Part shown: positions 1-64,000 of the stretch, piece after piece
How positions within the stretch are numbered: position 1 is the first letter of the stretch
Layout: each line of letters begins with the position of its first letter
From: Myxococcota bacterium
GTDB lineage: Bacteria > Myxococcota_A > UBA9160 > UBA6930
DNA length: 64,000 nt
Reading direction: 5' to 3'
Assembly: GCA_965223705.1 (NCBI GenBank)
Contig: OZ245015.1
Span: forward strand, 576,001-640,000
Program-made: the position numbers and the translations under genes
Notes under the pieces: generated by a model
Databases searched by the model: none
What the model saw: only the letters and a program-made list of their open reading frames with translations
Told to the model about the DNA's origin: nothing

Positions 1-20
1 CGTCGGGCCATCCACTCGCC

Positions 21-1010
21 GTGGCCGAGCAGCTCGAATCGCTCGGCGACGATCTCATTCGGCGCGGGCCCAAGTGGCACGCCGCCCTGGGGGCGTTTTC
101 GGGAGCCGAGCGGAGTCGCGCGCTCGACCTGCTCGGTTTCGAGCGCCAGGTGATCTTCTCTTCTCTCACCGCGGTCAGCGTATTCACACTGAATGAACCG
201 GACGTCGTCTACGCCGCGTGCCGCGCGCACAACAGCGCCATGGCGGAGTTTTGTTCCGGCGATTCGCGCTTACTCGGAGTGGGCCTTCTATCACTCGAAG
301 AGCCGGACCGCGCGGCCCTGGAGATCGACCGGATGGTCGACGCGGGCCTCGCAGCGGCGTGGATTCCCGCCGACCCGCCGGCGAACCGATCGCCGGGGCA
401 TCCGCGAAACGACCTCGTGTGGCAGCGACTCGCCGAGACCGGCCTTCCGTTCATCCTCCACGTCGGGAGCTCACCGCTCTCGATCGACGCGGCATGGATG
501 GACGACGGCATGCCCGATCGACGCAGCGCAAGAGGCGGCGCTGAAGTCGTGGGCGCGAAAGACATGACGACCATCTATCAGCCGGCGGAGCGCTTCATCT
601 CGGTCCTCATTCTCGACGGTGTGCTCGAACGATTCCCCACCCTGCGCGGCGCGGTCATGGAGCTCGGGGCGGGCTGGGTGCCGGCGATGCTACGCCGACT
701 CGACCAAGTCACAGCCATTTGGTCGAAGAGCGAGCCGCATCTAGCGGAAATGTCTCGAACGCCTTCTCAGCAGGCGAAAGACCAACTGCGCTTCACGCCC
801 TATCCCTTTGAAGACGTCGGCCAACTCATCGAAGAGTCGGATGCGGAGTTGTACCTCTTCTCCACCGACTACCCTCACGCCGAAGGCGGACGGGACCCCT
901 TGGCGCGCTTTCAGCGCTCCCTCGTCGACCACGACGAGGTGACCCAGCAAAAATTTTTCGCCGAGAACTTCGACGGACTGTTCGGCGCTATGGAAACGGG
1001 TTCAACATGA
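21..1010 (+). CDS. Amidohydrolase family protein (Amidohydro_2-like), probably 5'-truncated by window edge
   Basis: Motifs ILHVG, MELGAGWVP, FSTDYPHAEG; frame is open to the window start. Confidence 0.8.
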   Translation: MAEQLESLGDDLIRRGPKWHAALGAFSGAERSRALDLLGFERQVIFSSLTAVSVFTLNEPDVVYAACRAHNSAMAEFCSGDSRLLGVGLLSLEEPDRAALEIDRMVDAGLAAAWIPADPPANRSPGHPRNDLVWQRLAETGLPFILHVGSSPLSIDAAWMDDGMPDRRSARGGAEVVGAKDMTTIYQPAERFISVLILDGVLERFPTLRGAVMELGAGWVPAMLRRLDQVTAIWSKSEPHLAEMSRTPSQQAKDQLRFTPYPFEDVGQLIEESDAELYLFSTDYPHAEGGRDPLARFQRSLVDHDEVTQQKFFAENFDGLFGAMETGST

Positions 1011-1864
1011 AACTAGGCATCATGAGCTTCAACACCGACACGATGATGCGCGCCGACGAGTTGGCACGCGAAGTGGAATCCCGCGGCTTCGAGTCGCTGT
1101 GGTTCCCCGAGCACACCCACATTCCCGCGAGTCGCGAAACGCCGTTCCCGGGTGGCGGTCCACTGCCCGAACGCTATGCGCATATGTCGGATCCCTTCGT
1201 GAGCATCGCTTCCGCGGCGTCCGTCACGAAGACGCTGAAATTCGGAACCGGGATCTGCCTCGTCATCCAGCATGATCCGATCGTGTTGGCGAAGACCGTC
1301 GCAACCGTCGATCGACTGTCCGATGGCCGGTTTCTGTTCGGCGTTGGGGCGGGTTGGAACGTGGAGGAGATGGAAAACCACGGCACCCGTTTCCCCGATC
1401 GTTGGAAAGTTCTTCGAGAGCGCGTCGAGGCGATGAAGGTGCTTTGGACCGAAGATGAAGCGACGTATCACGGCGAGTTCGTCAATTTCGATCGGGTGTG
1501 GTCCTTTCCGAAACCGGTTCAGCGACCCCATCCTCCCATCATTCTCGGCACGTTCGCGTCGCACTGGGGACGCCAGCGCGTCGCCGATTTCGGCGACGGA
1601 TGGATCCCGGTCGGCGGATTTCATCGAGGTGAGATCGGCGCTCACGTCGAAGATTTGCGCGAGCGGATTCGGAAGAACGGAAGGGATCCGGACTCCGTTT
1701 CCCTGTCGATGTTCGACGTGATGGAAACGCCCGACGACGTTCTGCTGCGCTACCGAGACCTGGGCTGCTTCGAGCGCGCCATTACGGCAATCCCGGTGGC
1801 CGACCGGGAGACGGTACTGCCCGTGTTGGATCACTACGCCGAACTCGCGAAGAAGCTCGCTTAG
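1007..1864 (+). CDS. LLM-class F420-dependent oxidoreductase
   Basis: GFESLWFPEHTHIP, DPFV, GRFLFGVGAGWN, PKPVQRPHPPI; ATGA overlap with upstream gene. Confidence 0.9.
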   Translation: MKLGIMSFNTDTMMRADELAREVESRGFESLWFPEHTHIPASRETPFPGGGPLPERYAHMSDPFVSIASAASVTKTLKFGTGICLVIQHDPIVLAKTVATVDRLSDGRFLFGVGAGWNVEEMENHGTRFPDRWKVLRERVEAMKVLWTEDEATYHGEFVNFDRVWSFPKPVQRPHPPIILGTFASHWGRQRVADFGDGWIPVGGFHRGEIGAHVEDLRERIRKNGRDPDSVSLSMFDVMETPDDVLLRYRDLGCFERAITAIPVADRETVLPVLDHYAELAKKLA

Positions 1865-2451
1865 TGGCCGACTTCACGCTCCACCAGACGCGGACCTCGC
1901 CCTACGCTCGAATGGTCCGGATCGTCATCGCGGAGAAGGGTTTGCAAGACCGGGTTCGGGTCGTCGAAGCGAAGACTCGGACCGAAGGAAGTCCCTACTA
2001 CGCCGTGAATCCTTCCGGTCGGGTTCCGTTTCTCGAACGTCCCGAGGGTCCCGGCCTCGAAGATTCGTCGCTCATTATCGAATACCTGGACGGCCTCGAC
2101 GGGACACCAGCATTCGAAACGGACTTCGATGTTCGACGTCTCGAGTCGGTGGCACGCAGCATGCTCGACGGACTCGCCGTGTGGGCCCGCGAATCTCGCC
2201 GGCCGAGCGGAGAACAGAGTCCGACGATCTTGCGTCACGAAGAAGCTCGGGCCGCGCGCTTAGTCGACGTGTGGGAGAGCGAAATCGAGCATCCCGTCAT
2301 GTCGGGGGAGTTCAACCTGGCGCAACTGACCCTCTTCGTGGCACTCAAGCTCGAGGGGCGTTTCGGCTTCGAGTGGCGCCAGGGGCATCCGAAGCTCGCG
2401 GCTTGGGTCGATCGACTGGCCGAAAGACCCTCCGTTCGAAGCGAACCGTGA
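1864..2451 (+). CDS. Glutathione S-transferase family protein
   Basis: SPYARMVRI, NPSGRVPFL, EDSSLIIEYLD, HPKLAAW...RPS. Confidence 0.85.
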   Translation: MADFTLHQTRTSPYARMVRIVIAEKGLQDRVRVVEAKTRTEGSPYYAVNPSGRVPFLERPEGPGLEDSSLIIEYLDGLDGTPAFETDFDVRRLESVARSMLDGLAVWARESRRPSGEQSPTILRHEEARAARLVDVWESEIEHPVMSGEFNLAQLTLFVALKLEGRFGFEWRQGHPKLAAWVDRLAERPSVRSEP

Positions 2452-2846
2452 GCCAGACCGTGACGCACCGGGGAGGCTGCCACTGCGGGGCCGTACGGTT
2501 CGAGGTCGACGCTCCAGCGGATCTCCGCGTTCTTGAATGCAATTGCTCCATCTGCGCACCGATGGCGTACCTCCATCTCGTGGTGCCGCGCGAGCAGTTT
2601 CGTCTGCTCACGGACGAAAGCGCGCTGACGACCTACACCTTCAACACCGGCACGGCGAAGCACTTGTTTTGTTCGCGGTGCGGCGTGAAGTCGTTCTACG
2701 TTCCGCGCTCCCACCCCGATGGCTACAGCGTGAACGCCCGCTGCCTCGAAGCGGGCAGCGTGCGAAGCCGTCACGTCGAGTCGTTCGACGGAGCCAACTG
2801 GGAAGCGCATATCGCCGATATCGAGGGCTACGGCGACGGGCGCTAG
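2448..2846 (+). CDS. GFA family (CENP-V-like) Zn protein
   Basis: HRGGCHCGAVRF, CNCSIC, FCSRCG, SVNARCL; GTG start overlapping GST stop (GTGA), shorter than ORF track. Confidence 0.9.
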   Translation: MSQTVTHRGGCHCGAVRFEVDAPADLRVLECNCSICAPMAYLHLVVPREQFRLLTDESALTTYTFNTGTAKHLFCSRCGVKSFYVPRSHPDGYSVNARCLEAGSVRSRHVESFDGANWEAHIADIEGYGDGR

Positions 2847-3238
2847 GACTTATCGCCCAAGTAAGCCGTGCATTTGATTTCGACTTCGAGGCCCGGCATC
2901 GCGAGGGAAGTGACGCCGACGCCGGTCCACGTCGGGTAGCGATTCGTTATGTATCGATCTTTTACCTCCATGAAGAGCGCGAGATCACGCATGTCGGTGT
3001 GGTAGGTCACCATCTCGACCACGTCGTCGAAGTCGGCGCCGGCTTCGGCGAGCACCGTCTTTACGTTCTCGAACGCCTGGGCAAACTGCGCTTCTTTTCC
3101 GACGACGACATTCAGGTCGGCATCGCGGCCCACTTGGCCCGCGATATACAGCATGTCGCCGGCGCGAACGCCCGGTGAGTAGTGGAAACGCTGGTTGATT
3201 TCCCGCATGGCGGCGGGGACAAGGTCGGTTCTCGGCAT
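2843..3238 (-). CDS. RidA/YjgF family protein
   Basis: YSPGVRAGDMLYIAGQVG, YPTWTGVGVTSL, VEIKCTA; AGGAGG RBS. Confidence 0.9.
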   Translation of the reverse strand: MPRTDLVPAAMREINQRFHYSPGVRAGDMLYIAGQVGRDADLNVVVGKEAQFAQAFENVKTVLAEAGADFDDVVEMVTYHTDMRDLALFMEVKDRYITNRYPTWTGVGVTSLAMPGLEVEIKCTAYLGDKS

Positions 3239-3292
3239 GATTCCTCCTTACGCTGGATGCGCCGCGGGGAAATCTACCACTCCTCCTGATGC

Positions 3293-4426
3293 TCAGGGCC
3301 TCGAGAGGAAGTCGACGACGGCGCACACGATTCGCGGGGCGGCGTGACCGTCGCCGAAGGGATTGACGCCCGACTGCACCCGATCGTCAGCCCGGAGAGA
3401 ATGAGCGGTGTACATCGACTCGAGTTTCTGAGCGAGCTTTCCGACGTCGGGTCCGAGAAGTTCGATCGATCCCGTGTCGAGGGCTTCGGGCCGCTCCGTG
3501 CTGTCGCGGAGAACGAGCAAAGGTTTGTCGAGTGAAGCGGCTTCTTCCTGAAGGCCGCCCGAGTCCGACAACAGGAGCCAGCACTGGTCCAGAAGGTGGA
3601 TGAAGTCGGGGTAGGGCAGCGGTTCGAGGAGTCGAATCCGCGGATGCCCGCCGAGCGCCCACTCCGCCGCGGCGAGCACGTTCGGATTGGGATGGACCGG
3701 AAACAGCAGCTCGAGATCGGAGTGCCGCTCGATGAACGAACGGATGGTCGACAACTGTTCGGTCAACACCGCGCCGAAACGTTCTCGGCGATGCGCCGTC
3801 AGGAGCACGCGGCGGGCGGCACGCGGCTCGTCGAGCAGGGCGCGCAGTGCCGCCGACGGTGCGAGGTGATCCCGCACCCACTGGAGGGAATCGACGACGG
3901 GGTTGCCTGTGACGAACACGCGGGAGCTGTCGATCCCCTCGCGTCGCAAGGTGCGCGCGTTTCCATTCGTCGCGGCGAAATGGAGATCCGCGAGCTGTGT
4001 GACTTGTCGCCGGTTCATTTCCTCCGGGAAGGGGTTCCTTCGGTCACTGGTTCGAAGCCCGGCCTCGATGTGCCCCGTCGCGACGCCGCAGTGAAAGCCC
4101 ACGAATGCCCCCACGAACGCGGTCATCGTGTCGCCTTGCACGAGAATGAATTCGGGCTCTACGCGCAGAACGAGCTCCCGGAGCGATCCGATAGCCCGTT
4201 GGCAGAACTCGAGCGGAGTCTGATTCGGGCGCATCAAGTCGAGCGAGTGATCGACCTCGATGCCGAACGCCGGGAGGAGGTCTGCGACGAGTTCTCGGTG
4301 TTGCCCTGTACTGACGACGCAACTTTCGACAGCGGCACTCGCTTCGCGAAGCGCACGGATCACCGGAGCGACCTTGATCGCTTCGGGCCGCGTACCGAAC
4401 ACCGTCATCACCACGGAGCGGCTCAT
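3293..4426 (-). CDS. wecB: UDP-N-acetylglucosamine 2-epimerase (non-hydrolysing)
   Basis: FGTRPEAIK, VQGDT, HIEAGLR, PFPEEMNR, SDSGGLQEEA, TERPE, NPFGDG; start re-set to ATG at 4426 (ATGA overlap). Confidence 0.93.
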   Translation of the reverse strand: MSRSVVMTVFGTRPEAIKVAPVIRALREASAAVESCVVSTGQHRELVADLLPAFGIEVDHSLDLMRPNQTPLEFCQRAIGSLRELVLRVEPEFILVQGDTMTAFVGAFVGFHCGVATGHIEAGLRTSDRRNPFPEEMNRRQVTQLADLHFAATNGNARTLRREGIDSSRVFVTGNPVVDSLQWVRDHLAPSAALRALLDEPRAARRVLLTAHRRERFGAVLTEQLSTIRSFIERHSDLELLFPVHPNPNVLAAAEWALGGHPRIRLLEPLPYPDFIHLLDQCWLLLSDSGGLQEEAASLDKPLLVLRDSTERPEALDTGSIELLGPDVGKLAQKLESMYTAHSLRADDRVQSGVNPFGDGHAAPRIVCAVVDFLSRP

Positions 4427-5673
4427 GACGGAAGCCCCCTTCGGATCTCCACCCGTACGAAGTGATGCGCAGTGAACGCCACCCAAAGGATGAGGAACGG
4501 GACGCAGACAACGAAGAGTCGCCCCGTGCTGCTCATCAGCGAGTGCGAGGCGGTGCCGAGGGCGAACATGCCGAGTAGGACGAGAAGGCCCGCCGGAACG
4601 GACGAGCGGTTTCGCCAAGCGGCGACGAAGGAGGCTCCGAAGGCCATCAGCAGGGCGGCGTTGGGCAGGACGTAGCCGAGCGTCCGGATACTCTGCCCTC
4701 GACGCGACCACGGGTAGTTGAACAACAACCGAGAGACGTTCCCGACCCAGTTCTTCGCGTACGCGGTCGGGTTCGTGCGCAGGTTCTCGACCACTCGGGC
4801 CTTGAACCGACGATCCGCCTCGATGGCGGGCAGCGCCGCCATCGCTTCGAGGAAAGTCAGGTGATCGCGGCGGAGATCTTCGTGCTCGCGGACGGTCTCG
4901 ATCGGAAGCCAGGTCCCCGAAAGGCCCGGGCCATCGACGGTCATCCAGTAGAGAACGTCCCCGCCGTTCGTCCCCCAGTAGAACAACTGATCCGTGAGCT
5001 GATAGGTGTACGCGAGGTAGGGCGCGCACACGGCCAACGCGCCGGCAAAAACCCACTCCGGCGCGTGCGCTTCGGCGACGGCCTGGCGGATTGCCGGGAC
5101 GGCGCGCGCCATCACGAGGAGCACGAGAACCGCGAGAACGACGTAGCCGTACGCGACTTTCGTGAGGACGAAGCCGCCGAGAAGAGCCGCTGCGAGCCAC
5201 GGGTCGCGAGCCGCCGCCGCGGAACCGCTCTGCCAACGCAGGAAGTGGAAGGCGAACCCGAGCCACAACGCGATGGCCAGGGGCTCGCTCAACAGGTCAC
5301 CCGAGAGCAACCACAGGGGTGGATAACTCGCCAGGGCGGCCGCCGCCCATGCGGCGGTCCGCCGGTCCGAGAGCCTGGCGACCAGCGCAAATAGGTAGGC
5401 CAAAGCGATGAGGACCAGCGGGATCTGGGTGAAGCGAAGGGCCGGACCGTCGAGGCCGGCGGCCAGAAACGGTGCCAGGTAGAGCGGGTACCCCGGCCCG
5501 TTCTCGATGAGGCCGGTTTCGGGCTGGGCGTAGCCTCCGGCGAGGAGGTTCTCGGCGTAGCTCTTGTACCGGGCTTCGTCTCCGATCAGCGGCTCGCCCC
5601 GGTCGAGGGCGATGTTGGCCGCGAGGAGGGCGGCGAGCAGGGTCAGGGCTGCGGCAGAGCGAACCGAATCCAC
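4423..5673 (-). CDS. GT-C fold membrane glycosyltransferase (ArnT/PMT, family 39-like)
   Basis: Multiple TM segments, GDEARY and PGYPLYLA motifs, SEPL; coupled to wecB. Confidence 0.7.
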   Translation of the reverse strand: MDSVRSAAALTLLAALLAANIALDRGEPLIGDEARYKSYAENLLAGGYAQPETGLIENGPGYPLYLAPFLAAGLDGPALRFTQIPLVLIALAYLFALVARLSDRRTAAWAAAALASYPPLWLLSGDLLSEPLAIALWLGFAFHFLRWQSGSAAAARDPWLAAALLGGFVLTKVAYGYVVLAVLVLLVMARAVPAIRQAVAEAHAPEWVFAGALAVCAPYLAYTYQLTDQLFYWGTNGGDVLYWMTVDGPGLSGTWLPIETVREHEDLRRDHLTFLEAMAALPAIEADRRFKARVVENLRTNPTAYAKNWVGNVSRLLFNYPWSRRGQSIRTLGYVLPNAALLMAFGASFVAAWRNRSSVPAGLLVLLGMFALGTASHSLMSSTGRLFVVCVPFLILWVAFTAHHFVRVEIRRGLPS

Positions 5674-5709
5674 AACCCGAAGTGTAGTGTATTCACTACG
5701 TATTGGTCG

Positions 5710-5907
5710 CTATCGGGCGGAGGCGCATTCGGCCGCCCAACGATCCTTGAACATCTCCATGAAAAGCGCGGAGGGTCCCTCTCCAGCGATCATCGAGAAG
5801 TGTCCGCTGCCAGCGAACTCCGTCCCGCAGGACGCGCATTCGGCATCGAATTCGGAAACGGTGGCGAGGCAGGACAAGCAGAGGCGGTCTTCGTGTTGCT
5901 GGTTCAT
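5710..5907 (-). CDS. Small zinc-ribbon hypothetical protein (65 aa)
   Basis: CLSC...CASC; AAGGAG RBS before ATG 5907; preceded by ECF-type promoter motif. Confidence 0.6.
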   Translation of the reverse strand: MNQQHEDRLCLSCLATVSEFDAECASCGTEFAGSGHFSMIAGEGPSALFMEMFKDRWAAECASAR

Positions 5908-5930
5908 GTCGAACTCCTTGTTTGTGAAGG

Positions 5931-5958
5931 AGTCGATCTCGAGCTGTTTTCGGATCAC
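5931..5958 (-). promoter_or_regulatory. ECF-type promoter GTGATCC-N16-CGACT
   Basis: Minus strand GTGATCC gaaaacagctcgagat CGACT. Confidence 0.75.
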
Positions 5959-5988
5959 CCGCCCGGCCATCAAAAAAAACTGCGCAAG

Positions 5989-6016
5989 GTGATCCGGTTC
6001 GGGTGCCGCGGCGACT
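5989..6016 (+). promoter_or_regulatory. ECF-type promoter GTGATCC-N16-CGACT (divergent partner)
   Basis: GTGATCC ggttcgggtgccgcgg CGACT, A-tract upstream. Confidence 0.75.
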
Positions 6017-6287
6017 TCTCAGCAGATCGTGCGTTGGATGTACCCACCCGGAACAGCAACACACAAAGAGCAGCCGGTACGGCGCATCGCTCGATCGAAA
6101 CGGCGCCGGCCCCCTAGGGTCGGCGCCGCTCCGTCGTTCCGGAGACGGAACGGCGGGCGGAGCTCGCGGCAGGGTGTCGCGCGCTCGAGCCCACGGCGTG
6201 CATGGGGACGGCAGCCCCGCGCTACCCTTGGGTCACCCGGTGCCTGATGCGGGGACGGGTGCCACCCACAAAGCAAGGAGGGTGAGC

Positions 6288-6695
6288 ATGCCCAATTCAC
6301 GAACAACCTTTGACTGGAAGAACCGAGTCTCGGTGCGCGCGACGCGTGCGCGGCTACAAGCCGCGCTATTGGCTGCCGGCGTCGCGTGCGCGATCGGGCC
6401 ATGGCAGGAGGCCTACGCCGGCATCATCGTCGGAGAGGAGAAGACGCAGAGTCTTCCCCTGGGCGCTGTCGTACCCGATTCGAGCACGGTGGGGGTGGTA
6501 TTTCCGCCCTCGCATTATCGGTTTCCCGGCTATGCCGGGTACGGCTATGGCTACGGCTATCCGTACGGATCGTTTGGAGCTTTTGGCTACTACGGCCGGG
6601 AGTACCTCCACTTCAATCCGGACCGAGCCTTCCGCCGCCATCTTCGCGCCGACCAAGTCGGGAGCATGCGCGAACTGCGGCGCGGGAGGCGCTAG
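6288..6695 (+). CDS. Exported Gly/Tyr-rich hypothetical protein
   Basis: AGGAGG RBS, signal-peptide-like segment ending AYA, low-complexity GYAGYGYGYGYPYG tract. Confidence 0.6.
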   Translation: MPNSRTTFDWKNRVSVRATRARLQAALLAAGVACAIGPWQEAYAGIIVGEEKTQSLPLGAVVPDSSTVGVVFPPSHYRFPGYAGYGYGYGYPYGSFGAFGYYGREYLHFNPDRAFRRHLRADQVGSMRELRRGRR

Positions 6696-6765
6696 AGCTT
6701 AGAGCTCGCCGGGGCGGGGGTGAACCCGCCCCGGTTTCTCTTTTCGGGAAGTCTTGCACGGGGAT

Positions 6766-6897
6766 CGAGGTTTGGCCGTGGCCAGTGGGGGCACCGTGCT
6801 CAAACATCCTCGCGCCGATGCGGCAACGAGGTCGCCTCGCGTGCCTCGGCGGCGCTGCGGAACTGCGCGCGGTACCCCCACTGGCCACGGCCTCGCG
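6766..6897. repeat. ~130-bp structured dispersed repeat, copy 1 (REP/MITE-like or structured RNA)
   Basis: Long terminal stem GGCCGTGGCCAGTGGGGGCACCG / CGGTACCCCCACTGGCCACGGCC; second copy at 22970-23100. Confidence 0.8.
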
Positions 6898-6942
6898 ACG
6901 CCTAGCTAGACCGCCTCCCTTGACCCCGTCTGCAGAAGATTT

Positions 6943-9480
6943 CTAGCCGGCGGGTATCACCGCTGGGACGAAGAAGAAGTCGCCGGACTCGTGGCCCGCG
7001 AATCGGATGGGGGAATACTGGGGTAGCTGCTCGATGGGCGCTTCGTAGGTCACGCGCGCCGAGACTTCCTGGAAGACGCGCTGCGCTTCGAGGATCACGT
7101 CGTTGCTCTCGAGAACTTCGATCAACGCGCGAGCGAAGATCGAGTGCGCGCCGCCCCCGGCATCGAGAACCGGAGCGAGTCCGCCCGAAGTCAGCGCCGT
7201 TCGGGAGCGCTTCGCGGCCATGGTCTCGATCCACTTCACGCGCGCCTGCTCGCTCATCCCCGCTTCCAATCGGGCGAGCGATGAGCGCGTGAGCGCACCG
7301 GAGTAGCACGAGTCTGCGATCACGAGTACGTGGCGCGCGCTCATCGAATTCAACATGTCCGTCAGGGCCACGTTCGAGATCCAGTTCGCCGTGCTGTCGG
7401 CTTCGGCATCGATCGGGAGCCAATGGCCGCGCATGTTCGTCTTGTCGAGCTCGCCGTGACCCGCGTAGTAGATGAGAAGGTTGTCGTCCTCTGTCAGCTC
7501 GCGACGCAGATTGTTGAGTGCGGAAAGCGTCTGGTAGCGATCCGCGTCGTAGATCGTGGTGACCTTGAAGCCGTACTTGTCGCGCAGCAGACCCGAGACC
7601 ACCTTGGCGTCGTTGCGCGCGGTGTCGAGGGTCGGCAGCGACCGATACGCATTGTTCCCGATGACGAGCGCGTGGTAGTTGCCGAAGTTGATCGGCGGAA
7701 GCTTCGGTCGATCGGGTGCGGCGGCTACCGCCGGCGGTTCAATGGTGCGGACGCCGCTGGCCTGCACCAGGAAGTTCCGCGAGGCGCGTTTGCCGAGTTC
7801 ATCGATCGCGACGATGCGGACATCCGTGCCGTTCTCTCCCACCGGGAGCTCGCGTTCGAAGATGCCGTGCGCCGTCACTTCGATCGCCTTGTCATTGAGT
7901 GTCACGGAATACAAACCCGCGGGCGCTTCCACGCGTCCCACGACCCGTTGCACGTCGGAGGTCGCCATAAATACGGGTCGGATGCCACGCGTCATGCGAA
8001 GGGGGGGCTCGATGATCTGGATCGACGGCCCGGCGATCTCTTCGCCTTCGCCGCTCGCCGGTTTCGCCAGTTGTGCGACTTCGACCTTGCGGGCTTCCGC
8101 CTGATCCCGGAGTCGCTTGATCTCTTGGTCGAGGGCCGCGAGTTCTGCGCTCTTCGCTTCGAGCGCCGCCTCGCGCTCGGCGACGCGTTGTTCACGGGCT
8201 GTCACGGCTTCCCCGCGATCGCCCATCGCCTCCTCTGCGGCCTCGAACTCCGCTTCGAGCCGGGCGAGGTTCGCTTCGCGCTCCGCGAGCTCCCGCCGTT
8301 GCGCCTCGCGGGCCCGGTCGAGCTCAGCGCGCTGCGCGCCGAGCTCAGCGCGCTCCGACTCGAGTGTCGCGGCGGAAGCTGCCAGCGCTTCGCGTTCCGA
8401 ACCGAGCTTGTGTCGCTCCGCGGCGAGCGCTTCGCTCGCGGCGGCATTGGCCTCGCCTGTGCGCTCGCTTTCGCCGAGAGCGCGCTCTCGACGATCGAGC
8501 TCCTCGGCGCGAGCCGCAAGCCGAGCGCGCTCCTGCGACACGGCGTCGTCCCGCGCGCCGAGCTCCGCTTCGCGTCGGTCGAGTTCGCTCTGCCGCACGG
8601 ACGTGTCGTCGTTGGCTTCCCGTTCGAAAGCTTGAACCGCGGCGCGCTCCTCGGTCAGGCGGCGCTCTCGCTCTGCGATATCGCGTTGCTGCTCGGCGAG
8701 CTCGCGCTTGCGCGCTTCGAGCTCTGCGCGCTCCACGGCGAGTGCGTCTCGTTCGCGTGCCGCTGCGGCCTCATCATTCGAGAGCCGAGCGCGCGATTGC
8801 GACAGCTCCCCCTCGAGACGACTGATCTCCGAGCGCATTTCCGTGCGATCGCGCTCGCTCTCGGCGAGTTCTGCGCGAAGACTCGCGAGCTGCGTCGTCT
8901 CCCCCGGCGCCGAAACGAACGCGACGTCGGTGCCTTCGAGACCCGAGGCTCGGCGGTACCACGACACTGCGGTCTCCATGTCGGCGGGTACGCCGAGTCC
9001 GCGTTCGTAGAGCTGGCCGAGATTGACCTGCGCCGCGGCGTGGCCCTGCTCAGCAGATTTCCGGTACCAGGTCGCGGCGGCTTTGTAATCGGGTGCCGTG
9101 CCGAGCCCGCGCTCGTAGATCTCGCCGACGTAGTTCTGGGCGACGGGGTCGCCGCTCTCCGCGGACTGCTGCCAAACGCGCAGTGCCGTGCGGTAGTCCG
9201 CCCGGTCGTAACTCACGTATTCGCCGCCGCGGATCTCGCAGTCGAGGCCCGTGGTCTTCACGGGCTTTCGGGGGGCTAGGTAGGTGACCTTGCGCCCCAT
9301 CTTGCGGACCCGCGCGGGCAGGAGACAATCGACGACGAGGAGGTCGTCGGGGTCCTGCACGGCGGCCACGGGGTTCGGCGCGGCATGGGCCTGGGGTAAA
9401 CCTGCGATGAGAACAAGCAGCAGCAACGCGAGCGCGCGGCGCAGGACGGTGGCGTCCCGGCCTAGGGGTGCGGCAAGCAT
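6943..9480 (-). CDS. Exported peptidase C14 (caspase-like) with Sel1 repeats, long coiled coil and Ig-like domain
   Basis: Signal peptide (..PQAHA), Sel1 repeats (AQNYVGEIYERGLG, AQVNLGQLYERGLG), E/R/A-rich coiled coil, ALVIGNNAY, YYAGHG and ADSCYSG dyad; GGAGG RBS before ATG 9480. Confidence 0.88.
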   Translation of the reverse strand: MLAAPLGRDATVLRRALALLLLVLIAGLPQAHAAPNPVAAVQDPDDLLVVDCLLPARVRKMGRKVTYLAPRKPVKTTGLDCEIRGGEYVSYDRADYRTALRVWQQSAESGDPVAQNYVGEIYERGLGTAPDYKAAATWYRKSAEQGHAAAQVNLGQLYERGLGVPADMETAVSWYRRASGLEGTDVAFVSAPGETTQLASLRAELAESERDRTEMRSEISRLEGELSQSRARLSNDEAAAARERDALAVERAELEARKRELAEQQRDIAERERRLTEERAAVQAFEREANDDTSVRQSELDRREAELGARDDAVSQERARLAARAEELDRRERALGESERTGEANAAASEALAAERHKLGSEREALAASAATLESERAELGAQRAELDRAREAQRRELAEREANLARLEAEFEAAEEAMGDRGEAVTAREQRVAEREAALEAKSAELAALDQEIKRLRDQAEARKVEVAQLAKPASGEGEEIAGPSIQIIEPPLRMTRGIRPVFMATSDVQRVVGRVEAPAGLYSVTLNDKAIEVTAHGIFERELPVGENGTDVRIVAIDELGKRASRNFLVQASGVRTIEPPAVAAAPDRPKLPPINFGNYHALVIGNNAYRSLPTLDTARNDAKVVSGLLRDKYGFKVTTIYDADRYQTLSALNNLRRELTEDDNLLIYYAGHGELDKTNMRGHWLPIDAEADSTANWISNVALTDMLNSMSARHVLVIADSCYSGALTRSSLARLEAGMSEQARVKWIETMAAKRSRTALTSGGLAPVLDAGGGAHSIFARALIEVLESNDVILEAQRVFQEVSARVTYEAPIEQLPQYSPIRFAGHESGDFFFVPAVIPAG

Positions 9481-10303
9481 GGGGAGATCCTCCGCTCGAA
9501 AGGCAAGACTCGGGCTCTCAGCGCTGCTCGGTCTCGCAATTTGGGCCCTGGGTTGTGCCGCGCCGGCGAAGCGTTTCGACGCGACGGCCCGGGACCTCGG
9601 TTTCACACGAGAAGTCGTCCGAGGCACCCGTTTCGATCACATAGTTTACCACCGGCGCCGAAAACCCTCGGAGGGGACGCTCCACATCTACCTCGCGGGC
9701 GACGCCGATCCGAGGCGCGCGACGCGTTGGTTCCCACCGGATCCGACCCCAGGGGGGCTCCCCCTTTTCCTGATGGCCTCGGATCCCGGACCGAGTCTTC
9801 TCCTCGGACGCCCGTGCGCCCACGACGCGACGCGCTGCGACGAGGTCGCGCCCTGGACGAGCGCCCGCTACGGCGAGGCCGTCGTCGAGAGTCTCGGCGC
9901 GGCGATCGATAGCTTGGAGCCCGCGACGGGTGACCGCGGTGTCGTGTTGATCGGTTACAGCGGCGGCGGGACGCTCGCGATGCTCGTGGCGGAGCGGCTC
10001 GCCCAGGTGCGTCGCGTGGTGACGCTGGCGGGCAACCTCGACACGGCGGCCTGGGTCGGCCACCACGGCTTCCCCGGGCTGCCGGATTCACTCAACCCCG
10101 CCGAGCGGCCCCCGCTCTCGGTCCCTCAACTGCACCTCGTCGGCGAAAACGACAAGGTCGTCCCGCCCCATTTGGGGCGAACTCTTTGGGAACGTCAGCC
10201 GAACGCGGAAGTGCGCCGGCTTCCCGGCGTCGATCACACCTGCTGCTGGGAGCGCGTTTGGCCCGCCGTCGCTCGCGAGCTCCGCGAAACACCGGCCCGC
10301 TAG
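9479..10303 (+). CDS. Alpha/beta hydrolase lipoprotein
   Basis: Lipobox ALGC, GYSGGG nucleophile motif, GENDKVVP, DHTCCW. Confidence 0.8.
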   Translation: MGRSSARKARLGLSALLGLAIWALGCAAPAKRFDATARDLGFTREVVRGTRFDHIVYHRRRKPSEGTLHIYLAGDADPRRATRWFPPDPTPGGLPLFLMASDPGPSLLLGRPCAHDATRCDEVAPWTSARYGEAVVESLGAAIDSLEPATGDRGVVLIGYSGGGTLAMLVAERLAQVRRVVTLAGNLDTAAWVGHHGFPGLPDSLNPAERPPLSVPQLHLVGENDKVVPPHLGRTLWERQPNAEVRRLPGVDHTCCWERVWPAVARELRETPAR

Positions 10304-11709
10304 AACTGGTACCGCAGCCCGCCGCTCAGGGTGTAGAGGTCGACGGAGCGGAGTCCCAGCACGGTCTCGAAATCGATGAAAAAGGACAGTCCGCCCGAGA
10401 GCGCTGCGGCGATTCCCGCCGCCACGTTCGCGTAGGTCCGATCCGGCCCGTGGGCGCGGAACGTGAACCCGTTCTGGTTCGGGTCCGCGACGAAGGTCGC
10501 CCTCAAATCACGGCCGTCGTCTCCGTATTCCTGCTCCCACTCGGCCCGGATGTACGGCGTGAGCACGCCGAAGCTCGTCGACAGCGCATACCGAATCGAG
10601 AGACCCACGTCGCTCGTGAGCGAGCGCACCGTTTGATCGTCGAAGTCGAGGCGCAACGCACTGGCGATGCCGGAACCGCTTTCCGTGTAGCCGTCGATGT
10701 CGAGGTGGGTGTAGTTCACGCGAACGTAGGGTTCGATTTCCCAAGCGCCGCGGTTGATCGCGTAACCCGCGCCGACGCTGACCGCGATTTCGTCTCCGTC
10801 CGTATCGCCGGACAAGGTCCCGGTTACCGGCGCTGCGGAAGCCAGCGCGTACGCGATATCGCGGTCGAGGTCGTAATCGATGTCGGCGTAGCTGATCACG
10901 CCGTCGACGTACCAGCGCTCCATCTGATAGCTGGCGTAAGCGGAGAGGTGCAGCGCCTCCTTGTCGAGGTCACCGGCGCTGTCGTCAAAGTCGAACGTCG
11001 ATTCCGAATAACCGATCGAGATACCGGCCGCCGTCGCGTCGGAAAAGCGGTAGTCGACGCCGCCCACGATGCCGTAGGCGTCTTCGATATCGAAGCCCGC
11101 CTCTTCTTCGGTTTGATCGTAGTCGCCCCACGACCCGAGTCCTGTCACCCAGACGCCGATCCGATCGCCCAACAGGCCGCTTACCGGGTCGTCGCCGGCG
11201 GCAAACCGCTCGGCGAAAGCGACTTCGAGATCCTCGCCGCGCAGCGAGTCCCCGTCCGCGTCGCGCAACGTCAGGCCCGCGAGTTGGATGCCGCGGTGTC
11301 CGTCGCGCAACGCGATCAGTCGGCCCTTCATGAGGTCGATGTTCGTCGCGGTGGTTTCCGTCGAGGCGGCGCGCGTCGCCGACAACTCGTCGAAAGCGAC
11401 ATTCGAGTAGCCGATGTTGCGTTCGGCATCGCTCAGGCCGGTGGGATCATTTCCCAGGGTGCCGTCGCCGTCGAAATCGTTGACGACCATTTCGGTGCAC
11501 AGACCGGAGAGTCGCTCCGTTTCATTCGCCGAATTTCGATTCGGCGTCGCTCCGAGAAAAGGGCACACGGAGAAAATGAACTCCTCCCCCTTCTGGGGGA
11601 CGATGGACTGGAGCGAATCGTCGATCGGTGACTGCGCCAGCGCTTGACCGCTGCCGAAGAGCACCATCGAGAGTGCGAACGCAATGAGTAGCTTGGCCTT
11701 GACGTACAT
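10300..11709 (-). CDS. Autotransporter-type outer-membrane beta-barrel with very short passenger
   Basis: Signal peptide, GVWVTGLGSWGD, GGVDYRF, amphipathic beta-strands, C-terminal RYQF. Confidence 0.85.
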   Translation of the reverse strand: MYVKAKLLIAFALSMVLFGSGQALAQSPIDDSLQSIVPQKGEEFIFSVCPFLGATPNRNSANETERLSGLCTEMVVNDFDGDGTLGNDPTGLSDAERNIGYSNVAFDELSATRAASTETTATNIDLMKGRLIALRDGHRGIQLAGLTLRDADGDSLRGEDLEVAFAERFAAGDDPVSGLLGDRIGVWVTGLGSWGDYDQTEEEAGFDIEDAYGIVGGVDYRFSDATAAGISIGYSESTFDFDDSAGDLDKEALHLSAYASYQMERWYVDGVISYADIDYDLDRDIAYALASAAPVTGTLSGDTDGDEIAVSVGAGYAINRGAWEIEPYVRVNYTHLDIDGYTESGSGIASALRLDFDDQTVRSLTSDVGLSIRYALSTSFGVLTPYIRAEWEQEYGDDGRDLRATFVADPNQNGFTFRAHGPDRTYANVAAGIAAALSGGLSFFIDFETVLGLRSVDLYTLSGGLRYQF

Positions 11710-11757
11710 CTCCGGTGATTCCTTCCCTGAATCGAGCCGCAACGGCGGCCCAGTGTA

Positions 11758-13779
11758 CTAAGAACGGGGCATGCTGCGAAGCGGCACGCGATCGATCGCC
11801 CAGCCGGCGGGCCGAGGCGCTGCGGGCCCCGAGCCGATGTGCTCGAGAAGCGATTCGACCCAGCTCGTACTGCGTGTTCGGCGGGCTTCTCCCACGAGCA
11901 CGGTCGGGTCGTCGATCGGGTCCTCGGTCGACAGCAGCACGAGTGTGTCGGTTCCAAAGGGCGGAGCGACTTCGATCCCGGTGCGTCCCAAAGGAACAAG
12001 AGGCGGGGGAACTTCGTCCGCCGATACGGGAACCCGGTTTCCCACATTGCCGGATTCTGCGCGGGGAAAGAGCAGGGCGCGCTCGCCGTACCCGTCGACC
12101 ACGAAAACGTAGACGTAGCGCTGTTCGACGCTGGACGTTTCGACATCGTTTCGGCGCTGCAGCATCAACTCGAAACGGTCGCCTTCGAAGACCACGCCAC
12201 CCGGAATGACGCGGCCCGCCGAGGTGTCCCGCAAGACCAGGCGGTAGGGGAAGGCCGAAGCGTTTTCGGGGGATTCGAGCAGCAGCCAGTTTCGCGCGAC
12301 AGCCAAGCGTCGGGCGTTCTCCGCGAGGAGCGCCGCTGCATTCGGCGCGGTCTCGGGAATTCCGGCCCCACGGGGCGGGAGCCCCGACGCTTCGCCCGTC
12401 CGCCGCTGCCAGTGAAGCTCCGGCGCCGGCCCGGAGTGGTCTGCGGCGAGGACGTAGTGGGCCTGCGCTTCGGAAACGAGCTCGACCCCGGGAACCGATG
12501 GGATCGAGTGGGCGAGCTCTTGGCGAAGCGTCGGCGGAACCAGTGCGGGCAGCGCGACCTGGAGGGCGCCGCCGGTCGGGTGCGCCCAGCGGACCACGCG
12601 AAACAGCGTGCCGGTTCGGACCGCCTCGGGATCTCCGGCAAGAACCCGTGCCGTCGAGCGATTCAAGCCGCTCACCTGTTCGACCTGTATGCGGACGCTG
12701 GTTTCTTCGGAGACGAGCTCGCTACCGCGAAAAATGCCGGCCGCGGTGCCCGCTCGGAGAACCACCGAGTCGCCGTCCGCCGGTCCCAACGCTGCGAAGT
12801 GCCGTCCCGGGCGTGCGGTTGCGGGCGCGGCCCCGAAAAGCGCGCGTTCCCGTCGCTCGAGGGAGCCCGCCAGCACGGGTGTTTGCACGTTGTGCCCGCT
12901 GCCGAGCAGGGCGCGCGTTCGGGCGAAGAGCTTCGACACAGGCTCGTCAGCCGGGGCCTGCCCCAGGGCCTCGAACAGGGCAACGCTGAAGGCCCCGTGG
13001 TATTCGCCGCTCGCGTCGCGGGATTCTCGGGCGAGCTCACCGTCGGAGGTCGCCGCCAAGACGAGCGCACCGCGCTCCTCCGGTGCTCCTCGGGGGTCGA
13101 AGGGCGGCGTCGCGGCTCCCGCCTCGGCTTCGTAGCGGGGGGGAAGCGTCCGCACGTCTTCTACCGCGTGGAAGCTTCGAGTGGCCGAGCCGCTGTGACA
13201 GCTGTCGAGAATCACGACGAGCTCGGCGCCGCGATCGAGGACGTCGTTGAACAAGCTGCGGAGCTCTTTGTCCCGGATGTCCGCGGCGCCGCGATTCGCG
13301 TCGGCCGGCACGATCGTTTCGTCGAGGAGGTCCGCTTCGGTAGACGCCGCGTTCCGCAACTGTGAGCCGTGCCCCGCGAAGTAGAACAAGTTGACGTCGC
13401 CCGGGCCCGAAGCCTCGATCAGATGCTCGCGTATGGCGTTGAGGATGCCGTCGCGGGTGGCTTCGCCGTCGGTCAGTACACGAACGGACTCGCTCGGAAA
13501 CCCAAACCGTCCTTGTAGGATCGCCCGGAGCGCTTCGGCATCGTTCACCGCGCCGCGGAGATCGACCCAACTCGCGGAGGCTTTCGCCCGCCCGCGCGTC
13601 ACAGCGACCGCGCCGGCTTCCGGTCTGTAGCGGTCGATGCCCACCAAGAGCGCGCGTTGTGCGCCGGCGGCAGCGTCGGCGAAGCAACAGATGGCGAGGG
13701 CGGCGAGGAGCCAAAGGGTCGGCCGACGCCGCGCCTTGTGCACAACGTCGGCCGACCGATGGTGGGAGTTTCGGATCAC
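11758..13779 (-). CDS. Exported peptidase C14 (caspase-like) with C-terminal DUF4384-like domain
   Basis: Signal-like N-terminus, RALLVGIDRY, LRGAVNDA, FAGHGS and LDSCHSG dyad; C-terminal GDRFEL...YVYVFVVD..LLFP; exact start uncertain. Confidence 0.85.
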   Translation of the reverse strand: MIRNSHHRSADVVHKARRRPTLWLLAALAICCFADAAAGAQRALLVGIDRYRPEAGAVAVTRGRAKASASWVDLRGAVNDAEALRAILQGRFGFPSESVRVLTDGEATRDGILNAIREHLIEASGPGDVNLFYFAGHGSQLRNAASTEADLLDETIVPADANRGAADIRDKELRSLFNDVLDRGAELVVILDSCHSGSATRSFHAVEDVRTLPPRYEAEAGAATPPFDPRGAPEERGALVLAATSDGELARESRDASGEYHGAFSVALFEALGQAPADEPVSKLFARTRALLGSGHNVQTPVLAGSLERRERALFGAAPATARPGRHFAALGPADGDSVVLRAGTAAGIFRGSELVSEETSVRIQVEQVSGLNRSTARVLAGDPEAVRTGTLFRVVRWAHPTGGALQVALPALVPPTLRQELAHSIPSVPGVELVSEAQAHYVLAADHSGPAPELHWQRRTGEASGLPPRGAGIPETAPNAAALLAENARRLAVARNWLLLESPENASAFPYRLVLRDTSAGRVIPGGVVFEGDRFELMLQRRNDVETSSVEQRYVYVFVVDGYGERALLFPRAESGNVGNRVPVSADEVPPPLVPLGRTGIEVAPPFGTDTLVLLSTEDPIDDPTVLVGEARRTRSTSWVESLLEHIGSGPAAPRPAGWAIDRVPLRSMPRS

Positions 13780-14318
13780 TAGTTCGCCTTGCGGAACTGT
13801 ACGCGTCGGTTCTTCGATGCCGTGGGCTTCACCTCGGGCAGCGGCGTGTCTTCGCCGCGACCCACGGTGACGAGCCGAGCCGGGTCGATCTGGTGCGACT
13901 TCACCAGGTAGTTCCGGACGGACGCCGCGCGAAGCTCGGAAAGTCGCTGGTTGTAGGTCCGCTCGCCGATCGCATCGGTGTGGCCCTCGATCACGAGTTT
14001 CTCGTTCTTCGCCTGCTCGGTGCGCAGGGCCTGGCCGAGCTGATCGAGGAAGGGCTGGGATTCCGCGAGGATCTCCGCCGAATCAAAACCGAAGCGCACC
14101 TGGAACCCGATGGTCTGGGGCGGCGTGGGCGCAGGCGCGTCCTTCATCACGATCGACCGCGTCTTGTAGGCCGGCGCTGCGGCGGGGAACAGGCGGTCCG
14201 CCAGTTCCTGGGCCGACGGGGTCGAGCCCTCGATCATGTGTACCTCTTCGGCGGAGGCGGTATTCGCCGCGAGGATCAGCGCGGCACCTGTCAGCAAGAC
14301 TCGAAGCAATCCAAACAT
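13779..14318 (-). CDS. OmpA-family peptidoglycan-binding protein
   Basis: FGFDSA, IEGHTDAIG, YNQRLSELRAASV, NRRVQF; signal peptide. Confidence 0.92.
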   Translation of the reverse strand: MFGLLRVLLTGAALILAANTASAEEVHMIEGSTPSAQELADRLFPAAAPAYKTRSIVMKDAPAPTPPQTIGFQVRFGFDSAEILAESQPFLDQLGQALRTEQAKNEKLVIEGHTDAIGERTYNQRLSELRAASVRNYLVKSHQIDPARLVTVGRGEDTPLPEVKPTASKNRRVQFRKAN

Positions 14319-14348
14319 GTTCAATTCTCCTTGGGCCAGGGGCCTTGG

Positions 14349-15875
14349 TTATTGCGAGACGTCGATCCCGAGGCGGCCCACCGTGAGCCCCTTCGGATCG
14401 ATCGCTTCAAAATGTCCCAACAATTCGTTCAAGTTCGCGACGGGAAGCGGCTGTAGGTCGCCGCCCTTGAGCTCGGACGGGAGATGCAGTCCGAGCTCGC
14501 GGTCGGAAGCGACGCACGCGATCTCTTCCCGCGTGTTCGGTCGTTCGAACAAGATGGTGAACGGAGCATCGCGAGACGGAACCTCGACGAAGCGCTTGCC
14601 GCCCACGTAGGAGTTCGGCTGGAAGCGGTTCGGAAAGATCCGCGCCACGTGACCGCCCGCATCGGCGTAGTAGCAGTAGACGTACGCGCTGTCCGAAGTC
14701 TCCACGGTCATGCGGAACTCTTCGCCGACTTTGTAGGTCGGGTTCGCGCCCCGCTCGTTCAGCATCTTGAGCGTCAACGGTTCGCGCGCCGCAAGCTTCT
14801 CAGGAGTCGGCACCGAGCCAGTGTCTTCGAGGCTCGGCGGACCGGCGGCGACCTGGTAGTCCGCGCCGAGAAGCGTCCGATAGAGGTCGAAACCCACGCG
14901 ACCCGTCGGCACGAGGTTATTCTCGGTTTCGAACCGTGCGATGGCTTTGCGGGTGGCGCCGTCGAGCGTTCCGGCGCTTTCTCCCTCGAGATAGCCGCCG
15001 GCGACGAGTGCGCGCTGCACGAAGAGCAAGCGCTGCTTGTCCGACATGCTGGCGTACCAGTCGCGAATCTCCGCCAACACCTCGGGGTGCGTGGACTCGA
15101 TCTGCAAGCACTCCCAGTACGGCACGCGGGCGAGCTTGCCGAGGAGCTCGATCGCGCCGAGCTCGACCAACGTACGAACGGCTTGGTGCATGCCTTCGCT
15201 GCGGTCGATATCGATGCTGAAGGAAATGCCGACTTTTTCGATCAACCCGGCGAGATCCGCGCCCTTGCCCTTGCGGCGCACGGCCAAGCGGTTGCTCGCG
15301 GTGAGCCCGGGAACGACGCGCTTCGAGGGGTACTGAACGATGTTCATGTCGAGTGCCAACACCGAGGCGGTATTCGTTGCCGCCGCGGACGCGTCACCCG
15401 AGAGATCGTCGTTGTCGTAGGAAAGGCCGCCGCCGATCGAGTTGTCTTCGACGTTTCGATCGAGCTGCGTGATCGCGCCGCGAATATAGAAGTGCGGCAG
15501 GTTCTGATTGACCGGAAGCTCGGCCTGTTTCCCGATCGTGTCGAGATAGATGATCTGCTCCTGGTACTGCAGATCCAGATAGGAGAAGGCCTGGCTTCGC
15601 ATGGTCATCCGGGAAACGGCCGACATCAGCATGTCGTCGGTACCGGCGGCGACCTTGCCCGTCGCGTCCGGGATGCCGATCGACGTGATGCGGAAACCGC
15701 GCACGCCGTTTGCCACGAACATCTGGTCCATGCACGTCAGCGACTCGCTGAAGCTCGTCATCGACCGGACCGCCTGGGTCTTCGGTACGGACGTGATGTA
15801 GGGATCTTCGGGGATGGTCTTACAGGCGACCAGCCCGAGACAAAGCGAAAGAACGAGTAGAGCTTTAGCAGCCAT
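14349..15875 (-). CDS. Lipoprotein: CsgG/HfaB-like domain + peptidoglycan-binding domain + DUF4384-like domain
   Basis: Lipobox LVAC; IPDATGK, FYIRGAITQLD, VLALDMNIV, AVRTLVELGAIELLGK resemble CsgG/HfaB fold; FVQRAL..GYL..G.LD..TRKAI..F is PG_binding_1-like; YKVGEEF..YVYCYY..IFPN is DUF4384-like. Confidence 0.72.
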   Translation of the reverse strand: MAAKALLVLSLCLGLVACKTIPEDPYITSVPKTQAVRSMTSFSESLTCMDQMFVANGVRGFRITSIGIPDATGKVAAGTDDMLMSAVSRMTMRSQAFSYLDLQYQEQIIYLDTIGKQAELPVNQNLPHFYIRGAITQLDRNVEDNSIGGGLSYDNDDLSGDASAAATNTASVLALDMNIVQYPSKRVVPGLTASNRLAVRRKGKGADLAGLIEKVGISFSIDIDRSEGMHQAVRTLVELGAIELLGKLARVPYWECLQIESTHPEVLAEIRDWYASMSDKQRLLFVQRALVAGGYLEGESAGTLDGATRKAIARFETENNLVPTGRVGFDLYRTLLGADYQVAAGPPSLEDTGSVPTPEKLAAREPLTLKMLNERGANPTYKVGEEFRMTVETSDSAYVYCYYADAGGHVARIFPNRFQPNSYVGGKRFVEVPSRDAPFTILFERPNTREEIACVASDRELGLHLPSELKGGDLQPLPVANLNELLGHFEAIDPKGLTVGRLGIDVSQ

Positions 15876-16200
15876 CGCGGTTGAATCCTCGGTTGATGTT
15901 GATGACGTCGCCGTCGATGACAACTTCGATCTCGTCGGGCACGTCGTTCTTGCCAGGACCGGTGAAGACGCTGCCGATCGACAGGCTACCGGTGCAGTTC
16001 ACAATATCGCCTCGGTGATAGAATTTTCCGGGCTCCTGCTCCTCGGGAACGATCGTTTCGCCCGCGACGCTGGCTTTGTGCATCTTGCGGAGATGCGAAG
16101 CCTTCACGCGGGGCTTGTTGAAATCGTTCGCCAACGCGGTGTGCGCCGGCACGAAGGAGAGGCCGAGTGCGAGTAGCAACAGGGTGTTCGTGATCTTCAT
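15865..16200 (-). CDS. Small secreted protein with Cys pair (candidate accessory subunit)
   Basis: Signal peptide ending TALA, NCTGSLSIGSV...IEVVIDGDVININ..C; overlaps start of CsgG-like gene; own ECF promoter. Confidence 0.75.
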   Translation of the reverse strand: MKITNTLLLLALGLSFVPAHTALANDFNKPRVKASHLRKMHKASVAGETIVPEEQEPGKFYHRGDIVNCTGSLSIGSVFTGPGKNDVPDEIEVVIDGDVININRGFNRDGC

Positions 16201-16242
16201 GGTGTAGCTCCCTCGGTCCTTATTGTGGACCAACTGGTTGAG

Positions 16243-16270
16243 AGTCGCGCCTTCTCTTGTCCTGGATCAC
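16243..16270 (-). promoter_or_regulatory. ECF-type promoter for the CsgG-like/OmpA/caspase operon
   Basis: GTGATCC aggacaagagaaggcg CGACT. Confidence 0.75.
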
Positions 16271-16518
16271 CGAGAAGTCGGGAAATCGCTCGTATCCTCG
16301 GGAACCTGCTGGACTTCGGTGTCCGCGCGATCGCCCAAGGGGCAGAGCTCGGTCGGCGAGTCGATCGGCAAGCTCGGTACGGCTTCGAAAGACACGGTTT
16401 CGCAGTACGTGATCTCGATGGGATCGTCGACGTCCGCATCGCTGAGCGCAAACGCCGGTACGGTCGTCGTGAAGTCGAGGAAGAAGAGGGCGGTCAGCAG
16501 AAGTCGTTGTCGTTTCAT
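16267..16518 (-). CDS. Small acidic secreted hypothetical protein (83 aa)
   Basis: Signal-like N-terminus ending AFA, D/E/P-rich, two Cys; own ECF promoter. Confidence 0.55.
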   Translation of the reverse strand: MKRQRLLLTALFFLDFTTTVPAFALSDADVDDPIEITYCETVSFEAVPSLPIDSPTELCPLGDRADTEVQQVPEDTSDFPTSR

Positions 16519-16547
16519 CGGATGCCTCGGGTGCGTTGTTGATGAGG

Positions 16548-16575
16548 AGTCGACGGCGGGGGCTTCTCGGATCAC
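16548..16575 (-). promoter_or_regulatory. ECF-type promoter
   Basis: GTGATCC gagaagcccccgccgt CGACT. Confidence 0.75.
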
Positions 16576-16583
16576 CGAACGCG

Positions 16584-16630
16584 AAGAAAAACGGGGTGCG
16601 GCGCCGACTCTGCGGGGGAGTCGACGCCGC
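16584..16630 (-). terminator. Intrinsic terminator after paralog A
   Basis: GCGGCGTCGACTC/GAGTCGGCGCCGC stem followed shortly by T-tract on minus strand. Confidence 0.65.
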
Positions 16631-16669
16631 GGGGGAAGCCACGGCGTGGCTTCCAGGGCTCGTGTTTAT

Positions 16670-16996
16670 TTACTGCTGGGGTTCGCAGTCGGTCGCGGCA
16701 CCGAGCGATCCGAAGGTCGCGCACGCGTTCGACTCGTAGGATTTCGCCATGGTGTCGACGTACTTGGCGGTGCCCTCGAGGACCGGATCCCAACCGATGC
16801 GCGTGTAGTCGTGCATGGTCGCGACGCTCGTGTACGCGCTCGACTTCGTGCCCGACGCGACGGTATCGACGTTTTCACCCACCGCGAGGGTGATGAGGAG
16901 GTCGTGGACCTCGGTGGTGAAATCGCCAGCGACGCTGGCCTGGGCGAGGGAGAGAGTCGCGATCGCCGCAATCGCGACGGAGAACAAGCGGTTCAT
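16670..16996 (-). CDS. Secreted two-repeat beta-rich protein, paralog A (108 aa)
   Basis: AAGGAG RBS, signal peptide, DFTTEV...SVATMHD...ACATFGSLG...C; homologous to four neighbours. Confidence 0.85.
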   Translation of the reverse strand: MNRLFSVAIAAIATLSLAQASVAGDFTTEVHDLLITLAVGENVDTVASGTKSSAYTSVATMHDYTRIGWDPVLEGTAKYVDTMAKSYESNACATFGSLGAATDCEPQQ

Positions 16997-17046
16997 GGTG
17001 GTGCTCCTTGTGGTGTGGGTCCCGCTATTTCCGGGACTTGAAGAGG

Positions 17047-17074
17047 AGTCGCGCCAGGGCGTGTCACGGATCAC
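17047..17074 (-). promoter_or_regulatory. ECF-type promoter (paralog A)
   Basis: GTGATCC gtgacacgccctggcg CGACT. Confidence 0.78.
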
Positions 17075-17082
17075 CGATCCCG

Positions 17083-17116
17083 AAAAGAAAAAGCGCCGGC
17101 TCTTTCGAGCCGGCGC
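17083..17116 (-). terminator. Intrinsic terminator after paralog B
   Basis: GCGCCGGCTC-GAAA-GAGCCGGCGC + TTTTTCTTTT. Confidence 0.8.
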
Positions 17117-17141
17117 CAGAGGGGCAGGGGGACGTGTTGCC

Positions 17142-17465
17142 TTAGCGGGGTTCGCAGAAAGTCGGGTTGCCGACGGAACCGAAGGACGCGCAGGCGTGCG
17201 CGTTGTAGCCGCTGGCCTTGGTCTCGATGTAGCGCGCGTCGCCCTTGAGGTTCGTCTTGTAGTTGATGAGCGTGTCGTCGTGCACTGTCGCGACACTCGT
17301 CGTGGCGCTCGAGTAGTCACCCGTGGCGAGCGTGTCGACCTGGTAGCCGTAGGCGTCGGTGTCGAGCTGCGCGCGGATCTCGGTGGTGAAGGGGTTCGCG
17401 AAGCTCACGCTCGCGATGGTCAGGGCGGCAAAGCCGGCGATGGCGGAAACGAAGAGGCGGTTCAT
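17142..17465 (-). CDS. Secreted two-repeat beta-rich protein, paralog B (107 aa)
   Basis: Signal peptide, NPFTTEI...SVATVHD...ACASFGSVG..C. Confidence 0.88.
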   Translation of the reverse strand: MNRLFVSAIAGFAALTIASVSFANPFTTEIRAQLDTDAYGYQVDTLATGDYSSATTSVATVHDDTLINYKTNLKGDARYIETKASGYNAHACASFGSVGNPTFCEPR

Positions 17466-17519
17466 GATGTTCTAGCTCCTTGGTGGTGTTTGTGGGTCGC
17501 TTCCTGCGACTTGCCTAGG

Positions 17520-17547
17520 AGTCGGGCCAGGAGGGGTCTCAGATCAC
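17520..17547 (-). promoter_or_regulatory. ECF-type promoter (paralog B)
   Basis: GTGATCT gagacccctcctggcc CGACT (one mismatch). Confidence 0.72.
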
Positions 17548-17554
17548 CTGCGGC

Positions 17555-17589
17555 AAAAAAAAAGCGCCGGCTCACGAATGAGCCGGCGC
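17555..17589 (-). terminator. Intrinsic terminator after paralog C
   Basis: GCGCCGGCTC stem + T9. Confidence 0.8.
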
Positions 17590-17614
17590 CGTCGTGTCGT
17601 GTCGGCTGCGAAGG

Positions 17615-17965
17615 TTACTCCTGGACGAGCATCTTGCTGCGCTGGCCGGGCTCGCAGTGGGTCGGGTTGCCGACGGAACCGAAGGACGCGCAGGCGTGCG
17701 AGTCGTAGCCGCTGGCCCGGGTCTCGATCCAGCGAGCGTCGCCCTTGAGGTTCGTCTTGTAGTTGATGAGCGTGAAATCGTGCACGGTCGCGACGCTCGT
17801 CGTGGCGCTCGAGTGGCGGCCCGAAGCGACGGTATCGACCTGGTAGCCGTAGGCGTCGGTGTCGAGTTGGCCGCGGACCTCGGTGGTGAAGGGGTTCGCG
17901 AAGCTCACGCTCGCGATGGACAGGGCGGCAAAGCCGGCGATGGCGGAAACGAAGAGGCGGTTCAT
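17615..17965 (-). CDS. Secreted two-repeat beta-rich protein, paralog C (116 aa)
   Basis: Nearly identical to paralog B, with short C-terminal extension. Confidence 0.88.
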   Translation of the reverse strand: MNRLFVSAIAGFAALSIASVSFANPFTTEVRGQLDTDAYGYQVDTVASGRHSSATTSVATVHDFTLINYKTNLKGDARWIETRASGYDSHACASFGSVGNPTHCEPGQRSKMLVQE

Positions 17966-18020
17966 GATGTTCTAGCTCCTTGGTGGTTTTTCGCGGGTCG
18001 CTCCTTACGACCCGTGAAGA

Positions 18021-18048
18021 GGTCGTTCGAGGAGCCGCCCTGGATCAT
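18021..18048 (-). promoter_or_regulatory. ECF-type promoter (paralog C)
   Basis: ATGATCC agggcggctcctcgaa CGACC (two mismatches). Confidence 0.65.
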
Positions 18049-18055
18049 CGACAGC

Positions 18056-18090
18056 AAAAAAAAGCGCCGGCTCGAGGTGAGCCGGCGCTT
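18056..18090 (-). terminator. Intrinsic terminator after paralog D
   Basis: AAGCGCCGGCTC/GAGCCGGCGCTT stem + T-tract. Confidence 0.8.
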
Positions 18091-18113
18091 CGGAGGCGGG
18101 GAAAACCGTCGGG

Positions 18114-18440
18114 TTAGTGCTTCGGGCGGCAGTACGTCGGGGCACCGACCGAGCCGAAGGTCGCGCAGGCGTGGGCGTTGTTGCCGCTGGCCTCGGTGCG
18201 GATGTATTCCGCCTTGCCCTTCAGGTTCGTCTTGTACTGGATGAGCGTGTAGTCGTGCACGGTCGCGACGCTCGTCATCGCGCTCGAGTTGTCGCCCGTG
18301 GCGAGGGTGTCGACGTTCTTGCCGTAAGCATCGGTGTCGAGCTGAGCCCGGACCTCGGTGGTGAAGTCATTGGCGAAGCTCACGTTGGCGATGGACAGGG
18401 CGGCGAAGCCGGCGATTGCGATAGCGAAGAAGCGGTTCAT
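18114..18440 (-). CDS. Secreted two-repeat beta-rich protein, paralog D (108 aa)
   Basis: Signal peptide, NDFTTEV...SVATVHD...ACATFGSVG..C. Confidence 0.88.
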   Translation of the reverse strand: MNRFFAIAIAGFAALSIANVSFANDFTTEVRAQLDTDAYGKNVDTLATGDNSSAMTSVATVHDYTLIQYKTNLKGKAEYIRTEASGNNAHACATFGSVGAPTYCRPKH

Positions 18441-18505
18441 TGGATGGTTCCTTTGGTGGGATCGTTTTCAAACTCTCTGTCGCGCCCCTGCGCGACTTGC
18501 TGAGG

Positions 18506-18533
18506 AGTCGTTCGCCGGCCGCTTCCGGATCAC
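18506..18533 (-). promoter_or_regulatory. ECF-type promoter (paralog D)
   Basis: GTGATCC ggaagcggccggcgaa CGACT. Confidence 0.78.
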
Positions 18534-18573
18534 CCGAGCTCATTTTTTTCAGCGCGATCGCGATTTTTTCCAG

Positions 18574-18614
18574 AAAAGAAAAAGGCGCCGGCTCGAGGGG
18601 AGGAGCCGGCGCCT
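18574..18614 (-). terminator. Intrinsic terminator after paralog E
   Basis: AGGCGCCGGCTC/GAGCCGGCGCCT stem + TTTTCTTTT. Confidence 0.8.
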
Positions 18615-18639
18615 CGGGAGAGGAGGAGAGCTTTCGGGG

Positions 18640-18975
18640 TTAGTTCTTCTCCTCGCAGTGGGTCGCGGGGCCGATCGACGCGACGCTCGTGCAGGCGCGC
18701 GATCCACTGTGGCTGGCCTCGGTCCAGACGTCGCGTACGGAGACGTCGATCTTGACCGGACCCTCGATCTTCGTGTCGTCGTGGATCGACGCGACGCTCG
18801 AGTAGGCGACGGCGTTGGCGGCCGTGGCCTTCGTCGTAACGTCCCGGACTTCCACGGTAATTTCGACCCGATCCTTGATCACGGTCGAGAAGTCACCGGC
18901 GAAGCTCGCGGTGGCGAACGACATCGACACGATGCTTAGGGTGATAGCGGCGATGAGGGCGAAGGCGCGGAGCAT
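18640..18975 (-). CDS. Secreted two-repeat beta-rich protein, divergent paralog E (111 aa)
   Basis: AGGAG RBS, signal peptide, clear 37-aa internal repeat (VRDV.T.A....A.SSVASI / VRDV.T.A....ACTSVASI), Cys pair. Confidence 0.85.
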   Translation of the reverse strand: MLRAFALIAAITLSIVSMSFATASFAGDFSTVIKDRVEITVEVRDVTTKATAANAVAYSSVASIHDDTKIEGPVKIDVSVRDVWTEASHSGSRACTSVASIGPATHCEEKN

Positions 18976-19031
18976 GGCTTTTCTCCTGGCTTGTTGATGT
19001 CGCTGGCCGCGCATCTCGCGGCTCGTTCCGA

Positions 19032-19059
19032 AGTCGCGGGCACTTCCCGTTTGGATCAC
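19032..19059 (-). promoter_or_regulatory. ECF-type promoter (paralog E)
   Basis: GTGATCC aaacgggaagtgcccg CGACT. Confidence 0.78.
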
Positions 19060-19144
19060 CGCGAAGGAAAAAACGATTTATCCCCACGGGGCAGTGCGGT
19101 ACAGTACGATCGAGTCCTCGGTTAGAGAGGGTCGGCGACAAGCG

Positions 19145-20017
19145 ATGGATCGAGAACAGTGGAAGACAGTTCTCAACGCGGCGAGCGACGGCGACGCGCC
19201 CGCCTTGCTTCAGCTGACCCGCCAGGTCAGCCGGCTCCTCGAGGAGTACGGCGCCTACACCGTCCGTAAGGAGTGGGCCGAGGACGTCCAGAAGATCACG
19301 GCAGCGGTTCTCGAGGGATGGGCCGAGGGTGGAACCCTCGCCGCGGACACCCATATCGAAAGCGTCACCAAGAACCGTTTTTGGGGTCAGATTCTCGATC
19401 TGATGACCCAGAACGATATGAAGGCGGGCCAGCTCTTCTTTCCGACCGTTCGCCGTCTACTCGGCAAGTGGGACGGGGCCCGGCGCGCCGAGGCGCAATG
19501 GGACGACATCGTTCAGGAGACCGCGCACCAGCTCTGGGAGAGCTGGATGAAGGGTGGGGTGAAACGCCCCTGGTCGCTGCTGTGCACCATCGCGAAACGC
19601 CGTTATCTCGACAAAATCCGCGCCGAGCGCCACACGGAAGAAATCGAGGATGAAGCTTCTGAGGAGCTGGGTGACAGCCCCGGCGAGCTCTTCACCGAAC
19701 AAGCCCTGGCCGTCCTCGAAGAAGAGGAGCGGCAGGTCATTGTCCAAATGGACATCGAGGGCAGGACGCGCGTCGAAATCGCGGATTCTCTCGGCGTGAC
19801 CGAAGGCCAGGTGCTTTCGACGCGCCGGGCGGGGTTGCGCCGCATCTGGAGATGGCTCGGCCGCGACCTTCCACCGACCTCGCGCGCCGTCTGGGAGGAG
19901 ATGTTCAAAGGCGCGCGGCGAATTCCCCCGGAGGAAGTGGCCGCCAAGCTCAGTATGGAGACCGCCGAGGTCGTCGAGATCCTCGAAGAGGCGCGCGTCC
20001 TCACGGGGCTCGCATGA
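19145..20017 (+). CDS. ECF-type sigma-70 factor with N- and C-terminal extensions
   Basis: Region 2 (WDDIVQET...LCTIAKRRYLDKIR), region 4 (LEEEERQVI..EGRTRVEIADSLGVTEGQV); adjacent anti-sigma. Confidence 0.82.
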   Translation: MDREQWKTVLNAASDGDAPALLQLTRQVSRLLEEYGAYTVRKEWAEDVQKITAAVLEGWAEGGTLAADTHIESVTKNRFWGQILDLMTQNDMKAGQLFFPTVRRLLGKWDGARRAEAQWDDIVQETAHQLWESWMKGGVKRPWSLLCTIAKRRYLDKIRAERHTEEIEDEASEELGDSPGELFTEQALAVLEEEERQVIVQMDIEGRTRVEIADSLGVTEGQVLSTRRAGLRRIWRWLGRDLPPTSRAVWEEMFKGARRIPPEEVAAKLSMETAEVVEILEEARVLTGLA

Positions 20018-20037
20018 GGGAAAAAACTCGCTGTGAA

Positions 20038-20065
20038 GTGATCCGGAACGTCCACTGGCGCGACT
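20038..20065 (+). promoter_or_regulatory. ECF-type promoter for anti-sigma gene
   Basis: GTGATCC ggaacgtccactggcg CGACT, A-tract upstream. Confidence 0.75.
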
Positions 20066-20129
20066 TGGGTCCAGGGGAAGGTGGGTCATCGAACCCGCCG
20101 ACAGGAGCCTCGACGAAAAGGATCGTCCC

Positions 20130-20912
20130 ATGACCAGCAAGGCCCACGAGCCTGACTTCGAAGACCGACTCGAGCGGTCCACCGGTGCCCGCCTGCGCGG
20201 CGAAGACCCGCGCGAGCTGACCTGGCACCCCTCGGACAGCGAGTTGCTCGCGTTCCACGCAGAGCCTCGCGGGATGGAGGCCTCATTGCGGTCCCGCATC
20301 CGCGATCACTTCGGGAGCTGCGGATCGTGCCGCGATGCGTTCGCGGCGTTCTCGGTACTGGCCGCCGCGCCTGCGCCCGAGGTGGCGCGCGCAGCGGCCG
20401 CCGATTCTCCTTCTCTGCTCGAGCGCTTGTTCGAGCCGTTCCGCGCGATGTTCGCGCAGCCCGCCTTGGTCTCGGCCATGGTCGCGGTCTTCGCCGTCGC
20501 GGGTTTTCTCGCGATCGACCCGATCGATCCGGGCCCCGGTGAGGGCACCCGGGGCGTGTATCCCATCGAACGCACGCCCTCGGTCGATCCCGGCACGCTC
20601 GGTTCGGCGACCGTCACCCTGGCGAGCGGCTTTCCGACGCGAGTCGAAGCCGATGCGTTGTCGGGTTCTCGGGAAGTCGTCCTCGAGCTCCTCGCGCCTT
20701 CGACGCTTCCGGCGGGGCCCGAGTTCACGGTCCGCTTGATGGGGCCCGAGGGGGCCCGCGAAGCGGTCGCCCAGCTCGGCGAAGAAGCTCCGCCGCGGAT
20801 CGCCGCGATTTTTCCGGCCGAGGCTCTGACGCCCGGCGCGTATCGGGTGACGGTCTTTCTACCCTCCGACGCGACGTCCGCGCTCGCGACCTACGAACTC
20901 GAGATCGAGTGA
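20130..20912 (+). CDS. Zinc-binding (zf-HC2/ZAS) transmembrane anti-sigma factor
   Basis: HPSDSELLAF, HFGSCGSC (HxxxCxxC), one TM, periplasmic Ig-like tail (LTPGAYRVTV...YELEIE). Confidence 0.82.
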   Translation: MTSKAHEPDFEDRLERSTGARLRGEDPRELTWHPSDSELLAFHAEPRGMEASLRSRIRDHFGSCGSCRDAFAAFSVLAAAPAPEVARAAAADSPSLLERLFEPFRAMFAQPALVSAMVAVFAVAGFLAIDPIDPGPGEGTRGVYPIERTPSVDPGTLGSATVTLASGFPTRVEADALSGSREVVLELLAPSTLPAGPEFTVRLMGPEGAREAVAQLGEEAPPRIAAIFPAEALTPGAYRVTVFLPSDATSALATYELEIE

Positions 20913-21130
20913 TGCACCGTCTTCTCGTCGCCGCGGCGTTTCTCGCGCTGGCGTGCGTCGACGGCGGACGAAGCCCCGAAGCGAGTCTCGACGGTGCGCT
21001 GCACGTGACGTGTCGCGGGGCTGGCACAGCCGTGACGGTGATTGGATCGCGCGCCGCAGACGCAGGGCGCGTCGTCGCCCGGGACGTTCGGACCGACGCC
21101 GGACGCGGCAGCCGCTGCGAAGAGTCCTAG
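20909..21130 (+). CDS. Possible small lipoprotein
   Basis: Lipobox-like LALAC, start coupled to anti-sigma stop. Confidence 0.4.
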   Translation: MMHRLLVAAAFLALACVDGGRSPEASLDGALHVTCRGAGTAVTVIGSRAADAGRVVARDVRTDAGRGSRCEES

Positions 21131-22311
21131 ACGGCTCGCTTCTCTCTGAATCCAGCGATCTCAGTCGCACTGAATCCCAGCTCGACGAGGATCTCGTCGG
21201 TGTGTTCGCCGAGCTCCGGAGCCCGATCGCGGATTTCGGCGGGTGTCCGAGACAGTTGGACCGGGGTCGTGGCGAGAGGCGCCGGCGCGCGCAGGCCCGG
21301 GAAATCGACTCCGGCGAGGAAGCCCGCGGCCTGAATATGCGGGTCGTCGAGCGCCTGCTGGGGGGAGTAGACCGGACCCGCCGGGATGCGCGCGGCCTCG
21401 AGCTCGGAAATCGCTTGGGCGGTGGTTCGCTCAGCGCACCACGCCTGCATTCGTTCGCTCAGAAGTTCGCCGTTCTCACCGCGCTTCCTGTCGTCGGCGA
21501 AGCGGGGATCTTCAAGCCACGCCTCCGCTCCGACGAGTTCTGCCCAGCGCCGGAACAGTGGCTCGCCGATCACCTGGGCCATGATCCAGCCGTCGCGCGT
21601 TTGAAACGCGTCGGAAGGGCCGGCGAGTTGGTTGCGGTTCCCGGTGCCGACGCGGTTGGGCGCGTCGAGGGCCTGCTCGATGAGATACGCGTTCGAGACC
21701 GTCAGCGCGCTCGCCAGGAGCGAGCCCGAAACCACTTGTCCTTCGCCCGATTTCTGACGCTCGAGGATCGCCATCACCGTGCCGAAAGCGTGGAGGATCG
21801 CGGTGGTGAAGTCGACGTAGGGCATTGCGGATTTCATCGGGCTTTCTGCGTCTCCGCCGAGATGCATGTTGCCCGACATCGCCTGGCCGATCGCGTCGAA
21901 GCCGACGCGCTCGCTGTAGGGTCCGCCCGCACCGTACGCCGTAATGTGCGTCAAGATGATGTCGGGCTTGATCGAACGGAGATGCTCGTAGTCGAGCCCC
22001 ATCGACTCGAGCGTCTTCCCGGGCAAGTTCGCGACGACGACGTCGGCGGTCGCGACCAGCTTTCGCACGATTTCCCGACCCTCGGGCTTCATCGGATTCA
22101 AGGTCATGCCGCGTTTGTTGCGCCCGCACTGGAGAAAGAGTGCGCCTTGGCCGCTGCCGCCCACCGGCGAGACGTGACGGTCCTCACCGCCGTCGACGCG
22201 TTCGATCCGTATCACTTCCGCGCCGTAGTCCGCCAGTAGCGTCGCGCAGTACGGACCCGCGATGTAGCGACCAAAATCGAGGACCCGAATTCCGTCTAAA
22301 ACACCGCGCAT
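21127..22311 (-). CDS. CaiB/BaiF family (class III) CoA-transferase
   Basis: LDGIRVLDFGRYIAGPY, RNKRGMTLN, ADVVVAN, APELGEHTDEIL. Confidence 0.93.
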   Translation of the reverse strand: MRGVLDGIRVLDFGRYIAGPYCATLLADYGAEVIRIERVDGGEDRHVSPVGGSGQGALFLQCGRNKRGMTLNPMKPEGREIVRKLVATADVVVANLPGKTLESMGLDYEHLRSIKPDIILTHITAYGAGGPYSERVGFDAIGQAMSGNMHLGGDAESPMKSAMPYVDFTTAILHAFGTVMAILERQKSGEGQVVSGSLLASALTVSNAYLIEQALDAPNRVGTGNRNQLAGPSDAFQTRDGWIMAQVIGEPLFRRWAELVGAEAWLEDPRFADDRKRGENGELLSERMQAWCAERTTAQAISELEAARIPAGPVYSPQQALDDPHIQAAGFLAGVDFPGLRAPAPLATTPVQLSRTPAEIRDRAPELGEHTDEILVELGFSATEIAGFREKRAV

Positions 22312-22434
22312 GTGGGACTTCTCCTGTATTCTCGGCCCGGGGTGGGCCTCACGAGTATAGAGCCGTCGCGGGGCCCCGGTTGAAGACTGGGGCTCGTCGG
22401 CTCGTCAAACCCTTTTCACCCTCTCGGAGGCTTC

Positions 22435-22950
22435 ATGACCACCGTACGCCGCTACTTACCCGCGCTTGTCTTGGCATGCTGCAGTTCCCTCTTCGCGACG
22501 TTCCCCGCCCTGGCCGAAGAAGGGGCGACGAAGGTCGCGGACGGACGCCAGGTTTCCATCGAATACTCGCTCAAAATGGACGACGGGACCGTCGTCGACG
22601 AAAACGTCGGCCGGGACCCGCTGCGCTTCGAGCAGGGGAAAGGCCAGATCCTTCCCGCCCTAGAAGCAGAGCTCGCGGGCCTCGAGGCCGGGGACGAAAA
22701 GCACGTCACGTTGCCGCCCGAAAAAGGGTACGGCGCTGTGAACCCCGACGCCTACCACACGGTGCCGGCCGAGAAGATCCCCGAAGAGGCTCGGAAGGTC
22801 GGCGCGGTCCTGATGGCGCAGGGCGCCAACGGGCAGCAGCGGCCGATGCGGGTCCACGAAGTGAAGGGAGATGAGATCGTGATGGATCTCAATCACCCGC
22901 TGGCGGGGAAGACGCTCCACTTCGATATCAAGATCGTTTCCGTCGAATAG
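22435..22950 (+). CDS. FKBP-type peptidyl-prolyl isomerase, SlyD/SlpA-like, with signal peptide
   Basis: VSIEYSL, G.GQILPALE, LPPEKGYG, DLNHPLAGKTLHFDIKI. Confidence 0.9.
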   Translation: MTTVRRYLPALVLACCSSLFATFPALAEEGATKVADGRQVSIEYSLKMDDGTVVDENVGRDPLRFEQGKGQILPALEAELAGLEAGDEKHVTLPPEKGYGAVNPDAYHTVPAEKIPEEARKVGAVLMAQGANGQQRPMRVHEVKGDEIVMDLNHPLAGKTLHFDIKIVSVE

Positions 22951-22969
22951 GGACACGTTTGCGGAAGAC

Positions 22970-23100
22970 CGAGGCCGGGCCGGGGCAGGTGGGGGCACCG
23001 TGCGGGGACATCCTCGCGCCGACCGGGTGACGAGATCCTTCGCGCGCTTCGGCGGCGCTGCGGAACTGCGCGCGGTACCCCCACCTACCCCGGCCTCGCG
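22970..23100. repeat. ~130-bp structured dispersed repeat, copy 2
   Basis: Shares GTGGGGGCACCGTGC, ACATCCTCGCGCCGA and TCGGCGGCGCTGCGGAACTGCGCGCGGTACCCCCAC with copy 1. Confidence 0.8.
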
Positions 23101-23108
23101 GCACCCAG

Positions 23109-23858
23109 CTAGCGTCCAGGCCAACGGGGGTCGCGTCGCTCGAAGAACGCGGCCACACCTTCTTTTCGATCCTCGGATTCTTCCATCACGGCTCGCGCAT
23201 CGGCGGTTGCGCTCCAGCCGAGCTCGTCGCTTTCGGAGATCACGCGATCGATGGCCTTCAGCGATTGCTGGACGGCGACCGGTGAGTTCTCGGTGATCCG
23301 TTCCGCGAAAGCGATGGCCTCTTCGAGGGCCGTGCCCGCGGGCACGATTCGATTGACGACGCCGAGGCGTTCCATGCGATCGGCGCCGACCGGCTCGCCG
23401 GTAAAGATCATTTCCTTCGCGACGTTGACCGGTAGATGTCGCGGCGCTCGGAAGATTCCGCCGCTCGTCGGCAACAGGCCGCGCTTCACTTCGGGAAGCC
23501 CGAAGCGCGCGTTGTCCGCGGCCACGATGACGTCGCAGGCCAGGGCGGTTTCAAAACCGCCACCGAACGCGAGACCTTCCACGGCCGCCACCAATGGCTT
23601 GATCCGCTGGCGCCGGATGATTCCGTACTCGCCACCCCGAGGCGTCGGCGGCCCCGAGGTCTTTTTCATGTCGGTTCCCGCGCAGAAGTAGCGAGTTCCC
23701 CCGGTGAGCACGCCGACCCAGAGCTCCGGGTCGTCGTCGAGCTCGTTCAACGCCGCGTCGAGCGCAGCCGTCATTTCTTCGTCGATCGCGTTGCGTTTGT
23801 CTTCGCGCGTCATGGTGATGATGAACACGCGTCCGCGGCGTTCGGTTGTTGCTCTCAT
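23109..23858 (-). CDS. Enoyl-CoA hydratase/isomerase
   Basis: FCAGTDMK, KPLVAAVEGLAFGGGFE, FGLPEVKRG. Confidence 0.9.
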   Translation of the reverse strand: MRATTERRGRVFIITMTREDKRNAIDEEMTAALDAALNELDDDPELWVGVLTGGTRYFCAGTDMKKTSGPPTPRGGEYGIIRRQRIKPLVAAVEGLAFGGGFETALACDVIVAADNARFGLPEVKRGLLPTSGGIFRAPRHLPVNVAKEMIFTGEPVGADRMERLGVVNRIVPAGTALEEAIAFAERITENSPVAVQQSLKAIDRVISESDELGWSATADARAVMEESEDRKEGVAAFFERRDPRWPGR

Positions 23859-24322
23859 CCTGTGTCGTCCTTTTCGAGATCGCCGAGGAGTTTCGGAAGC
23901 CACGGCGCGAGATGCAGGGAACGGAGTTCATCAAGCGCGACGTAGCGCAGAGAGTGAAATTCTTCCCGGTCGGGACGAAGCTCTCCCGACCGCACCGTTC
24001 CCTGATAGACCGCGATCATATAGGAAGTGCGGTCGCCGTTCGGGTACACGACCGTGCAATCCGGCCCGCCGTAGACGCCGACGATCCTGTCGATCGAAAC
24101 GGTGAGCCCCGTTTCTTCGCGGACTTCCCGGATCGCCGCCGCTTCCGGTTCCTCCTCCGGCTCGACGGCGCCACCCGGGACGACGTGCACGTCTCCCGAG
24201 GCGTGGCGGCCGACGAGGAGTCGGCCGCGCTCGTCGAACAGCGCGACACCGACCGCCGGGACCCCGAGCAGCTGATTCCCGACCTTCTCTCGGAGCCCCT
24301 TCATGTAGGGCGACATCCCCAT
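23855..24322 (-). CDS. NUDIX hydrolase
   Basis: Nudix box GGAVEPEEEPEAAAIREVREETG; YPNGD. Confidence 0.9.
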   Translation of the reverse strand: MGMSPYMKGLREKVGNQLLGVPAVGVALFDERGRLLVGRHASGDVHVVPGGAVEPEEEPEAAAIREVREETGLTVSIDRIVGVYGGPDCTVVYPNGDRTSYMIAVYQGTVRSGELRPDREEFHSLRYVALDELRSLHLAPWLPKLLGDLEKDDTG

Positions 24323-24326
24323 GGAA

Positions 24327-25247
24327 CTACGGTTCCGGATCGACGAGGTGACCCTTGGCGTCGCGAATCTCCGGGCCGTTAACGCGCGCGCGACCGTCGC
24401 CGAATTGCGCATCCCGCCTCCGCAGGGTTTCGCGCAGACCGTGCTCTTTCACGGAAGCGAGAAAGCCCCGCGCAGCGCGCGTGTTGTGTCCGCGCACGTC
24501 GTTTTCCGCGGCGAGCCGCTGGAGCGTGCGCGCGCCCATCAGCTCGAGCCCGAGATTGATGATCCGCTTGTTCGCGGCCAGGAGATCCGGATCGATCGCG
24601 TGGAGGCGATCCGCAAGCTGCTCGACTTCTCGCTCGAGGTATTCAGGTGGCACCGCCTTCATGGCGAGGCCCAACTCCTGCGCTTCGCGCCCAGTGATCG
24701 AGTCGCCGGTCAACAGCAGACGTTTCGCCCACTGCGGGCCTACGTGGTAGATCCAAAAGTTCGAGGGCAGCGCGCCCAGATCACGCGCTGGCGGGAAACC
24801 GAAGGTCGCGTCGTCCGCGGCGATTACGAGATCGCAGAGGAGCGCGATATCGGTGCCGCCGGCGAGACAGTAGCCGTGGACCTGGGCGATGCTCGGCTTG
24901 TGCATATCGAAGAGCGCCATGCGCATCCGCTGCGCGCGTTCGAGCCGCCACGCGTCGTCATCGAAACTCGAGAACTCATGCCCGCGGTAGCGATGCTCGT
25001 CGGATTCGACCCGCGAAACCGGTACGTGCGCGCCGCCACCCGCCAGGTCATAGCCGGCGGAGAAGGCCCGGCCCGCGCCACGCAAGATCACGCAGTGGAC
25101 GTCGCGTCGGTTGTCCGCCTCCCACAGGGCTTCTTCGAGCTCCTTCTGCATCTCGAGAGAGATCGCGTTCAACTTGTCCGGCCGGTTCAGCGTAATCCGC
25201 GCGCGGCCCTCGTCTACTTCGTACGTAATGCTCGAAAAAGCGCTCAT
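24327..25247 (-). CDS. Crotonase/enoyl-CoA hydratase family protein
   Basis: LNRPDKLNA, AFSAGYDL, KPSIAQVHGYCLAGG. Confidence 0.9.
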   Translation of the reverse strand: MSAFSSITYEVDEGRARITLNRPDKLNAISLEMQKELEEALWEADNRRDVHCVILRGAGRAFSAGYDLAGGGAHVPVSRVESDEHRYRGHEFSSFDDDAWRLERAQRMRMALFDMHKPSIAQVHGYCLAGGTDIALLCDLVIAADDATFGFPPARDLGALPSNFWIYHVGPQWAKRLLLTGDSITGREAQELGLAMKAVPPEYLEREVEQLADRLHAIDPDLLAANKRIINLGLELMGARTLQRLAAENDVRGHNTRAARGFLASVKEHGLRETLRRRDAQFGDGRARVNGPEIRDAKGHLVDPEP

Positions 25248-25312
25248 CGAAACTCCTGACTCACCGGGTCGCGGCTACTCTATCACCGCAACCCCACGGA
25301 GCTTAAGCACAC

Positions 25313-26170
25313 ATGAAGCGGTTAGAGGGAAAGACGGCGGTGATCACGGGAGCGGCGAGCGGGATCGGAGCGGCGACGGCCGAACGCTTCGTCGCCGAGG
25401 GCGCGCGCGTCGTGATCGCCGATATCCAAGACGACATCGGTGAGGCGGTCGCTGCGGGGCTCGGCGACCACGCGGTCTATCGGCACTGTGACGTGATCGA
25501 AGAAGCCGATGTCCGCGGTGCGATCGAGGAGGCCACCCGCCGCTGGGGACGGCTCGACGTGCTGTTCAACAACGCGGGGTTCGCGGGCGTTGCCGGTCCG
25601 ATCGAGGAAGTGACGACCGAGAGCTACGACAACACGATGAACGTGCTCCTTCGCAGCGTCTTCTACGGAATGAAGCACGCCGCGCCGATCATGAAAGAGC
25701 AGCGCTCGGGAAGCATCATCAGCACCGCGAGCGTGTGCGGCATTCAGGCCGGGATCGGTCCGCATCTCTACACGGCGGCCAAGGCCGGTGTCGTGTCGCT
25801 GACGGAATCCGCGGCCCTCGAGTTCGCGGAATGGAACGTTCGCGTGAACGCCATTTGTCCCGGCTACATCGCGACTCAGCTCGCCGCGGGTCGCTCACTT
25901 TCCGACGTGTCGGCGGAAGAGGCCGCGCGTCGCCTCGATCTCACCCGCGACATCGTGAAGGATTCGCAGCCCATCGCGCGCATGGGTGAGCCCGAGGACA
26001 TCGCGGCAATCGCCCTGTTTCTCGCGAGCGACGAATCCGTTTGGATGACGGGGACCGCCCAAGTGATGGACGGCGGACTCATGGCGGGAAAGCCCTGGCG
26101 AAAACAGCCCAGCGCGCTGACCGAGAACCGTCCCATCCGCATGTACGACCCGGCTGAGCGCAAGCGCTAA
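25313..26170 (+). CDS. Short-chain dehydrogenase/reductase
   Basis: TGAASGIG, NNAG, YTAAK, VNAICPG. Confidence 0.93.
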   Translation: MKRLEGKTAVITGAASGIGAATAERFVAEGARVVIADIQDDIGEAVAAGLGDHAVYRHCDVIEEADVRGAIEEATRRWGRLDVLFNNAGFAGVAGPIEEVTTESYDNTMNVLLRSVFYGMKHAAPIMKEQRSGSIISTASVCGIQAGIGPHLYTAAKAGVVSLTESAALEFAEWNVRVNAICPGYIATQLAAGRSLSDVSAEEAARRLDLTRDIVKDSQPIARMGEPEDIAAIALFLASDESVWMTGTAQVMDGGLMAGKPWRKQPSALTENRPIRMYDPAERKR

Positions 26171-26266
26171 CGGCGAAGCGGCTGAGCGCAAGCGCTAGCG
26201 GCGAAGCCGACCCGGCTGAGCGCAAGCGCTAGCGGCGAAGCCGACCCGGCTGAGCGCAAGCGCTAG
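26146..26266. repeat. Tandem repeat, 4 copies of GGCTGAGCGCAAGCGCTA (28/34/34-bp period)
   Basis: Copies at 26152, 26180, 26214, 26248. Confidence 0.9.
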
Positions 26267-26328
26267 TTCTGAAGCGTTGACGGTCACTCGGATAGTTTTC
26301 ACACTCCCCCACGGTCTTTGGGGGGATC

Positions 26329-26625
26329 ATGAAACGCTTCTTCGCCGCTCTTCTCGTGTGCGCGTTCGCCGTGAGCGCGACCGGGTGCGTCTACACCAAC
26401 ATCACCGCGCCGCTCGACACGGATCTCGACGCGACGGAACTCGGGAGCAAGGTCGGACGCTCGGAAGCACAGAGCGTTCTCGGTCTCGTCGCGTGGGGCG
26501 ACGCCGGAACCCAGGCCGCGGCGAACGAAGGCGGCATCACCACATTGCGCCACGCCGACCGTGAGGTGTTTTCGATCCTCGGCGTCGTCTACGTCCGCAG
26601 CCGGACGGTGGTCTACGGCGACTAG
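26329..26625 (+). CDS. TRL-like family lipoprotein
   Basis: Lipobox ATGC; SKVG..EAQSVLGLVAWGDAG..AAA..GGIT...TVVYGD. Confidence 0.8.
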   Translation: MKRFFAALLVCAFAVSATGCVYTNITAPLDTDLDATELGSKVGRSEAQSVLGLVAWGDAGTQAAANEGGITTLRHADREVFSILGVVYVRSRTVVYGD

Positions 26626-26627
26626 TC

Positions 26628-26951
26628 GTGCGATCCGCTGTTCGACTCGCTCTCGCGTCCGCAACGCTCGTCGTGTCGGTGGGCTGTGTGAACGGTGCAA
26701 TCCTCACGCGAACCGTGCGCCCGCTCGACGTCAACCTTCGCGAAACACCGGTCTTCGACCGCACGGCGAGTAGCGGAGCGAACACGGTGCAGTACTACGT
26801 GCGCATCGACTGGGGCAGCTTCGGAACGGGCGACGTGGCGAAGCGCTACGGCTTCTCCGAAATCCATTACGCGGATCTCGAGACGCTCTCCGTTCTGGGG
26901 TTCTTCACGCGCCGCACGGTCCACGTGTACGGCGAACACGCGAAACCGTAA
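26628..26951 (+). CDS. Second TRL-like lipoprotein
   Basis: Lipobox SVGC; aligns with upstream gene (PLD.NL, YADLE..SVLG, VHVYGE). Confidence 0.7.
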   Translation: MRSAVRLALASATLVVSVGCVNGAILTRTVRPLDVNLRETPVFDRTASSGANTVQYYVRIDWGSFGTGDVAKRYGFSEIHYADLETLSVLGFFTRRTVHVYGEHAKP

Positions 26952-27134
26952 CCACAGCGTTCTGCCAGGCCTCGAAACCGTCACCAGACGCGCAGGCCGC
27001 GGTTGTTTTTCTCCGACAATCCCCCTCAACTAGTCACGAAACCTCCCGCCTGGTGTGACCCCTTCGGCGTTTGGCGTTCCTAGGCTCCTATGGGATTTGG
27101 GAGCCGTGTGGGAGCGGCTTTGGGGGAACGGCTT

Positions 27135-27902
27135 ATGAGAAGTGTATTTTCGATTCGCGCCGTGGCAGCGGGCGCTCTCGCGGTGTTGCTTGCCACGTCG
27201 GCGAATGCCGCGACTTTTTCGCCCTCGGTCTGGTTGGAGATCCAAAGCAACGAGGGCAGCTCGAACGTGAGCTTCAATCAGTTCGGCAGCATGAGCGGGA
27301 CGGAGACCGAGGTCGCCACCTGGACGATGGTGGGGCCGTGGACCGATGGGAACGGGGTTTGGGTCAACTCTTGGGAGACCGATCTCAAGGTCGATCCTTT
27401 CGTGACGAATAGCCTCGACGTGACGAACAGCTCCGCTGTAGCGCAGACCTTCGTCGCGACCATCTTGCTACCGATTCCGGCGTTCAGCTACGACGAGATT
27501 GTCGGCTCGAGTCTCGGTGCCACGGTGACCGACAGTGACGGCAACAACGTGCTGAGTTTCTCGGACAATGCTGTCGTTACGATGTATCAGGGGTTGATCA
27601 ACGGTGTGTCCCTTCTCGATCTGAATACGCCCGCCAACCCGATTACGACGGCCGACTGTCCGGTTGCATTCGGAGGGTGCACGGCCGTTTCCGCGACGGG
27701 TGTGGCTTCCCTGGCGGTCGCTCCCGGAATCGCAAACGAGATCGGTATCACGCTCACATTTACGCTCAGCCCCGGAGACTCGGCGGCGGTGACGAGCCGT
27801 TTCGAGATCGTGCCCGAGCCCGGCACGGTGGCGCTCCTGACCATGGGCTTGGTCGGCCTCGGCTATTCGGGCCGAGTTCGACGCATCCGAGGCGCCGCAT
27901 AG
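27135..27902 (+). CDS. PEP-CTERM sorting-domain surface protein
   Basis: Signal peptide (SANA), S/T-rich body, C-terminal VPEPGT-hydrophobic-RVRR. Confidence 0.9.
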   Translation: MRSVFSIRAVAAGALAVLLATSANAATFSPSVWLEIQSNEGSSNVSFNQFGSMSGTETEVATWTMVGPWTDGNGVWVNSWETDLKVDPFVTNSLDVTNSSAVAQTFVATILLPIPAFSYDEIVGSSLGATVTDSDGNNVLSFSDNAVVTMYQGLINGVSLLDLNTPANPITTADCPVAFGGCTAVSATGVASLAVAPGIANEIGITLTFTLSPGDSAAVTSRFEIVPEPGTVALLTMGLVGLGYSGRVRRIRGAA

Positions 27903-28061
27903 GACCGCTCCGTGGGGGACCCTGCCCCTCGGGTCCCGCACGCCACACCCTCGCCGAACGGTTCGCCGTTCTGAATGGGTTACCCTCACGGGCTGCCAGC
28001 ACTTTGGCTGGCCGGCACCGGGAGCCAGGGCTTCCGGCCGACCTGTGAGGCGACCGATCCG

Positions 28062-28310
28062 ATGAGCAACTTCGTTTTCAACCGACCGACGGAACTCTTC
28101 CCGGTTCAGGAGCGCGAACCCGTAGCGGGTGCCTGCTCCGAGTGCGGGGAAGAGCACTTGCAGCGCTACCCCGTCTTGTCCGAAGGCGGTTGGTTCATGG
28201 TGGTAAAGTGCCAAACGTGTCTCCATTCCGAGAGCCGCGAACGTTGGCACCGGTTGGGGCACGTGCAGCTCGCTACAGACGCGCTCGCCCGCTCGGGTTC
28301 GGAGGGCTAG
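28062..28310 (+). CDS. Small Zn-ribbon protein heading hydantoinase/oxoprolinase operon
   Basis: CSEC...CQTC; 4 nt before hydantoinase A start. Confidence 0.7.
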   Translation: MSNFVFNRPTELFPVQEREPVAGACSECGEEHLQRYPVLSEGGWFMVVKCQTCLHSESRERWHRLGHVQLATDALARSGSEG

Positions 28311-28314
28311 CGCG

Positions 28315-30336
28315 ATGATGGCAGTCGATGTCGGGGGCACGTTTACCGACGTGGTGTCCGTCGAAGACGGACAGATCCGGACGGCAAAGGTTTCGACGGA
28401 CGGTGAGCAAGTCGATCGTGGCGTGATCGAAGGAGCGCAGGAGCTCTCCGTCGAGGCCGCGACGGTGTTCAACCACGCGAGCACCCATGGGTTGAACGCG
28501 ATCATCACGAGGTCGCTCCCCAAGATCGGCTTTCTCACGACGGAAGGTCATCGGGACATTCCGGATATGGGGCGTTGCTGGCGCCCCGCTTCGGCGGTGA
28601 CCGACCCGACCTGGCGGCGCTCGTTCGGCGACGCGATGAAGCCGCTTGTCGAGCGCTATCTGCGCCGGGGCATCGTCGAGCGGATGATGGCCTCGGGCGA
28701 GGTGTTCACGCCCCTCGATGAAGATCAAGCGCGAGAACAGATCCGGGTGCTCGGGCGCTGCGACGTTGCGGGCGTCGCGATCTGCTTGATCAACGCGTAC
28801 ACGAATGACGCTCACGAGAAGCGGTTGCGTGAGCTCGTGCGCGAAGAGCTCGGCGACGTTCCCTGCTCGGTGTCGAGCGAGATTTCGCCGCTCGCGAAGG
28901 AATACGCACGCGCGTCGACGACCTTAGTCGACGTGTTCATGAAGATCATCTACCAGGAGTACACCGAGCGCCTCGACGCCGGCTTGCGGAAGGCGGGCTT
29001 TTCCGGCGAGCTCAACTTCGCCGACTGCACAGCGAACCTCGTCCCGGCGCGCGACGCGATGTCGAACCCGTTCCAGGTGGTCTTCTCGGGCCCGGCGGCG
29101 GGCACCGTGGGTTGCGCACACTTCGGCAAACTGATCGACGCGTCGAATCTCCTCTGCGCCGATGTCGGCGGCACGTCGTGCGACATCAGCCTGGTCACCG
29201 ACGGCCAACCGTTCGTGAACACGACCTTCGAGCTCGAGCACGACCTCATCGTCAATGCGCTCTCGAACGACATTTCGAGCATCGGTGCCGGCGGCGGTAG
29301 CATCGTCGCGATCTCCGCGACGGGCGACGTCACCGTCGGCCCCGAGAGCGCCGGAGCCGCGCCCGGGCCCGCGTGCTACGGGCGGGGCGGCACGCAACCG
29401 ACGATGACGGATCTTTGCGTGCTCGCGGGTCTGCTCGATCCCGGCGCCTTTGCCGGCGGCAAGATGTCGCTCGACGCCGATCTAGCACGCCAGGCGTTCG
29501 AAAATCTCGACACGCCGTTGCCCTTCGAACAGCGGGTCCGTTACGCGTACGACATCGGCTTGAACAACATCGCCGAAGGCATCTTCAATATCGCGATCAA
29601 GCACGGCATCGATCCGCGCGACTACACCTTGGTCGCCTACGGAGCCGCGGGGCCGCTGCTGCTCCCGGCGATCGCCGATCTCATCCGTGTGAGTCGTGTC
29701 GTCGTCCCGCCGCACCCCGGGTTGTTCTCGGCGTTGGGTCTGCTCTCCGCCGATCAGGCGTACTCGTTGAGCCGAAGCGCTTACACCGTGCTCACGCCGG
29801 ATTCCGCCGATCAAATCGGCCGGGTCTTCGAGCAAATGGAAAAGCAGTTGCGAGAACGGCTCGGCGGGGGCGACTACGAACTCGTGCGGTCGTTCGATGG
29901 GCAGTTGATGGGTCAGACCTGGGACACACCGTTCGTCGCTGTCCCCAGCGGGCGGCTCGACGCCGACACCATCGGCGGCATGATCAAGAACTTCCACGAC
30001 GCGTACGAAGCGCACCACGGCAACCGCTTCGAGGCGATCCCGGTGCAGGGCGTGACCTATCGCGTTCGCGCCGTCGTCCCGACCGAGAAGGTGCAGTACG
30101 CCGAGCTGCCGGAGCGCGGGAGCGAGCCCCTCCGCAGCATCGGAACGAGCGTGTTGCGGTACCTCACCGACGGGGAGCAGCTCGCACAGGTCTACGACCG
30201 CGAATCGCTGCGGGCCGGCGACGAAGTGCCGGGGCCGGCGATCATCCGCGAGGCGCTCTCGACGACGCACATCACGCAGAATCAAGTCGCTCGAGTAGGA
30301 CGCTTCGGCGAACTCAGCATCGAACAGAGCGCATAG
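28315..30336 (+). CDS. Hydantoinase A/oxoprolinase family ATP-binding subunit
   Basis: DVGGTFTD, SGPAAG, DVGGTSCD, GAGGGS, GPESAGAAPGPACYGRGG. Confidence 0.93.
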   Translation: MMAVDVGGTFTDVVSVEDGQIRTAKVSTDGEQVDRGVIEGAQELSVEAATVFNHASTHGLNAIITRSLPKIGFLTTEGHRDIPDMGRCWRPASAVTDPTWRRSFGDAMKPLVERYLRRGIVERMMASGEVFTPLDEDQAREQIRVLGRCDVAGVAICLINAYTNDAHEKRLRELVREELGDVPCSVSSEISPLAKEYARASTTLVDVFMKIIYQEYTERLDAGLRKAGFSGELNFADCTANLVPARDAMSNPFQVVFSGPAAGTVGCAHFGKLIDASNLLCADVGGTSCDISLVTDGQPFVNTTFELEHDLIVNALSNDISSIGAGGGSIVAISATGDVTVGPESAGAAPGPACYGRGGTQPTMTDLCVLAGLLDPGAFAGGKMSLDADLARQAFENLDTPLPFEQRVRYAYDIGLNNIAEGIFNIAIKHGIDPRDYTLVAYGAAGPLLLPAIADLIRVSRVVVPPHPGLFSALGLLSADQAYSLSRSAYTVLTPDSADQIGRVFEQMEKQLRERLGGGDYELVRSFDGQLMGQTWDTPFVAVPSGRLDADTIGGMIKNFHDAYEAHHGNRFEAIPVQGVTYRVRAVVPTEKVQYAELPERGSEPLRSIGTSVLRYLTDGEQLAQVYDRESLRAGDEVPGPAIIREALSTTHITQNQVARVGRFGELSIEQSA

Positions 30337-30344
30337 GGGATTCC

Positions 30345-32309
30345 ATGAGCCAGCAAATTACGCCCCACCCGGAACACGATCAGAACAGTGACCGCCTGCG
30401 CAACTGGACCGAAGAGCAGTTCGAGCGCGCCTACCACTGCGATCGTTTCACGGCGACCGTGTTGTCGAACCGCCTGCGTTACACCACCGATCACATGGGC
30501 ACCGGGCTCATGGTGGGATCCTTCTCTCCCATCATCAGCGACTGGTACGACTTCGCGATCAGCATCTCCGGGCCGCCGGACATGGATTACGCGATGCCGG
30601 CGGTGAGCAGCAGCCTGCTCGTCTTCCTGGGGACGATGGAAGACGCGTGCCGCAACATCGTCGAGGAATACGGCCCCGAAAACTTGAAGCCCGGCGACGT
30701 GCTGATCTGCAACGATCCCTATCGAAACGGTCGCCACGTAAACGACGTGTGCTTCATTCGCCCCGTATTCCACCGGGACAAGCTCACCGCGTTCGTCAAC
30801 GTCTGCGCCCATCAGCTCGACATGGGCGGGATCGTGCCCGGCGGTTTCAGCGCGTCGAAAGCGAACGTGTTCGAAACCGGCCTCGTCATGGGACCGACGC
30901 TCCTGTTCGAAAACGACGAGATGGTGCGTCGGACGATGAGCCTGGTGTTCGACAACACCCGCTTTGGGGAGCTCCTGCGAGCGGATTTCATGACGATGTT
31001 CGAGCAGCTCCAGCTCGGCGAGCGACTCGTCGGAGAGATCATCGAGCGCTACGGCATCGACGCGTTCCGCGGCACGGTGCGCTACTGCTGCGACGCCTCG
31101 GCGGAGATGATGCGCGATTCGTTCGAAGCCCTGCCCGACGGCGTCTACGAAACCGAGGATTGTCTCGACGCCGACGGCGCGGGAGACGACGAAGAACTCG
31201 TCGTGCGCGCGAAGGTCACGAAAGCGCGCGGCCGCATCGAAGTCGATCTCAGCGGCTCTTCACGGCAAGCACGCACGTGCATCAACGCAGGGCCCCTCGA
31301 CGCGAAGACCGCGATCGGCGCGGTGTTCAAGATTCTCTTCGACCGAAAGTCGCCGTTTACATCCGGCGCCTACCGTCACATCGACGTGGTGGTGCCCCCC
31401 GGAACGGTGTTGTCGGCCATGCCGCCCGACGGCGCCATCATGCTCTATTGGGAAGTCACCCAGACACTGCTCTGCGCCATCCTTCGCGAGCTCGGCCGCG
31501 CGATGGGCGACGTGTCTGTCGGCGGGGACTACGGTGCGATGAGCGTCCACAACGCGCACGGCCTTCGGCCCGACGGAACGCCGTGGTCGAACGTCGTCAT
31601 CTGTGGAGGCGAGCACGGACCCTGGGGCGCCGACAAGGATCACGACGGCGACAGCTACACCCTGACTTACATGGTGAATGCGATCGACCCGCCGACGGAA
31701 ACGATGGAGCAGGATTCTCCGGTGCTGATGATGCGCAAGGAGTACGCCATCGATACCGGCGGCCCGGGAGAAAACCGCGGCGGCGCGAGCGTCGTCAAGG
31801 ACGCGTTCTGGCAGGAGCCCGGCGAGCACCACACGTCGCCGCTTCGCTACAAGCGGCCGACCGGCTTCGGAACGAACGGCGGTGAGCCGGGGAAGCTCGG
31901 TGCGGCGTGGTTCTTCGACCCGGAGGTCGTTCCCGAGAACGGGCTTCTTCCGCGCGATCCGGCCGTCTACAAAGGCTCGACGCCGCTCGCGGGAATGCTC
32001 GACCCCGAAACGAAAGCGCTCGATCCCGAAGGCGAGTTCTTCTACTTCGCGCGTCAGCCGATCTGGCGGACGAAGAAGGGCGCCATGACGCGCTACCAGA
32101 CGAACGGCGGCGGCGGCTGGGGTGAGCCCCTCCGTCGCGAGCCCGACCGCGTGCTGTCCGACGTTCGCAACGGCTACGCCAGCCTCGAGCATGCCCGGGA
32201 GGCGTACGGCGTCGTCATCAACGGCGATCCCGATCGCGACCCCGAGGGCCTCGTTCTCGACCTCGACGCCACCCGCGCGCTGCGCGCGCGCATGGAGGGC
32301 ACGCGCTAG
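30345..32309 (+). CDS. Hydantoinase B/oxoprolinase family subunit
   Basis: PGDVLICNDPY, HVND, HQLDMGG, DTGGPGENRGG, GGGGWGEP; start re-set to ATG 30345. Confidence 0.92.
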   Translation: MSQQITPHPEHDQNSDRLRNWTEEQFERAYHCDRFTATVLSNRLRYTTDHMGTGLMVGSFSPIISDWYDFAISISGPPDMDYAMPAVSSSLLVFLGTMEDACRNIVEEYGPENLKPGDVLICNDPYRNGRHVNDVCFIRPVFHRDKLTAFVNVCAHQLDMGGIVPGGFSASKANVFETGLVMGPTLLFENDEMVRRTMSLVFDNTRFGELLRADFMTMFEQLQLGERLVGEIIERYGIDAFRGTVRYCCDASAEMMRDSFEALPDGVYETEDCLDADGAGDDEELVVRAKVTKARGRIEVDLSGSSRQARTCINAGPLDAKTAIGAVFKILFDRKSPFTSGAYRHIDVVVPPGTVLSAMPPDGAIMLYWEVTQTLLCAILRELGRAMGDVSVGGDYGAMSVHNAHGLRPDGTPWSNVVICGGEHGPWGADKDHDGDSYTLTYMVNAIDPPTETMEQDSPVLMMRKEYAIDTGGPGENRGGASVVKDAFWQEPGEHHTSPLRYKRPTGFGTNGGEPGKLGAAWFFDPEVVPENGLLPRDPAVYKGSTPLAGMLDPETKALDPEGEFFYFARQPIWRTKKGAMTRYQTNGGGGWGEPLRREPDRVLSDVRNGYASLEHAREAYGVVINGDPDRDPEGLVLDLDATRALRARMEGTR

Positions 32310-32322
32310 TTCCCGCGGGCTC

Positions 32323-33441
32323 CTAGTGGAGTGTGGCGAGAGCGAAGGCGGTGCCCGCTGCGAGAATCGCGGCGAGAGGCAGCGTGACAACCCAAGCGAA
32401 CACCACGGTCGCGACGACGCGCCAGTCGGTGCGGCTGTGGATGCCGATACCGAAGATCGCCCCCGCCGAGACGTGCGTCGTGGAAACCGGGCTGCCGAGC
32501 AGCGACGCGCCGATCACCAGGCCGCTTCCGACGGCGTTAGCGAGGAGACCCTGCCCGTGGGTGAGCGACGTGATTCGGTGTGCCAGGGTTTCTGCAACTC
32601 GCCGCGCTGAAAGCCAACCACCGAGTGCCATCGCGAACGCCACGCCGCAGAGCGCCCAGCGCGGGTCGATCGCGAGCCAGCCCGCCGCCACCAGGAGTGC
32701 CAGTACTTTGGGCGTGTCGTTCAGGCCGCGCGCGAAGCCCAAGGCAAAGCCCGAAACCATGTGGAGTCGATCGAGGACACCCTGAAACGAGATGCCGAGC
32801 AGCGAGCCCGCGTAGATCGCTCGACAGGCGGATTGTTGATCGATGGTGAGCGCGACGCCGGTTCGACGGAGCACCATGGAACCGTCGCCGCTGATATCGA
32901 CGGGATCGCGCGTCGTTCCGACGCAGATGCAGAGGTCGCTCTCGACTCCGAGTCGTTTGCGGATCCCGTGAAACAGGGGGTAGAGAAGCGCCGTGGTTCC
33001 GATCGCCAAGAACGGGCTCAAGAGGAGCGGCGCAAAGTAGCTACCGGCGAGAGCCGACCAAACCAAGTCGCCGGGCGCCAGGGCGATTCCGGCGCCCGCA
33101 AGCCCGCCGACCAGTGCGTGCGTCGTCGAGATCGGTCCCCCGACAAAGGTCGCGAGAAGCACGGTCCCCCCGGCACCGAGTCCGACCGAAACGAGGAAAG
33201 CGGGGTCTCCGACGACCGCGTCGGGCACGAGACCTTTGCCCCCGAAGGCCGTGAGCAGGCCGGCGGCGAGCGCCACCGAGGCGGCTGAACCCGTGAGCTG
33301 CGCGATCGTAGCCAGGGCGCGCGCATGCGGATAGCCGATCGTCCCCGAGCCGTAGAGCGTCGCCGTGGCTTTCACGTTGTCGTTCGCACCGTTCGCGTAG
33401 GCGAGCAACAACGCAGCGGTCACCAGGAGTACAAGGAGCAA
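32323..33441 (-). CDS. Inorganic phosphate transporter (PiT family)
   Basis: NGANDN, PISTTHALVG, RGLNDTPK, PVSTTHV. Confidence 0.88.
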   Translation of the reverse strand: MLLVLLVTAALLLAYANGANDNVKATATLYGSGTIGYPHARALATIAQLTGSAASVALAAGLLTAFGGKGLVPDAVVGDPAFLVSVGLGAGGTVLLATFVGGPISTTHALVGGLAGAGIALAPGDLVWSALAGSYFAPLLLSPFLAIGTTALLYPLFHGIRKRLGVESDLCICVGTTRDPVDISGDGSMVLRRTGVALTIDQQSACRAIYAGSLLGISFQGVLDRLHMVSGFALGFARGLNDTPKVLALLVAAGWLAIDPRWALCGVAFAMALGGWLSARRVAETLAHRITSLTHGQGLLANAVGSGLVIGASLLGSPVSTTHVSAGAIFGIGIHSRTDWRVVATVVFAWVVTLPLAAILAAGTAFALATLH

Positions 33442-33639
33442 GTGCGCCTCCCGGACGGGACTACGCCATTTCGCCTCCGCCGGTTACGCGAACCCCTGTT
33501 TTTTTGTGGTCTCCGTCACCCTAGCCACGACCGGACGTTAGGTGCTCCCGTTGCCGATCGGTGAACGCATCACCGTTCATGATCGCAAGAGAATGTGGGA
33601 TGATATGCGCCGCGTCGGGAAGGGTACGAGGAAGCCACA

Positions 33640-33945
33640 TTGCGAAATCACAAGCTCATCCATGTCATCCTTGGAGCCGCCTTGCTCGGTCTTACGAGCG
33701 GATGCGCCACGAGTCAGGAAGTGAGTCAGCTCCGCGAAGAACTGCGGCAAACCCGCCAGGAAGTAACGCAGGCTCGGACGGCGGCGGAGAACGCCGATCA
33801 ACGGGCACAGCGGGCGGAGAACGCCGCTCGCTCGGCCAGCATCGAGGCGGGCCGAGCTGCCGACGCGGCCGCCTCGGCGTCGGCGGAAGCTCGCGCCGCG
33901 AGCGACAAGGCCGAGCGCGTCTTCAAGGCGTCCCTGCGGAAGTAA
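33640..33945 (+). CDS. Lpp/OprI-like alanine-zipper lipoprotein
   Basis: Lipobox TSGC, Ala-rich heptads, C-terminal ..FKASLRK. Confidence 0.8.
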   Translation: MRNHKLIHVILGAALLGLTSGCATSQEVSQLREELRQTRQEVTQARTAAENADQRAQRAENAARSASIEAGRAADAAASASAEARAASDKAERVFKASLRK

Positions 33946-33951
33946 CGCACC

Positions 33952-34473
33952 ATGCGGCGGCGTTGGCTTCTCTTGCGCAGCTGCGTCTGCATCGGCTGGA
34001 TCGCGGGCCTACTCGCCCTTCCTGTTCGGGCCGGCCCCGAGAGCGCGGCGCAGGCCGACCGCGTGAAGGTCTACAAGTCAGAGCGCAAGCTCTTGCTGCT
34101 TCGTCGCGGGCGCATCCTGCGACAGTACGCGATCGCGCTCGGCCAGAATCCCGAAGGACACAAGCGAGAGTCCGGTGACGGGCGCACGCCCGAAGGGCGC
34201 TACGTCCTCGATTGGCGCAGCGACGAGAGCCGCTTCTACCGGGCCATTCACGTGTCTTATCCGAACGGAGCGGACGTGTTGCAAGCGCGTGAGCGACGGG
34301 TCGACCCCGGAGGCGCGATCATGATCCACGGGTTGCCGAACGGCTTGGGCTTGATCGGATCGGCGCATCGCTTCTTCGACTGGACCGACGGTTGTATCGC
34401 CGTGACGAACGAAGAGATGGATGAAATCTGGGAGCGCGTCCCGGACGGTACGACCATCGAGATCTGGCCCTGA
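33952..34473 (+). CDS. L,D-transpeptidase (YkuD domain)
   Basis: GDGRTPEG.Y, IMIHG, WTDGCIAV. Confidence 0.9.
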   Translation: MRRRWLLLRSCVCIGWIAGLLALPVRAGPESAAQADRVKVYKSERKLLLLRRGRILRQYAIALGQNPEGHKRESGDGRTPEGRYVLDWRSDESRFYRAIHVSYPNGADVLQARERRVDPGGAIMIHGLPNGLGLIGSAHRFFDWTDGCIAVTNEEMDEIWERVPDGTTIEIWP

Positions 34474-35432
34474 TGCCGCGTCGTTGTGTCGCCTGGCTGT
34501 TTGCCGCGAGCTTGTTGTTCGCCTGCGCGAAGCGTCCAGCGCTCGAGGCCCATCCGGAGCCGCAGCCCTCGAACGTCGCGGGCCGACAGGGCGTACACGT
34601 CGCTACGGCCGACGATACGCTGGTCGAGCTCGCCCGAACCTACGCAATCGGCTACGTCGAACTCGTGGCGGCGAACCCCGGGATCGATCCTTGGTTGCCG
34701 CCGGCGGGCACACCGCTCGTTCTTCCGACCGCGCATCTGCTGCCGCCGGGACTCCATGAGGGGGTTGTCATCAACCTCGCCGAGCAGCGCCTCTATTACT
34801 TCGACGCGCCGGGCCCGCCCCGCACTTATCCGATCGGTGTGAGCCGCGCCGGTTGGAGGACCCCCATCGGTGAGACGACCGTCACCCGAAAGGCCGAGGC
34901 TCCGACCTGGTACCCGCCGGAGTCCGCCCGCCGCGAAGATCCGAGCTTGCCGATGGTCGTGCCGCCCGGGCCCGACAATCCCCTTGGCGAGCGGGCCCTC
35001 TACCTGGGCTGGCCCCGCTATCTCATCCACGGGACGAATGAACCGTACGGCGTGGGAAGACGCGTGAGCCGAGGCTGCATCCGGCTCTACCCGGAGCACA
35101 TCGAAGAGCTCTACCCGATGGTCTCGCCGGGGACGAAAGTCCGGGTCATCGACGAGCCCATCAAACTCGATTGGGTCGGGGACGCGCTCTACATCGAGGC
35201 ACATCCGACCCTCAAACAGGCCGGAGAACTCGAGGAGCACGGGTTTTTCCGACCGGTAGAAGCTCCGGAGCTTCGCGAGCGGATACCCGCGATCGCGATC
35301 TCATCCGCCGACCGCGTCGATTGGGCGGCCGTCGACCTCGCGGTGCGCGAACGCCGGGGCGTGCCCATCCCGATCATCCGGGGCTCCAAACCCCGCCCGA
35401 ATTGGCTTTTCAGCCGGCACGCGTCGAGGTGA
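34473..35432 (+). CDS. L,D-transpeptidase with LysM-like domain (ErfK/YbiS type)
   Basis: ANPGIDPWLP, INLAEQRLYY, PGPDNPLG, IHGTN, VSRGCIRL. Confidence 0.92.
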   Translation: MPRRCVAWLFAASLLFACAKRPALEAHPEPQPSNVAGRQGVHVATADDTLVELARTYAIGYVELVAANPGIDPWLPPAGTPLVLPTAHLLPPGLHEGVVINLAEQRLYYFDAPGPPRTYPIGVSRAGWRTPIGETTVTRKAEAPTWYPPESARREDPSLPMVVPPGPDNPLGERALYLGWPRYLIHGTNEPYGVGRRVSRGCIRLYPEHIEELYPMVSPGTKVRVIDEPIKLDWVGDALYIEAHPTLKQAGELEEHGFFRPVEAPELRERIPAIAISSADRVDWAAVDLAVRERRGVPIPIIRGSKPRPNWLFSRHASR

Positions 35433-35519
35433 TTCGTTAGCTTCGAACTCTCGAGACCGGCGCCGGGCTTGCCCCCATCTGCTGGGTCCTTTCTGCTGAG
35501 TCCTTTCGGGAGTGGATGA

Positions 35520-36416
35520 ATGGCGCGGGACGAGTCGTACGAACTACTCGAGGCGGTCGAGCCCGACGTCGCGCGCTTGGTCGAAGAGCACGAGAAGCGT
35601 CGGAAGCACTGGTACTACCACGACCTTGTTCCGTGGGAGCGGGCGGAATCGTTCCGCGACAAGCCCTGGGACCCCTCGCAGTGCACCCTTTCCGAAGACG
35701 CCCGGGCCTCGCTCGCCTTGAATCTTCTCACCGAAGACAACCTGCCTTGGTATCACCGGGGATTGGCCACCGAGCTCCCGCGGGATTCAATGTGGGATCG
35801 GTGGCTCGGTATCTGGACTGCCGAGGAGGGCCAGCACTCCGTCGCAATCCGCACCTACCTGCTGGCGTCGCGCAACAGCGATCCCGAGGCGCTCGAGAAC
35901 GATCGCATGGATACGATGAAGTCCGGCTGGCACGGGGACTTCTCGAGCCCCATCGAGTTGTTGGCGTATACGTCCGCCCAAGAACTGGCGACGCGCGTAG
36001 CGCACCGGAACGCCGGCGACATCGCCGATGACAAGGCGGCCCTCGATCTGATGCGCAAGGTGGCGACGGACGAGAACCACCACTTCGTGTTCTACCGAGG
36101 CGTTCTCGCAGCACTGCTGCGCGAAAACGCCTCGGCTGTCCTGCAGGGGATCTACGACTCCTTCGTCGATTTTCGGATGCCGGGCTCGAGCATTCCGGGC
36201 TTCTTGCGGCGCTCCGTCGCGATCGCGCGCGCCGGCGTCTACAACCTGCGGATTCATCACGATCGCGTGTTGTGGCCGCTGCTCGACTACTGGAAGATCG
36301 GTTCTCTGTCCGGTCTGACCGGTGAGGCGGCGGAGTTCCAGGAGAAGATCATGGCGCTCCCCGATCGCGTGATGCGCAGCGCCGAGCGCTTCGAGGCGCG
36401 GTTCGGCACGGCTTAG
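35520..36416 (+). CDS. Acyl-ACP desaturase (ferritin-like, DesA type)
   Basis: LLTEDNLP, WTAEEGQH, QELATR, DENHH diiron motifs. Confidence 0.9.
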   Translation: MARDESYELLEAVEPDVARLVEEHEKRRKHWYYHDLVPWERAESFRDKPWDPSQCTLSEDARASLALNLLTEDNLPWYHRGLATELPRDSMWDRWLGIWTAEEGQHSVAIRTYLLASRNSDPEALENDRMDTMKSGWHGDFSSPIELLAYTSAQELATRVAHRNAGDIADDKAALDLMRKVATDENHHFVFYRGVLAALLRENASAVLQGIYDSFVDFRMPGSSIPGFLRRSVAIARAGVYNLRIHHDRVLWPLLDYWKIGSLSGLTGEAAEFQEKIMALPDRVMRSAERFEARFGTA

Positions 36417-36474
36417 CCGACCGCTCACCGCACTCTTCGTATACGCGGCCCTTACGACGGCTTGCGCGACCACC

Positions 36475-37017
36475 GTGCCGGTCCAGCAGGGCGATCTCTG
36501 CGCGATCTTCGATCAAAACCCGTCGTGGTATTCCTACGCGCTGAAGTCCGAGACGACCTGGGGAACGCCGAAGCACATTCAGCTCGCGTTCGTCCGCCAG
36601 GAATCGAGCTTTCGAGCGAACGCAAAGCCGCCGTTCCGCTGGTTCCTGTTCGTCCCGCTGGGTCGAGCTTCCTCGGCGAAGGGTTACCCGCAGGCTCAGG
36701 ACCCGGTGTGGAATGAATACGAAAGCGAGCGAGGCAGGTTGCTGCGCAGCCGCTCGGATATGAAGGACGCCCTCGATTTCATCGGCTGGTACAACCACAA
36801 GAGCCACCGAAGGCTCGGTTTGTCGAAACGCGACGCCCGCTCGCTGTACCTCGCCTACCACGAAGGCCATACCGGCTACCGACGCGGGAGCTACCGAAAG
36901 AAGGCGTGGTTGATGCGCGTGGCAGACCGCGTTGCAGCGAACGCGGAGCGCTACGAGGCACAGCTGGGTCAGTGCGAGGCGAAATTTCGCCGGCGAGGAA
37001 TCTGGCCGTTCAGTTGA
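36475..37017 (+). CDS. SLT/lysozyme-like domain protein; true start probably upstream
   Basis: QESSFRANAKP, SSAKGYPQA, YLAYHEG. Confidence 0.75.
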   Translation: MPVQQGDLCAIFDQNPSWYSYALKSETTWGTPKHIQLAFVRQESSFRANAKPPFRWFLFVPLGRASSAKGYPQAQDPVWNEYESERGRLLRSRSDMKDALDFIGWYNHKSHRRLGLSKRDARSLYLAYHEGHTGYRRGSYRKKAWLMRVADRVAANAERYEAQLGQCEAKFRRRGIWPFS

Positions 37018-37037
37018 TCCGGTTGGCCTCTCTATTT

Positions 37038-37058
37038 AGTATAGATTATATCTGTACA
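37038..37058. promoter_or_regulatory. Palindromic operator AGTATAGA-N5-TCTGTACA
   Basis: AT-rich imperfect palindrome, near-copy at 39861. Confidence 0.65.
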
Positions 37059-37076
37059 TTCGTGTAAGCTTCCGGG

Positions 37077-38561
37077 ATGGGAGCAAGAAGCGAATCCACC
37101 GAACCGCCGTCTGTACTCCTGACGGGGGCGACCGGGTACGTCGGCGGGCGGCTTCTCGGGCGACTCCGGGATTGCGGAGCGCGAGTTCGGTGCCTGGCGC
37201 GCCGCCCCGATTACCTCCGATCTCGGGTGGATGAAGCCGTCGAAGTCGTTTCCGGCGACGCGCTCGAGCGCGACACACTCGAGCGGGCGCTTCGCGGGGT
37301 CGAAGTCGCGTATTACATGATCCACTCGATGGGCTCCGCGGGGAGCTTCATCGAACAGGACCGCGTGGCGGCGCGGAACTTCGCGGCCGCTGCGAAGTCC
37401 TGCGGCGTTCGGCGCATCATCTACCTGGGCGGACTCGGCCAGGAGGGCGCACAGCTCTCGAGCCATCTCGAAAGCCGTCACGAAGTCGGCGAAATCTTGC
37501 GCGCCTCCGGACTCGAGGTCATCGAGTTCCGGGCCTCGGTGGTGATCGGTTCCGGGAGTCTTTCGTACGAGATGGTGCGTTCTCTCGTCGAAGGCCTGCC
37601 TTTGATGATCACGCCCAACTGGGTGCGCACGCCGGCGCAGCCGATCGGGATCGAGGATCTCCTCGATTACTTGACACGCGCCTTGACGCTTCCGATGCCG
37701 AACGGTGCAGCCCGGGTATACGAGATCGGCGGTGCGGACCGCGTCTCTTACGAAGACATGATGAGGACCTACGCGGATCTTCGAAAGCTGCCGCGCTGGA
37801 TGCTTCCAGTCCCCGTGATCACGCCCTGGCTCTCGAGCCTTTGGTTGGGGCTCGTCACGCCGATCTACGCGCGGATCGGCAGGAAGATCATCGACAGCGC
37901 CGCCTATCCGACGGTTGCGGATGACGCCGACGCGCGCCGCGACTTCGGTGTCGAGCCCGTCGGCATTCGCGAAGCCATGTTCGCCGCGCTCCGCAACGAA
38001 GACCGGAAGTTCGCGGCAACGCGCTGGTCCGACGCCGTCTCAGCGGCCGGCGTCGAATCCCGCTACGGCGGTGCCAGGATCGGAAGTCGCCTCGTCGATA
38101 GCCGCAGCTGCCGGGTGCCGGTGGGTCCCGACGAAGCATTCGCGCCGATTCGCCGTATCGGTGGCTCACAGGGTTGGTACGCCTACAACTGGCTCTGGAA
38201 AGTTCGCGGCGCACTCGACCGGATGCTCGGCGGCGTCGGGCTGGGACGCGGCCGCTCCGAGCCCGAACACCTTCGCGTCGGAGACGCCCTCGATTGGTGG
38301 CGGGTCGAGGAGTACATACCCAACAACCTCCTGCGATTGCGCGCCGAGATGAAGGTTCCGGGACGGGCCTGGCTCGAACTCGAGGTTCGGGAGCGCGAAG
38401 GAGGGAGCGAGATCGCGCAGCACGCGGTCTTTGAACCCTCTGGCTTCCTCGGACTCCTCTACTGGTACGGGATCTATCCCCTACACGCACTCGTGTTTCG
38501 CGGGCTCATCGATCAGCTCGGCCAGCGGGCTCGCGAAGCCGGCGCTGCACGCGGCGACTAA
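37077..38561 (+). CDS. NAD(P)-binding epimerase/SDR with C-terminal DUF2867-like domain (YbjT-like)
   Basis: TGATGYVG, YYMIHSM, SRHEVG, IGGSQGWY, AEMKVPGRAWLE. Confidence 0.88.
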   Translation: MGARSESTEPPSVLLTGATGYVGGRLLGRLRDCGARVRCLARRPDYLRSRVDEAVEVVSGDALERDTLERALRGVEVAYYMIHSMGSAGSFIEQDRVAARNFAAAAKSCGVRRIIYLGGLGQEGAQLSSHLESRHEVGEILRASGLEVIEFRASVVIGSGSLSYEMVRSLVEGLPLMITPNWVRTPAQPIGIEDLLDYLTRALTLPMPNGAARVYEIGGADRVSYEDMMRTYADLRKLPRWMLPVPVITPWLSSLWLGLVTPIYARIGRKIIDSAAYPTVADDADARRDFGVEPVGIREAMFAALRNEDRKFAATRWSDAVSAAGVESRYGGARIGSRLVDSRSCRVPVGPDEAFAPIRRIGGSQGWYAYNWLWKVRGALDRMLGGVGLGRGRSEPEHLRVGDALDWWRVEEYIPNNLLRLRAEMKVPGRAWLELEVREREGGSEIAQHAVFEPSGFLGLLYWYGIYPLHALVFRGLIDQLGQRAREAGAARGD

Positions 38562-38563
38562 TC

Positions 38564-38650
38564 GCGACGGAAGCGCCCGCTGCGGTCCAGACCCGTTGCG
38601 ACGGGAACGCGCGCTGCGGTCCAGACCCGTTGCGATGGGAACGCGCGCTG
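38564..38650. repeat. 34-bp tandem repeat (~2.5 copies) between convergent genes
   Basis: Unit GCGACGGGAACGCGCGCTGCGGTCCAGACCCGTT. Confidence 0.85.
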
Positions 38651-38654
38651 GGCT

Positions 38655-39842
38655 TCAGTGAAGCGCCGACTCCGCCGCTGCGCTCTTGAGCCCGTCGAGG
38701 GCCGCACGCTCGATCTGCCGCACCCGCTCGCGGGAGAGTCCGAACGCGTCACCGATCTGCTGGAGCGTCATCTCCGGCTTCCCGTTGAGACCGAACCGCA
38801 TCGACAGCACTTCCCGTTCGCGGCGTGTGAGTTTTGAAAGAAGCGAAGGAACGCGTCTCTCGGCGAGGTGTCGATCGAGCTTCTCCTCGAGGCTCTCCTC
38901 TTCGCGATCTGCAATCCGGTCGATGAGAGCCACGGGATCATCCGGTGCGAGCGGTTCGTCCAGGCGGAGCGGGCGCCGGTCGGCCTGGATCAAACCGGTT
39001 ACCTCGCTCTCGGAGAGATCGAGCGTTTTCGCGAGCTTGTCACGGGTCGGGTCGTCAACCGCCGTCCGGCGGGCGCGACGCAGCCGGACGAGTTTTTCGT
39101 GCACACTGGTCGGAAGGCGAACCGTCCGTCCGGTGTTTTGAACCGCCCGAACACACGACTGTCGGACCCACCAAACGGCGTACGTCGAGAAGCGGAACCC
39201 CGCCTCGGGATCGAACTTTTCCACCGCGCGAATCAGACCGAGATTTCCCTCTTGGATCAAATCCAAAAACGATACGCCCATCCCTCGAAACCGTTTCGCC
39301 ACCGACACCGTGAGCTTCAGGTTGTGGCGGACAAACCGATCGCGGGCGCTTCGATAGTCGTCGCACGCAACCTTCGCGTTTCGAAGCCTCGTCGAGGGCT
39401 TGCCGTCGTACGTGTCGACAAAATGAAAAAGTAGCTCTAGACGCGGGCGTATCTGGCCGAACAGTTCGCGCAACCGCCGCGTGTAGCCCGCCGGCCGCTT
39501 GTCGAGCAATTCTGAGGCCGCGAAGAACGAAGCGTCGATTTCGAGAGACACCCGGTCGCCACCCGCGTCGATTCGAGGCCTGACCATTGTGCTCGTGAGC
39601 AAGCCCGCCAGACGGACCGCTTCCCACCGCGCGAGGAGGTAGAGCCAACAAGGCCTCGACACCGAGAGCGTCTCTCGCAGAGCCACCTCCGCGCGTGCCA
39701 TCTCCCGTCCGAGCCGAACCTCCTCCTCGCGCGTGAGGATCTCTGTGTACCGAATCTCCGCCAGGTAGGCGTCGAGAAGCTTCTCTTCAGCGTCTTCGGA
39801 GGCACCGCGGAGTCCCGTCGCTCGGGATCCAAAGATTTCCAT
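38655..39842 (-). CDS. RNA polymerase sigma-70 factor, RpoD/RpoS-like, lacking region 1.1
   Basis: YLAEI..ILTREEE, NLKLTVSVAKRF, DLIQEGNLGLIRAVEKFD, FSTYAVWW, LSRERVRQIE. Confidence 0.92.
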   Translation of the reverse strand: MEIFGSRATGLRGASEDAEEKLLDAYLAEIRYTEILTREEEVRLGREMARAEVALRETLSVSRPCWLYLLARWEAVRLAGLLTSTMVRPRIDAGGDRVSLEIDASFFAASELLDKRPAGYTRRLRELFGQIRPRLELLFHFVDTYDGKPSTRLRNAKVACDDYRSARDRFVRHNLKLTVSVAKRFRGMGVSFLDLIQEGNLGLIRAVEKFDPEAGFRFSTYAVWWVRQSCVRAVQNTGRTVRLPTSVHEKLVRLRRARRTAVDDPTRDKLAKTLDLSESEVTGLIQADRRPLRLDEPLAPDDPVALIDRIADREEESLEEKLDRHLAERRVPSLLSKLTRREREVLSMRFGLNGKPEMTLQQIGDAFGLSRERVRQIERAALDGLKSAAAESALH

Positions 39843-39860
39843 AGCCGAACGGTATCGTAT

Positions 39861-39881
39861 TGTATAGATAATATCTATACA
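39861..39881. promoter_or_regulatory. Perfect palindromic operator TGTATAGA-N5-TCTATACA
   Basis: 8-bp perfect arms ~20 nt upstream of sigma gene start. Confidence 0.7.
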
Positions 39882-40125
39882 TACATGTCGCGTCCCGAGG
39901 GCGACTTGACGATATCGACGCGCTCTTGCACGTTCCCGACACGATGTACCCGACTTTCTGGACCCCGCTTTCCTCCGAGCTTCTCGGGCGGCTTATGAAA
40001 CGAGCCGTGAGGGGTTTCGTCGTCGCGTAGATCGACACTACAGCCAAGACCTACCGAACCTCTCCCGTCACCTGGCCGGAGGGGTTTTTCTTTTCTGGCC
40101 GATCCGGGAACAGCCGAGGAAAGCC

Positions 40126-41133
40126 ATGACGCAAGCCAGCCGCCCGCTCGAATCAAACGTCCATGTCCGGCGCACCGACGACCTCGCGATGTTCATCGCG
40201 ATCGACTCGCTCCGCCTCGGACCGGCGCTCGGCGGCTGCCGCTGGCTCCCCTATCCGTCGGAAGAGGCGGCGCGGGAAGAAGCGAAAGCGCTCGCCGCCG
40301 CGATGACACGCAAGGCGGCCCTCGCCGACTTACCTCTAGGGGGCGGAAAGGCCGTCGTGATCGGCAATCCCGCCGAGCGCACGACCGCGCAGTTGCACGC
40401 CTTCGGGGATTTCGTCGAGTCCCTCGGCGGGGCCTACATCACGGCCGAGGATATGGGCACCACGCCGTCCGCCATGTCGCTGATCGCGCAACGGACGTCC
40501 CATGTGATCGGCCTCCCGCCGGAGGAAGGCGGGTGTGGAGATCCGTCTCCCCACACCGCGATCGGGGTGTTCCTCGCGATGAAGGCCGCGCTCGCGCACG
40601 TGGGCCGGGAGATCGAGGGTGCGCGCATCTCGGTCCAGGGAGTCGGAGCCGTGGGGAGCGCGCTGGTCCGCGAGCTTGTCGAAGCCGGCGCCATCGTAAG
40701 CGCCGCCGACCCCGAGCCCTCGCGTCTGGCAGGGCTTCCCGAGGCGGTCAATCGCGTCGCGCCGGAACGCGTCCTCGACGAACCGTGCGACGTCTTCGCA
40801 CCGTGCGGCCCTCCTGGTGTTCTCCGCCTCGATAATCTCGACCGTCTCGATACGCGGGTCGTTTGCGGCGCCGCCAACAACCCGCTCTCCGAGGGGGCGG
40901 TCGCGGCCGAGCTGGATCGTCGCGGCGTGTTCTACGTCCCCGACTTCCTCGCGAATGCCGGCGGACTGATTCATCTACAAGTCGCGCGCGAAGGGGGCGA
41001 CGCAGCAGCGACTCGGGAGAGGCTCGAGACGATTCCGCGCAATCTCCGCGAGGTGATCCGGAAGGCGAGCCAGAAGGGCCTCGATCTTCTCGCGGCGGCC
41101 AACGAGGTGATCGAGGATCGGCTCACCCGCTAG
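40126..41133 (+). CDS. Glu/Leu/Phe/Val dehydrogenase (leucine dehydrogenase-like)
   Basis: GPALGGCR, GGGKAV, YITAEDMGT, QGVGAVG, GAANN, PDFLANAGG. Confidence 0.92.
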   Translation: MTQASRPLESNVHVRRTDDLAMFIAIDSLRLGPALGGCRWLPYPSEEAAREEAKALAAAMTRKAALADLPLGGGKAVVIGNPAERTTAQLHAFGDFVESLGGAYITAEDMGTTPSAMSLIAQRTSHVIGLPPEEGGCGDPSPHTAIGVFLAMKAALAHVGREIEGARISVQGVGAVGSALVRELVEAGAIVSAADPEPSRLAGLPEAVNRVAPERVLDEPCDVFAPCGPPGVLRLDNLDRLDTRVVCGAANNPLSEGAVAAELDRRGVFYVPDFLANAGGLIHLQVAREGGDAAATRERLETIPRNLREVIRKASQKGLDLLAAANEVIEDRLTR

Positions 41134-41614
41134 TGGGCTTCTCCCTTTGCCAACGAGCGAGCTTGCTGCGGGCCTTGTTTTGCTCCGGATCGAGGAGGGC
41201 GTCGTGACGCTCTGCCTTGTCGAAGAGCTCGATGACGTAGCCGTTCGGATCGCGGAAGTAGATCGAGTGCCCGATCTTGTGATCGACGGGCCCGCGCACC
41301 TCGCGACCTTCTGCACGCGCCTTTTCGACCATGGCCTCGGAATTCTCCCGAGACGTTTCGAGGGCGATGTGGAGATCGAAATCGTGCTGCTCTTTGAACT
41401 CGAACGGCGTACCGGGCACTTCGAAGAAGGCGAGGAACGAGCCGTCCTCCATGCGATAGAAGGTGTGGAGGATCGAGACCTTCCTTCCGGTCTTCGTCTT
41501 GTTGATGGCGAGGGCTTCGGCGAGCGGCAGCCCCAGAAAATCTTCGTAGAAGGCACGCGTCTCTTCCGAGTCGCGACACCGATAAGCGTTATGATGCAGA
41601 CCGCGGATCTTCAT
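41123..41614 (-). CDS. VOC/glyoxalase family protein
   Basis: LHHNAYRC, FYEDFLG, HIAL, SIYFRDPNGYVIEL. Confidence 0.9.
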   Translation of the reverse strand: MKIRGLHHNAYRCRDSEETRAFYEDFLGLPLAEALAINKTKTGRKVSILHTFYRMEDGSFLAFFEVPGTPFEFKEQHDFDLHIALETSRENSEAMVEKARAEGREVRGPVDHKIGHSIYFRDPNGYVIELFDKAERHDALLDPEQNKARSKLARWQREKPTSG

Positions 41615-41699
41615 CGGGTGACCTCCACGGGAAGTCTAGCACCGCGGTTACGCTAGCCTCGAGAGGTCACCGCGCGCGTTTGTCGTTGGAGGCAAGAAG

Positions 41700-43289
41700 A
41701 TGGCCCGAGAGACGAGGGTCGATGTCGTGATCCCCGTCGTCGGCGCGGCGGCGCAGACGCGACGCTGTGTCGAGGCACTGTACGCGCATGTATCCCACCG
41801 ACTCGGCACGGTCCTCGTGTGGGACAACGCGTCGGATGCCGAGGCCCGCGAAACGCTCGGGGCTCTCGACTACCCCGGACTTGAGATCCGCCATGCCGAC
41901 GAGAACTCGGGCTTCGGCGGCGGGTCGAATCGTGCGGTAGCAGCGGTGCAGTCCGAAGCGGTCCTGGTGATGGGTTCGGACGAAGAGGTGGATTCCGATT
42001 TCTTGTCTCCGCTCTGCGAAGCACTCGACAGCGATCCCCAACTCGCACTCGTAGCGCCCGTCGACCGCAGCGCGTCGGCGACGGTCCGCCGATATTTCGA
42101 CAGCCCCGTCATTCCGACGTTCACGTTCGGGGGGGCCGCGTTTCTCGTACGCAGGCAGGTCTTTATCGACTCGGGAGGTTTCGACCCCGAGTTCCGTCTC
42201 GGCTACGCGTGCGAAGACTTGTCGCGGCGGTTTGTTCGCGACGGTTGGAAGATGGGCGTCGTGCCCGCTGCAACACTCGGACGCGTTACGGGCGCGCGCG
42301 CGAGCGACCGCACGCTTTACGACCGCCGCTATCCCGCCGCCGCGAGCAACGTTCTCCTCGTCTCGGGCCCGGTGGTTCGAGCCGCCGGTCCCGTGCGCGA
42401 CGCCGCGGTCGACCTGCTCTCGGGCGGCGGAACCTTGCAGTGGCTGGGAGATGACCCGGTCGAAGGCCTCCCCGCTTTCGAAGTGGCTTTCCGACCGTAC
42501 TCGTTCGTCGGGGCGTCGAGAGCGCTGCTTCGCGGGAGCGCCTCTCGTCCCGTCACCGAGCTTTGGCTCGCAGGACGCTCCGAGGTAGTGAGGGCCGCTC
42601 TTCGTTCGTGTGCGCGGCGGGCTTCGATTCCTACGCGGGAGTTCGATCTGCGTCGGCAATCGCATCGCGTCGAATCCGGCCGTTCGTTCAATCTCTACCG
42701 TCCCGTCAGAAAAGCGGTGAACGCCGGCCGCGATTGGGTGATCTCACGCTTCGCGCCGCAGCGGGTTCAGCGGAGCGTTCCGCTTCTTCCCGAAGATCGT
42801 CAGCACAAACGGCGCCGTTGGCACGTGCTGACCGACTTGATTCACGAAGAATTGGGCGACGGCCTGGTCGTTGTGGAACTCGGTGCGCTGAACGGCGTCA
42901 CGGGCCAGCACATCCTTCGCTACTGCCCGTCGATTGCGCGCCTCTACTCTATCGATCTCGAGCCTTTGCGCGGAAAACAGGGCGAGCCGTCATCCGATGA
43001 ACGTTTTCGCTTTATCCAAAGCGACTCGGCAAAGGCCGCAGGGCCCTTCGCCGACCACTCCGTCGACCTCGTGTTCATCGATGCGGACCACTCCGAAGAG
43101 GGAACGCGCCGAGATCTCGCAGCTTGGCTTCCGAAAGTCCGAGAGCACGGAATCGTCTGCGGGCATGACTACGGGTCCCACGCGTATCCGGGCGTCAAGA
43201 CGGCCGTCGACGAGGCCTTTGCGGCACGACCCGAACAGGTTCATCTCGACGCCAACAAAGTGTGGTGGGTTCGGAAAAGCGAGCCCTGA
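41700..43289 (+). CDS. GT2-like glycosyltransferase fused to class I SAM methyltransferase
   Basis: VVIPV, WDNAS, NSGFGGGSN, GGFDPEF; C-terminal VELG, VDLVFIDADH, GIVCGHDY. Confidence 0.75.
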   Translation: MARETRVDVVIPVVGAAAQTRRCVEALYAHVSHRLGTVLVWDNASDAEARETLGALDYPGLEIRHADENSGFGGGSNRAVAAVQSEAVLVMGSDEEVDSDFLSPLCEALDSDPQLALVAPVDRSASATVRRYFDSPVIPTFTFGGAAFLVRRQVFIDSGGFDPEFRLGYACEDLSRRFVRDGWKMGVVPAATLGRVTGARASDRTLYDRRYPAAASNVLLVSGPVVRAAGPVRDAAVDLLSGGGTLQWLGDDPVEGLPAFEVAFRPYSFVGASRALLRGSASRPVTELWLAGRSEVVRAALRSCARRASIPTREFDLRRQSHRVESGRSFNLYRPVRKAVNAGRDWVISRFAPQRVQRSVPLLPEDRQHKRRRWHVLTDLIHEELGDGLVVVELGALNGVTGQHILRYCPSIARLYSIDLEPLRGKQGEPSSDERFRFIQSDSAKAAGPFADHSVDLVFIDADHSEEGTRRDLAAWLPKVREHGIVCGHDYGSHAYPGVKTAVDEAFAARPEQVHLDANKVWWVRKSEP

Positions 43290-43460
43290 GAAGCGGTTCG
43301 ATTTGCGCTCTCCACGCAGCCTCGCGACATGTCGCTGAGCGCCGGTTGCCGGCTCGTTGCCGCGTCGAGTGGCCTCCGTGCGGCGCACGAGCTCAGACAG
43401 GATCGGCCGTAGGCAAGTCTTCGTCACCTGACGATCGCGACTTGGCTCTCACTGGGTCAC

Positions 43461-44078
43461 ATGACTCACGCGCTCGCCATCGCTTTGGGACTCGCGGCGT
43501 TGCTGGTCTCCGCCTCAAGCGCGGCGTGCACCTTCGCGATTCAACCCGAGAAGTCCCGGCTCAAGTTCCACGTCCGGCATGGCGGTTACGCGAAACCCGT
43601 TCGGGGGACGTTCGACGCCTTCGCGGGCACGATCGAATACGACGCCTCCAAGCAGGTCGAAGCGGTCCGGATCGACGTGACGATCGACGCCAACAGCGTG
43701 GATACCGACAATCGCTACCGGGACGATCACCTGCGCGAAGCCTTCTTGGAGATCGATCGCTTCCCGGAAATCCGGTTTCGTGCGGTTCGGATGGACCCCG
43801 CGGAGCAAATTCTCCACGGTGAGCTGACGATGAAGGGGATCACCCGCACCGTCCCCCTCAAGTTAATGGCTGTGCGGCTGTTTACCGATCAGGAAGGCGT
43901 AGCCATGCTCCGCTGTCGGGCTGTCGGCAAGGTCAACCGCCGCGAGTTCGGTGTTGTGGAAGATGCATCCCGCAGCGAGGGCCTCAGAAAGCTGGTGGCC
44001 CGAATCCAGGAAGGCCTGGACGAGTTCATCGAGGACGACGTCGACATCGTGATCTCTGTAGTCGCCAGAGCCAGATAG
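43461..44078 (+). CDS. YceI family protein
   Basis: IDANSVDTDN..RDDHLR, FPEIRF, GELTMKGITR, VNRREFG. Confidence 0.88.
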   Translation: MTHALAIALGLAALLVSASSAACTFAIQPEKSRLKFHVRHGGYAKPVRGTFDAFAGTIEYDASKQVEAVRIDVTIDANSVDTDNRYRDDHLREAFLEIDRFPEIRFRAVRMDPAEQILHGELTMKGITRTVPLKLMAVRLFTDQEGVAMLRCRAVGKVNRREFGVVEDASRSEGLRKLVARIQEGLDEFIEDDVDIVISVVARAR

Positions 44079-45844
44079 TGCGACGGGCCAAGGGTCCGCA
44101 GTGGGCGCTCCTCGTTTCGTGGGTTCCCCTCCTGATCGTTGCGGCGATCTCATCGGCCGGCACCTCGGAGGAGATCGACCCCGATCTCGCCCACGCCACG
44201 CTCATGGCGGAGAAACGGTTTCCTTCGGCTCGCGAGTGCAGCAACTGCCACCCGAATCAGTACGAGCAGTGGTCGATCTCGCAGCACGCCTACGCGCAGC
44301 TCAGCCCGGTGTTCAACGCGATGCACGGGACCTTGGTCAAGCAGACCAACGGCACGCTCGGGGACTTCTGCATTCGGTGCCATACACCGGTGGGGATGCA
44401 GTTGGGAGAGCCGGTCTTTACTTCCAACCTGAACCGGAGTCCGGTGTCGCGCGAAGGCGTGACCTGCACGGTCTGCCACCGCATCCAACGCGACTACGGA
44501 AAGGTCAGCGGCCGGATCGGCCTCCACGAGGGTGGATTGGAAGAGCCGGTGAGCGGACCGACCGGAAATGAAGAGTTGAAGCGTGTCCTCGGGGATCCGG
44601 ACCGCTACGTCCGGCGGAGCTCCGGTGAGGGACAACTCGGCGTCCACGGCGATGTCATCCAGTTTGCGCCGATCGAGACGTCGGCCTTTTGCGGAACCTG
44701 CCACGACGTCACCTCGCCCAGCGGGCTTCGTCTGGAGGAGGCCTTTAGCGAGTTCCGCCATTCACCGTCCGCCGACCAGGAGACGGGTTGTCGGGATTGC
44801 CACATGAGCCAAGAGCCCGGTCTACCGTCGGGCTTCAAGATCGGTCCGGCAGCCGTGGTGGGCGGCCGACCCACGCGCGACCGACCGCTTCGAGACCATC
44901 GCTTCGTCGGTCCGGATCACTCGGTGGTCCACCCCGGAATCTTCCCCTTCAGCCCCGGCGCCGAGGACCTCGCCAGCATGGCGGAGTGGCTGACCTTCGA
45001 TTGGAAGGCCGGTTGGGGCACCGATGCCTACGAGGACCAGGCGGCGCTCGATGCGGTGTATCCCGAGCGTTGGAAGGACGTCGGCGACCGCTACGACGCC
45101 AGGGAAATCGTCGACGAGAACCTCGAGCGGTTGGAAGTCATGGCCGAGGCTCGACGCGAACTCCTGAAGAGGGGCTATCTGCTCCGTGACGTTCGCGGGG
45201 AGCGCGGTCCCGAAGGCGTCGACGTTCATGTTCGCGTCGAGAACGGAACCTCGGGACACAACGTTCCGACGGGCTTTACCGCCGAACGGCTGGTTTGGCT
45301 CCACACCATCGTCCGGGACGCCCGGGGAGACGTCATCTTCGAATCGGGTGATCTCGATCCGAACGGAGACCTCCGCGACGGTCATTCTCGTTACGTCCGC
45401 GCAGGCGAGGTGCCGCACGACGATTCGCTCTTCACGCTGCAGTCGCGCTTCGTCTTGCGAAACCTCCGGGAGGGTGAGCGGGAGGAGGTTCTCGCGGTGA
45501 ATCACGCCACCGATCCACTTCCCTTCGTCCGGCCCGACCCGAATCCGAACTTCATCAACGGCGGGCCGGCGGGAATTCGGTTGCACAAGAAGGGGATCGA
45601 GCCGGGAGGCTTCCGCGACCACCGCTACCGAATTCCCAAGGAACGGTTCGAAGGGAAACCCGCTCCGTACGCCGTCACGGTGCACCTGAAGGCAGGCATG
45701 GTGCCCGTCCATCTGATCGGCGAGATCATGGGGGTGGGTTTCGATTACAACATGAGCGCCGCCGAGGTCGCTCGGGGGGTCGTCGACGGTCATCAAGTGC
45801 TCTGGACCCGAGGCTTCCTGATCGAAGGTGCGACGCACCCGTGA
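44078..45844 (+). CDS. Exported multiheme c-type cytochrome (5 CxxCH)
   Basis: CSNCH, CIRCH, CTVCH, CGTCH, CRDCH; GHNVPTG; signal peptide. Confidence 0.9.
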   Translation: MRRAKGPQWALLVSWVPLLIVAAISSAGTSEEIDPDLAHATLMAEKRFPSARECSNCHPNQYEQWSISQHAYAQLSPVFNAMHGTLVKQTNGTLGDFCIRCHTPVGMQLGEPVFTSNLNRSPVSREGVTCTVCHRIQRDYGKVSGRIGLHEGGLEEPVSGPTGNEELKRVLGDPDRYVRRSSGEGQLGVHGDVIQFAPIETSAFCGTCHDVTSPSGLRLEEAFSEFRHSPSADQETGCRDCHMSQEPGLPSGFKIGPAAVVGGRPTRDRPLRDHRFVGPDHSVVHPGIFPFSPGAEDLASMAEWLTFDWKAGWGTDAYEDQAALDAVYPERWKDVGDRYDAREIVDENLERLEVMAEARRELLKRGYLLRDVRGERGPEGVDVHVRVENGTSGHNVPTGFTAERLVWLHTIVRDARGDVIFESGDLDPNGDLRDGHSRYVRAGEVPHDDSLFTLQSRFVLRNLREGEREEVLAVNHATDPLPFVRPDPNPNFINGGPAGIRLHKKGIEPGGFRDHRYRIPKERFEGKPAPYAVTVHLKAGMVPVHLIGEIMGVGFDYNMSAAEVARGVVDGHQVLWTRGFLIEGATHP

Positions 45845-47202
45845 TGAAACGCTTCTGGCTGCTGTGCGCCGTGATCGGGCTCTTTGCGGTTCCGAACGAA
45901 CCGGGATACGCCGCTTCTCCCGCACTCCCCGATCGCCCTACGCCCCTAGAAGAACTGCCCGAGCAACCTCACCCGCTGCTCTCTCTCGGCTCCGAATATC
46001 TCGCGTCCGGAAAGCTCGACAAGGGGTTCGAGCTGCCGACGGGCGCCGTTTGGCAGCCGCAGCTCTTGGTCTGGGGATCTCTCCGAACCGCACTGCAGGG
46101 AGAGTGGGGAGACGGCAGGGACCAGGCGCAGTGGGCGAATCGCGCCGATCTCTTTGCCCAACTCTCCCTGACCCCGACCGAGCGCCTGGTGATCAGCCTC
46201 CAGCCGCTGCACGAAGGCGGCGAGTCGTCCGGCTATCGGTTCGGGCTCGACGGCGATCGCGCGGAGTTCGACGGCGAATTCGATTCCTTTATCGAGACGC
46301 TGTATTTCGAGGGGGATTTCGGGGAGCTCTTCCCCGCTCTCGACCGCAACGAAGCCTGGCCGAGGGATCTGGGGTTCGTGTTTGGCCGCGCGCCGGTTAA
46401 TTTTCAAGACGGCTTCCTGATCGACGACAACATGACGGCCATCGGTTTGGTGCAGAACTCTCTTTCGTGGCCGGGAACCTCGAACGCCCGCGTGTCGTTC
46501 TTGGCCGCTTGGGACGATGTGCACCGCGGAGGCAACAATCGGCGGGGGGGCCACACCCAGCTGACGGGTGCCTTTCTGGAAGTCGATCGCGGAGAGACGA
46601 CCTGGGCATTCGATTCCGTCTACGTAAGCGGCGACGGGCCTGGGGACGGCGTCTTCGCGGGAGTGAGTGCGATTCGCAGGATCCGCGACCGCTGGAACGT
46701 CACCACCCGGTTCTTGGGCTCGTATGCACTGGACGAGGAAGTGGACGAGCTGAGCGACGGGTTGCTCGGCGTCGTGAGCCTCAGCTTCTCGCCCTACCGC
46801 ACGCACGATGTGGCGTACGTGAACCTGTTCGCGGCCTCCGGCCGTTACACCGCCGCGTCCCGAGGACCCACTCGGGGAGGGCCGCTCGGGCGCATCGGAC
46901 TCCTCTTCGAAGCTCCGGGGTTCGGTAGCTTGAGCGCACCGCTCGCCAACGACGCCGACCACCCGATCGGCGGCGCCATCGGATACCACAAGTTCTGGTC
47001 ACAGGGCCGCAGCCAGCTGATCGTGGAGCTGGGCGGACGGATTCAACCCCGCGGCGACGGGACCGACGCCTGGGGAGTCACGGCGCGCTTGCAGCAAGCC
47101 CTCGGGCGGCGCGTGGTGTTGCGCTTCGATCTGTACGGTGTCAGCCAGCGCGAACGCGGAGAGTTCGTCGGCGCCCGCTCGGAGATCCTGATCAAATTCT
47201 AA
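45841..47202 (+). CDS. Outer-membrane beta-barrel (porin-like) protein
   Basis: Signal peptide, alternating beta-strand pattern, terminal LIKF; coupled to cytochrome. Confidence 0.7.
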   Translation: MMKRFWLLCAVIGLFAVPNEPGYAASPALPDRPTPLEELPEQPHPLLSLGSEYLASGKLDKGFELPTGAVWQPQLLVWGSLRTALQGEWGDGRDQAQWANRADLFAQLSLTPTERLVISLQPLHEGGESSGYRFGLDGDRAEFDGEFDSFIETLYFEGDFGELFPALDRNEAWPRDLGFVFGRAPVNFQDGFLIDDNMTAIGLVQNSLSWPGTSNARVSFLAAWDDVHRGGNNRRGGHTQLTGAFLEVDRGETTWAFDSVYVSGDGPGDGVFAGVSAIRRIRDRWNVTTRFLGSYALDEEVDELSDGLLGVVSLSFSPYRTHDVAYVNLFAASGRYTAASRGPTRGGPLGRIGLLFEAPGFGSLSAPLANDADHPIGGAIGYHKFWSQGRSQLIVELGGRIQPRGDGTDAWGVTARLQQALGRRVVLRFDLYGVSQRERGEFVGARSEILIKF

Positions 47203-47219
47203 GCGAGTTGGTCGGCAGC

Positions 47220-47837
47220 CTATTCGTTGTCGTAGCTCAGGTCGTGCGCGACGGCCTCGACGGTATCTTGCGCCGGATCGAAATAATTGAGCGTCTCTCG
47301 GATGATGTCGCCGCCGTAGACGTGCACGCTCACCGTCGGCGTGTCGGTGGGGTTGATGAAGTCGTGCACGCACTCATTCGGGTACAGCACGTGCGCGGTC
47401 TCACCCGGAAGCAGATCGAGCGCCGCGGTTTCCCGTAGCTTCGCGTATCCCGGCTGCGCGCCGTCATCCTCACGCACATAGCGGATCGTGTGCAGCTTGT
47501 TGCGGTAAACGCCTTCGACGACCCAGTTCCCCGCGTGATCGTGAACGCCGCTCCCACCGCGGGCGGGCCAGATCGCGGCCATGATGTTGAAGCAGTCGCC
47601 GGCACCCCGATAAAGGCGATACAACGTGAAGTCCTGATGTTCACTGGCCGTGCGTCCCTCGACCGGTCGGCAGTATTCCTCGGGCAGGCCCCCGGCAGAG
47701 AGAAAGCGACCCAGCAGGGGCTCGATCTGCGATACCAGTTTTTCCTGTTCGGACTCAGCCGTGACGACGGCTTCTACGTCGGCCGCGAAAGCCTCGAGCG
47801 GATAGTTGTCGGTTACGGCAGAAGGTGCGCTGGCCAT
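47220..47837 (-). CDS. Cysteine dioxygenase-like cupin
   Basis: W...GSGVHDHAGNW, CVHD, SVHVYGGD. Confidence 0.8.
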   Translation of the reverse strand: MASAPSAVTDNYPLEAFAADVEAVVTAESEQEKLVSQIEPLLGRFLSAGGLPEEYCRPVEGRTASEHQDFTLYRLYRGAGDCFNIMAAIWPARGGSGVHDHAGNWVVEGVYRNKLHTIRYVREDDGAQPGYAKLRETAALDLLPGETAHVLYPNECVHDFINPTDTPTVSVHVYGGDIIRETLNYFDPAQDTVEAVAHDLSYDNE

Positions 47838-47906
47838 TTCTCAGCTCCCGGGGTTGTTCCTTATTGTAAGGAACACATCCACGAGTTCGGAGTCAACTCA
47901 GCAGCG

Positions 47907-48881
47907 CTATTTCTCAATAGTTTCCGAGAGATCACTTCCCCGGACGAGCCCCAGGTCTCCGATCATGCACTTCACGGAACCGCCGCCCTTTTTGAGAAAC
48001 TCGCTCACGTCGACGGTGACGGGGTTGACGTCGCGTTCGCGGATCTGGCCGAGCAGGCGGTCGGAGACGCCTTTCGGCATCACCAGGACCGGGTCGCCGC
48101 CGTCGGCGAAGGTGAAGGAGTTGGCGGCGTAGTGGGCGGCGTCGGCGTCTTCGATCTCGATCAGTTGTTCGCCGAAGAGATCGCGCAACAGGGAGAAGCC
48201 GGTCGCCGTTAGGCCGCGGCGGAATGCCAAGAGGTACTTCCGTCCGGGGCCGAACGCGCAGAGTGCCGTATCCCCGTGGTAGTGGGCTTCGAGGATGAGT
48301 TCGAGGCGATGGATCTCGCGGCCCGATGCGATATCGGCGAGGAGGGGCTCGACGCGCGCGTCGGTTCGGAACCCGTAGACACGGGTCCAGGGCGGGAAGC
48401 CCCAACGCGGAACGAAGCGTTGTTTCTCGAGCCGTCCGCAGGTCAACAGGAAATGGTCGCCCGCCGGGAAGAAATCCGCTTCGCCTTCGAAGCGAAGCGA
48501 TTCATCGATTTCGTCGAGCGGAACGCCCATCGGCTCGAGAAGCTTTCGGTAGTGCGCTTTCTCACCCGCACGGGACGGGAGCAGGTTTGAGAGCGTGAAT
48601 ACTTTCTCGTCGAGGGGCATCTCCAAATCGACGTCGCTCATCACGCCGGCGTTGGCGGGGTAGACCAAACCGGGGTGTGCGGGATCGGGTGGGACGACAA
48701 CGACCCGGATCCCCAGGTCGCGCAGGAGATCGCGGAGCCCGTGCCATTGTTCGATCGCGAGCTCTCGATTCACGCTGCGACGCAAACCGAAGCGATTGCG
48801 CGTATGGGGATTGGCACCGCCCTGTACGCTGAAGTGCGTCGGGTCTCCCATCAGAACGGTGCGTTTGTACGGGTCGGTCAT
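47907..48881 (-). CDS. Amidinotransferase/DDAH-like (pentein) hydrolase
   Basis: LVYPANAG, FEGEAD, HYHGDTA, SEFLKKGGGSVKCM. Confidence 0.85.
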   Translation of the reverse strand: MTDPYKRTVLMGDPTHFSVQGGANPHTRNRFGLRRSVNRELAIEQWHGLRDLLRDLGIRVVVVPPDPAHPGLVYPANAGVMSDVDLEMPLDEKVFTLSNLLPSRAGEKAHYRKLLEPMGVPLDEIDESLRFEGEADFFPAGDHFLLTCGRLEKQRFVPRWGFPPWTRVYGFRTDARVEPLLADIASGREIHRLELILEAHYHGDTALCAFGPGRKYLLAFRRGLTATGFSLLRDLFGEQLIEIEDADAAHYAANSFTFADGGDPVLVMPKGVSDRLLGQIRERDVNPVTVDVSEFLKKGGGSVKCMIGDLGLVRGSDLSETIEK

Positions 48882-48894
48882 GCTGCGTCGAGTC

Positions 48895-49920
48895 CTAAGG
48901 GAGGGGGGTCACGCTGACGCGGTCGCCGCCGCATACGCCGAGCGCGGCGCGGCATTCCGCGGAGACCCAGGGTGCGCGGTCGTCGTCGAGGGGCACGACC
49001 GTGGCGCGAAACCCGTCGCGACCTTCGACAGAAAGCAAAGCCAACGGGGCAGCTTCGTCGGCACGACCTTCTCGCGTCGTTCCCGGAAGCACGAGCTCCC
49101 GTCGTTCCCGCACCGAGACGATCGCGTCGCGTGCCGCTCCGTAATAGGGGCCGCCGTCAAACGGGTCGACTTGATTCAGGGGGTGGAAGCCCACTTTCTC
49201 GAGGATCCGGACGGCGGGGCGCGAAGAATCGTTCGGCACGCCGATCATGTCCTGGACGTCCTGGGGAAAGAGGGTGACGTAGACGGGATCCACCGGAAAG
49301 AGATCCGCGATGAACTGCTTCGTCTGCGCGGAGAGGTGATCGGCTTCGCGATACGGAAGACCGGTAAACCTCGCGCCAAAAGCTTCCCATAGACGGTTCT
49401 CACCGGGCGCCGCAAAGCACGAGAGCATTTCCGCGATGACCTGTTGCTCGAAGCGATCGGGATACGCGGAGATGTACGCGAAGCGAACCACCGAAAGCGC
49501 TTTGCCGCATTTCTCCGGGTGGCCTCGGTACGCCGGATCGAGAATCAGACCGCCGACTTCGGTGGGGCCGTTCTCCGACGAGCGCAACCGCAACTTCGTG
49601 TGTACGAAGCGCCGTTCGAGCTCTGGGCTGCGGCGCTCCTCTTCCGAGACTTCGAGCCAGAAGTAGGGGAGTCCCGGTCGGCCCTGCTTCGCGATGATGA
49701 GCGAAGTGCCGACGCAGCGCTTCTGCTCGAGGTCTTCGAGCACGAACGTGAATACCGCGTCGCGTGGATCCTTGAGGGAGCCGGCGAACGATCGGCTGGA
49801 AAGCTCGATGCGCTTTTCGAGAAAGTCTTCGTCCCGGGGCAAATTGACCGAATCGAGTCCGCCCGCAAGATCGAGAAGATCCGGAAGATCCTCCTGCGCG
49901 ACCGGCCGAAGGATCAGCAC
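48895..49920 (-). CDS. astA: Arginine N-succinyltransferase
   Basis: LILRPV, NLP.D, FVLED, GPTEVGGLIL, VIAEM, VDPFDGGP. Confidence 0.85.
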   Translation of the reverse strand: MLILRPVAQEDLPDLLDLAGGLDSVNLPRDEDFLEKRIELSSRSFAGSLKDPRDAVFTFVLEDLEQKRCVGTSLIIAKQGRPGLPYFWLEVSEEERRSPELERRFVHTKLRLRSSENGPTEVGGLILDPAYRGHPEKCGKALSVVRFAYISAYPDRFEQQVIAEMLSCFAAPGENRLWEAFGARFTGLPYREADHLSAQTKQFIADLFPVDPVYVTLFPQDVQDMIGVPNDSSRPAVRILEKVGFHPLNQVDPFDGGPYYGAARDAIVSVRERRELVLPGTTREGRADEAAPLALLSVEGRDGFRATVVPLDDDRAPWVSAECRAALGVCGGDRVSVTPLP

Positions 49921-51293
49921 GTAAGGCCTCGATCCTCCGCTACCTGTCTCAAGGCCTTCTCGAGAATGACGAAACCGCTCTCGAGCTCTTCGTCGGTCAC
50001 GTTGACCGGGAGAAGCATGCGGATCTTCATCGGGCTCGCGCCGGCGGGGAAGACGATCAGCCCGGCTTCGAACGCGGCGTCGATCACGGCGCGCACGACT
50101 CTCGGATCCCCGTCAAAGGGGACGAAGGCCTGCATGGCGCCGATCCCGGAACGGGCGCCCACGGCGCGTGGCATGCGCTTCTGTAGTGACTCGAATCGAC
50201 GATCGACCCGTCGTTCGAGCACTTGGATGCGCCCGTCGGCTCCGAGGTAGCCCTCGGAATCGAGCCGTTCGATGATGCGCGCACCCATCGCCATGGCAGA
50301 GGACGAGCCGGCGTACGTTCCGGCGATGAGCGCGGGATCCGGGTTGTAGGGCTTGCGGTAGAGGACCGCGCTCCCCTGCAGGAACTTCCCGGCCGTGACC
50401 ACGTCGACGTAGTCGTCGAGTTCAAACGTGCGGAACGCGAAAAGCTCACCCGTCCGCCCGAAGGTCTGCACTTCGTCGATCCAAACGGCGACCTTTGCGC
50501 GGCGGCAACATTCCATCAGTGCCACGAAGAATTCCCGCGGCGCCGTGTTGAAGCCGCCTTCGCCCTGCACCAGCTCGAACAACATGCCCGCGATTTTTCC
50601 CGGGTAGCGAGCGAGATGCGCCTCGAGCGCGTTGACACTGCGCAGTGTCGATGCGGGATCGTCCGGATCGTAGAACGGCACGTGGTGCACGTTGCCGCGA
50701 AGGGGGAGGCCTTTGCGCATCGCGGGCTTGTCCGTGAGCTCGGCCATCGTGCTGGTGCGCCCGGCAAACGCGCGCTCGAACACGACAATGTGGTCAGCCG
50801 GCGCGTGCTTGTGCTGAATGATCTTCAAGGCGTTCTCGTTGGCCATGGCGCCCGACAGGGAGAGCCACACGTGGCGGAGCTTCTTGCCGGCGTGCTTCAG
50901 CAGCGCCTCGGAGAGGCGGAAGTATTCCGGGCCGGGGGCCAAGTGCCCTTGAAACGCGGTGTCCGTCGCCGCGGCGATGGCCGCGGTTTCCAGGAGATCG
51001 TCGTCACTGTGGCCGAAACCGTAGACGCCGATGCCACCGATGAAGTCGAGCTTCGTCGTCCCGTCCGCGAGCCGAACACGGGCGCCGCGTCCGGGGCCCG
51101 CTGTGAGGAGTGGCAGGAACAGCCCCCGCCCCCGCATGCGGCCGAGTTTTTCGACCGCCTTGCGGTAGGCGTCGCCGGGCAGGGCACGCCGAGAGCTCTC
51201 CTCGGCGACCGCGGCGACGAGCGCGCGGGCGGCTTCGCGCACCGCCGGAGCGGACGCGAGATCGACGAGCGGGTTTCCGGATCGCTTGGCCAC
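49914..51293 (-). CDS. Class III PLP aminotransferase (AstC/ArgD-like)
   Basis: SGAMANENALK, ELVQGEGG, IDEVQTFGRTG, TAGK. Confidence 0.88.
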   Translation of the reverse strand: MAKRSGNPLVDLASAPAVREAARALVAAVAEESSRRALPGDAYRKAVEKLGRMRGRGLFLPLLTAGPGRGARVRLADGTTKLDFIGGIGVYGFGHSDDDLLETAAIAAATDTAFQGHLAPGPEYFRLSEALLKHAGKKLRHVWLSLSGAMANENALKIIQHKHAPADHIVVFERAFAGRTSTMAELTDKPAMRKGLPLRGNVHHVPFYDPDDPASTLRSVNALEAHLARYPGKIAGMLFELVQGEGGFNTAPREFFVALMECCRRAKVAVWIDEVQTFGRTGELFAFRTFELDDYVDVVTAGKFLQGSAVLYRKPYNPDPALIAGTYAGSSSAMAMGARIIERLDSEGYLGADGRIQVLERRVDRRFESLQKRMPRAVGARSGIGAMQAFVPFDGDPRVVRAVIDAAFEAGLIVFPAGASPMKIRMLLPVNVTDEELESGFVILEKALRQVAEDRGLTC

Positions 51294-51504
51294 AGTGGTC
51301 AGGGTATCGGCCGTTTGCGGGTGCGGCTTGGGAACCCTTCGCGTCTTGCGGTGTCATACTCGCGGAAGAGTCGAACCGTTGGCGCGGACGGAGAAAGCAC
51401 GCGATGCTTCGCCCGCGAGAGCGCGAGAAAACCACACAATTGTTGCACTTTCGACCCAATCGCTTCGCTTGATCCGAAACCGCGAATAACCGAAAAGAAA
51501 CGAC

Positions 51505-52329
51505 GTGCCGCGCGTAAACGTTCGAGCCCGATCCGACGAACGCCGCCGAACTTCCCAGCGGCGAGACGCCCTCGCTCAGGCGATCCCGTACATCGCCACG
51601 GTCAAGGCGCCCTCGGTGCCCGCGGCCGGCCGCGTTTTGGGGCGTCAGCTTTCGGTGGCGACGTACAACGTCCACCGCTGGTCCGGGCACAACGGCACGC
51701 GCGCGCCCGAACCGGCGCGCGCCGGCTTTGTCATCTCGGAGATGGGCGCGGATATCGTCGCACTCCAAGAAGCGCTGCGACCTTTTGACGGGCGCGATCC
51801 TCTGGCCGATCTCGCCGAGCGATTGCAGTTGCACTTGGCGTTCGTGACGACCCGCGTGCATCGCCGCGGCGAAGTGGGGAACGCGATTCTCTCGCGCTGG
51901 CCCATCACGAGTCTCTTCACGGTCGACTTGACGTACACGCGCGTGGAGCGCCGCTCGGCGATGGCCGTCCAGTTCGCGAGTGAAGCCGGGCCGCTGTCTA
52001 TCGTCGCGACCCATCTCTCACTGGTCGACCGCACTCGCCACCGCCAGGTGCAATCGATTCTCGGGCACCCCCAACTTCAAGGGGCCGTGGTGCTCCTCGG
52101 GGATATGAACGCGTGGCGACGCTGTAAGGCGAGCCGCGCACTCGAGAAGGAGCTCGTCGGAGAAGATCGTCGGTGGCCGCGTACGTTCCCCGCGGCCCGG
52201 CCGGTCCTCGCCCTCGACCGCATCTACGCGCGCGGCGCCGAGATCGAGAAGATCGAGGCCTACGCCACACCCGCTGCGAAGCGGGCGTCGGACCACCTCC
52301 CGGTGACGGCGGAAGTGCGCATCCTCTAA
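51505..52329 (+). CDS. Endonuclease/exonuclease/phosphatase family protein
   Basis: ATYNVH, DIVALQE, GNAILSR, LGDMN, LDRIY, SDHLP. Confidence 0.9.
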   Translation: MPRVNVRARSDERRRTSQRRDALAQAIPYIATVKAPSVPAAGRVLGRQLSVATYNVHRWSGHNGTRAPEPARAGFVISEMGADIVALQEALRPFDGRDPLADLAERLQLHLAFVTTRVHRRGEVGNAILSRWPITSLFTVDLTYTRVERRSAMAVQFASEAGPLSIVATHLSLVDRTRHRQVQSILGHPQLQGAVVLLGDMNAWRRCKASRALEKELVGEDRRWPRTFPAARPVLALDRIYARGAEIEKIEAYATPAAKRASDHLPVTAEVRIL

Positions 52330-52339
52330 CATCCATTCC

Positions 52340-52654
52340 ATGCGCGTTCTCGTTGCCCTCGCGTTCCTCGCCGGGACCACGGCTACCGGCTGCGCGACCT
52401 ATGAGGCCGGGCGCCTCTACAGCGCGGGGAGCTCTGTCATCTCGAGCGATCCGGAGCGGGCGATCGTGCAGCTCGAGCGGGCCGCGCGGTTGGCGCCTCA
52501 GGCCAGCGAGATTCATAACCATCTGGGGTTGGCCTACGCCGAAGCCGGTCGGCCGAAGGACGCCATCGCCGCTTTCGAGCGCGCCGTCGCGATCGACTGC
52601 GACAACGAGGCGGCGCAATACAACCTGGCGCGCGCCCGGGGCGAAGGGCCGTGA
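52340..52654 (+). CDS. TPR-repeat lipoprotein
   Basis: Lipobox ATGC; HNHLGLAY...AIAAFERA...AQYNL. Confidence 0.8.
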   Translation: MRVLVALAFLAGTTATGCATYEAGRLYSAGSSVISSDPERAIVQLERAARLAPQASEIHNHLGLAYAEAGRPKDAIAAFERAVAIDCDNEAAQYNLARARGEGP

Positions 52655-53118
52655 GCCGGGAGGATCGCCCGAAGCCCTCTTTCAGCGAGCGGGACAAGCT
52701 GCTGAAAGAGAAGAAGCAAGGGTATTCGGCGCCCCGTGGGCGCGCGGCCGAGGCCCGCGCAAAGGCCGCGACCGATCAGGCGCTAAAAAGCGCGGATGCG
52801 CTCTTCAGCGGAGCGAAAGGCGGCGCCGACGGTGCCCGGCTCGCCGCGGCCGTCGAAGAGGCGCGGGGAAGCAGCGGATTCGACGCCGCGTGCCGCGCCT
52901 ACCTCGAAGCCGTCGGGCCGCCCGGCGATGTAGCGCTGGCGTCGGCGTTTCTCGATGCGGAGGACACCGCCATTCTCTGCGCGGGCCTCGAATCGCTCCG
53001 CAGCCAGCAGGGGGCCGGTGCGCTGACGATCAATCGCGGGCTGCGCTCGCGCTTGCGGATGCTCGCCGAGCACCGCGACGACGACGTGGCTTACGGAGCA
53101 GAAGACCTCCTGAGCTGA
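52651..53118 (+). CDS. Hypothetical protein
   Basis: GTGA-coupled ORF with protein-like composition. Confidence 0.6.
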   Translation: MSREDRPKPSFSERDKLLKEKKQGYSAPRGRAAEARAKAATDQALKSADALFSGAKGGADGARLAAAVEEARGSSGFDAACRAYLEAVGPPGDVALASAFLDAEDTAILCAGLESLRSQQGAGALTINRGLRSRLRMLAEHRDDDVAYGAEDLLS

Positions 53119-53138
53119 CAGCATCCCCTCGGGGATTA

Positions 53139-53196
53139 TTGACAGTCTTGAGCGCTCGCTCGTATCCTTGGAATTGAAAACGCTTTTCAATTCCAA
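53139..53196 (+). promoter_or_regulatory. Sigma70 promoter (TTGACA-N18-TATCCT) with adjacent Fur-box-like palindrome
   Basis: TTGGAATTGAAAA-CGC-TTTTCAATTCCAA, perfect 13-bp arms at 53168-53196. Confidence 0.75.
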
Positions 53197-53217
53197 TTGA
53201 GACATTGAGTGCCGTCA

Positions 53218-53799
53218 ATGCCCAAACTTCTAGAACCTTTCACCCGTCGCGCCGCGTTCCTTGCCGCTTCGATCGGTGTTGCCGTCGCCCTGGCGTCGCC
53301 GGCTGCGACCAAGGTATTCGCGAGTCGAACCGAAGCGATCGAAGAAGCATTCCCCGACGCAACCCGCGTCGAAGAGAAGACCTGGTTGCTGGACGACCAC
53401 GAGCTCGCGGCGATCCAGGAGCTCGCGAAAGCGGGGCTCGATACTCGGCTCGTCACGATCTACACCGGGTACCGCGATGACGAGCTCCTCGGTTACGCAC
53501 TGATCGATATCCACACGGTGCGGACGCTCCCCGAAGCTTTTCTGATCGTGATGAGCCCGACGGGCGAGGTCGAAGGGCTGCGGTTGCTCGCTTTCTACGA
53601 GCCGCAGGAATACGCCCCGCAAGTCAAGTGGCTCGCACAATTCAACGAGCGCCCGCTCGCGCCGGGACTGCGCTTGCACGGCGAGATCGACGGCATTTCC
53701 GGAGCCACGCTGACCGCACGTGCGGTGACCGACGGGGTTCGGCGCGCTTTGGCGACGTACCGCGTTCTTCTGGAACGGCGCGTCGCCGGCACACCCTAA
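53218..53799 (+). CDS. Exported FMN-binding domain protein (RnfG/NqrC-like flavinylation substrate)
   Basis: Signal peptide, WLAQF, IDGISGATLT motif. Confidence 0.85.
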   Translation: MPKLLEPFTRRAAFLAASIGVAVALASPAATKVFASRTEAIEEAFPDATRVEEKTWLLDDHELAAIQELAKAGLDTRLVTIYTGYRDDELLGYALIDIHTVRTLPEAFLIVMSPTGEVEGLRLLAFYEPQEYAPQVKWLAQFNERPLAPGLRLHGEIDGISGATLTARAVTDGVRRALATYRVLLERRVAGTP

Positions 53800-53807
53800 G
53801 GCGAGGC

Positions 53808-54302
53808 GTGCGGTTCGTCATCACGGGCGAATGGAGCCGCAACCGGCTGCTCCAGACGATCGTGGTTCTCTATTCCGTTTACGTCGCTCTTCTCTGGCTG
53901 ACCAACGCGCTGTTGTATTTCGAGAAAATGAACCTCACGCCCCAGTCGGTGGTCGACTACTACCTCGGAAACGAGGAGCAGTTCCTGCCGCCGCGGAGCT
54001 TCCAGGGGCTCCTCGAGATTTCGCACTTCCATCTGTTCGCGATGGGGATGCTGCTCTTGGTCCTCACGCATCTCATGCTCTTTGTCCCGTTGTCGAATCG
54101 CGTCAAGGCCTGGCTCATCGCGCTGCCGTTCTTGTCGGCTCTCCTCGATGAGGGAGCGAGCTGGATGGTCCGCTACGGGGGTGAGGCGTTCGCGATCGTG
54201 AAGATCGCCGGCTTCCTCTCGCTCCAGGCGAGTCTCGCCGTGTTGGTCGGCCTGGCACTTTGGGCCGTCTTCACCGGCAGCCACAGAAACTACTCGAGCT
54301 AG
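53808..54302 (+). CDS. Four-TM membrane protein with conserved His (possible heme b or metal binding)
   Basis: GTG start; SHFHLF...LTH; four hydrophobic segments. Confidence 0.7.
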   Translation: MRFVITGEWSRNRLLQTIVVLYSVYVALLWLTNALLYFEKMNLTPQSVVDYYLGNEEQFLPPRSFQGLLEISHFHLFAMGMLLLVLTHLMLFVPLSNRVKAWLIALPFLSALLDEGASWMVRYGGEAFAIVKIAGFLSLQASLAVLVGLALWAVFTGSHRNYSS

Positions 54303-54940
54303 TAGCGACGCTCGTCAATCACCAGGGCGGTCGGCAGCTCGTCCGGATTGCGAGCCGGCGCCGGCAGGTGTCGCGCCAAAATGGCGCCGATCTTCTCGAC
54401 TCCGCGAAGGAGGCCCTCGGTCAGGGCGCCGCTCTTCGCCAGGGGTAGGACGGCTGCGACGACACCCTCCCAACTCTCGTCCGGGTCGAGCAACGCATCG
54501 ACTCCACTGTCGCCGAGGACAATGACGCGATGCTCGAGAAGCGAAACGAACAACAGCACACCGCTGCGGCTCGCCGTTCGCGCGAGCCCGTGCTCATGAA
54601 AGCCCGCGGCAGCCCTTTGTCTGGCGCGTCGCTCCATGAGCGCGTCCGAAAGGAAGAGCCTCAAAATCGGATCGAAGCGGCACAGGAGCTGTCCCAGGAG
54701 CAAACAAAAAATCTGGAGCAGCAGGAGAACCAACGCGTCGCCGGGTGGACCGAACGCGACCCACGCGCAGGAGACCCAAAGCGTAAAGAGGAGCGCCGCG
54801 CGCCAGCGCGCGCCGCGGTAGCCGTCGCACGCATCGGTGACGAGGACCACGATCTCGCCCGTGGTTTCCGTTTCTGCGCGAAGCACCGCTTCCTCGATCC
54901 GCAGGCGATCAGCGGGGTCGATCAGCGCACTCGGTTTCAT
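54299..54940 (-). CDS. TPM-domain membrane protein (LemA operon)
   Basis: AETETTGEIV, GVLLFVSLLEH, NPDELP. Confidence 0.85.
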   Translation of the reverse strand: MKPSALIDPADRLRIEEAVLRAETETTGEIVVLVTDACDGYRGARWRAALLFTLWVSCAWVAFGPPGDALVLLLLQIFCLLLGQLLCRFDPILRLFLSDALMERRARQRAAAGFHEHGLARTASRSGVLLFVSLLEHRVIVLGDSGVDALLDPDESWEGVVAAVLPLAKSGALTEGLLRGVEKIGAILARHLPAPARNPDELPTALVIDERRY

Positions 54941-55827
54941 CACCAACTCCCCGAGGCGCCGCCGCCTCCGAAGCTTCCACCGCCGCCTCCAAAGCCGCCG
55001 CCGAAACCTCCGCCAAAGCCTCCCGTGTAGCCACCGCCGCGGCCGAAGCCTCCGGTTCCAAAGCCGCCGCGGCCCGAGCTGCCCGCGGTGCTCCCGAAGA
55101 ACGCGCCGACGCCGGCGGCGCCGAGCTGCCAGAGAAGGGTGGGAAGGAGCAACCAACCGAGAAGCCCGGCGAAGAGCGCGCCAAGGCCGGCTCCCAGGAG
55201 TTTCTTCTTGCGGCTCACGACCATGCCGACGCTACCGCCGAAGAAACCCGCGAAAAGCAGTCCGGCGAGAGGACTCGCCGGACCTCCGCGGTTGGAGCCG
55301 CGAGGAGGACGGGGGAGTTCTTCGCCGCGCGCGACTCGCATGAGCGCATTCACGCCCGCATCGATCCCGGCCGGGGTGTCACCCCTTCTGAATTCGGGCA
55401 GGACCTGCTCGCGCAAGATCCGCGCCGCGATGGCATCGGGGATCGCTCCCTCGAGGCCGTAGCCGACTTCGATGCGCACTTTGCGCTCGTTCGGGGCGAT
55501 GACGAACAACACGCCGTTGTCGTTTTCCGCGGTACCGAGCTTCCAGGCCGAGGCCACTCGGAAGGCGAAGCCTTCGACGGAGTCGCCACCCAGGCTCGCC
55601 ACCGTGAGGACCGCGAGCTGGTGCGTCGTCTCGCGCTCGAACGCTTCGAGCCGCGCCTCGAGTGCGTCGCGCTGCGTCGCGGAGAGCACGCCGGCGTGAT
55701 CCGAAACGCGCCCAACGAGGCGCGGGATCGGCGCGTCCGCCTGCGCGAGAACCGGTGTCCCGGTGGCCGCGAGGAGCGCCAGGAGAATCGCGGTCAGGAA
55801 GCCAAGGCCGAAAGCCCTTCCGATCAG
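54940..55827 (-). CDS. TPM-domain protein (YgcG-like) with Gly-rich tail; probable CTG start
   Basis: RVSDHAGVLS, DNGVLF, RIEVGYGLEGAIPD, GGGGSFGGGGASGSW; signal peptide lies upstream of ORF-track start. Confidence 0.85.
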   Translation of the reverse strand: MIGRAFGLGFLTAILLALLAATGTPVLAQADAPIPRLVGRVSDHAGVLSATQRDALEARLEAFERETTHQLAVLTVASLGGDSVEGFAFRVASAWKLGTAENDNGVLFVIAPNERKVRIEVGYGLEGAIPDAIAARILREQVLPEFRRGDTPAGIDAGVNALMRVARGEELPRPPRGSNRGGPASPLAGLLFAGFFGGSVGMVVSRKKKLLGAGLGALFAGLLGWLLLPTLLWQLGAAGVGAFFGSTAGSSGRGGFGTGGFGRGGGYTGGFGGGFGGGFGGGGGSFGGGGASGSW

Positions 55828-56417
55828 AACTTGACCTCGGGCGGCGTGTCGTCGACGCCCTCGCGCGGCGCGAACGTCGGTTTGGGATCCGCACCGATGA
55901 TCTTCGCGATGATGAGCGTCGGGAACGTACGCACGGTGGTGTTGTACGAGCGAACCGCATCGATGTAGCGACCGCGGGCGACGGTAATGCGGTTCTCCGT
56001 CCCCTCGAGCTGAGCCTGAAGATCGCGAAACGCCTCGCTCGCCGTCAGCGTGGGGTAGGCCTCGGCGACGGCGAACAGTCGAGATAGAGCACCGGACAGC
56101 TCACCCTGCGCGGCGAAGAAGTTCTCGATCGCAGCCGGGTCTTCCAGGAGCTCCGGTGTGATCTGGATCTGGGTGGCTTTCGACCGCGCCTCGACGACCG
56201 CTTCCAGGGTCTCGCGCTCGAACTCCGCGACACCTTTTACGGTGTTGACCAGGTTGGGGATCAGGTCGTCTCGCCGCTGGTACTGGTTGCCGACTTCGGA
56301 CCACGCTGCGCCCACTTGCTCGTCACTTGCCTGGATTTCGTTGTAGCCGCAGCCCTGCAACGAGAAGCTGGCGACCAAAAGGCCAAGCAGGGCGAATCGT
56401 TTCAGCGATCGATGCAC
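55824..56417 (-). CDS. lemA: LemA family protein
   Basis: GCGYN, YQRRDDLIPNLV, EAYPTL, QLEGTENRI. Confidence 0.93.
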   Translation of the reverse strand: MHRSLKRFALLGLLVASFSLQGCGYNEIQASDEQVGAAWSEVGNQYQRRDDLIPNLVNTVKGVAEFERETLEAVVEARSKATQIQITPELLEDPAAIENFFAAQGELSGALSRLFAVAEAYPTLTASEAFRDLQAQLEGTENRITVARGRYIDAVRSYNTTVRTFPTLIIAKIIGADPKPTFAPREGVDDTPPEVKF

Positions 56418-56498
56418 AGTAGAGATCCTCCAAAGACGCCCCAGCATACCCGATGGGGTCCGCTCAAGGGGCGCGACCGCGCAACCGTTAGATGGGAG

Positions 56499-56651
56499 GT
56501 GAAGGATTTGACTTGCCCGGTCTGTATGGCTGACGTTCCGCTCGCAGGCGACGAGCGCGCCGGTGATGAGGTGCTTTGCACCTACTGTGGCGCACCATTG
56601 AAGCTTCAAGGCGAACGAACCGACGACTGGGATCTCGAAGAAGACTTCTAG
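56499..56651 (+). CDS. Small acidic zinc-ribbon protein, LysW-like fold
   Basis: CPVC...GDEVLCTYCG...EEDF; GGAGG nearby (start 56499 or 56508). Confidence 0.65.
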   Translation: MKDLTCPVCMADVPLAGDERAGDEVLCTYCGAPLKLQGERTDDWDLEEDF

Positions 56652-56657
56652 ACGGGC

Positions 56658-57431
56658 CTACCCGACCGGGGGAACCGACAGCCCGCCGTCGACCGGCACG
56701 ACGTGCCCTGTCGTTAGCCCCGGACCTTCGATCAGCGAGAGAATCGCGGCGGCGACGTCCTCTGGATCGCAGACGCGCCCGAGTGGCGCGCGCGCTTCGT
56801 TCTTTTCCTTGACCTGCTCATAGACCTCTGCACCGAACCCTTCGCGAAGCCAGCGTCCGGTGATGAAGCCCGGCGCGACGGCGTTGACGCGGACCTCTGG
56901 CGCCAACACGCGCGACAATGTGAGGGTCAACATGTTGAGCGCCGCCTTGCTCGTGCAGTAGGGAATCGAGCTGCCGATGCCTTGGGTCCCCGCGATGCTC
57001 GACACCATGACGACCTCGCCGTCGCCCGATCGACGGAGCGCTTCGGCCGCGGCGCGCGTCATCTGAAACGGCCCCTTGAGATTGACGGACAAGATGCGAT
57101 CCCAGTCTTCGCTCGCGAGGCGGTCGAGCTGGTGATGGGGAACGAACGTCGTGGTGCCGGCGTTGTTGACGAGAATGTCGAGGCGTCCGAACCGATCGAG
57201 CGCGCGATCGACGAAGGCTCGGCACGCCGCATCGTCACCGACGTCGGCTCGCTCGGCGAACGCATCGACGCCGAGATCCGTCAGCTCCCGCACCGTCGAC
57301 TGCGCCTCCGCTTCCGAGCGGCTGTAGTTGATCGCGACGTTGGCGCCGCGCCGGGCGAGCGCCAGGGCGGTCGCGCGACCGACGCCGGTACCGCCACCGG
57401 TCACGATGGCCGCTTTCCCCCGAAGGTTCAC
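56658..57431 (-). CDS. Short-chain dehydrogenase/reductase
   Basis: TGGGTGVG, NNAG, YCTSK, VNAVAPG. Confidence 0.92.
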   Translation of the reverse strand: MNLRGKAAIVTGGGTGVGRATALALARRGANVAINYSRSEAEAQSTVRELTDLGVDAFAERADVGDDAACRAFVDRALDRFGRLDILVNNAGTTTFVPHHQLDRLASEDWDRILSVNLKGPFQMTRAAAEALRRSGDGEVVMVSSIAGTQGIGSSIPYCTSKAALNMLTLTLSRVLAPEVRVNAVAPGFITGRWLREGFGAEVYEQVKEKNEARAPLGRVCDPEDVAAAILSLIEGPGLTTGHVVPVDGGLSVPPVG

Positions 57432-57988
57432 GGCGATTCCCCGTAGATCGGCAAACGGGTGATGTCGGCCAAGTTCGGTGCTTCGCGGTCCTTGTCGGAG
57501 AGGATCGGCGATTCGATAGGCCAGGCGATTCCGATCGCCGGATCGTTCCAAGCGACGGCGATCTCATCGCCGGCGTTGTAGAGCGCGCTGCACTTGTACT
57601 CGACGTCGGCGCGCTCCGAGAGAACGCAGAACCCGTGGGCAAAGCCCGGAGGCATGTAGAGCTGCGCCCGATTCGTCTCCGAGAGGGTTGCACCGACCCA
57701 GCGCCCGAAGTGCGGAGAACCGCTTCGAATGTCGACCGCTACGTCGAACACCTCGCCTACCGGTACCCGAACGAGCTTCGCCTGGGCGTGGAGAATTTGA
57801 GCATGGAGCCCGCGAAGGACGCCGCGTTCGGACTGGGAGTGGTTGTCCTGCACGAAGTCCGTATCGATACCGACGTCTTCGTACTTTCCGCGGTGATACG
57901 TCTCGAGAAAAAAGCCTCGATCGTCCCGAAAGACGTCGGGCTCGATGAGAAACACGCCGGGAATGTCGAGTTCGCGAAACTTCGGCAC
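57428..57988 (-). CDS. rfbC: dTDP-4-dehydrorhamnose 3,5-epimerase
   Basis: DDRGFF, VQDNHS, LRGLH, DVAVDIR.GSP.FG, GFAHGF. Confidence 0.95.
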   Translation of the reverse strand: MPKFRELDIPGVFLIEPDVFRDDRGFFLETYHRGKYEDVGIDTDFVQDNHSQSERGVLRGLHAQILHAQAKLVRVPVGEVFDVAVDIRSGSPHFGRWVGATLSETNRAQLYMPPGFAHGFCVLSERADVEYKCSALYNAGDEIAVAWNDPAIGIAWPIESPILSDKDREAPNLADITRLPIYGESP

Positions 57989-58890
57989 TAGACGCGACCT
58001 CCGGGTTTCGGCGAAGCGGGTCCCTCTTCTCGGGAAATGCGGAGGAGCTCTTGCCCGTACAGGCTGTTCTCGAGCCGCCGTCCACGCTCCGCGAGTGCGT
58101 CGCGGCCGATGTAGCCCATGCGGAACGCGATCTCCTCGACGCACGCGACCATCAGACCCTGACGCTCTTGCATCGTCTGGATGAAGTTCGAGGCCTGGAG
58201 GAGGCTCTCTTGGGTTCCGGTGTCGAGCCAAGCGACGCCACGACCGAGTTTCTCGACGCGCAGCTCCCCGAGTTCCAAGTACGCGCGATTCACGTCGGTG
58301 ATCTCGAGTTCGCCGCGGGCGGACGGTTGCAGCTCGCCGGCGATATCCGTGACGCGACGGTCGTAGAAATACAGACCGGTCACGGCATAGTTCGAGCGCG
58401 GCGCGCTCGGTTTTTCCTCGATATCGACTGCCCGTCCGTCTGCATCGAAAGAAACGACGCCGTAGCGTTCGGGGTCTTTCACCCAGTAGCCGAACACCGT
58501 CGCGCCTTTGCTCTGACCCGCAGCGCGCTGGAGTATCTCGGGCATCCCGTGCCCGAAAAACACGTTGTCACCCAAGGCGAGAGCGGCAGAACCTCCGCCG
58601 AGAAACCGCCGTCCGATGAGAAACGCCTGAGCAATCCCTTCGGGACGTTCCTGTGACGCGTATTCGATGTGGATGCCCAGATGCTTTCCGTCGCCGAGCA
58701 AGCGCTCGAAAGCGGGGAGGTCGACGGGCGTCGAGATCAGCAGGATGTCGCGAATGCCCGCGAGCATCAGGGTGGAGAGCGGGTAATAGATGAGGGGCTT
58801 GTCGTAGATCGGCAGGAGCTGCTTGCACACGCCGTGGGTGATCGGCGCGAGCCGCGACCCCGAACCGCCTGCGAGAAGGATCCCCTTCAT
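57988..58890 (-). CDS. rfbA: Glucose-1-phosphate thymidylyltransferase
   Basis: [38 protein letters not shown]. Confidence 0.96.
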
Positions 58891-60062
58891 CAGGGGAGAA
58901 ACCTGGCCGTCTGGGCGAGCTTCTGCGGCAAGTACTCGTCGATCACGTAGTTGAGTCCCCACTTTGCGAGCGCCTGCTGCTCGGCGCGGACGCCCATCTT
59001 GAGTAGATCATTGAGCGCTTTCTGCCACGGTTTGTGGGTCTTGAAGAAAGGATCGTTCTTCAGAGCGTCTTTCGCGCGCTTGATGTCGACGTCGAGGAGC
59101 GGGTGGGTCGGTAGGTCGTACTGCCGGATATCGGCTGGAGTCACGCCGAGAAAACGCGCCTGGGGGACGCAGAAGAACTGCGACAGATGGGCGGCGTTGC
59201 CCGAGCCGACCTTGAGCGTTCGGTAGATGTTGGAGATCCCGTAGGGATCGCAATCGACGAAGGCGTAGACGGGGAGCTTGCACTCATCGGAAAGCTTGCG
59301 GATGAAGCGGCGCGTCGCCCGGGTCGGGACGCCGGCCATCGACACGAGAATGCAATCGGCGCTCTGCCAGTACTTGTGATTCTGCAGCCGCTGGAAGATG
59401 CCGCCCGTCTCGATCGCCAAGATGAACTTCGCGTCGGTCTCAAACGAGAGATGTTCCACCGACGAGGGGATCGAGTACGCCCCGGAGCCGAAGCGCGTGC
59501 AGTCGATACGTTCGACCTCGCCGGTATCGCGATCGGGGTCGAGAACGATGAGCTGGCCGGCGACAGCACCGCCGTGTTCGTCCGGAACGAAGCGAAGTTG
59601 CTCTCGCGATACGCCGCGCGTCGAGAACAGCGCCTCGATGTCGTCCATCACCGCGTCCGACTCGGTCTGTTCGTCAAAGCGCGCTTCTTCCCAGTTCTTG
59701 CTCTGGTAGTACGCGTCTCGCTTCGTCGCGAAATCGTTCGTTTCGACGAGTTCCTTCGAGAGCCCCATCATCCGCAGCGTCTGGGCGAACCCCTTGACGG
59801 TGTTCACGGTCAGGGTGCGCGTCTTTCGCTGCTTGCCGATTTCGAAATAGCCGCGCTTTTCGGAATACGACACGTTCCCGAGGGATCGCACCGGGAAGGA
59901 GAGATCGGGCTTCTTCCTCTTGCCGATCACACCGTGGATGTTCTTCGCGGTGTCGACAATGGCGCCGACGGTCGCGGCGTCCTGCTCTGCATTGTGCTTC
60001 GCCGCTTTCGACGTGGTCTTCTTCTTCACGGCTTTCTTTGTGGCTTTTTTGCGGGCGGCCAT
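58890..60062 (-). CDS. top6A: DNA topoisomerase VI subunit A (Spo11-like)
   Basis: [41 protein letters not shown]. Confidence 0.93.
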
Positions 60063-60069
60063 CGGTTTC

Positions 60070-61812
60070 CTAGTTGTTGCGGCTGCGTTCGAGGACGTCG
60101 GAGAGGTCTTCGACCACGCGGTTCCGATCTTTGTCGGAAAAGCCGAGAATTTGTTGGAGCCCCACGGCGACCTGGGGGATGTATTTCTCGATATACGCGC
60201 GCTTCTTCGCTTCGTCGGCGGCGCGCCGCCGCTTGCGAATATGGGTCGCGACACGCCGGCCGCACTCTTGCAGCGCGAGCCGGATTTCCTTGATGATCTC
60301 GGGATAGTGCGCGATGGCTTCCTTGCTCTCAGAAGTAAACGGAACCCATACGCTCGCGATGTGCACCATCAAGAGGAGCGGCCCGATCGGCAACGCACCG
60401 CGCGGTTGTTGCATCTGGTAGGACTTCCAATCGGTTCCGGTCACGGCTTTCGTGATCGCACACGCACCCTGCTGGTATTGCAGGGGGACGCGGTTCGCGA
60501 AGCGGTAGACCGTCGCGCTGTCCTCGGCGGACATACTTCCACCGTACGCGAGACCGACCTCGACGGCGAACGGATTGCCGCGGTACACCGTCGGGCGTCG
60601 GGTCACCGAAGCGTAAAAATCCGCCTGGACTTCGGCGCGCATCGCCCGCTCGATGAGCTCTTCTCCGATCGGCGCGATGCAGTCCGTCGGCGGCGCCATG
60701 ATCTTGGTCTTGGCGATCGCTTTGTGGATGCTTTCCGCTTCTTCGCGCGTGATTTCCTTCGGCCGGCGGCTCGTCGCGACCTTCGCGGTCTTCGAGATTT
60801 CGTCGGCGATTCTCGCCGAGACGCGAGAGAAATCCGTCGTCAGACAGCCCCGCAGATTTCGGGACGTCGTGTCGCGGAACATCTGCATCAGCACGCCGAG
60901 TTCGACGCCGTAGGGGTGGGGTTTGATCTCCTCCGTCTCCGGCGGCAGCTCGTCGGTGACGCGCGGAAATTCGATCGGAGAGGTCGCGTTGTCTCCCGAC
61001 GCGGGTGGCTTGAACGTGATCTGCGCGTGTGGGTTCGCCAGTGAGATCTGGCGGATGTACGCGTCGACCGAATGCTGACCGCCGCGGTACGCCCCCTCGA
61101 GCTCGATCTCGACACGGGTTCCGTGCGAAACATCCCACTCGACTTCTTCGTCGCGTTTCACACGCGGCTCATTGGTCTTGGTGTCGATGACGAGCTCGAA
61201 TTGGTGGGCCGGCTTTTTCGCGCCGGTGCGCGTGACGATCGAAACGGGCTTCCCGGTGGTCAGCAAGCCGTACATGCCCGCAGCGCTGATGCCGATGCCC
61301 TGTTGCCCGCGGCTCTGCCTCAAGCGGTGGAACTTCGATCCGTAGAGGAGTCGACCGAAGATCTTCGGGACCTGGGCGCGGACGATCCCCGGCCCGTTGT
61401 CCTCGATCACGACGCGGAACCGCGTCTCTCCCTGCTGGTGAATCTCGACGCCGATCTCCGGAACGATTCCGGCTTCCTCGCACGCGTCGAGAGCGTTGTC
61501 GACGCCTTCCTTCACGGTCGTCAAGAGGGCCTTCGAAGGGTTGTCGAAGCCCAAGAGATGTCGGTTCTTCGCGAAGAACTCGGAAACCGAGATGTCGCGC
61601 TGTCCACGCGCGAGGTCCGCCGCACTCGCCCGGGAGCGTGTTTTCGGCTTCTTGCCCGAAGGGGCGTCGGCTTGGCTTCGAGACGCCTTCGTCTTTTTCT
61701 TGGGTGCCGCTTTTTTCGGCGCCGCGCGTTTGCGCCCGGTGCCCCCCGAAGAGGAGCGTGCAGCCGCCTCGGCCGGAGCCGCGGCGAAATCAAAGGCGTC
61801 TTGTTCGCCCAT
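60070..61812 (-). CDS. top6B: DNA topoisomerase VI subunit B
   Basis: SEFFAKNRHLLGF, KEGVDNALDA, EDNGPGI, QSRGQQGIG, RFANRVPL, VPFTSESKEA. Confidence 0.95.
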   Translation of the reverse strand: MGEQDAFDFAAAPAEAAARSSSGGTGRKRAAPKKAAPKKKTKASRSQADAPSGKKPKTRSRASAADLARGQRDISVSEFFAKNRHLLGFDNPSKALLTTVKEGVDNALDACEEAGIVPEIGVEIHQQGETRFRVVIEDNGPGIVRAQVPKIFGRLLYGSKFHRLRQSRGQQGIGISAAGMYGLLTTGKPVSIVTRTGAKKPAHQFELVIDTKTNEPRVKRDEEVEWDVSHGTRVEIELEGAYRGGQHSVDAYIRQISLANPHAQITFKPPASGDNATSPIEFPRVTDELPPETEEIKPHPYGVELGVLMQMFRDTTSRNLRGCLTTDFSRVSARIADEISKTAKVATSRRPKEITREEAESIHKAIAKTKIMAPPTDCIAPIGEELIERAMRAEVQADFYASVTRRPTVYRGNPFAVEVGLAYGGSMSAEDSATVYRFANRVPLQYQQGACAITKAVTGTDWKSYQMQQPRGALPIGPLLLMVHIASVWVPFTSESKEAIAHYPEIIKEIRLALQECGRRVATHIRKRRRAADEAKKRAYIEKYIPQVAVGLQQILGFSDKDRNRVVEDLSDVLERSRNN

Positions 61813-61876
61813 CTGGGTTCAACCCTCCCACCGAGGCGGGATGATCCCCGCGGCCTTTTTCCGGGTCAAGGACCCG

Positions 61877-62065
61877 CTAGGCGGCGTCGGGAAGGGGGCG
61901 AGAAAGGAGCCTGACCTGGCCGCTACCGAGGAGCGAGAGGACCGTCGCCAACACCTCTTCCTCGGTGTCTGCGACCGAATCGACGGCTTCGACGAGCGCC
62001 AGCAAGGTCGTTTCGACGCAGTCCGCGGGGAAGGTTCGGGGGAGGGGGTAATCGTAGACAGACAT
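61877..62065 (-). CDS. Small hypothetical protein (62 aa)
   Basis: AGGAG RBS; TTLLALVEAV...EVLATVLSLL.SGQVRL; sigma54-like promoter upstream. Confidence 0.6.
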   Translation of the reverse strand: MSVYDYPLPRTFPADCVETTLLALVEAVDSVADTEEEVLATVLSLLGSGQVRLLSRPLPDAA

Positions 62066-62105
62066 CAGGGACGTTCTCCTAGAGAATGGGTACCCGGAAA
62101 CGGTC

Positions 62106-62122
62106 AGCAGGTTCCGTGCCAA
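62106..62122 (-). promoter_or_regulatory. Sigma54-type -24/-12 promoter
   Basis: TTGGCAC-GGAAC-CTGCT on minus strand. Confidence 0.6.
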
Positions 62123-62238
62123 ATCGCCTCAGCGTTCGCATTTTCAAGTAGAAATCAGCAAAAACAGACACTTACGCGCTCTCTGGGGCTCGCGTTACCC
62201 GTTGGTGGCGTCAACGTCACCGACCGCGGCGCCAGTTC

Positions 62239-63765
62239 TCAGACGGTTCCTACACCAGACCATTCACTCCGGAGTCCGAGCGCTTCCGCGACCGAGGTCC
62301 GATCCACACGCTCATGCTCGGCGAGATCGGCCGCCGTGCGCGCGACCCGCATCGCACGGTGCACACCGCGGGCGGAGAGGCCGAACTGATCGACCGCCCG
62401 CTGGAAGAGGCGGTTCGCTTCGTCCGTCGGCGCGCAGTGCTCGGCCAGGGCGCCGCCCGGCAGCTCGACGTTGAGGCAGCCCTGTCGGGCGAGCTGTCGC
62501 CGGCGGACTTCGGCGACCCGTCGGCGGACCGATTCGGAAGATTCGCCGCGGGAGGTCCCATCGAGGTCGGAAAAGCTCACCTCGGGCATGCGCAGGTGGA
62601 GATCGATGCGGTCGAGGAGCGGTCCCGAGATTCGCGCCGCGTAGCGGGCGACCGTCGCGTCATCGCATCGACAGTCCCGACGTTTCGAGAGCCGCCAACC
62701 GCAGGGACATGGATTCGCCGCCGCGACGAGTTGGCAAGACGCCGGGAATTCCGTCCGCCCGGCCGCGCGCGCCAAGACGACGCGCCTCTCCTCGAGCACT
62801 TGCCGCAGTCCCTGGAGCGAACGTCGATCGAATTCAGCCAGCTCGTCGAGGAACAAGACGCCTCGGTGGGCGAGGGAGACTTCGCCGGGTCGAATCGGGC
62901 GCCCGCCGCCGAACAACCCCGCCGCGGTCGTACCGTGGTGTGGGGCTCGAAAGGGCCGCTGCCGGGGCAAGCTCGCCACCGAGGGTGAAGCCGTCGCCCC
63001 ATGGATCCGAGCGACTTCGAGTGCTTCGTCGGGGAGGAGCGGCGGAAGCAGCCCGGGAAGCCTCGATGCGAGAAGCGTCTTCCCGACGCCGGGCGGTCCG
63101 CTGAGAAGTAAGCCATGCCCACCGGCTGCGGCGAGAAGCAGCGCGCGTTTGGCAGCTTCCTGGCCTCGGACGTCGCGCAAGTCCGGCGCGTCGATCGGCT
63201 CGGTCGGCGGGGCGGGCTCGGCGCGAGGCAATTCGGCCTGCCCGCGCAACGCCGCGATGAGTTCGGCGAGTCCGGAACAGGTCCGCACGTCGAGTCGTGG
63301 GGAGAGTGCGGCTTCGGCTCCGTTCGGGGTCGGTACCACCACCTGCCGGATTCCGGCTCGGCGCGCGCCGTCGGCTGCCGCCAACGCCCCGCGGATCGGC
63401 CGCACGCGTCCATCGAGCGCGAGCTCTCCCAGCAGCGCGAGCTCTGATGCGGAGCCTGGCGGAAGGCTCCCGGCGGACTCGAGGATCGCCACCGCGATCG
63501 GGAGATCGAGGGTGCCCCCTGTCTTGCGGATTTCGGCCGGAGCGAGATTCACGGTGACGCGCCGGTCCGGGAACCGTTCGCCGGTGGAAGCGATCGCGGC
63601 GCGAACTCGAGCCACACTTTCGCGAACGGCCGCCTCGGGCAACCCGACGATGTCGACTCGAGGGAGTTGGGAAGAGATACGGACTTCGACTTCGACGACC
63701 AGGCCGTCGATACCCGATACGACGATGCCGAGCGTCTTGGCGACGGTTTCCAAAGGTTGCCCCAA
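62239..63765 (-). CDS. comM: YifB/ComM family Mg-chelatase-like AAA+ ATPase
   Basis: VGLPEAAVRES, NLAPA, DLPIA, GPPGVGKT, RPFRAPHH, PGEVSLAHRGVLFLDE, NPCPCG; start approximate. Confidence 0.9.
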   Translation of the reverse strand: MGQPLETVAKTLGIVVSGIDGLVVEVEVRISSQLPRVDIVGLPEAAVRESVARVRAAIASTGERFPDRRVTVNLAPAEIRKTGGTLDLPIAVAILESAGSLPPGSASELALLGELALDGRVRPIRGALAAADGARRAGIRQVVVPTPNGAEAALSPRLDVRTCSGLAELIAALRGQAELPRAEPAPPTEPIDAPDLRDVRGQEAAKRALLLAAAGGHGLLLSGPPGVGKTLLASRLPGLLPPLLPDEALEVARIHGATASPSVASLPRQRPFRAPHHGTTAAGLFGGGRPIRPGEVSLAHRGVLFLDELAEFDRRSLQGLRQVLEERRVVLARAAGRTEFPASCQLVAAANPCPCGWRLSKRRDCRCDDATVARYAARISGPLLDRIDLHLRMPEVSFSDLDGTSRGESSESVRRRVAEVRRRQLARQGCLNVELPGGALAEHCAPTDEANRLFQRAVDQFGLSARGVHRAMRVARTAADLAEHERVDRTSVAEALGLRSEWSGVGTV

Positions 63766-63876
63766 GCCGGGACCGGTTGGGGATGTCAGAAGGTCGCAAA
63801 CCCCGGGGCATACCGCTTCGCGAAATGGCTATGTTTTTCGGCGACGGGGGATCGACTGAAAAAGAGCCATCGATCG

Positions 63877-64000
63877 GTGTGTTCGCGCGACGGTCGCGGG
63901 TCCGTAGTCCGCCCGTGCGCTCTCTTCGGCGCAGCCCTGTGGTTGTTGTCCTGCGCCGGTGCGCCCGAGCCCCCGCCGCGCGTCGAGCCCGCGCCGAGGC
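63877..64000 (+). CDS. Possible lipoprotein N-terminus, truncated by window end
   Basis: ALFGAALWLLSC lipobox followed by Pro-rich linker. Confidence 0.4.
   Translation, partial: MCSRDGRGSVVRPCALFGAALWLLSCAGAPEPPPRVEPAPR

Follow-up and report, generated by a model that had tools for sequence, protein, structure and literature searches.

The described systems closest to the locus presented here are three. Curli, or type VIII secretion, in E. coli (CsgG, CsgE, CsgF, CsgA, CsgB) combines a CsgG-fold lipoprotein with small Sec-type repeat proteins that form solenoids, and has a small partner gene adjoining that of the pore; its repeat measures about 22 residues and it is controlled by CsgD. The Caulobacter holdfast anchor (HfaA, HfaB, HfaD) pairs a CsgG-like lipoprotein with small secreted partners that are not curlins. 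In Pseudomonas Fap (FapB/FapC, FapD, FapF) the exporter is a barrel, FapF, and the exported cysteine protease, FapD, is a C39 peptidase. The Fap repeat spans 38-39 residues (PMC12392863). One account of the CsgG family counts only two export systems as studied and many CsgG paralogues as lacking an assigned cargo (PMC3521004). The present analysis names a cargo family and a conserved partner for a pore of the CsgG type.

The locus occupies positions 5710..21130 of a 64,000-nucleotide stretch of DNA from a Myxococcota bacterium (the window). Sequence and profile searches found all the parts that an earlier note had listed there, and independent DNA contigs cover 6852-17190 unbroken and also 17958-21400, with breaks only at near-identical paralogues. 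The gene cluster is real and conserved, and apparently lacks an earlier description. The pore, the repeat proteins, a small protein upstream of the pore, an OmpA C-terminal protein and caspases co-occur widely; this conservation and the CsgG fold of the lipoprotein, on both of which the earlier note had made its reading depend, were found. Caspases are frequent beside the pore but not obligatory, being missing from the locus of Azospirillum lipoferum 4B. The system also occurs in harmless cultured bacteria from soil or associated with plants, in the genera Azospirillum, Skermanella, Roseicella and Caenispirillum, and it is therefore testable now. Because a distant relative of the curli pore lies beside five repeat proteins with export signals, with one promoter-like motif common to all, a new kind of surface fibre is likely. 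From the fold, domains, repeat period, motif and co-occurrence established for the locus, we infer that the lipoprotein, the small partner and the five repeat proteins probably make up an export system, in which the lipoprotein would form an outer-membrane ring that exports the repeat proteins, and that these predicted two-rung beta-solenoids would stack into a surface fibre or matrix.

Five tandem repeat subunits

The subunit genes are tandem paralogues on the minus strand, encoding 107-116 residues, with starts at 18975, 18440, 17965, 17465 and 16996: S1 (18640..18975, 111 residues), S2 (18114..18440, 108), S3 (17615..17965, 116), S4 (17142..17465, 107) and S5 (16670..16996, 108). Identity to S4, taken as the reference, ranges from 34 to 87%; S1 is the most divergent of the five and has the strongest 37-residue repeat. 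Each protein carries a signal-peptide-like N-terminus and a C-terminal pair of cysteines, and Sec would carry the subunits over the inner membrane. The internal period is 37 residues in four of the five, the best period in the fifth being 46. This repeat is weak in single proteins of the window, where 0-3 of 100 shuffles equal the real score, but is clear across the family, in which no more than one shuffle in 100 reaches the real score for 94 of 100 sequences. A structure model of S4 is all-beta, with two sets of strands 37 residues apart (pLDDT 76.9). As in curli, the predicted beta-solenoids vary in repeat number.

The 37-residue repeat is close in length to that of Fap and longer than that of curli. 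The subunits do not match the curlin repeats (PF07012; X6QXGX2NX10), none of the five in the window contains the minimal curlin motif QxGxxN, and no curlin appears among the structural matches listed, for which the two-rung model gives weak scores. Their Asn/Gln content is low. The claim that the subunits are unrelated to CsgA and FapC thus stands for the window, in that there is no detectable similarity, but among 100 repeat proteins encoded beside related pores, 5 carry QxGxxN and 16, none of them from the window, carry a FapC-like turn (N-psi-aa-G-x-GN), although the full FapC motif occurs in 0 of the 100. It is possible, if somewhat short of probable, that these proteins belong to a widespread third branch of CsgG-type systems, with a wall-tethered pore that lacks the curli-type constriction, a start made by a dedicated cap protein, policing by periplasmic caspases and a new functional amyloid or beta-solenoid fibre of 37-residue repeats. 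The repeats would then form a series, with curlin-like ones (QxGxxN) at one end, Fap-like ones (NVAAGxGN) between and the Asn/Gln-poor type of the window at the other end, joining the two known amyloid systems.

The CsgG-fold lipoprotein and its small partner

The lipoprotein (14349..15875, minus strand, 508 residues, lipobox LVAC) has features of the CsgG structural superfamily, namely the fold, a lipoprotein signal and, within a pore domain at residues 38-259 approximately, two long amphipathic beta-hairpins. It differs from CsgG in being fused to a PG_binding_1 domain (residues 301-350) and an Ig-like DUF4384 domain (residues 365-508), both scoring above their cut-offs. It also lacks the loop that in CsgG carries Y51, N55 and F56, since at the constriction site there are 5 residues as against 17. 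A natural CsgG-like pore without this loop could interest those who develop nanopores and fibre materials. The Pfam CsgG family, PF03783, gives no match in this genome, while the control was positive in 4 of 14. The missing loop, the unmatched PF03783 and the fact that the fold is common also to PelC, FlgT and LptE would suit a scaffold ring between wall and membrane, as in PelC or FlgT, with the repeat proteins remaining soluble periplasmic or secreted monomers, for instance beta-helices that bind surfaces, and never entering the ring; we regard this as very improbable.

The only NCBIfam model that matches the pore domain is HfaB (E 3.4e-11, 42.8 bits), at a score far below its cut-off of 300, so that the equivalog score is not reached. 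This weak match recalls the holdfast anchor, and raises an unlikely alternative to the exported fibre, in which the repeat proteins, once exported through the pore, would stay there as a coat or a short oligomer, capped by disulfides, that tethers a polysaccharide or adhesin, much as HfaA and HfaD do on HfaB. The cysteine pairs and low Asn/Gln content of the repeat proteins agree with such a coat, as do the double peptidoglycan tether and a glycosyltransferase-like membrane gene just outside the locus (4423-5673). However, genes for polysaccharide export do not recur around the pore, the lipoprotein has domains beyond those of HfaB, and neither HfaA nor HfaD is matched by the genes of the window or, for a set of 88 repeat proteins, appears among the 25 families listed out of 42. 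Moreover, the five subunit genes are driven separately, which suggests bulk output.

For the exported fibre, which we favor, the ring may be tethered to the wall both through the PG_binding_1 domain of the lipoprotein and through the secreted OmpA C-terminal protein (13779..14318, minus strand), which is itself predicted to bind peptidoglycan. Just upstream of the pore gene lies a conserved gene for a small secreted protein of 111 residues, c9 (15865..16200, minus strand), with relatives at E 5e-11 and two cysteines that are invariant or nearly so. Like the partner gene in curli, it adjoins the pore gene. The protein is a candidate pore adaptor or nucleator, and by analogy with CsgF and CsgB it might cap the pore and start the polymer. 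Comparison of c9 with CsgF returned a probability of 0.1, no CsgE or CsgF was found in the locus and none of its small genes matches Pfam. The earlier note counted two further small secreted proteins; the second, an 83-residue ORF with a signal-like start (16267..16518, minus strand), has no relatives in the genome or in the fetched loci and its status is uncertain.

Caspases and a separable barrel module

Both exported proteases match PF00656 (C14) and retain their His and Cys motifs. One (11758..13743, minus strand) has a weak C-terminal match to DUF4384, and the other (6943..9480, minus strand) contains Sel1 repeats and a coiled coil. The locus places bacterial caspases that are exported, and DUF4384, in a genomic setting. 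Fap likewise has an exported cysteine protease, but the family here is C14 and not that of FapD. In the periplasm the caspases might trim subunits, clear jams or cleave the anti-sigma factor. The last of these would be central to a quite improbable alternative of envelope signalling or defence, in which the repeat proteins act as signals or decoys after secretion and the pore, with DUF4384, relays the state of these proteins to caspases that cut the anti-sigma factor in a feedback loop, or in other lineages act via a CHASE2 cyclase and Crp.

The beta-barrel (10300..11709, minus strand), which follows an N-terminal part of about 170 residues, is an autotransporter domain (PF03797, 223 bits). 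Of 80 pore loci examined, only 4-5 have it next to the pore, and the barrel and Sel1-caspase module occurs in 16 genomes without the pore. The proposal that curli and Fap logics are merged in one locus is therefore not supported: the predicted exit is a ring of the CsgG type, and no FapF-type exporter is present. An alpha/beta hydrolase (9467..10303, plus strand, start uncertain), missing from the earlier list, travels with the barrel and the Sel1-caspase. The three form a module of their own, which this lineage has brought under the motif shared by the locus.

A shared promoter-like motif and its probable sigma factor

Between 5500 and 21300 the motif GTGATC-N17-CGACTY has 10 strict sites, where its frequency elsewhere in the genome predicts 0.04, and one further relaxed copy; at spacers of 13-16 or 18-21 there are none in this interval. 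On the minus strand, copies precede S1 (19031..19059), S2 (18505..18533), S3 (the relaxed copy, 18020..18048), S4 (17519..17547), S5 (17046..17074), the 83-residue ORF (16547..16575), the likely operon of c9, pore, OmpA, caspase and barrel (16242..16270) and the Sel1-caspase (9612..9640). Terminator-like hairpins follow S1-S4 on the same strand (18582-18615, 18061-18091, 17563-17590 and 17092-17117, all within 17092..18615). As hairpins number 17 in the region and 11.6 +/- 3.4 in shuffles, only placement and stem length favor these four. A motif copy for each subunit gene, with terminators after S1-S4, would fit a structural protein that is made in large amounts.

Divergent from the subunit genes are an ECF sigma factor of about 290 residues (19145..20017, plus strand) and a putative membrane anti-sigma factor (20130..20912, plus strand), so named from its position, a His/Cys motif and one hydrophobic stretch. 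The anti-sigma gene has a motif copy (20038..20066, plus strand) and the ECF gene has none upstream. Their co-occurrence with the motif supports the conclusion that the ECF factor acts through it, so that in one lineage the system can be assigned a sigma factor and an exact promoter motif; once released from the anti-sigma factor, the ECF factor would turn on some 11 such promoters. ECF11 (RpoE/ChrR) promoters have a -35 element of GTGATC (PMC7826278) and a -10 element of CGTA. The locus shares the former but has CGACTY as its -10 element, and its putative membrane anti-sigma factor, with no cupin match, differs from the soluble cupin ChrR.

At the edge of the locus two copies stand back to back within 5930..6017 (5930-5958, minus strand; 5989-6017, plus strand). 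Behind one is a 135-residue ORF (6288..6695, plus strand) for which no relatives were found, and behind the other a small cysteine-rich protein (5710..5910, minus strand), with CxxC twice and relatives in two orthologous loci.

Gene content and a shared promoter-like motif

Gene content was read from open reading frames, called genes and family matches, and all the parts claimed in the earlier note were located, namely five paralogues, a lipoprotein, OmpA, two C14 proteases, a barrel and an ECF/anti-sigma pair. On the minus strand the five repeat subunit genes, S1-S5 (from 18975 down to 16670), are followed by an 83-aa ORF, a secreted protein of 111 aa (15865-16200), the 508-aa CsgG-fold lipoprotein (14349-15875; the pore), an OmpA-C protein, a C14 protease with a weak DUF4384 match and an autotransporter barrel (10300-11709). 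Beyond the barrel lie a plus-strand alpha/beta hydrolase (9467-10303) and a Sel1/coiled-coil/C14 protease (6943-9480, the Sel1-caspase). The ECF sigma factor (19145-20017) and its putative anti-sigma (20130-20912) are divergent from the subunits. The source genome comprises 4.5 Mb in two contigs, and the gene order is backed by independent DNA contigs. The pore's nearest named relatives are Myxococcota records; in NCBI annotation it is a "DUF4384 domain-containing protein", the subunits are listed as hypothetical proteins, and some JGI annotations already label the pore CsgG.

Several features of the surroundings may be recorded. A palindromic intergenic repeat of ~145 bp, at 6760-6905 and about 22967-23112, has about a dozen genome copies (77-85% identity), and the independent contigs break at it. 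Directly left of the locus (3293-5673) are a gene that we take from its sequence to be UDP-GlcNAc 2-epimerase-like and a PMT_2-like membrane glycosyltransferase (E 4e-4), a pair not conserved next to the pore in other loci. To the right are two small lipoprotein-like paralogues in tandem (26329-26951) and a secreted protein with what is presumably a PEP-CTERM-like end (27162-27902; VPEP, hydrophobic stretch, basic tail).

That one repeated promoter motif ties these genes together was borne out. Between 5500 and 21300 there are 10 sites of GTGATC-N17-CGACTY, where the chromosome's other 11 sites would predict 0.04, and the two halves never occur within the locus at spacers of 13-16 or 18-21. 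Every subunit gene has its own upstream copy (relaxed for S3). Copies also precede the likely operon of the 111-aa protein and pore, the genes for the Sel1-caspase and the anti-sigma, and three small genes, and terminator-like hairpins sit 3' of S1-S4. Of the 191 genomes in the class, five have an ECF orthologue, and these are the five that have subunits; the other four all show a close motif pattern (12 sites; reversed control 0), which was not found in a pore genome lacking this ECF. Proteobacterial pore loci, 1.33 Mb in all, have no strict site. We infer that the ECF recognises this motif. According to PMC7826278, ECF11 promoters have the same -35 element but a different -10 element.

A small CxxC-CxxC protein (5710-5910) also has the motif upstream, as does its counterpart in another genome (G014), and a relative lies in the G055 locus; these two are at L091 11215-11406 and L092 11549-11743. 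The protein is possibly a regulon member. Further good copies lie outside the locus (G000:C1 936561, 986151, 1755681, 2273718), one of them upstream of a 59-aa gene whose G014 relative is also behind a copy.

Conservation of the pore neighbourhood

Pore relatives are encoded on 395 stretches of the genome collection, and the best 80 were surveyed by fresh gene calls and clustering, with one locus (L052) added by hand to each count. Conserved co-occurrence in other genomes, as the earlier note proposed, was found: a repeat protein in 48/80, the small secreted family c9 (to which the 111-aa protein belongs) or c6 in 57/80, OmpA-C in 61/80 and a caspase in 52/80, with the barrel in 4/80 (5 by direct BLAST), these loci being rich in close kin and the counts not independent. 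Among the 51 of these loci of at least 19 kb the numbers are 32, 40, 47, 44 and 3. Strict window-type subunits occur in 30/80 loci with the full profile and in 26/79 plus L052 when the signal peptide is omitted from it; where the pore flank lacks a subunit, 9 of 10 genomes tested encode one elsewhere.

In 22 of 26 loci the gene immediately upstream of the pore encodes c9, and in the others c9 is at most two genes away. No locus holds both c9 and c6, and c6 is limited to one branch of a quick pore tree. Within the class, all 7 pore genomes encode repeat proteins with signal-like starts and have c9 beside the pore (L001 being equated with G112:C388 by position), and in a 301-genome phylum sample the 4 genomes with c9 are all pore genomes.

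The cluster is real, and is a new form of predicted CsgG-type secretion. No description of it was found in the literature searched, mostly at listing level (including PMC12459412, PMC6707917, PMC3521004, PMC9245180, PMC10187061, PMC12392863, PMC4681086 and PMC7826278). New points are the link between ECF and motif, a pore with no constriction loop, the partner family c9 or c6, and the division of the locus into two modules.

The repeat proteins and what they may build

A profile search gave 56 representatives of the subunit family at E<=0.001, among which there is no consistent Pfam or NCBIfam family. The model of S4 (17142-17465) is all-beta, and since its strands (28-30/65-67, 34-48/71-85, 51-58/88-95) recur at an offset of 37 residues, S4 may be a beta-solenoid. 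A significant period, mostly 34-37, is present in 94 of 100 distinct repeat proteins of pore loci. We consider it somewhat probable that a wall-tethered CsgG-type ring exports these proteins, which would then stack into a fibre, all steps from secretion onward being inferred. That such solenoids stay soluble around a ring serving as scaffold seems very improbable.

An amyloid is argued against by an Asn+Gln content of 2-8%, a terminal Cys pair and the absence of QxGxxN from the subunits. A short surface anchor in place of a fibre is unlikely, though less so than the soluble arrangement, and a signalling device is improbable. In related loci, 16 of 100 repeat proteins have a FapC-like turn (motif from section 2.1 of PMC12392863) and 5 of 100 the minimal curlin motif (PMC3521004). 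Common descent with window-type subunits is a lead only, because these repeats score no better than shuffles on the window-type profile. Beside one related pore (L095, G191), two secreted proteins rich in Asn/Gln (876-1505 and 4647-5822) carry 6 and 13 QxGxxN repeats of 31-aa period, a curlin-like motif yet without a Pfam curlin match.

A separable module and variant loci

The earlier note had made the barrel and Sel1-caspase parts of one fibre system, a view that was not supported. They lie within about 3 kb of each other in 20 of the 191 genomes of the class; the pore is missing from 16 of these, and the barrel is in only 4-5 of 80 pore loci. Five pore-less regions (G146:C2, G071:C21, G058:C7, G123:C4 and G155:C1; L124-L128) contained no subunit, c9, pore or motif; the hydrolase lies between the two genes in 2/5 (the barrel gene was uncalled in 1/5). 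Therefore 6943-11709 is a separate module, set behind the motif in the window. Its make-up is a barrel with a short N-terminal part, an optional alpha/beta hydrolase and an exported Sel1/coiled-coil/caspase.

The Azospirillum lipoferum 4B locus has a subunit, c9, pore and OmpA-C, after which come genes of FHA, PP2C, trypsin-like and kinase type; no caspase is annotated in the stretch examined. This copy is on plasmid p4 (L110 9829-16262), adjoins an integrase and has a Ser/Thr kinase-FHA-PP2C set downstream; it may be mobile and use a different regulator.

A CHASE2 cyclase and Crp replace the ECF in many alphaproteobacterial loci. In L013-L080 (Azospirillum, Rhodopila, Roseicella and kin) these and two DUF4399 genes lie beside the pore, which suggests cyclic-nucleotide control. 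The same loci also carry caspase-FGE-sulfatase fusions and the small secreted families c6, c7 and c10.

Follow-up and report, generated by a model that had tools for sequence, protein, structure and literature searches.

A candidate promoter of a domain-doubled ECF-type sigma factor and a likely curli-like regulon in a Myxococcota bacterium

The motif GTGATCC-N16-CGAC(T/C) is likely the promoter of an adjacent 290-residue ECF-type sigma factor, and the genes behind it likely form an undescribed curli-like surface-fibre system. The window, that is, the whole 64,000-nucleotide stretch that was analysed, contains a likely regulon of an anti-sigma, five repeat proteins, a CsgG/HfaB-like lipoprotein, an OmpA protein, an autotransporter barrel and two caspases (Table 1). 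From sequence comparison we consider it probable that the sigma factor, which has doubled domains, reads the motif and transcribes the presumed anti-sigma together with what is likely a curli-like fibre cluster. This is a proposal of a complete circuit (sigma, promoter, anti-sigma and targets) for an ECF that is not autoregulated.

Table 1. Features of the window discussed in the text
Position	Strand	Feature	Basis
5710..5907	-	65-aa CxxC/CxxC zinc-ribbon-like protein, regulon member	homologues behind motifs
5931..5958	-	promoter motif, exact; forms divergent pair with 5989	motif scan
5989..6016	+	promoter motif, exact	motif scan
6022..6290	+	candidate structured leader or small RNA, downstream of 5989	folding
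6288..6695	+	135-aa protein, Gly/Tyr-rich tract, no family	no homologue in 13 loci scanned
6943..9480	-	Sel1-repeat, coiled-coil, caspase-family (C14) protease, signal-like N-terminus	PF00656 1.8e-24, PF08238 3.4e-18
9613..9640	-	promoter motif, 1 mismatch, eleventh copy	matching site before orthologue in L024/L040
10300..11709	-	autotransporter-type beta-barrel, short passenger	PF03797 6.2e-66
11758..13779	-	caspase-family (C14) protease, DUF4384-like domain, intact dyad	PF00656 1.7e-22, PF14326 7e-4
13779..14318	-	OmpA-family peptidoglycan-binding protein, conserved [T/L]R[S/G]I linker	PF00691 6.2e-22
14349..15875	-	CsgG/HfaB-like lipoprotein fused to PG_binding_1 + DUF4384	PF01471, PF14326, NF037935
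15865..16200	-	111-aa predicted secreted protein just before CsgG-like gene; candidate cap or nucleator	
16243..16270	-	promoter motif, exact, in front of the cap-CsgG-OmpA-caspase-barrel run	motif scan
16267..16518	-	83-aa acidic protein, signal-like N-terminus, no family	
16548..16575	-	promoter motif, exact	motif scan
16670..16996	-	predicted secreted two-repeat (37 aa) protein, paralogue 5	
17047..17074	-	promoter motif, exact; terminator 17117-17092 lies just upstream	
17142..17465	-	predicted secreted two-repeat protein, paralogue 4	
17520..17547	-	promoter motif, 1 mismatch; preceded by terminator 17590-17563	
17615..17965	-	predicted secreted two-repeat protein, paralogue 3	
18021..18048	-	promoter motif, 2 mismatches; preceded by terminator 18091-18061	
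18114..18440	-	predicted secreted two-repeat protein, paralogue 2	
18506..18533	-	promoter motif, exact; preceded by terminator 18615-18582	
18640..18975	-	predicted secreted two-repeat protein, paralogue 1	
19032..19059	-	promoter motif, exact, facing away from sigma gene	motif scan
19145..20017	+	290-aa ECF-type sigma factor, sigma2'-sigma2-sigma4-sigma4'	Pfam, internal duplications, model, fold matches
20038..20065	+	promoter motif, exact, before anti-sigma; most conserved site	motif scan, locus comparison
20130..20912	+	260-aa anti-sigma-like membrane protein: HxxxCxxC, hydrophobic helix 111-129, invariant Arg141, C-terminal domain	
20912..21130	+	72-aa predicted lipoprotein	L040 counterpart 37% identity, E 8e-5 pairwise

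Copies and spacing of the motif

The original prediction listed ten copies of the motif, and all ten are present with correct coordinates and strands. Eight are exact, as claimed, while those at 17520 and 18021 have one mismatch (GTGATCT) and two (ATGATCC...CGACC). No others had been seen by eye in the window, but an eleventh copy lies at 9613(-), 132 nt before the start of the Sel1-caspase gene. With up to one mismatch allowed, there are 10 matches in the window (a list that takes in 9613(-) and leaves out 18021), compared with a mean of 0.60 in shuffled sequence (largest 3 in 100 shuffles). The -10 element is CGAC in all sites, and its CGACY version raises the number of matches to 12 (shuffle mean 1.31). 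The additional one, at 56158, is antisense within a coding gene and was taken as chance.

The spacer length is strongly preferred. A scan of the whole genome finds 11 exact copies at a spacer of 16, compared with 0-5 at each of 13 other spacers (10 to 23). Likewise, 131,723 bases comprising part of the window and 13 other loci contain 45 sites at a spacer of 16 and at most one at each of nine other spacers, a count in which only the other 13 loci are independent because the pattern was taken from the window.

Three of the genome's 11 exact copies lie outside the window, two preceding genes and one antisense within a gene. Since two good copies are thus far off in the genome, the regulon, first described as local, is mostly but not wholly so. 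Genomes of relatives that lack this sigma factor contain 0-13 copies each of a looser 11-base motif, so single distant copies may be chance; genome-wide counts of it do not separate genomes with the sigma from those without. Sites at C1:2273718, 451746 and 2303505, within coding sequence, were rejected or considered doubtful.

The five repeat proteins each have their own promoter, forming promoter-gene-terminator cassettes, and five window copies of the motif stem from duplication of this cassette. The copies might therefore be a mere by-product of tandem duplication, or else the operator of a regulator other than a sigma factor. However, six window copies precede unrelated genes. The spacers of the five array copies, earlier called unrelated, in fact have 2-11 of 16 bases in common (mean 5.6), so that they have drifted while the cores were kept. 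The motif is moreover non-palindromic and oriented, and lies 23-65 nt from a start codon in 9 of 11 window cases. Such an origin is thus barely credible, and the motif is better read as a promoter.

Each copy had been described as pointing into a downstream gene. The orientation stands; the exception is 5989(+), which is separated from the nearest credible start codon by 271 nt and a structured RNA stretch (folding z -3.34; 0 of 200 shuffles). Rfam gives nothing credible in 5000-22000, and a search for the stretch elsewhere gives only short hairpin-like matches.

The sigma factor and its anti-sigma

The sigma factor matches PF04542 and PF04545/PF08281, and its best fold matches are ECFs. Its sigma2 and sigma4 domains are joined by a linker of 17 residues, of low confidence in the model, with no sigma3 between; this is the domain content of an ECF (group 4) factor. 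A weak PF04539 match falls after sigma4, in an extra helix-turn-helix. Both domains are doubled, the internal duplications having E values of 5.5e-5 and 7.4e-5. The model made from an alignment has a pLDDT of 88, compared with a poor 45 for a single-sequence model. The inner sigma2/sigma4 pair keeps the polymerase- and DNA-binding residues, and the outer copies have lost them. Sigma2' has no family match of its own, and a fold search of residues 1-77, which barely tested the question, listed nothing specific. The outer copies probably serve anti-sigma binding or inhibition, and the doubled build raises the question of what role spare sigma domains play. No such build appears in the available portions of the ECF surveys searched. 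Likewise, the part of the supplement text available for Casas-Pastor 2021 (157 ECF groups) contains no GTGATC/CGAC pair and no caspase, Sel1 or CsgG context.

The claim that this adjacent ECF reads the motif is supported by three kinds of evidence. The first is location. A motif lies -4 to +64 nt from the stop codon of the sigma gene in 14 of 14 orthologous loci, and in 7 of these the TGA stop falls inside the -35 element. The loci are kin and not all independent: L030 and L034 have one site in common, and L033, where it matches the window, has 95% identity to it.

The second is clustering. The sigma factor is found in 3 of 401 genomes of the phylum (G000, G014, which is locus L040, and G204, which is locus L039), and the motif clusters in all three. 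With a tighter pattern, G000 and G014 each have 7 of their 9 matches gathered in a single cluster, and the 39 relatives in which no such sigma was detected have only dispersed matches (0-6); in G204, 6 of 17 motif matches are clustered. The repeat protein occurs in the same three genomes and in G069. Both G069 and Azospirillum lipoferum have the repeat, cap and CsgG-like genes at loci without the sigma, and the stretches examined (3.3 kb in G069) contain no motif. An A. ramasamyi locus with a CsgG-like gene and a canonical 177-residue ECF was also considered, but has no motif cluster and no repeat-family match.

The third is a specificity residue. Arg228 is invariant in 34 of 34 sequences and occupies the Phe175 position, where, by a published rule, Arg goes with -32T. 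Two other ECFs of this genome likewise have Arg there.

Another ECF of the genome, which has 21 sigma2 domains, could read the motif instead. One candidate is the sigma at C1:1894273, with Arg at the Phe175 position, Gln at the Lys56 position and Asp at the Asn84 position; the other is the ECF at C1:327383, whose cupin partner is a weak ChrR-like match (E 4.9e-9, below the cut-off), the -35 of the motif being the ECF11 consensus GTGATC. However, there is no motif near either gene, and the -10 is CGAC, not CGTA. A search of relatives for the 1894273 sigma matched it in 10 of 40 that lack the motif cluster but did not detect it in G014, where a cluster is present. The motif accompanies the adjacent sigma in every one of the 14 loci, and a reader elsewhere in the genome is very unlikely.

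The original prediction also saw a likeness to ECFs of the sigmaE/ChrR type. In the text available, ECF11 (RpoE-ChrR; PSPTO_1043, R. sphaeroides sigmaE) has a -35 of GTGATC/TGATCC and a 16-nt spacer (PMC7826278, PMC5507510). The likeness holds for these two elements and ends there, since the -10 is CGTA in ECF11 and CGAC(T/C) here. ECF11 has a ChrR-type cupin anti-sigma, whereas the neighbour here is membrane-bound and without a cupin; the only TIGR02451 match of the genome lies at C1:328051, away from this sigma. ECF11 is autoregulated, unlike the present sigma, which has sigma2' and sigma4' in addition. The targets of ECF11 are singlet-oxygen genes, and those here are envelope and predicted secreted proteins. 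Assignment to ECF11 was thus rejected because the -10 and the anti-sigma differ and autoregulation is lacking.

The adjacent sigma has a presumed anti-sigma predicted to have a single membrane helix and an extracytoplasmic domain, as in class I ZAS. A 19-residue hydrophobic peak is present in 12 of 12 orthologous anti-sigmas (weak, 1.35, in one), and all 12 keep Arg141 just outside the helix. Two HxxxCxxC motifs occur in 8 of the 12, none in two, and one in the window protein; since some have one or none, a doubled sigma does not always go with a doubled anti-sigma. The window protein is without a Pfam match, and PF13490 reaches its cut-off in 1 of 5 orthologues scanned. The L040 counterpart of the neighbouring 72-residue lipoprotein has a motif of its own.

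No motif precedes the sigma gene in 9 of 10 loci, where the best upstream match has at least 2 mismatches (3 in the window). In L028 there is a one-mismatch site upstream of the sigma, and in L040 the anti-sigma site has a 17-nt spacer. From the strong conservation of the anti-sigma copy, the most conserved of all, and the lack of one upstream of the sigma in 9 of the 10 loci, we infer negative-feedback wiring, as was first proposed. According to the accessible text of one study, promoters of non-autoregulated ECFs escape methods based on upstream motifs (PMC7776599).

The regulon and a possible surface fibre

The motif was held to link a distant gene near 5.7 kb to the system. This is borne out by two other genomes: homologues of its 65-residue product in L039 and L040 (E 6.5e-10 and 7.5e-9) each stand behind a motif, and similar divergent motif pairs are found there.

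The repeat proteins belong to a family of 125 clusters at 50% identity, without Pfam, NCBIfam or PDB sequence matches (best Atlas score 0.77); one member, P0126, also has no plasmid match. The repeat period is 35-38 residues in 117 of 124 members, and the number of repeats ranges from two to four or more. In paralogue 1, 17 of 37 residues are identical between the repeats. Curlin patterns are found in few of the 124 (QX10Q in 11, N-x5-Q-x-G in 3), and there is no curlin signature. A complex prediction with three copies of the mature protein scored 0.35, against a mark of 0.42.

The CsgG-like protein matches HfaB (NF037935) with an E value of 3.2e-11 and 42.9 bits, far below the cut-off of 300. 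It has no Pfam CsgG match, and its CsgG-like part is without a PDB sequence match. Homologues of the cap candidate are found in L039, L040 and L056. The small neighbours have no Pfam or NCBIfam match to CsgE or CsgF. Both caspase-family proteins have an intact His/Cys dyad in the p20 domain, and both are probably exported.

On balance, we slightly favour a reading in which the repeat proteins are fibre subunits, stacking as beta-solenoids at or through the CsgG-like pore. Under the same regulation, the targets could instead form a periplasmic or outer-membrane system for proteolysis and envelope remodelling, with the repeat proteins as soluble beta-solenoids acting as caspase signals, inhibitors or substrates. 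The regulon does hold two caspases, OmpA, a barrel and a STAS-like protein; the two C-terminal cysteines found in 92 of 124 repeat proteins could cap a monomer; and both the curlin signature and CsgE/CsgF are missing from the matches. Such a system nevertheless seems unlikely. In G069 and A. lipoferum the CsgG-like gene is still grouped with the repeat and cap genes, and the A. lipoferum stretch has no annotated caspase gene. Furthermore, the varying repeat number and the tandem amplification of separately promoted genes suggest bulk production. The regulon ties an unnamed family of predicted secreted 37-residue-repeat proteins to a candidate CsgG-like pore.

A proposed circuit and known systems

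In the proposed circuit, a different promoter would supply the sigma factor, which the ZAS-type anti-sigma would tether to the membrane. An envelope signal would then free the sigma, probably through cleavage at the invariant Arg outside the membrane helix. Next, the inner sigma2/sigma4 pair would read the motif, the outer copies probably binding the anti-sigma or inhibiting. The repeat proteins would be exported, tandem cassette duplication raising their dose, and newly made anti-sigma would end the response.

The position of the invariant Arg suggests caspase-triggered activation. Orthocaspases as a family cleave after basic residues, in the text available (PMC6426788). The leading candidates for the cut are the caspase-family proteases under the same control, a tentative assignment that may well be wrong. 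The Arg site would be a concrete candidate substrate for exported bacterial caspases, whose targets are mostly unknown. The fullest version is unlikely: a new class of doubled-domain ECF with a double-zinc-finger anti-sigma, self-amplifying in that its own exported caspases would cut the anti-sigma at Arg-Gly and drive the making in bulk of an as yet undescribed amyloid-like fibre of 37-residue repeats via a wall-anchored CsgG-like pore, with the anti-sigma as brake.

An analogous arrangement is found in Streptomyces sigma-BldN/RsbN. As far as the accessible text goes, this ECF drives the functional-amyloid chaplins, the rodlins and its own membrane anti-sigma gene (PMC6101532), and BldN has an N-terminal extension (PMC7826278). 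The analogy is functional only: the anti-sigma class and the subunits are unrelated, and the host is Gram-positive, with no CsgG-like pore and no doubled domains.

Curli are controlled by CsgD. The gene set here, with a CsgG/HfaB-like lipoprotein beside small signal-peptide beta-repeat proteins and a candidate nucleator, resembles that of curli (type VIII secretion) and of the Caulobacter holdfast anchor HfaA/B/D. However, the curli repeat is about 23 residues, in the text available (PMC10192328), compared with 37 here, where the N-x5-Q curlin motif is lacking. Here, too, the pore is fused to PG-binding and DUF4384 domains, and caspases, OmpA and a barrel are co-regulated.

Finally, DdvA of Myxococcus is a membrane anti-sigma with a caspase-like CHAT domain. 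The DdvS-DdvA system, in the partial text available, brings together a Myxococcota ECF, a membrane anti-sigma and a caspase-fold protein in one circuit (PMC11506125). In the present case the proteases are instead encoded by C14 genes of their own within the regulon, whose output is something other than CRISPR/CBASS.

Copies of the motif in the window and the genome

All ten copies of the putative promoter GTGATCC-N16-CGACT in the original prediction are present; eight are exact, the copy at 17520 has one mismatch and that at 18021 has two. With at most one mismatch, 10 matches occur in the window vs 0.60 expected. The prediction saw no copy elsewhere in the window, but these matches include a further one, 9613(-), which lies 132 nt upstream of where the Sel1-caspase gene probably starts. 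In the 4.56-Mb genome, a spacer of 16 gives 11 exact copies, and every other spacer from 10 to 23 gives 0-5. The distance from motif end to start codon is 23-65 nt in 9 of the 11 window copies, and an A/T-rich tract lies 10-16 nt 5' of the -35 element. Within the tandem array of repeat-protein genes, this tract doubles as the U-tail of the preceding terminator.

The regulon had been described as local. Most copies are indeed in the window, but two outside it score equal to window copies and each precedes a gene (see table); a third is antisense within a gene. One of the distant products, a STAS-like protein, is anti-anti-sigma-like (E 0.062) and could be a further feedback element. Related GC-rich genomes contain the 11-base motif 0-13 times each, irrespective of the sigma. 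Thus clustering, rather than the genome count, is the evidence.

Coordinates of the features discussed (window positions unless a locus, L, or a genome and contig, G and C, is given; G000 is the genome of the window)
Feature	Location	Remark
Sigma	19145..20017 (+)	290 aa, ECF type
Anti-sigma	20130..20912 (+)	260 aa, anti-sigma-like membrane protein
Array	16670..18975 (-)	tandem 37-residue-repeat paralogues
Cap	15865..16200 (-)	111 aa, secreted; candidate cap or nucleator
Distant motif	G000 C1:936561	upstream of 108-aa STAS-like protein (L001 5641-5967 (+))
Distant motif, top-scoring	G000 C1:986124	upstream of 84-aa secreted protein without family (L002 5822-6076 (-))
Distant motif in relative	G204 C34:80859 (L048 ~2600-2860 (-))	before 51-aa Gly-rich lipoprotein
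Sigma stop inside -35	L027, L028, L031, L035, L036, L038, L039	
Folded stretch	6022-6290 (+)	folding z -3.3
Second sigma70-family gene	~38450-39340 (-)	group 2/3 type; no motif nearby
Motif-led alpha/beta-hydrolase genes (lipase-like)	L040 18566-19249; L038 1182-1916	none seen in window regulon
Resembles small-hydrolase remnant	9760-10070 (-)	between barrel and Sel1-caspase genes; hydrolase at same place in L038 and L024
Two secreted Asn/Gln-rich-repeat proteins	Azospirillum ramasamyi plasmid, L049 25362-26598 (-)	repeat AGIGNxAxQ

The likely reader of the motif

The sigma family has 36 other members in the protein collection, with 49-89% identity; those with a title are named Myxococcota or Deltaproteobacteria. 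In all of the 14 loci fetched (10 metagenome, 4 genome), which are kin (L030 and L034 have a site in common, L033 closely resembles the window, and L039 and L040 come from the relatives G204 and G014), a motif ahead of the anti-sigma starts at -4 to +64 nt relative to the stop codon of the sigma. One has a 17-nt rather than a 16-nt spacer. In seven, the stop codon of the sigma and the -35 element of the putative anti-sigma promoter share one TGA. In window positions 1-26000 and 13 loci (L034 excluded as a near-duplicate), 45 sites have the 16-nt spacer, and none of the other lengths from 12 to 21 is seen more than once. The sequence before the sigma match, of which 170-400 nt are available, has no site better than two mismatches in 9 of 10 loci; L028 has a single-mismatch site there.

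A tighter pattern gives nine matches in this genome and nine in G014, seven of each clustered, and in G204 6 of 17 lie within 8 kb. Thirty-nine other relatives have 0-6 scattered matches, and the sigma was not found in these genomes without a motif cluster. Among 401 phylum genomes, the sigma was found in three, and the repeat protein in the same three and in G069. In the 3.3 kb of the G069 locus, genes for the repeat, cap and CsgG-like proteins are present and the motif is not above chance. Likewise, a plasmid locus of A. lipoferum combines these genes and has no motif. Since these sigma-less loci are without the motif, it follows the sigma, not the targets.

The second T of TGATCC is presumably -32, by RpoE promoter numbering. 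Arg228 of the sigma, invariant in 34 of 34 sequences, takes the position of RpoE Phe175, as placed by SigL and AlgU alignments. According to the available text of Todor et al. (PMC7776599), Arg at this position goes with -32T. Two other ECFs of this genome also have Arg there; one of them, searched in relatives, matches sequences in 10 of 40 genomes lacking a cluster, and the search did not detect it in G014. Co-location in 14 of 14 loci, clustering in sigma-bearing genomes and the Arg228/-32T pairing all favour the adjacent ECF, as first proposed, and the motif is very likely a promoter read by it.

Doubled sigma domains and the putative anti-sigma

Pfam places sigma2 and sigma4 in the middle of the sigma. 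Profile comparison within the family alignment pairs residues 6-83 with the inner sigma2 (E 5.5e-5 over 78 columns, at 66% probability) and the C-terminal part with sigma4 (E 7.4e-5 over 34 columns, at 62% probability); three cross-controls of this internal comparison gave no match. In an alignment-based model (pLDDT 88, pTM 0.56), the core has ECFs as fold matches, and residues 231-290 have helix-turn-helix matches at a modest Z of about 7. The outer copies too are conserved, with a mean top-residue frequency of 0.60 and 0.69 vs 0.72 and 0.77 in the inner ones. The DD..Q that is invariant in the inner sigma2 is missing from the outer sigma2', and the outer sigma4' does not have the Ser/Arg residues for recognition seen in the inner sigma4; we infer from sequence that the inner pair does the transcribing. 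No description of such a doubled ECF was found in the available text of PMC7826278 and PMC7671368 or in the wider open literature; the group may already be classified in the ECF Hub or the supplementary tables of PMC7826278.

The product of the gene downstream of the sigma carries an HxxxCxxC motif, a single hydrophobic helix and an outer domain. Among 12 full-length orthologues (three truncated sequences dropped), HxxxCxxC occurs twice in eight, once in two, including the window, and not at all in two. All 12 have an Arg 8-17 residues beyond the helix, followed by Gly in 10 and Ser in two.

In the likely circuit, another promoter would drive the sigma, and the anti-sigma would hold it. An envelope signal would release it, free sigma would transcribe the array of subunit genes as well as the genes for export and the proteases, and new anti-sigma would restore the off state. 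Orthocaspases cleave after basic residues (available text of PMC6426788), and the OmpA linker of five of six homologues has a comparable hydrophobic/Thr-Arg-Ser/Gly site, which is seen again after the catalytic Cys of the caspases in the regulon. For these reasons, the regulon caspases are tentative candidates for the site-1 proteases of the anti-sigma, which would add positive feedback.

Regulon genes and known systems

The array consists of five paralogous secreted proteins, each behind its own motif, with a strong terminator at four of the junctions. Its spacers have diverged (on average, 5.6 of 16 bases agree), while the motif cores are kept. Three genes of this kind occur in G014 and one in G204. 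A profile search gave 125 clusters; for 117 of 124 members (P0011 excluded), self-comparison fits a repeat of 35-38 residues best, and curlin signatures are rare. The repeat proteins match no family or solved structure; it is somewhat more likely than not that they form fibres.

Downstream of the array follow, in order, a conserved small secreted protein, an HfaB-like lipoprotein, OmpA, a caspase, an autotransporter barrel and the Sel1-caspase. The lipoprotein match (E 3.2e-11) is below the cut-off; the protein also has PG-binding and DUF4384 domains. In the open literature searched, no paper was found mentioning both DUF4384 and CsgG. His/Cys dyads are intact in both caspases.

The original prediction also linked a gene at 5.7 kb to the system. 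It encodes a 65-aa zinc-ribbon-like protein whose homologues in G014 and G204 are motif-led too, which upholds the link. Behind the 5989(+) copy, a structured 269-nt stretch without an Rfam match precedes a 135-aa gene without a homologue in the loci scanned; the stretch is possibly a small RNA or a long leader.

In the available text of PMC7826278 and PMC5507510, ECF11 combines a GTGATC/CGTA promoter with a ChrR partner and with autoregulation. The window motif agrees with it in -35 and spacer alone, so the sigma is not an ECF11. The suggested likeness to sigmaE/ChrR thus extends to these two elements, but not to the -10 CGTA, the ChrR partner or autoregulation. As a working analogue, Streptomyces BldN-RsbN comes closest: BldN drives amyloid chaplins, rodlins and its own anti-sigma (available text of PMC6101532). 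Curli differ from the window proteins in repeat length and motif (available text of PMC10192328). The motif set marks a genuine regulon, very likely under an unusual ECF variant, and the regulated curli-like cluster is probably undescribed. The A. ramasamyi repeat proteins belong to a different repeat family; a CsgG-like gene and an ECF/zf-HC2 pair of canonical type lie close to their genes.

What the first reader, a model, noticed from the sequence alone, without database searches (positions are those of the whole stretch)
16670..18975. Family of five secreted ~85-aa proteins made of two 37-aa beta-repeats with a C-terminal Cys pair
Seen: after the signal peptide each has two aligned 37-residue units, clearest in E (TVIKDRVEITVEVRDVTTKATAANAVAYSSVASIHDD / TKIEGPVKIDVSVRDVWTEASHSGSRACTSVASIGPA) and B (TEIRAQLDTDAYGYQVDTLATGDYSSATTSVATVHDD / TLINYKTNLKGDARYIETKASGYNAHACASFGSVGNP). 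They show alternating hydrophobic/small residues and an invariant AC...C. Inference: stackable beta-solenoid rungs, like functional amyloid subunits but without N/Q ladders. Divergent E and A could be nucleator or minor subunits.
Basis: partly seen in the sequence, partly recalled or inferred. Interest (0 to 1): 0.85.

Follow-up and report, generated by a model that had tools for sequence, protein, structure and literature searches.

The report
Five fibre subunits beside curli-like pore
Five neighbouring genes encode small, likely exported proteins built from two 37-residue repeats that are predicted to stack end to end, and they sit beside a distant relative of the curli export pore, so they likely build a bacterial surface fibre of a family I found no description of; no fibre has been seen.

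Summary
The five paralogues are real (A 16670-16996 to E 18640-18975, minus strand). Each has a signal-peptide-like start, two 37-aa units and a Cys pair; none matches Pfam or NCBIfam. They belong to a wider unnamed family with 2-6 repeats of 35-38 aa. The Cys pair is in 66 of 78 members, so it is common, not invariant. AlphaFold gives an all-beta two-rung model (pLDDT 86), and a four-copy model stacks repeat 2 on repeat 1 of the next chain in register (0.57 vs best control 0.01). Downstream lie a conserved small helper gene and a CsgG/HfaB-like lipoprotein with wall-binding and DUF4384 domains. In 400 evenly drawn genomes, all 9 with the repeat family carry this pore gene (19 of 400 overall). 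A divergent ECF sigma likely drives a motif found before each gene. Best reading (0.65): subunits of an undescribed curli/Fap-like secreted solenoid fibre. It is not curli or Fap by motif, and amyloid behaviour is untested. E is family-typical rather than divergent; the helper is the better nucleator candidate. The scan noted this kind of system before on other genomes.

The parts
18640..18975 (-). Subunit E: signal peptide, two 37-aa repeats, Cys pair; the most family-typical copy
18114..18440 (-). Subunit D
17615..17965 (-). Subunit C (9-residue longer tail)
17142..17465 (-). Subunit B; modelled as monomer and as four copies
16670..16996 (-). Subunit A, 50-55% identical to B-D, nearest the helper and pore genes
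16267..16518 (-). 83-aa acidic ORF with signal-peptide-like start and two Cys; no relative found in related loci; likely a gene (own promoter motif; 4 of 6 listed variants inside it fall on third codon positions)
15865..16200 (-). Conserved ~100-aa helper (P0007 family): N-terminal Asn motif, likely helix, then a Cys-flanked stretch resembling one permuted repeat rung; overlaps the pore gene's start; candidate CsgF-like adaptor/nucleator (inferred)
14349..15875 (-). Lipoprotein (Cys18 invariant) with CsgG/HfaB-like N-terminal domain, PG_binding_1 and DUF4384; candidate secretion pore
13779..14324 (-). OmpA-like peptidoglycan-binding protein with signal peptide
11758..13779 (-). Caspase-family (C14) protease with signal-peptide-like start, His and Cys motifs present, weak DUF4384
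10300..11709 (-). Autotransporter-type beta-barrel with only a short N-terminal part
6943..9627 (-). Sel1 + coiled coil + second caspase domain (start uncertain); kept in G014 and G055
19145..20017 (+). Divergent ECF-type sigma factor, 52-56% identical to the sigma beside the same module in G014 and G055
20130..20912 (+). Likely membrane-spanning anti-sigma factor (H..CxxC motif, one hydrophobic segment)
   Evidence: role inferred
19031..19059 (-). Promoter-like motif GTGATC[CT]-N16/17-GACT[CT] before E; further copies before D (18505-18533), B (17519-17547), A (17046-17074), the 83-aa ORF (16547-16575), the helper (16242-16270) and, on +, the anti-sigma (20038-20066); a two-mismatch copy before C (18020-18048)
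   Evidence: the C copy read
18582..18615 (-). Terminator-like hairpin after E; also after D (18061-18091), C (17563-17590), B (17092-17117); a hairpin after A (about 16600-16633) seen by eye

Best explanation
The five genes encode paralogous two-repeat proteins that are likely Sec-exported subunits, predicted to fold as two-rung beta-solenoids that stack head to tail into a surface fibre, and likely passed through the neighbouring CsgG-like lipoprotein. Proposed steps: (1) the divergent ECF sigma likely switches on each gene from its own copy of one promoter motif, each subunit gene ending in its own terminator (motifs shown, sigma link inferred); (2) Sec export, with the Cys pair likely stapling the tail to the outer face of the last strand, leaving both stacking ends open (inferred); (3) passage through an oligomeric CsgG-type pore tied to the wall by its PG-binding domain and the OmpA-like protein (homology weak, pore inferred); (4) the small helper would sit in the pore as CsgF does and offer a single template rung (inferred); (5) repeat 2 of one chain stacks in register on repeat 1 of the next (predicted). 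The paralogues keep the inward residues and vary the outward ones (shown on the alignment), so they would co-polymerise into one core with a mixed surface. The caspases may process or clear subunits as FapD does in Fap (analogy only).
For: Monomer model all-beta, pLDDT 86, pTM 0.70, strands recurring at +37. A natural four-repeat relative gives a regular solenoid, pLDDT 96, pTM 0.88. Four copies of B score 0.57 against best control 0.01; the runs agree in at least 95% of contacts, partner pLDDT at least 77; the closest pairs are i+37 with i (72-35, 70-33, 59-22, 65-28). The tool's mark was reached by 20 of 30 solved pairs and 1 of 23 single chains; those counts hold only roughly for four copies and my own alignment. 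Repeat number varies from 2 to 6 in relatives, so rungs are modular. Among 11 B/C/D-like sequences, inward/Gly positions show 1.3 residue types and the others 2.6 (kin, not independent). In 400 evenly drawn genomes (centre excluded) 9 carry the family and all 9 carry the pore gene, 8 of them within about 1.2 kb; 19 of 400 carry the pore gene. All 8 of those loci that hold the pore also hold the helper. In the own phylum the three genomes with true members (G000, G014, G055 of 301) all have it. Of 23 pore loci outside two DUF4399-linked clades, 15 have the repeat gene in the locus, and 7 of the other 8 genomes have it elsewhere. Pore domain: NCBIfam HfaB E 3e-11, Pfam CsgG in 20 of 27 members at E<=0.05, only PDB hits CsgG at E 0.18-0.2. 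The motif makes 9 of 16 genome-wide hits within window 5958-20066, about 0.015 expected per 15 kb, and recurs at the module in G014 and G055.
Against: No fibre, secretion or expression has been observed. Models of open-ended beta-solenoids may stack for geometric reasons alone, and the complex score says nothing of affinity. The pore domain is below the curated cut-offs of CsgG (11-13 bits vs 20.8) and HfaB (42.9 vs 300) and was not folded; CsgG-related lipoproteins without a pore exist (PMC13631591, passages). 57 of 80 close pore relatives lie in two clades with no helper and no member of this family at E<1e-6, and none of 24 such genomes searched had one, so this pore family does not always serve these subunits. 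The helper's likeness to a rung is weak (hhalign probability 10%, E 0.003; none). Six of the nine co-occurring genomes carry near-identical subunits and are probably kin. Four of the nine motif copies came with the tandem duplication. The five lack the Asn/Gln ladders that stabilise FapC and CsgA.
Confidence: 0.65

Rival explanations
1. The subunits stack, but inside the envelope: a periplasmic or wall-tethered solenoid rod or scaffold (bactofilin-like polymer, or holdfast-anchor-like), organised by a CsgG-fold ring that is not a protein pore.
For: The pore-like protein and the OmpA-like neighbour both bind peptidoglycan. An ECF sigma/anti-sigma pair suits an envelope-stress response (established knowledge). 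CsgG-related rings without membrane-spanning segments exist (PMC13631591 passages). The family profile picked up a true bactofilin at E 1.5e-4, and bactofilin 6ria aligns at Z 3.7, rmsd 3.2 over 72 residues.
Against: The profile aligns across the CsgG stretch 137-196, which I recall as holding the first membrane hairpin, and a second alternating Gly-rich stretch is kept. The helper gene sits directly before the pore gene as csgF does before csgG (order recalled). Five separately promoted copies suggest bulk production.
Confidence: 0.15
2. The proteins are secreted but act as soluble monomers or short oligomers (small adhesins, binding proteins or decoys), diversified on their surface; the stacking is a modelling artefact.
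For: The best structural matches at low rmsd are non-polymerising beta-helices such as EtpA (Z 6.5, rmsd 2.5, 95 aligned). The repeats of A-D are strongly degenerate (7-9 of 37 identical). No N/Q ladders.
Against: A two-rung solenoid has no capping element in sequence or model. Inward positions are conserved across both repeats. The four-copy model is in register and far above controls. No Z reaches 8, so the beta-helix matches show only a common arrangement.
Confidence: 0.13
3. A signalling amyloid: HET-s/HELLF-like two-rung solenoids whose templated assembly activates the neighbouring exported caspases.
For: Two rungs per chain as in HET-s/HELLF (recalled); HELLF is the only chain with Z>=2 for the two-rung model (Z 2.0, rmsd 5.0, 49 aligned). 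Two caspases lie in the cluster, and a caspase match is in 13 of 23 long loci of this type.
Against: The subunits are stand-alone with signal peptides and carry no effector or receptor domain. Z 2.0 is at the noise floor. A caspase match is even commoner (43 of 44) beside pore relatives that lack the subunits. The constant partners are the pore and the helper, not the caspases.
Confidence: 0.05

Closest known systems
Curli / type VIII secretion (CsgA, CsgB through CsgG with CsgF, CsgE)
   Same: Sec-exported repeat subunits predicted to stack head to tail as a beta-solenoid (as described for CsgA in PMC10192328, passages); a CsgG-like lipoprotein; a small gene directly before it in a CsgF-like position.
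   Different: 37-aa rather than about 20-aa repeats (PMC12822426 section 6). No N-x-h-x-h-x-Q motif in the five, no curlin or true CsgG match in the genome. The pore is fused to PG-binding and DUF4384 domains. No CsgE/CsgF family match. CsgA superposes poorly (Z 4.4-5.7, rmsd 8.3-8.8).
Fap functional amyloid of Pseudomonas (FapB, FapC, FapE via FapF, protease FapD)
   Same: Similar repeat length (38-39 aa; PMC12392863 section 2.1), one repeat per layer, a C-terminal Cys pair (CXXC in FapC; 10.1101/2020.03.09.983882 passage), a cysteine protease in the cluster. FapC 9u4u is Foldseek's first row for the four-repeat relative (E 2.9e-3).
   Different: Two repeats with no linker rather than three with linkers; FapC Asn/Gln motif in 0 of 78 members; Cys spacing of 11 residues; caspase (C14) rather than FapD; CsgG-type lipoprotein rather than the FapF trimeric barrel. 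The Foldseek row does not superpose (TM 0.12, rmsd 14.9), and FapC is not among the 50 rows shown of the VIA second look.
Caulobacter holdfast anchor (HfaA, HfaB, HfaD)
   Same: A CsgG-like lipoprotein (HfaB) thought to export amyloid-like small proteins that are not curlin proper (PMC6707917, passages); best named match of the pore protein.
   Different: 42.9 bits against a cut-off of 300; extra wall-binding and DUF4384 domains; no HfaA/HfaD match for the subunits; no holdfast export genes seen in the cluster.
HET-s / HELLF two-rung solenoid amyloids and bactofilin filaments
   Same: Two-rung solenoid per chain (HELLF, Z 2.0); end-to-end beta-helix polymer (bactofilin, Z 3.7).
   Different: Those are cytoplasmic (recalled), with shorter rungs; no family match for the five.

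Membership tests
Curli subunits (CsgA/CsgB) | Curlin repeat with paired N-x-h-x-h-x-Q motifs (PMC12822426 section 7) | tested here: not met
   0 of 5 own proteins and 4 of 73 relatives hold one such motif; no Curlin_rpt match in the proteins or genome, control E. coli rings
Curli subunits (CsgA/CsgB) | CsgA-type solenoid cross-section | tested here: inconclusive
   8enq Z 4.4-5.7 but rmsd 8.3-8.8 over 87-90 residues
Curli system (type VIII secretion) | CsgG pore (Pfam PF03783 above cut-off) | tested here: inconclusive
   Below cut-off (11.4-13.4 vs 20.8 bits) but matched by 20 of 27 relatives at E<=0.05, best 3.3e-5; CsgG the only PDB hit, E 0.18; domain not folded
Curli system (type VIII secretion) | CsgE and CsgF genes | tested here: not met
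   No Pfam/NCBIfam match for P0006 or P0007, no NCBIfam match for three helper relatives; helper profile finds no CsgF in PDB. A CsgF-like role is inferred from position only
Fap (FapB/FapC) | Three repeats with the GN-h-G-h-N ... gNqQN motif | tested here: not met
   Two repeats; motif in 0 of 78
Fap (FapB/FapC) | Greek-key three-layer core | tested here: inconclusive
   Foldseek rank 1 at E 2.9e-3 but TM 0.12, rmsd 14.9; model coordinates could not be inspected
Fap system | FapF barrel and FapD protease in the operon | tested here: not met
   Neighbours are CsgG-like, OmpA, Peptidase_C14 and an autotransporter barrel
Holdfast anchor Hfa | HfaB (NF037935 above cut-off) with HfaA/HfaD | tested here: not met
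   42.9 vs 300 bits; no Hfa match for the subunits
Functional amyloid (general class) | Cross-beta fibres, dye binding, SDS/formic acid resistance | not testable with these tools
   Only predicted stacking
Functional amyloid (general class) | Dedicated export and nucleation genes linked to the subunit | tested here: met
   Pore-like and helper genes travel with the family: 9 of 9 and 8 of 8; their function is inferred
Bactofilin | Pfam PF04519, cytoplasmic | tested here: not met
   No match for the five; signal-peptide-like starts

The most novel reading that the evidence does not exclude
A third widespread bacterial functional-amyloid system beside curli and Fap: minimal two-rung, Asn/Gln-poor solenoid subunits with a Fap-length repeat and a disulfide-stapled tail, exported by a wall-tethered CsgG-type pore and nucleated by a one-rung adaptor. 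Here five separately promoted paralogues build a fibre with a fixed core and a tunable mosaic surface, and the wider family grades into Asn-rich, CxxC-ended members that could link curli-type export with Fap-type subunits.
Probability: 0.4. Interest if true: 0.85.

Novelty: new variant of a known kind. Interest (0 to 1): 0.7.

Why it matters
Recent surveys of bacterial amyloid operons use curli and Fap profiles only (PMC12822426 section 7); this family matches neither motif, yet was found in about 2% of an even sample of one large phylum (9 of 400) and in Myxococcota-labelled, alpha- and gammaproteobacterial records. If it forms fibres, it shows that a CsgG-type pore carries an unrelated, Asn/Gln-poor cargo, gives an 85-residue two-rung building block for materials work, and makes testable whether N/Q ladders are needed for a stable functional amyloid. 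A cultured strain carries a compact version (Azospirillum lipoferum 4B plasmid p4: subunit, helper-like gene, pore, OmpA), so it can be tested now.

Tried and rejected
Family libraries gave nothing for the subunits: Pfam and NCBIfam for the five and 66 relatives (only sub-threshold rows), for 7-8 further relatives, PHROGs for 7 proteins, PDB sequences with two profiles. ESM Atlas gave unnamed clusters only, 0.76-0.91. Foldseek found nothing at E<=0.001 for either model and VIA nothing at Z>=8; this shows neither that the fold is new nor that it differs. A metagenome contig scan with the five-row alignment found no relative; a genome scan with the 70-row alignment could not run for lack of a conserved stretch. 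A plasmid search with one relative found no match. The G063 match is a bactofilin and was dropped; P0089 is a chance hit and was dropped. No RNA holder was listed, so expression is unchecked. Cluster names for ten relatives could not be looked up. pN/pS of 0.41-0.58 among B, C and D and 0.82-1.06 against A (mature parts, uncorrected, GC-biased) was not used as evidence. The pore tree is the quick version with long branches at the own row; I used only its two 100%-supported DUF4399 clades. The sigma could not be assigned to a named ECF group (listing only). Rejected: assembly artefact, and E as a specially divergent nucleator. Literature: 'CsgG'+'DUF4384' 0 papers; CsgG+homolog+metacaspase+amyloid+operon 0; 'DUF4384' 7 papers, none on this system by title and abstract start; some searches listed only curli, Fap, Hfa, MCE and review papers. 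The library lacks most subscription papers, and supplements were not read, so an earlier description cannot be excluded.
Full report
Observation. B, C and D are 73-85% identical over the repeat region, A is 50-55% identical to them and E 30-32%; the genome holds no sixth copy. Taken one at a time, the 37-residue self-similarity is significant only in E (0 of 1000 shuffles) and marginal in A-D (11-53 of 1000; D's best lag was 46). It is secure at family level (58 of 83 spacings are 37, range 35-38) and in the model of B, whose four strands recur at exactly +37. Contigs of one public run tile the array at even depth (possibly the source sample).

Family. A profile of the five found 73 cluster representatives at E<=0.001 among 1.84 billion (one, P0089, dropped as chance). 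None matches Pfam or NCBIfam above a cut-off. Members have a signal-peptide-like start and 2-6 repeats. Two Cys occur in 66 of 78 and none in 12. The first Cys sits four or six residues after the conserved Gly in different subgroups (read), that is on the same, outward face of the last strand, which fits a staple of the tail to the side of the rung rather than a cap (inference). The five are Asn/Gln-poor (2-9%), but some relatives are Asn-rich.

Structure. Mature B folds as all-beta with pLDDT 86. A natural four-repeat relative (L094) gives a regular solenoid with period 36, pLDDT 96, pTM 0.88. Four copies of B score 0.57 against a best control of 0.01, with at least 95% contact agreement and partner pLDDT at least 77; the mark was reached by 20 of 30 solved pairs and 1 of 23 single chains, counts that hold only roughly for this four-copy job. 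The best-resolved pairs join residue i+37 of one chain to residue i of the next, which is continuous in-register stacking. This is a prediction of the kind such models may give for any open solenoid. Fold searches place the shape among beta-solenoids without a close match. Foldseek ranks FapC first (E 2.9e-3) and CsgA third but without superposition (TM 0.12-0.13). VIA's best is EtpA (Z 6.5, rmsd 2.5, 95 aligned), CsgA has Z 4.4-5.7 at rmsd above 8, and none reaches Z 8. The low-rmsd matches are beta-helices I recall as right-handed, so the model is probably right-handed (inference). Among 11 B/C/D-like sequences the inward and Gly positions hold 1.3 residue types on average and the others 2.6 (related sequences).

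Neighbourhood. Downstream lie an 83-aa orphan ORF, a 111-aa helper, a 508-aa lipoprotein with a CsgG/HfaB-like domain plus PG_binding_1 and DUF4384, an OmpA-like protein, a caspase, an autotransporter barrel, a hydrolase and a Sel1-caspase; upstream and divergent are an ECF sigma and a likely anti-sigma. The CsgG likeness is weak but consistent: HfaB E 3e-11 (below cut-off), Pfam CsgG in 20 of 27 relatives at E<=0.05, and CsgG as the only PDB hit at E 0.18. I did not fold this domain. The genome has no true CsgG or curlin match. G014 keeps the whole layout with three Cys-free copies, and G055 keeps it with two subunit genes.

Do subunit and pore belong together? Three tests. (a) From the pore side: 80 loci of its closest relatives (best 80 of 221) split on a quick tree into two 100%-supported clades (40 and 17 loci) with DUF4399-like neighbours, no helper and no family member at E<1e-6, and 23 others. 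Of the 23 (two from one assembly; L042 duplicates G055), 15 hold a subunit gene in the locus and 20 a helper by a profile partly seeded from these loci. Seven of the 8 remaining genomes have a subunit gene elsewhere, against 0 of 24 genomes sampled from the two other clades. (b) From the subunit side, blind to context: 9 of 400 evenly drawn genomes of another phylum carry the family, all 9 carry the pore gene, 8 within about 1.2 kb and the ninth at a contig end; the pore gene is in 19 of 400. All 8 loci with the pore also hold the helper. Six of the nine have near-identical subunits and are probably kin, so this is about four independent cases. (c) In the own phylum 3 of 301 genomes have true members and all 3 have the pore; a fourth has the pore only by these searches. 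I then looked at 6 of the 11 'pore-only' genomes. Three (G089, G654, G634) have a more diverged repeat gene and a helper directly upstream, seen by eye or weak profile; G499 has an 802-aa repeat-like neighbour (E 5e-8); two (G481, G639) show neither. So the subunits seem to need this pore, but the pore family also occurs without them.

Helper. The ~100-aa gene directly before the pore gene is conserved as signal peptide, Asn motif, likely helix and a Cys-flanked tail that resembles the last strand of one rung followed by the first strands of the next. The profile likeness to the repeat is weak (probability 10%, E 0.003). Its position recalls CsgF, which binds CsgG by its N-terminus and anchors the nucleator by its C-terminus (PMC12822426 section 6). 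It is a better nucleator candidate than E, which is closer to outside members (45%) than to A-D; several relatives have only near-identical subunit copies.

Regulation. One motif, GTGATC[CT]-N16/17-GACT[CT], precedes E, D, B, A, the orphan, the helper and the anti-sigma, with a degenerate copy before C. Nine of 16 genome-wide hits fall in window 5958-20066, about 0.015 being expected per 15 kb, though four copies came with the duplication. It recurs at the module in G014 and G055, which carry the same sigma at 52-56% identity. Terminators follow E, D, C and B. Each subunit gene is therefore likely its own transcription unit under the local sigma (inferred). This sigma is lineage-specific: 3 of 23 long loci of this type, two of them the same locus.

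Comparison. It works most like curli in export and like Fap in repeat length and terminal Cys pair, but fails the defining motifs of both (motifs from PMC12822426 section 7 and PMC12392863 section 2.1) and the HfaB cut-off (PMC6707917 passages). Papers seen: outlines and named sections of PMC12392863 (2.1, plus passages) and PMC12822426; passages of PMC10192328, PMC6707917, PMC13631591 and 10.1101/2020.03.09.983882; listings only for the rest; no supplements. Ten searches showed no description of this system, in a library that lacks most subscription papers. I recorded my reading before opening the scan's notes. They show that the scan proposed the same kind of system on other genomes and on this one; these are unchecked notes and add no support.

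Verdict. Observation confirmed; fibre-subunit reading likely (0.65), with a periplasmic polymer (0.15), soluble small proteins (0.13) and caspase signalling (0.05) as rivals. New variant of a known kind: an unnamed subunit family on a CsgG-type export module. Interest 0.7.

Noticed in passing
L064:3947-4615, L093, L089, L099, L098, L050, L079, L092, L084: Nine of 17 loci in one DUF4399-linked pore clade carry a different secreted protein of about five 35-aa Gly/Asn/Gln-rich repeats, weakly matched by the 37-aa profile and by no Pfam/NCBIfam family (L064 tested); possibly a sister fibre subunit.
   Followed up: partly
L149:6937-7647 and L150:10348-10902 (G654, G634): Three-repeat, Asn/Gln-richer subunit-like proteins ending in CxxC, followed by a helper and the pore gene; the closest approach to FapC's layout seen here.
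   Followed up: partly
L027, L037 and 36 other loci of the Azospirillum-rich clade; L021: The same CsgG-like/PG/DUF4384 protein sits behind two DUF4399 genes with OmpA, adenylate cyclase and SUMF1-type genes and no repeat subunit in 11 genomes of this clade searched: a second, unexplained use of the pore family.
   Followed up: partly
window 5958 (-) and 5989 (+): Two back-to-back copies of the same promoter motif 13 kb from the sigma: one faces a short Cys-rich 65-aa ORF and a glycosyltransferase-like/UDP-GlcNAc epimerase-like region, the other a Gly/Tyr-rich small ORF. A similar short Cys-rich ORF follows the motif in G055 (L011:11841-12104).
   Followed up: partly
genome C1 936561 (+) and 986151 (-): Two further strict motif copies precede an anti-sigma-antagonist-like ORF (label by eye) and an 84-aa secreted-looking ORF: possible regulon members outside the window.
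   Followed up: no
window 10300-11709: Autotransporter-type barrel with almost no passenger, kept beside the module in G014 and G055 only; a second outer-membrane channel of unknown role.
   Followed up: partly
window 20909-21130 and L010:13241-13555: Small lipoprotein-like ORF after the anti-sigma; the G014 counterpart holds a short stretch like one strand of the repeat and has its own promoter motif.
   Followed up: no
P0023, P0025: Two database relatives of B/C run out of frame in repeat 2 (frameshift or assembly error); joints in run X7 suggest other copy numbers in related strains but may be cross-mapping between paralogues.
   Followed up: no
window 27090-27902: PEP-CTERM-type secreted protein (label from the C-terminal motif, recalled).
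   Followed up: no
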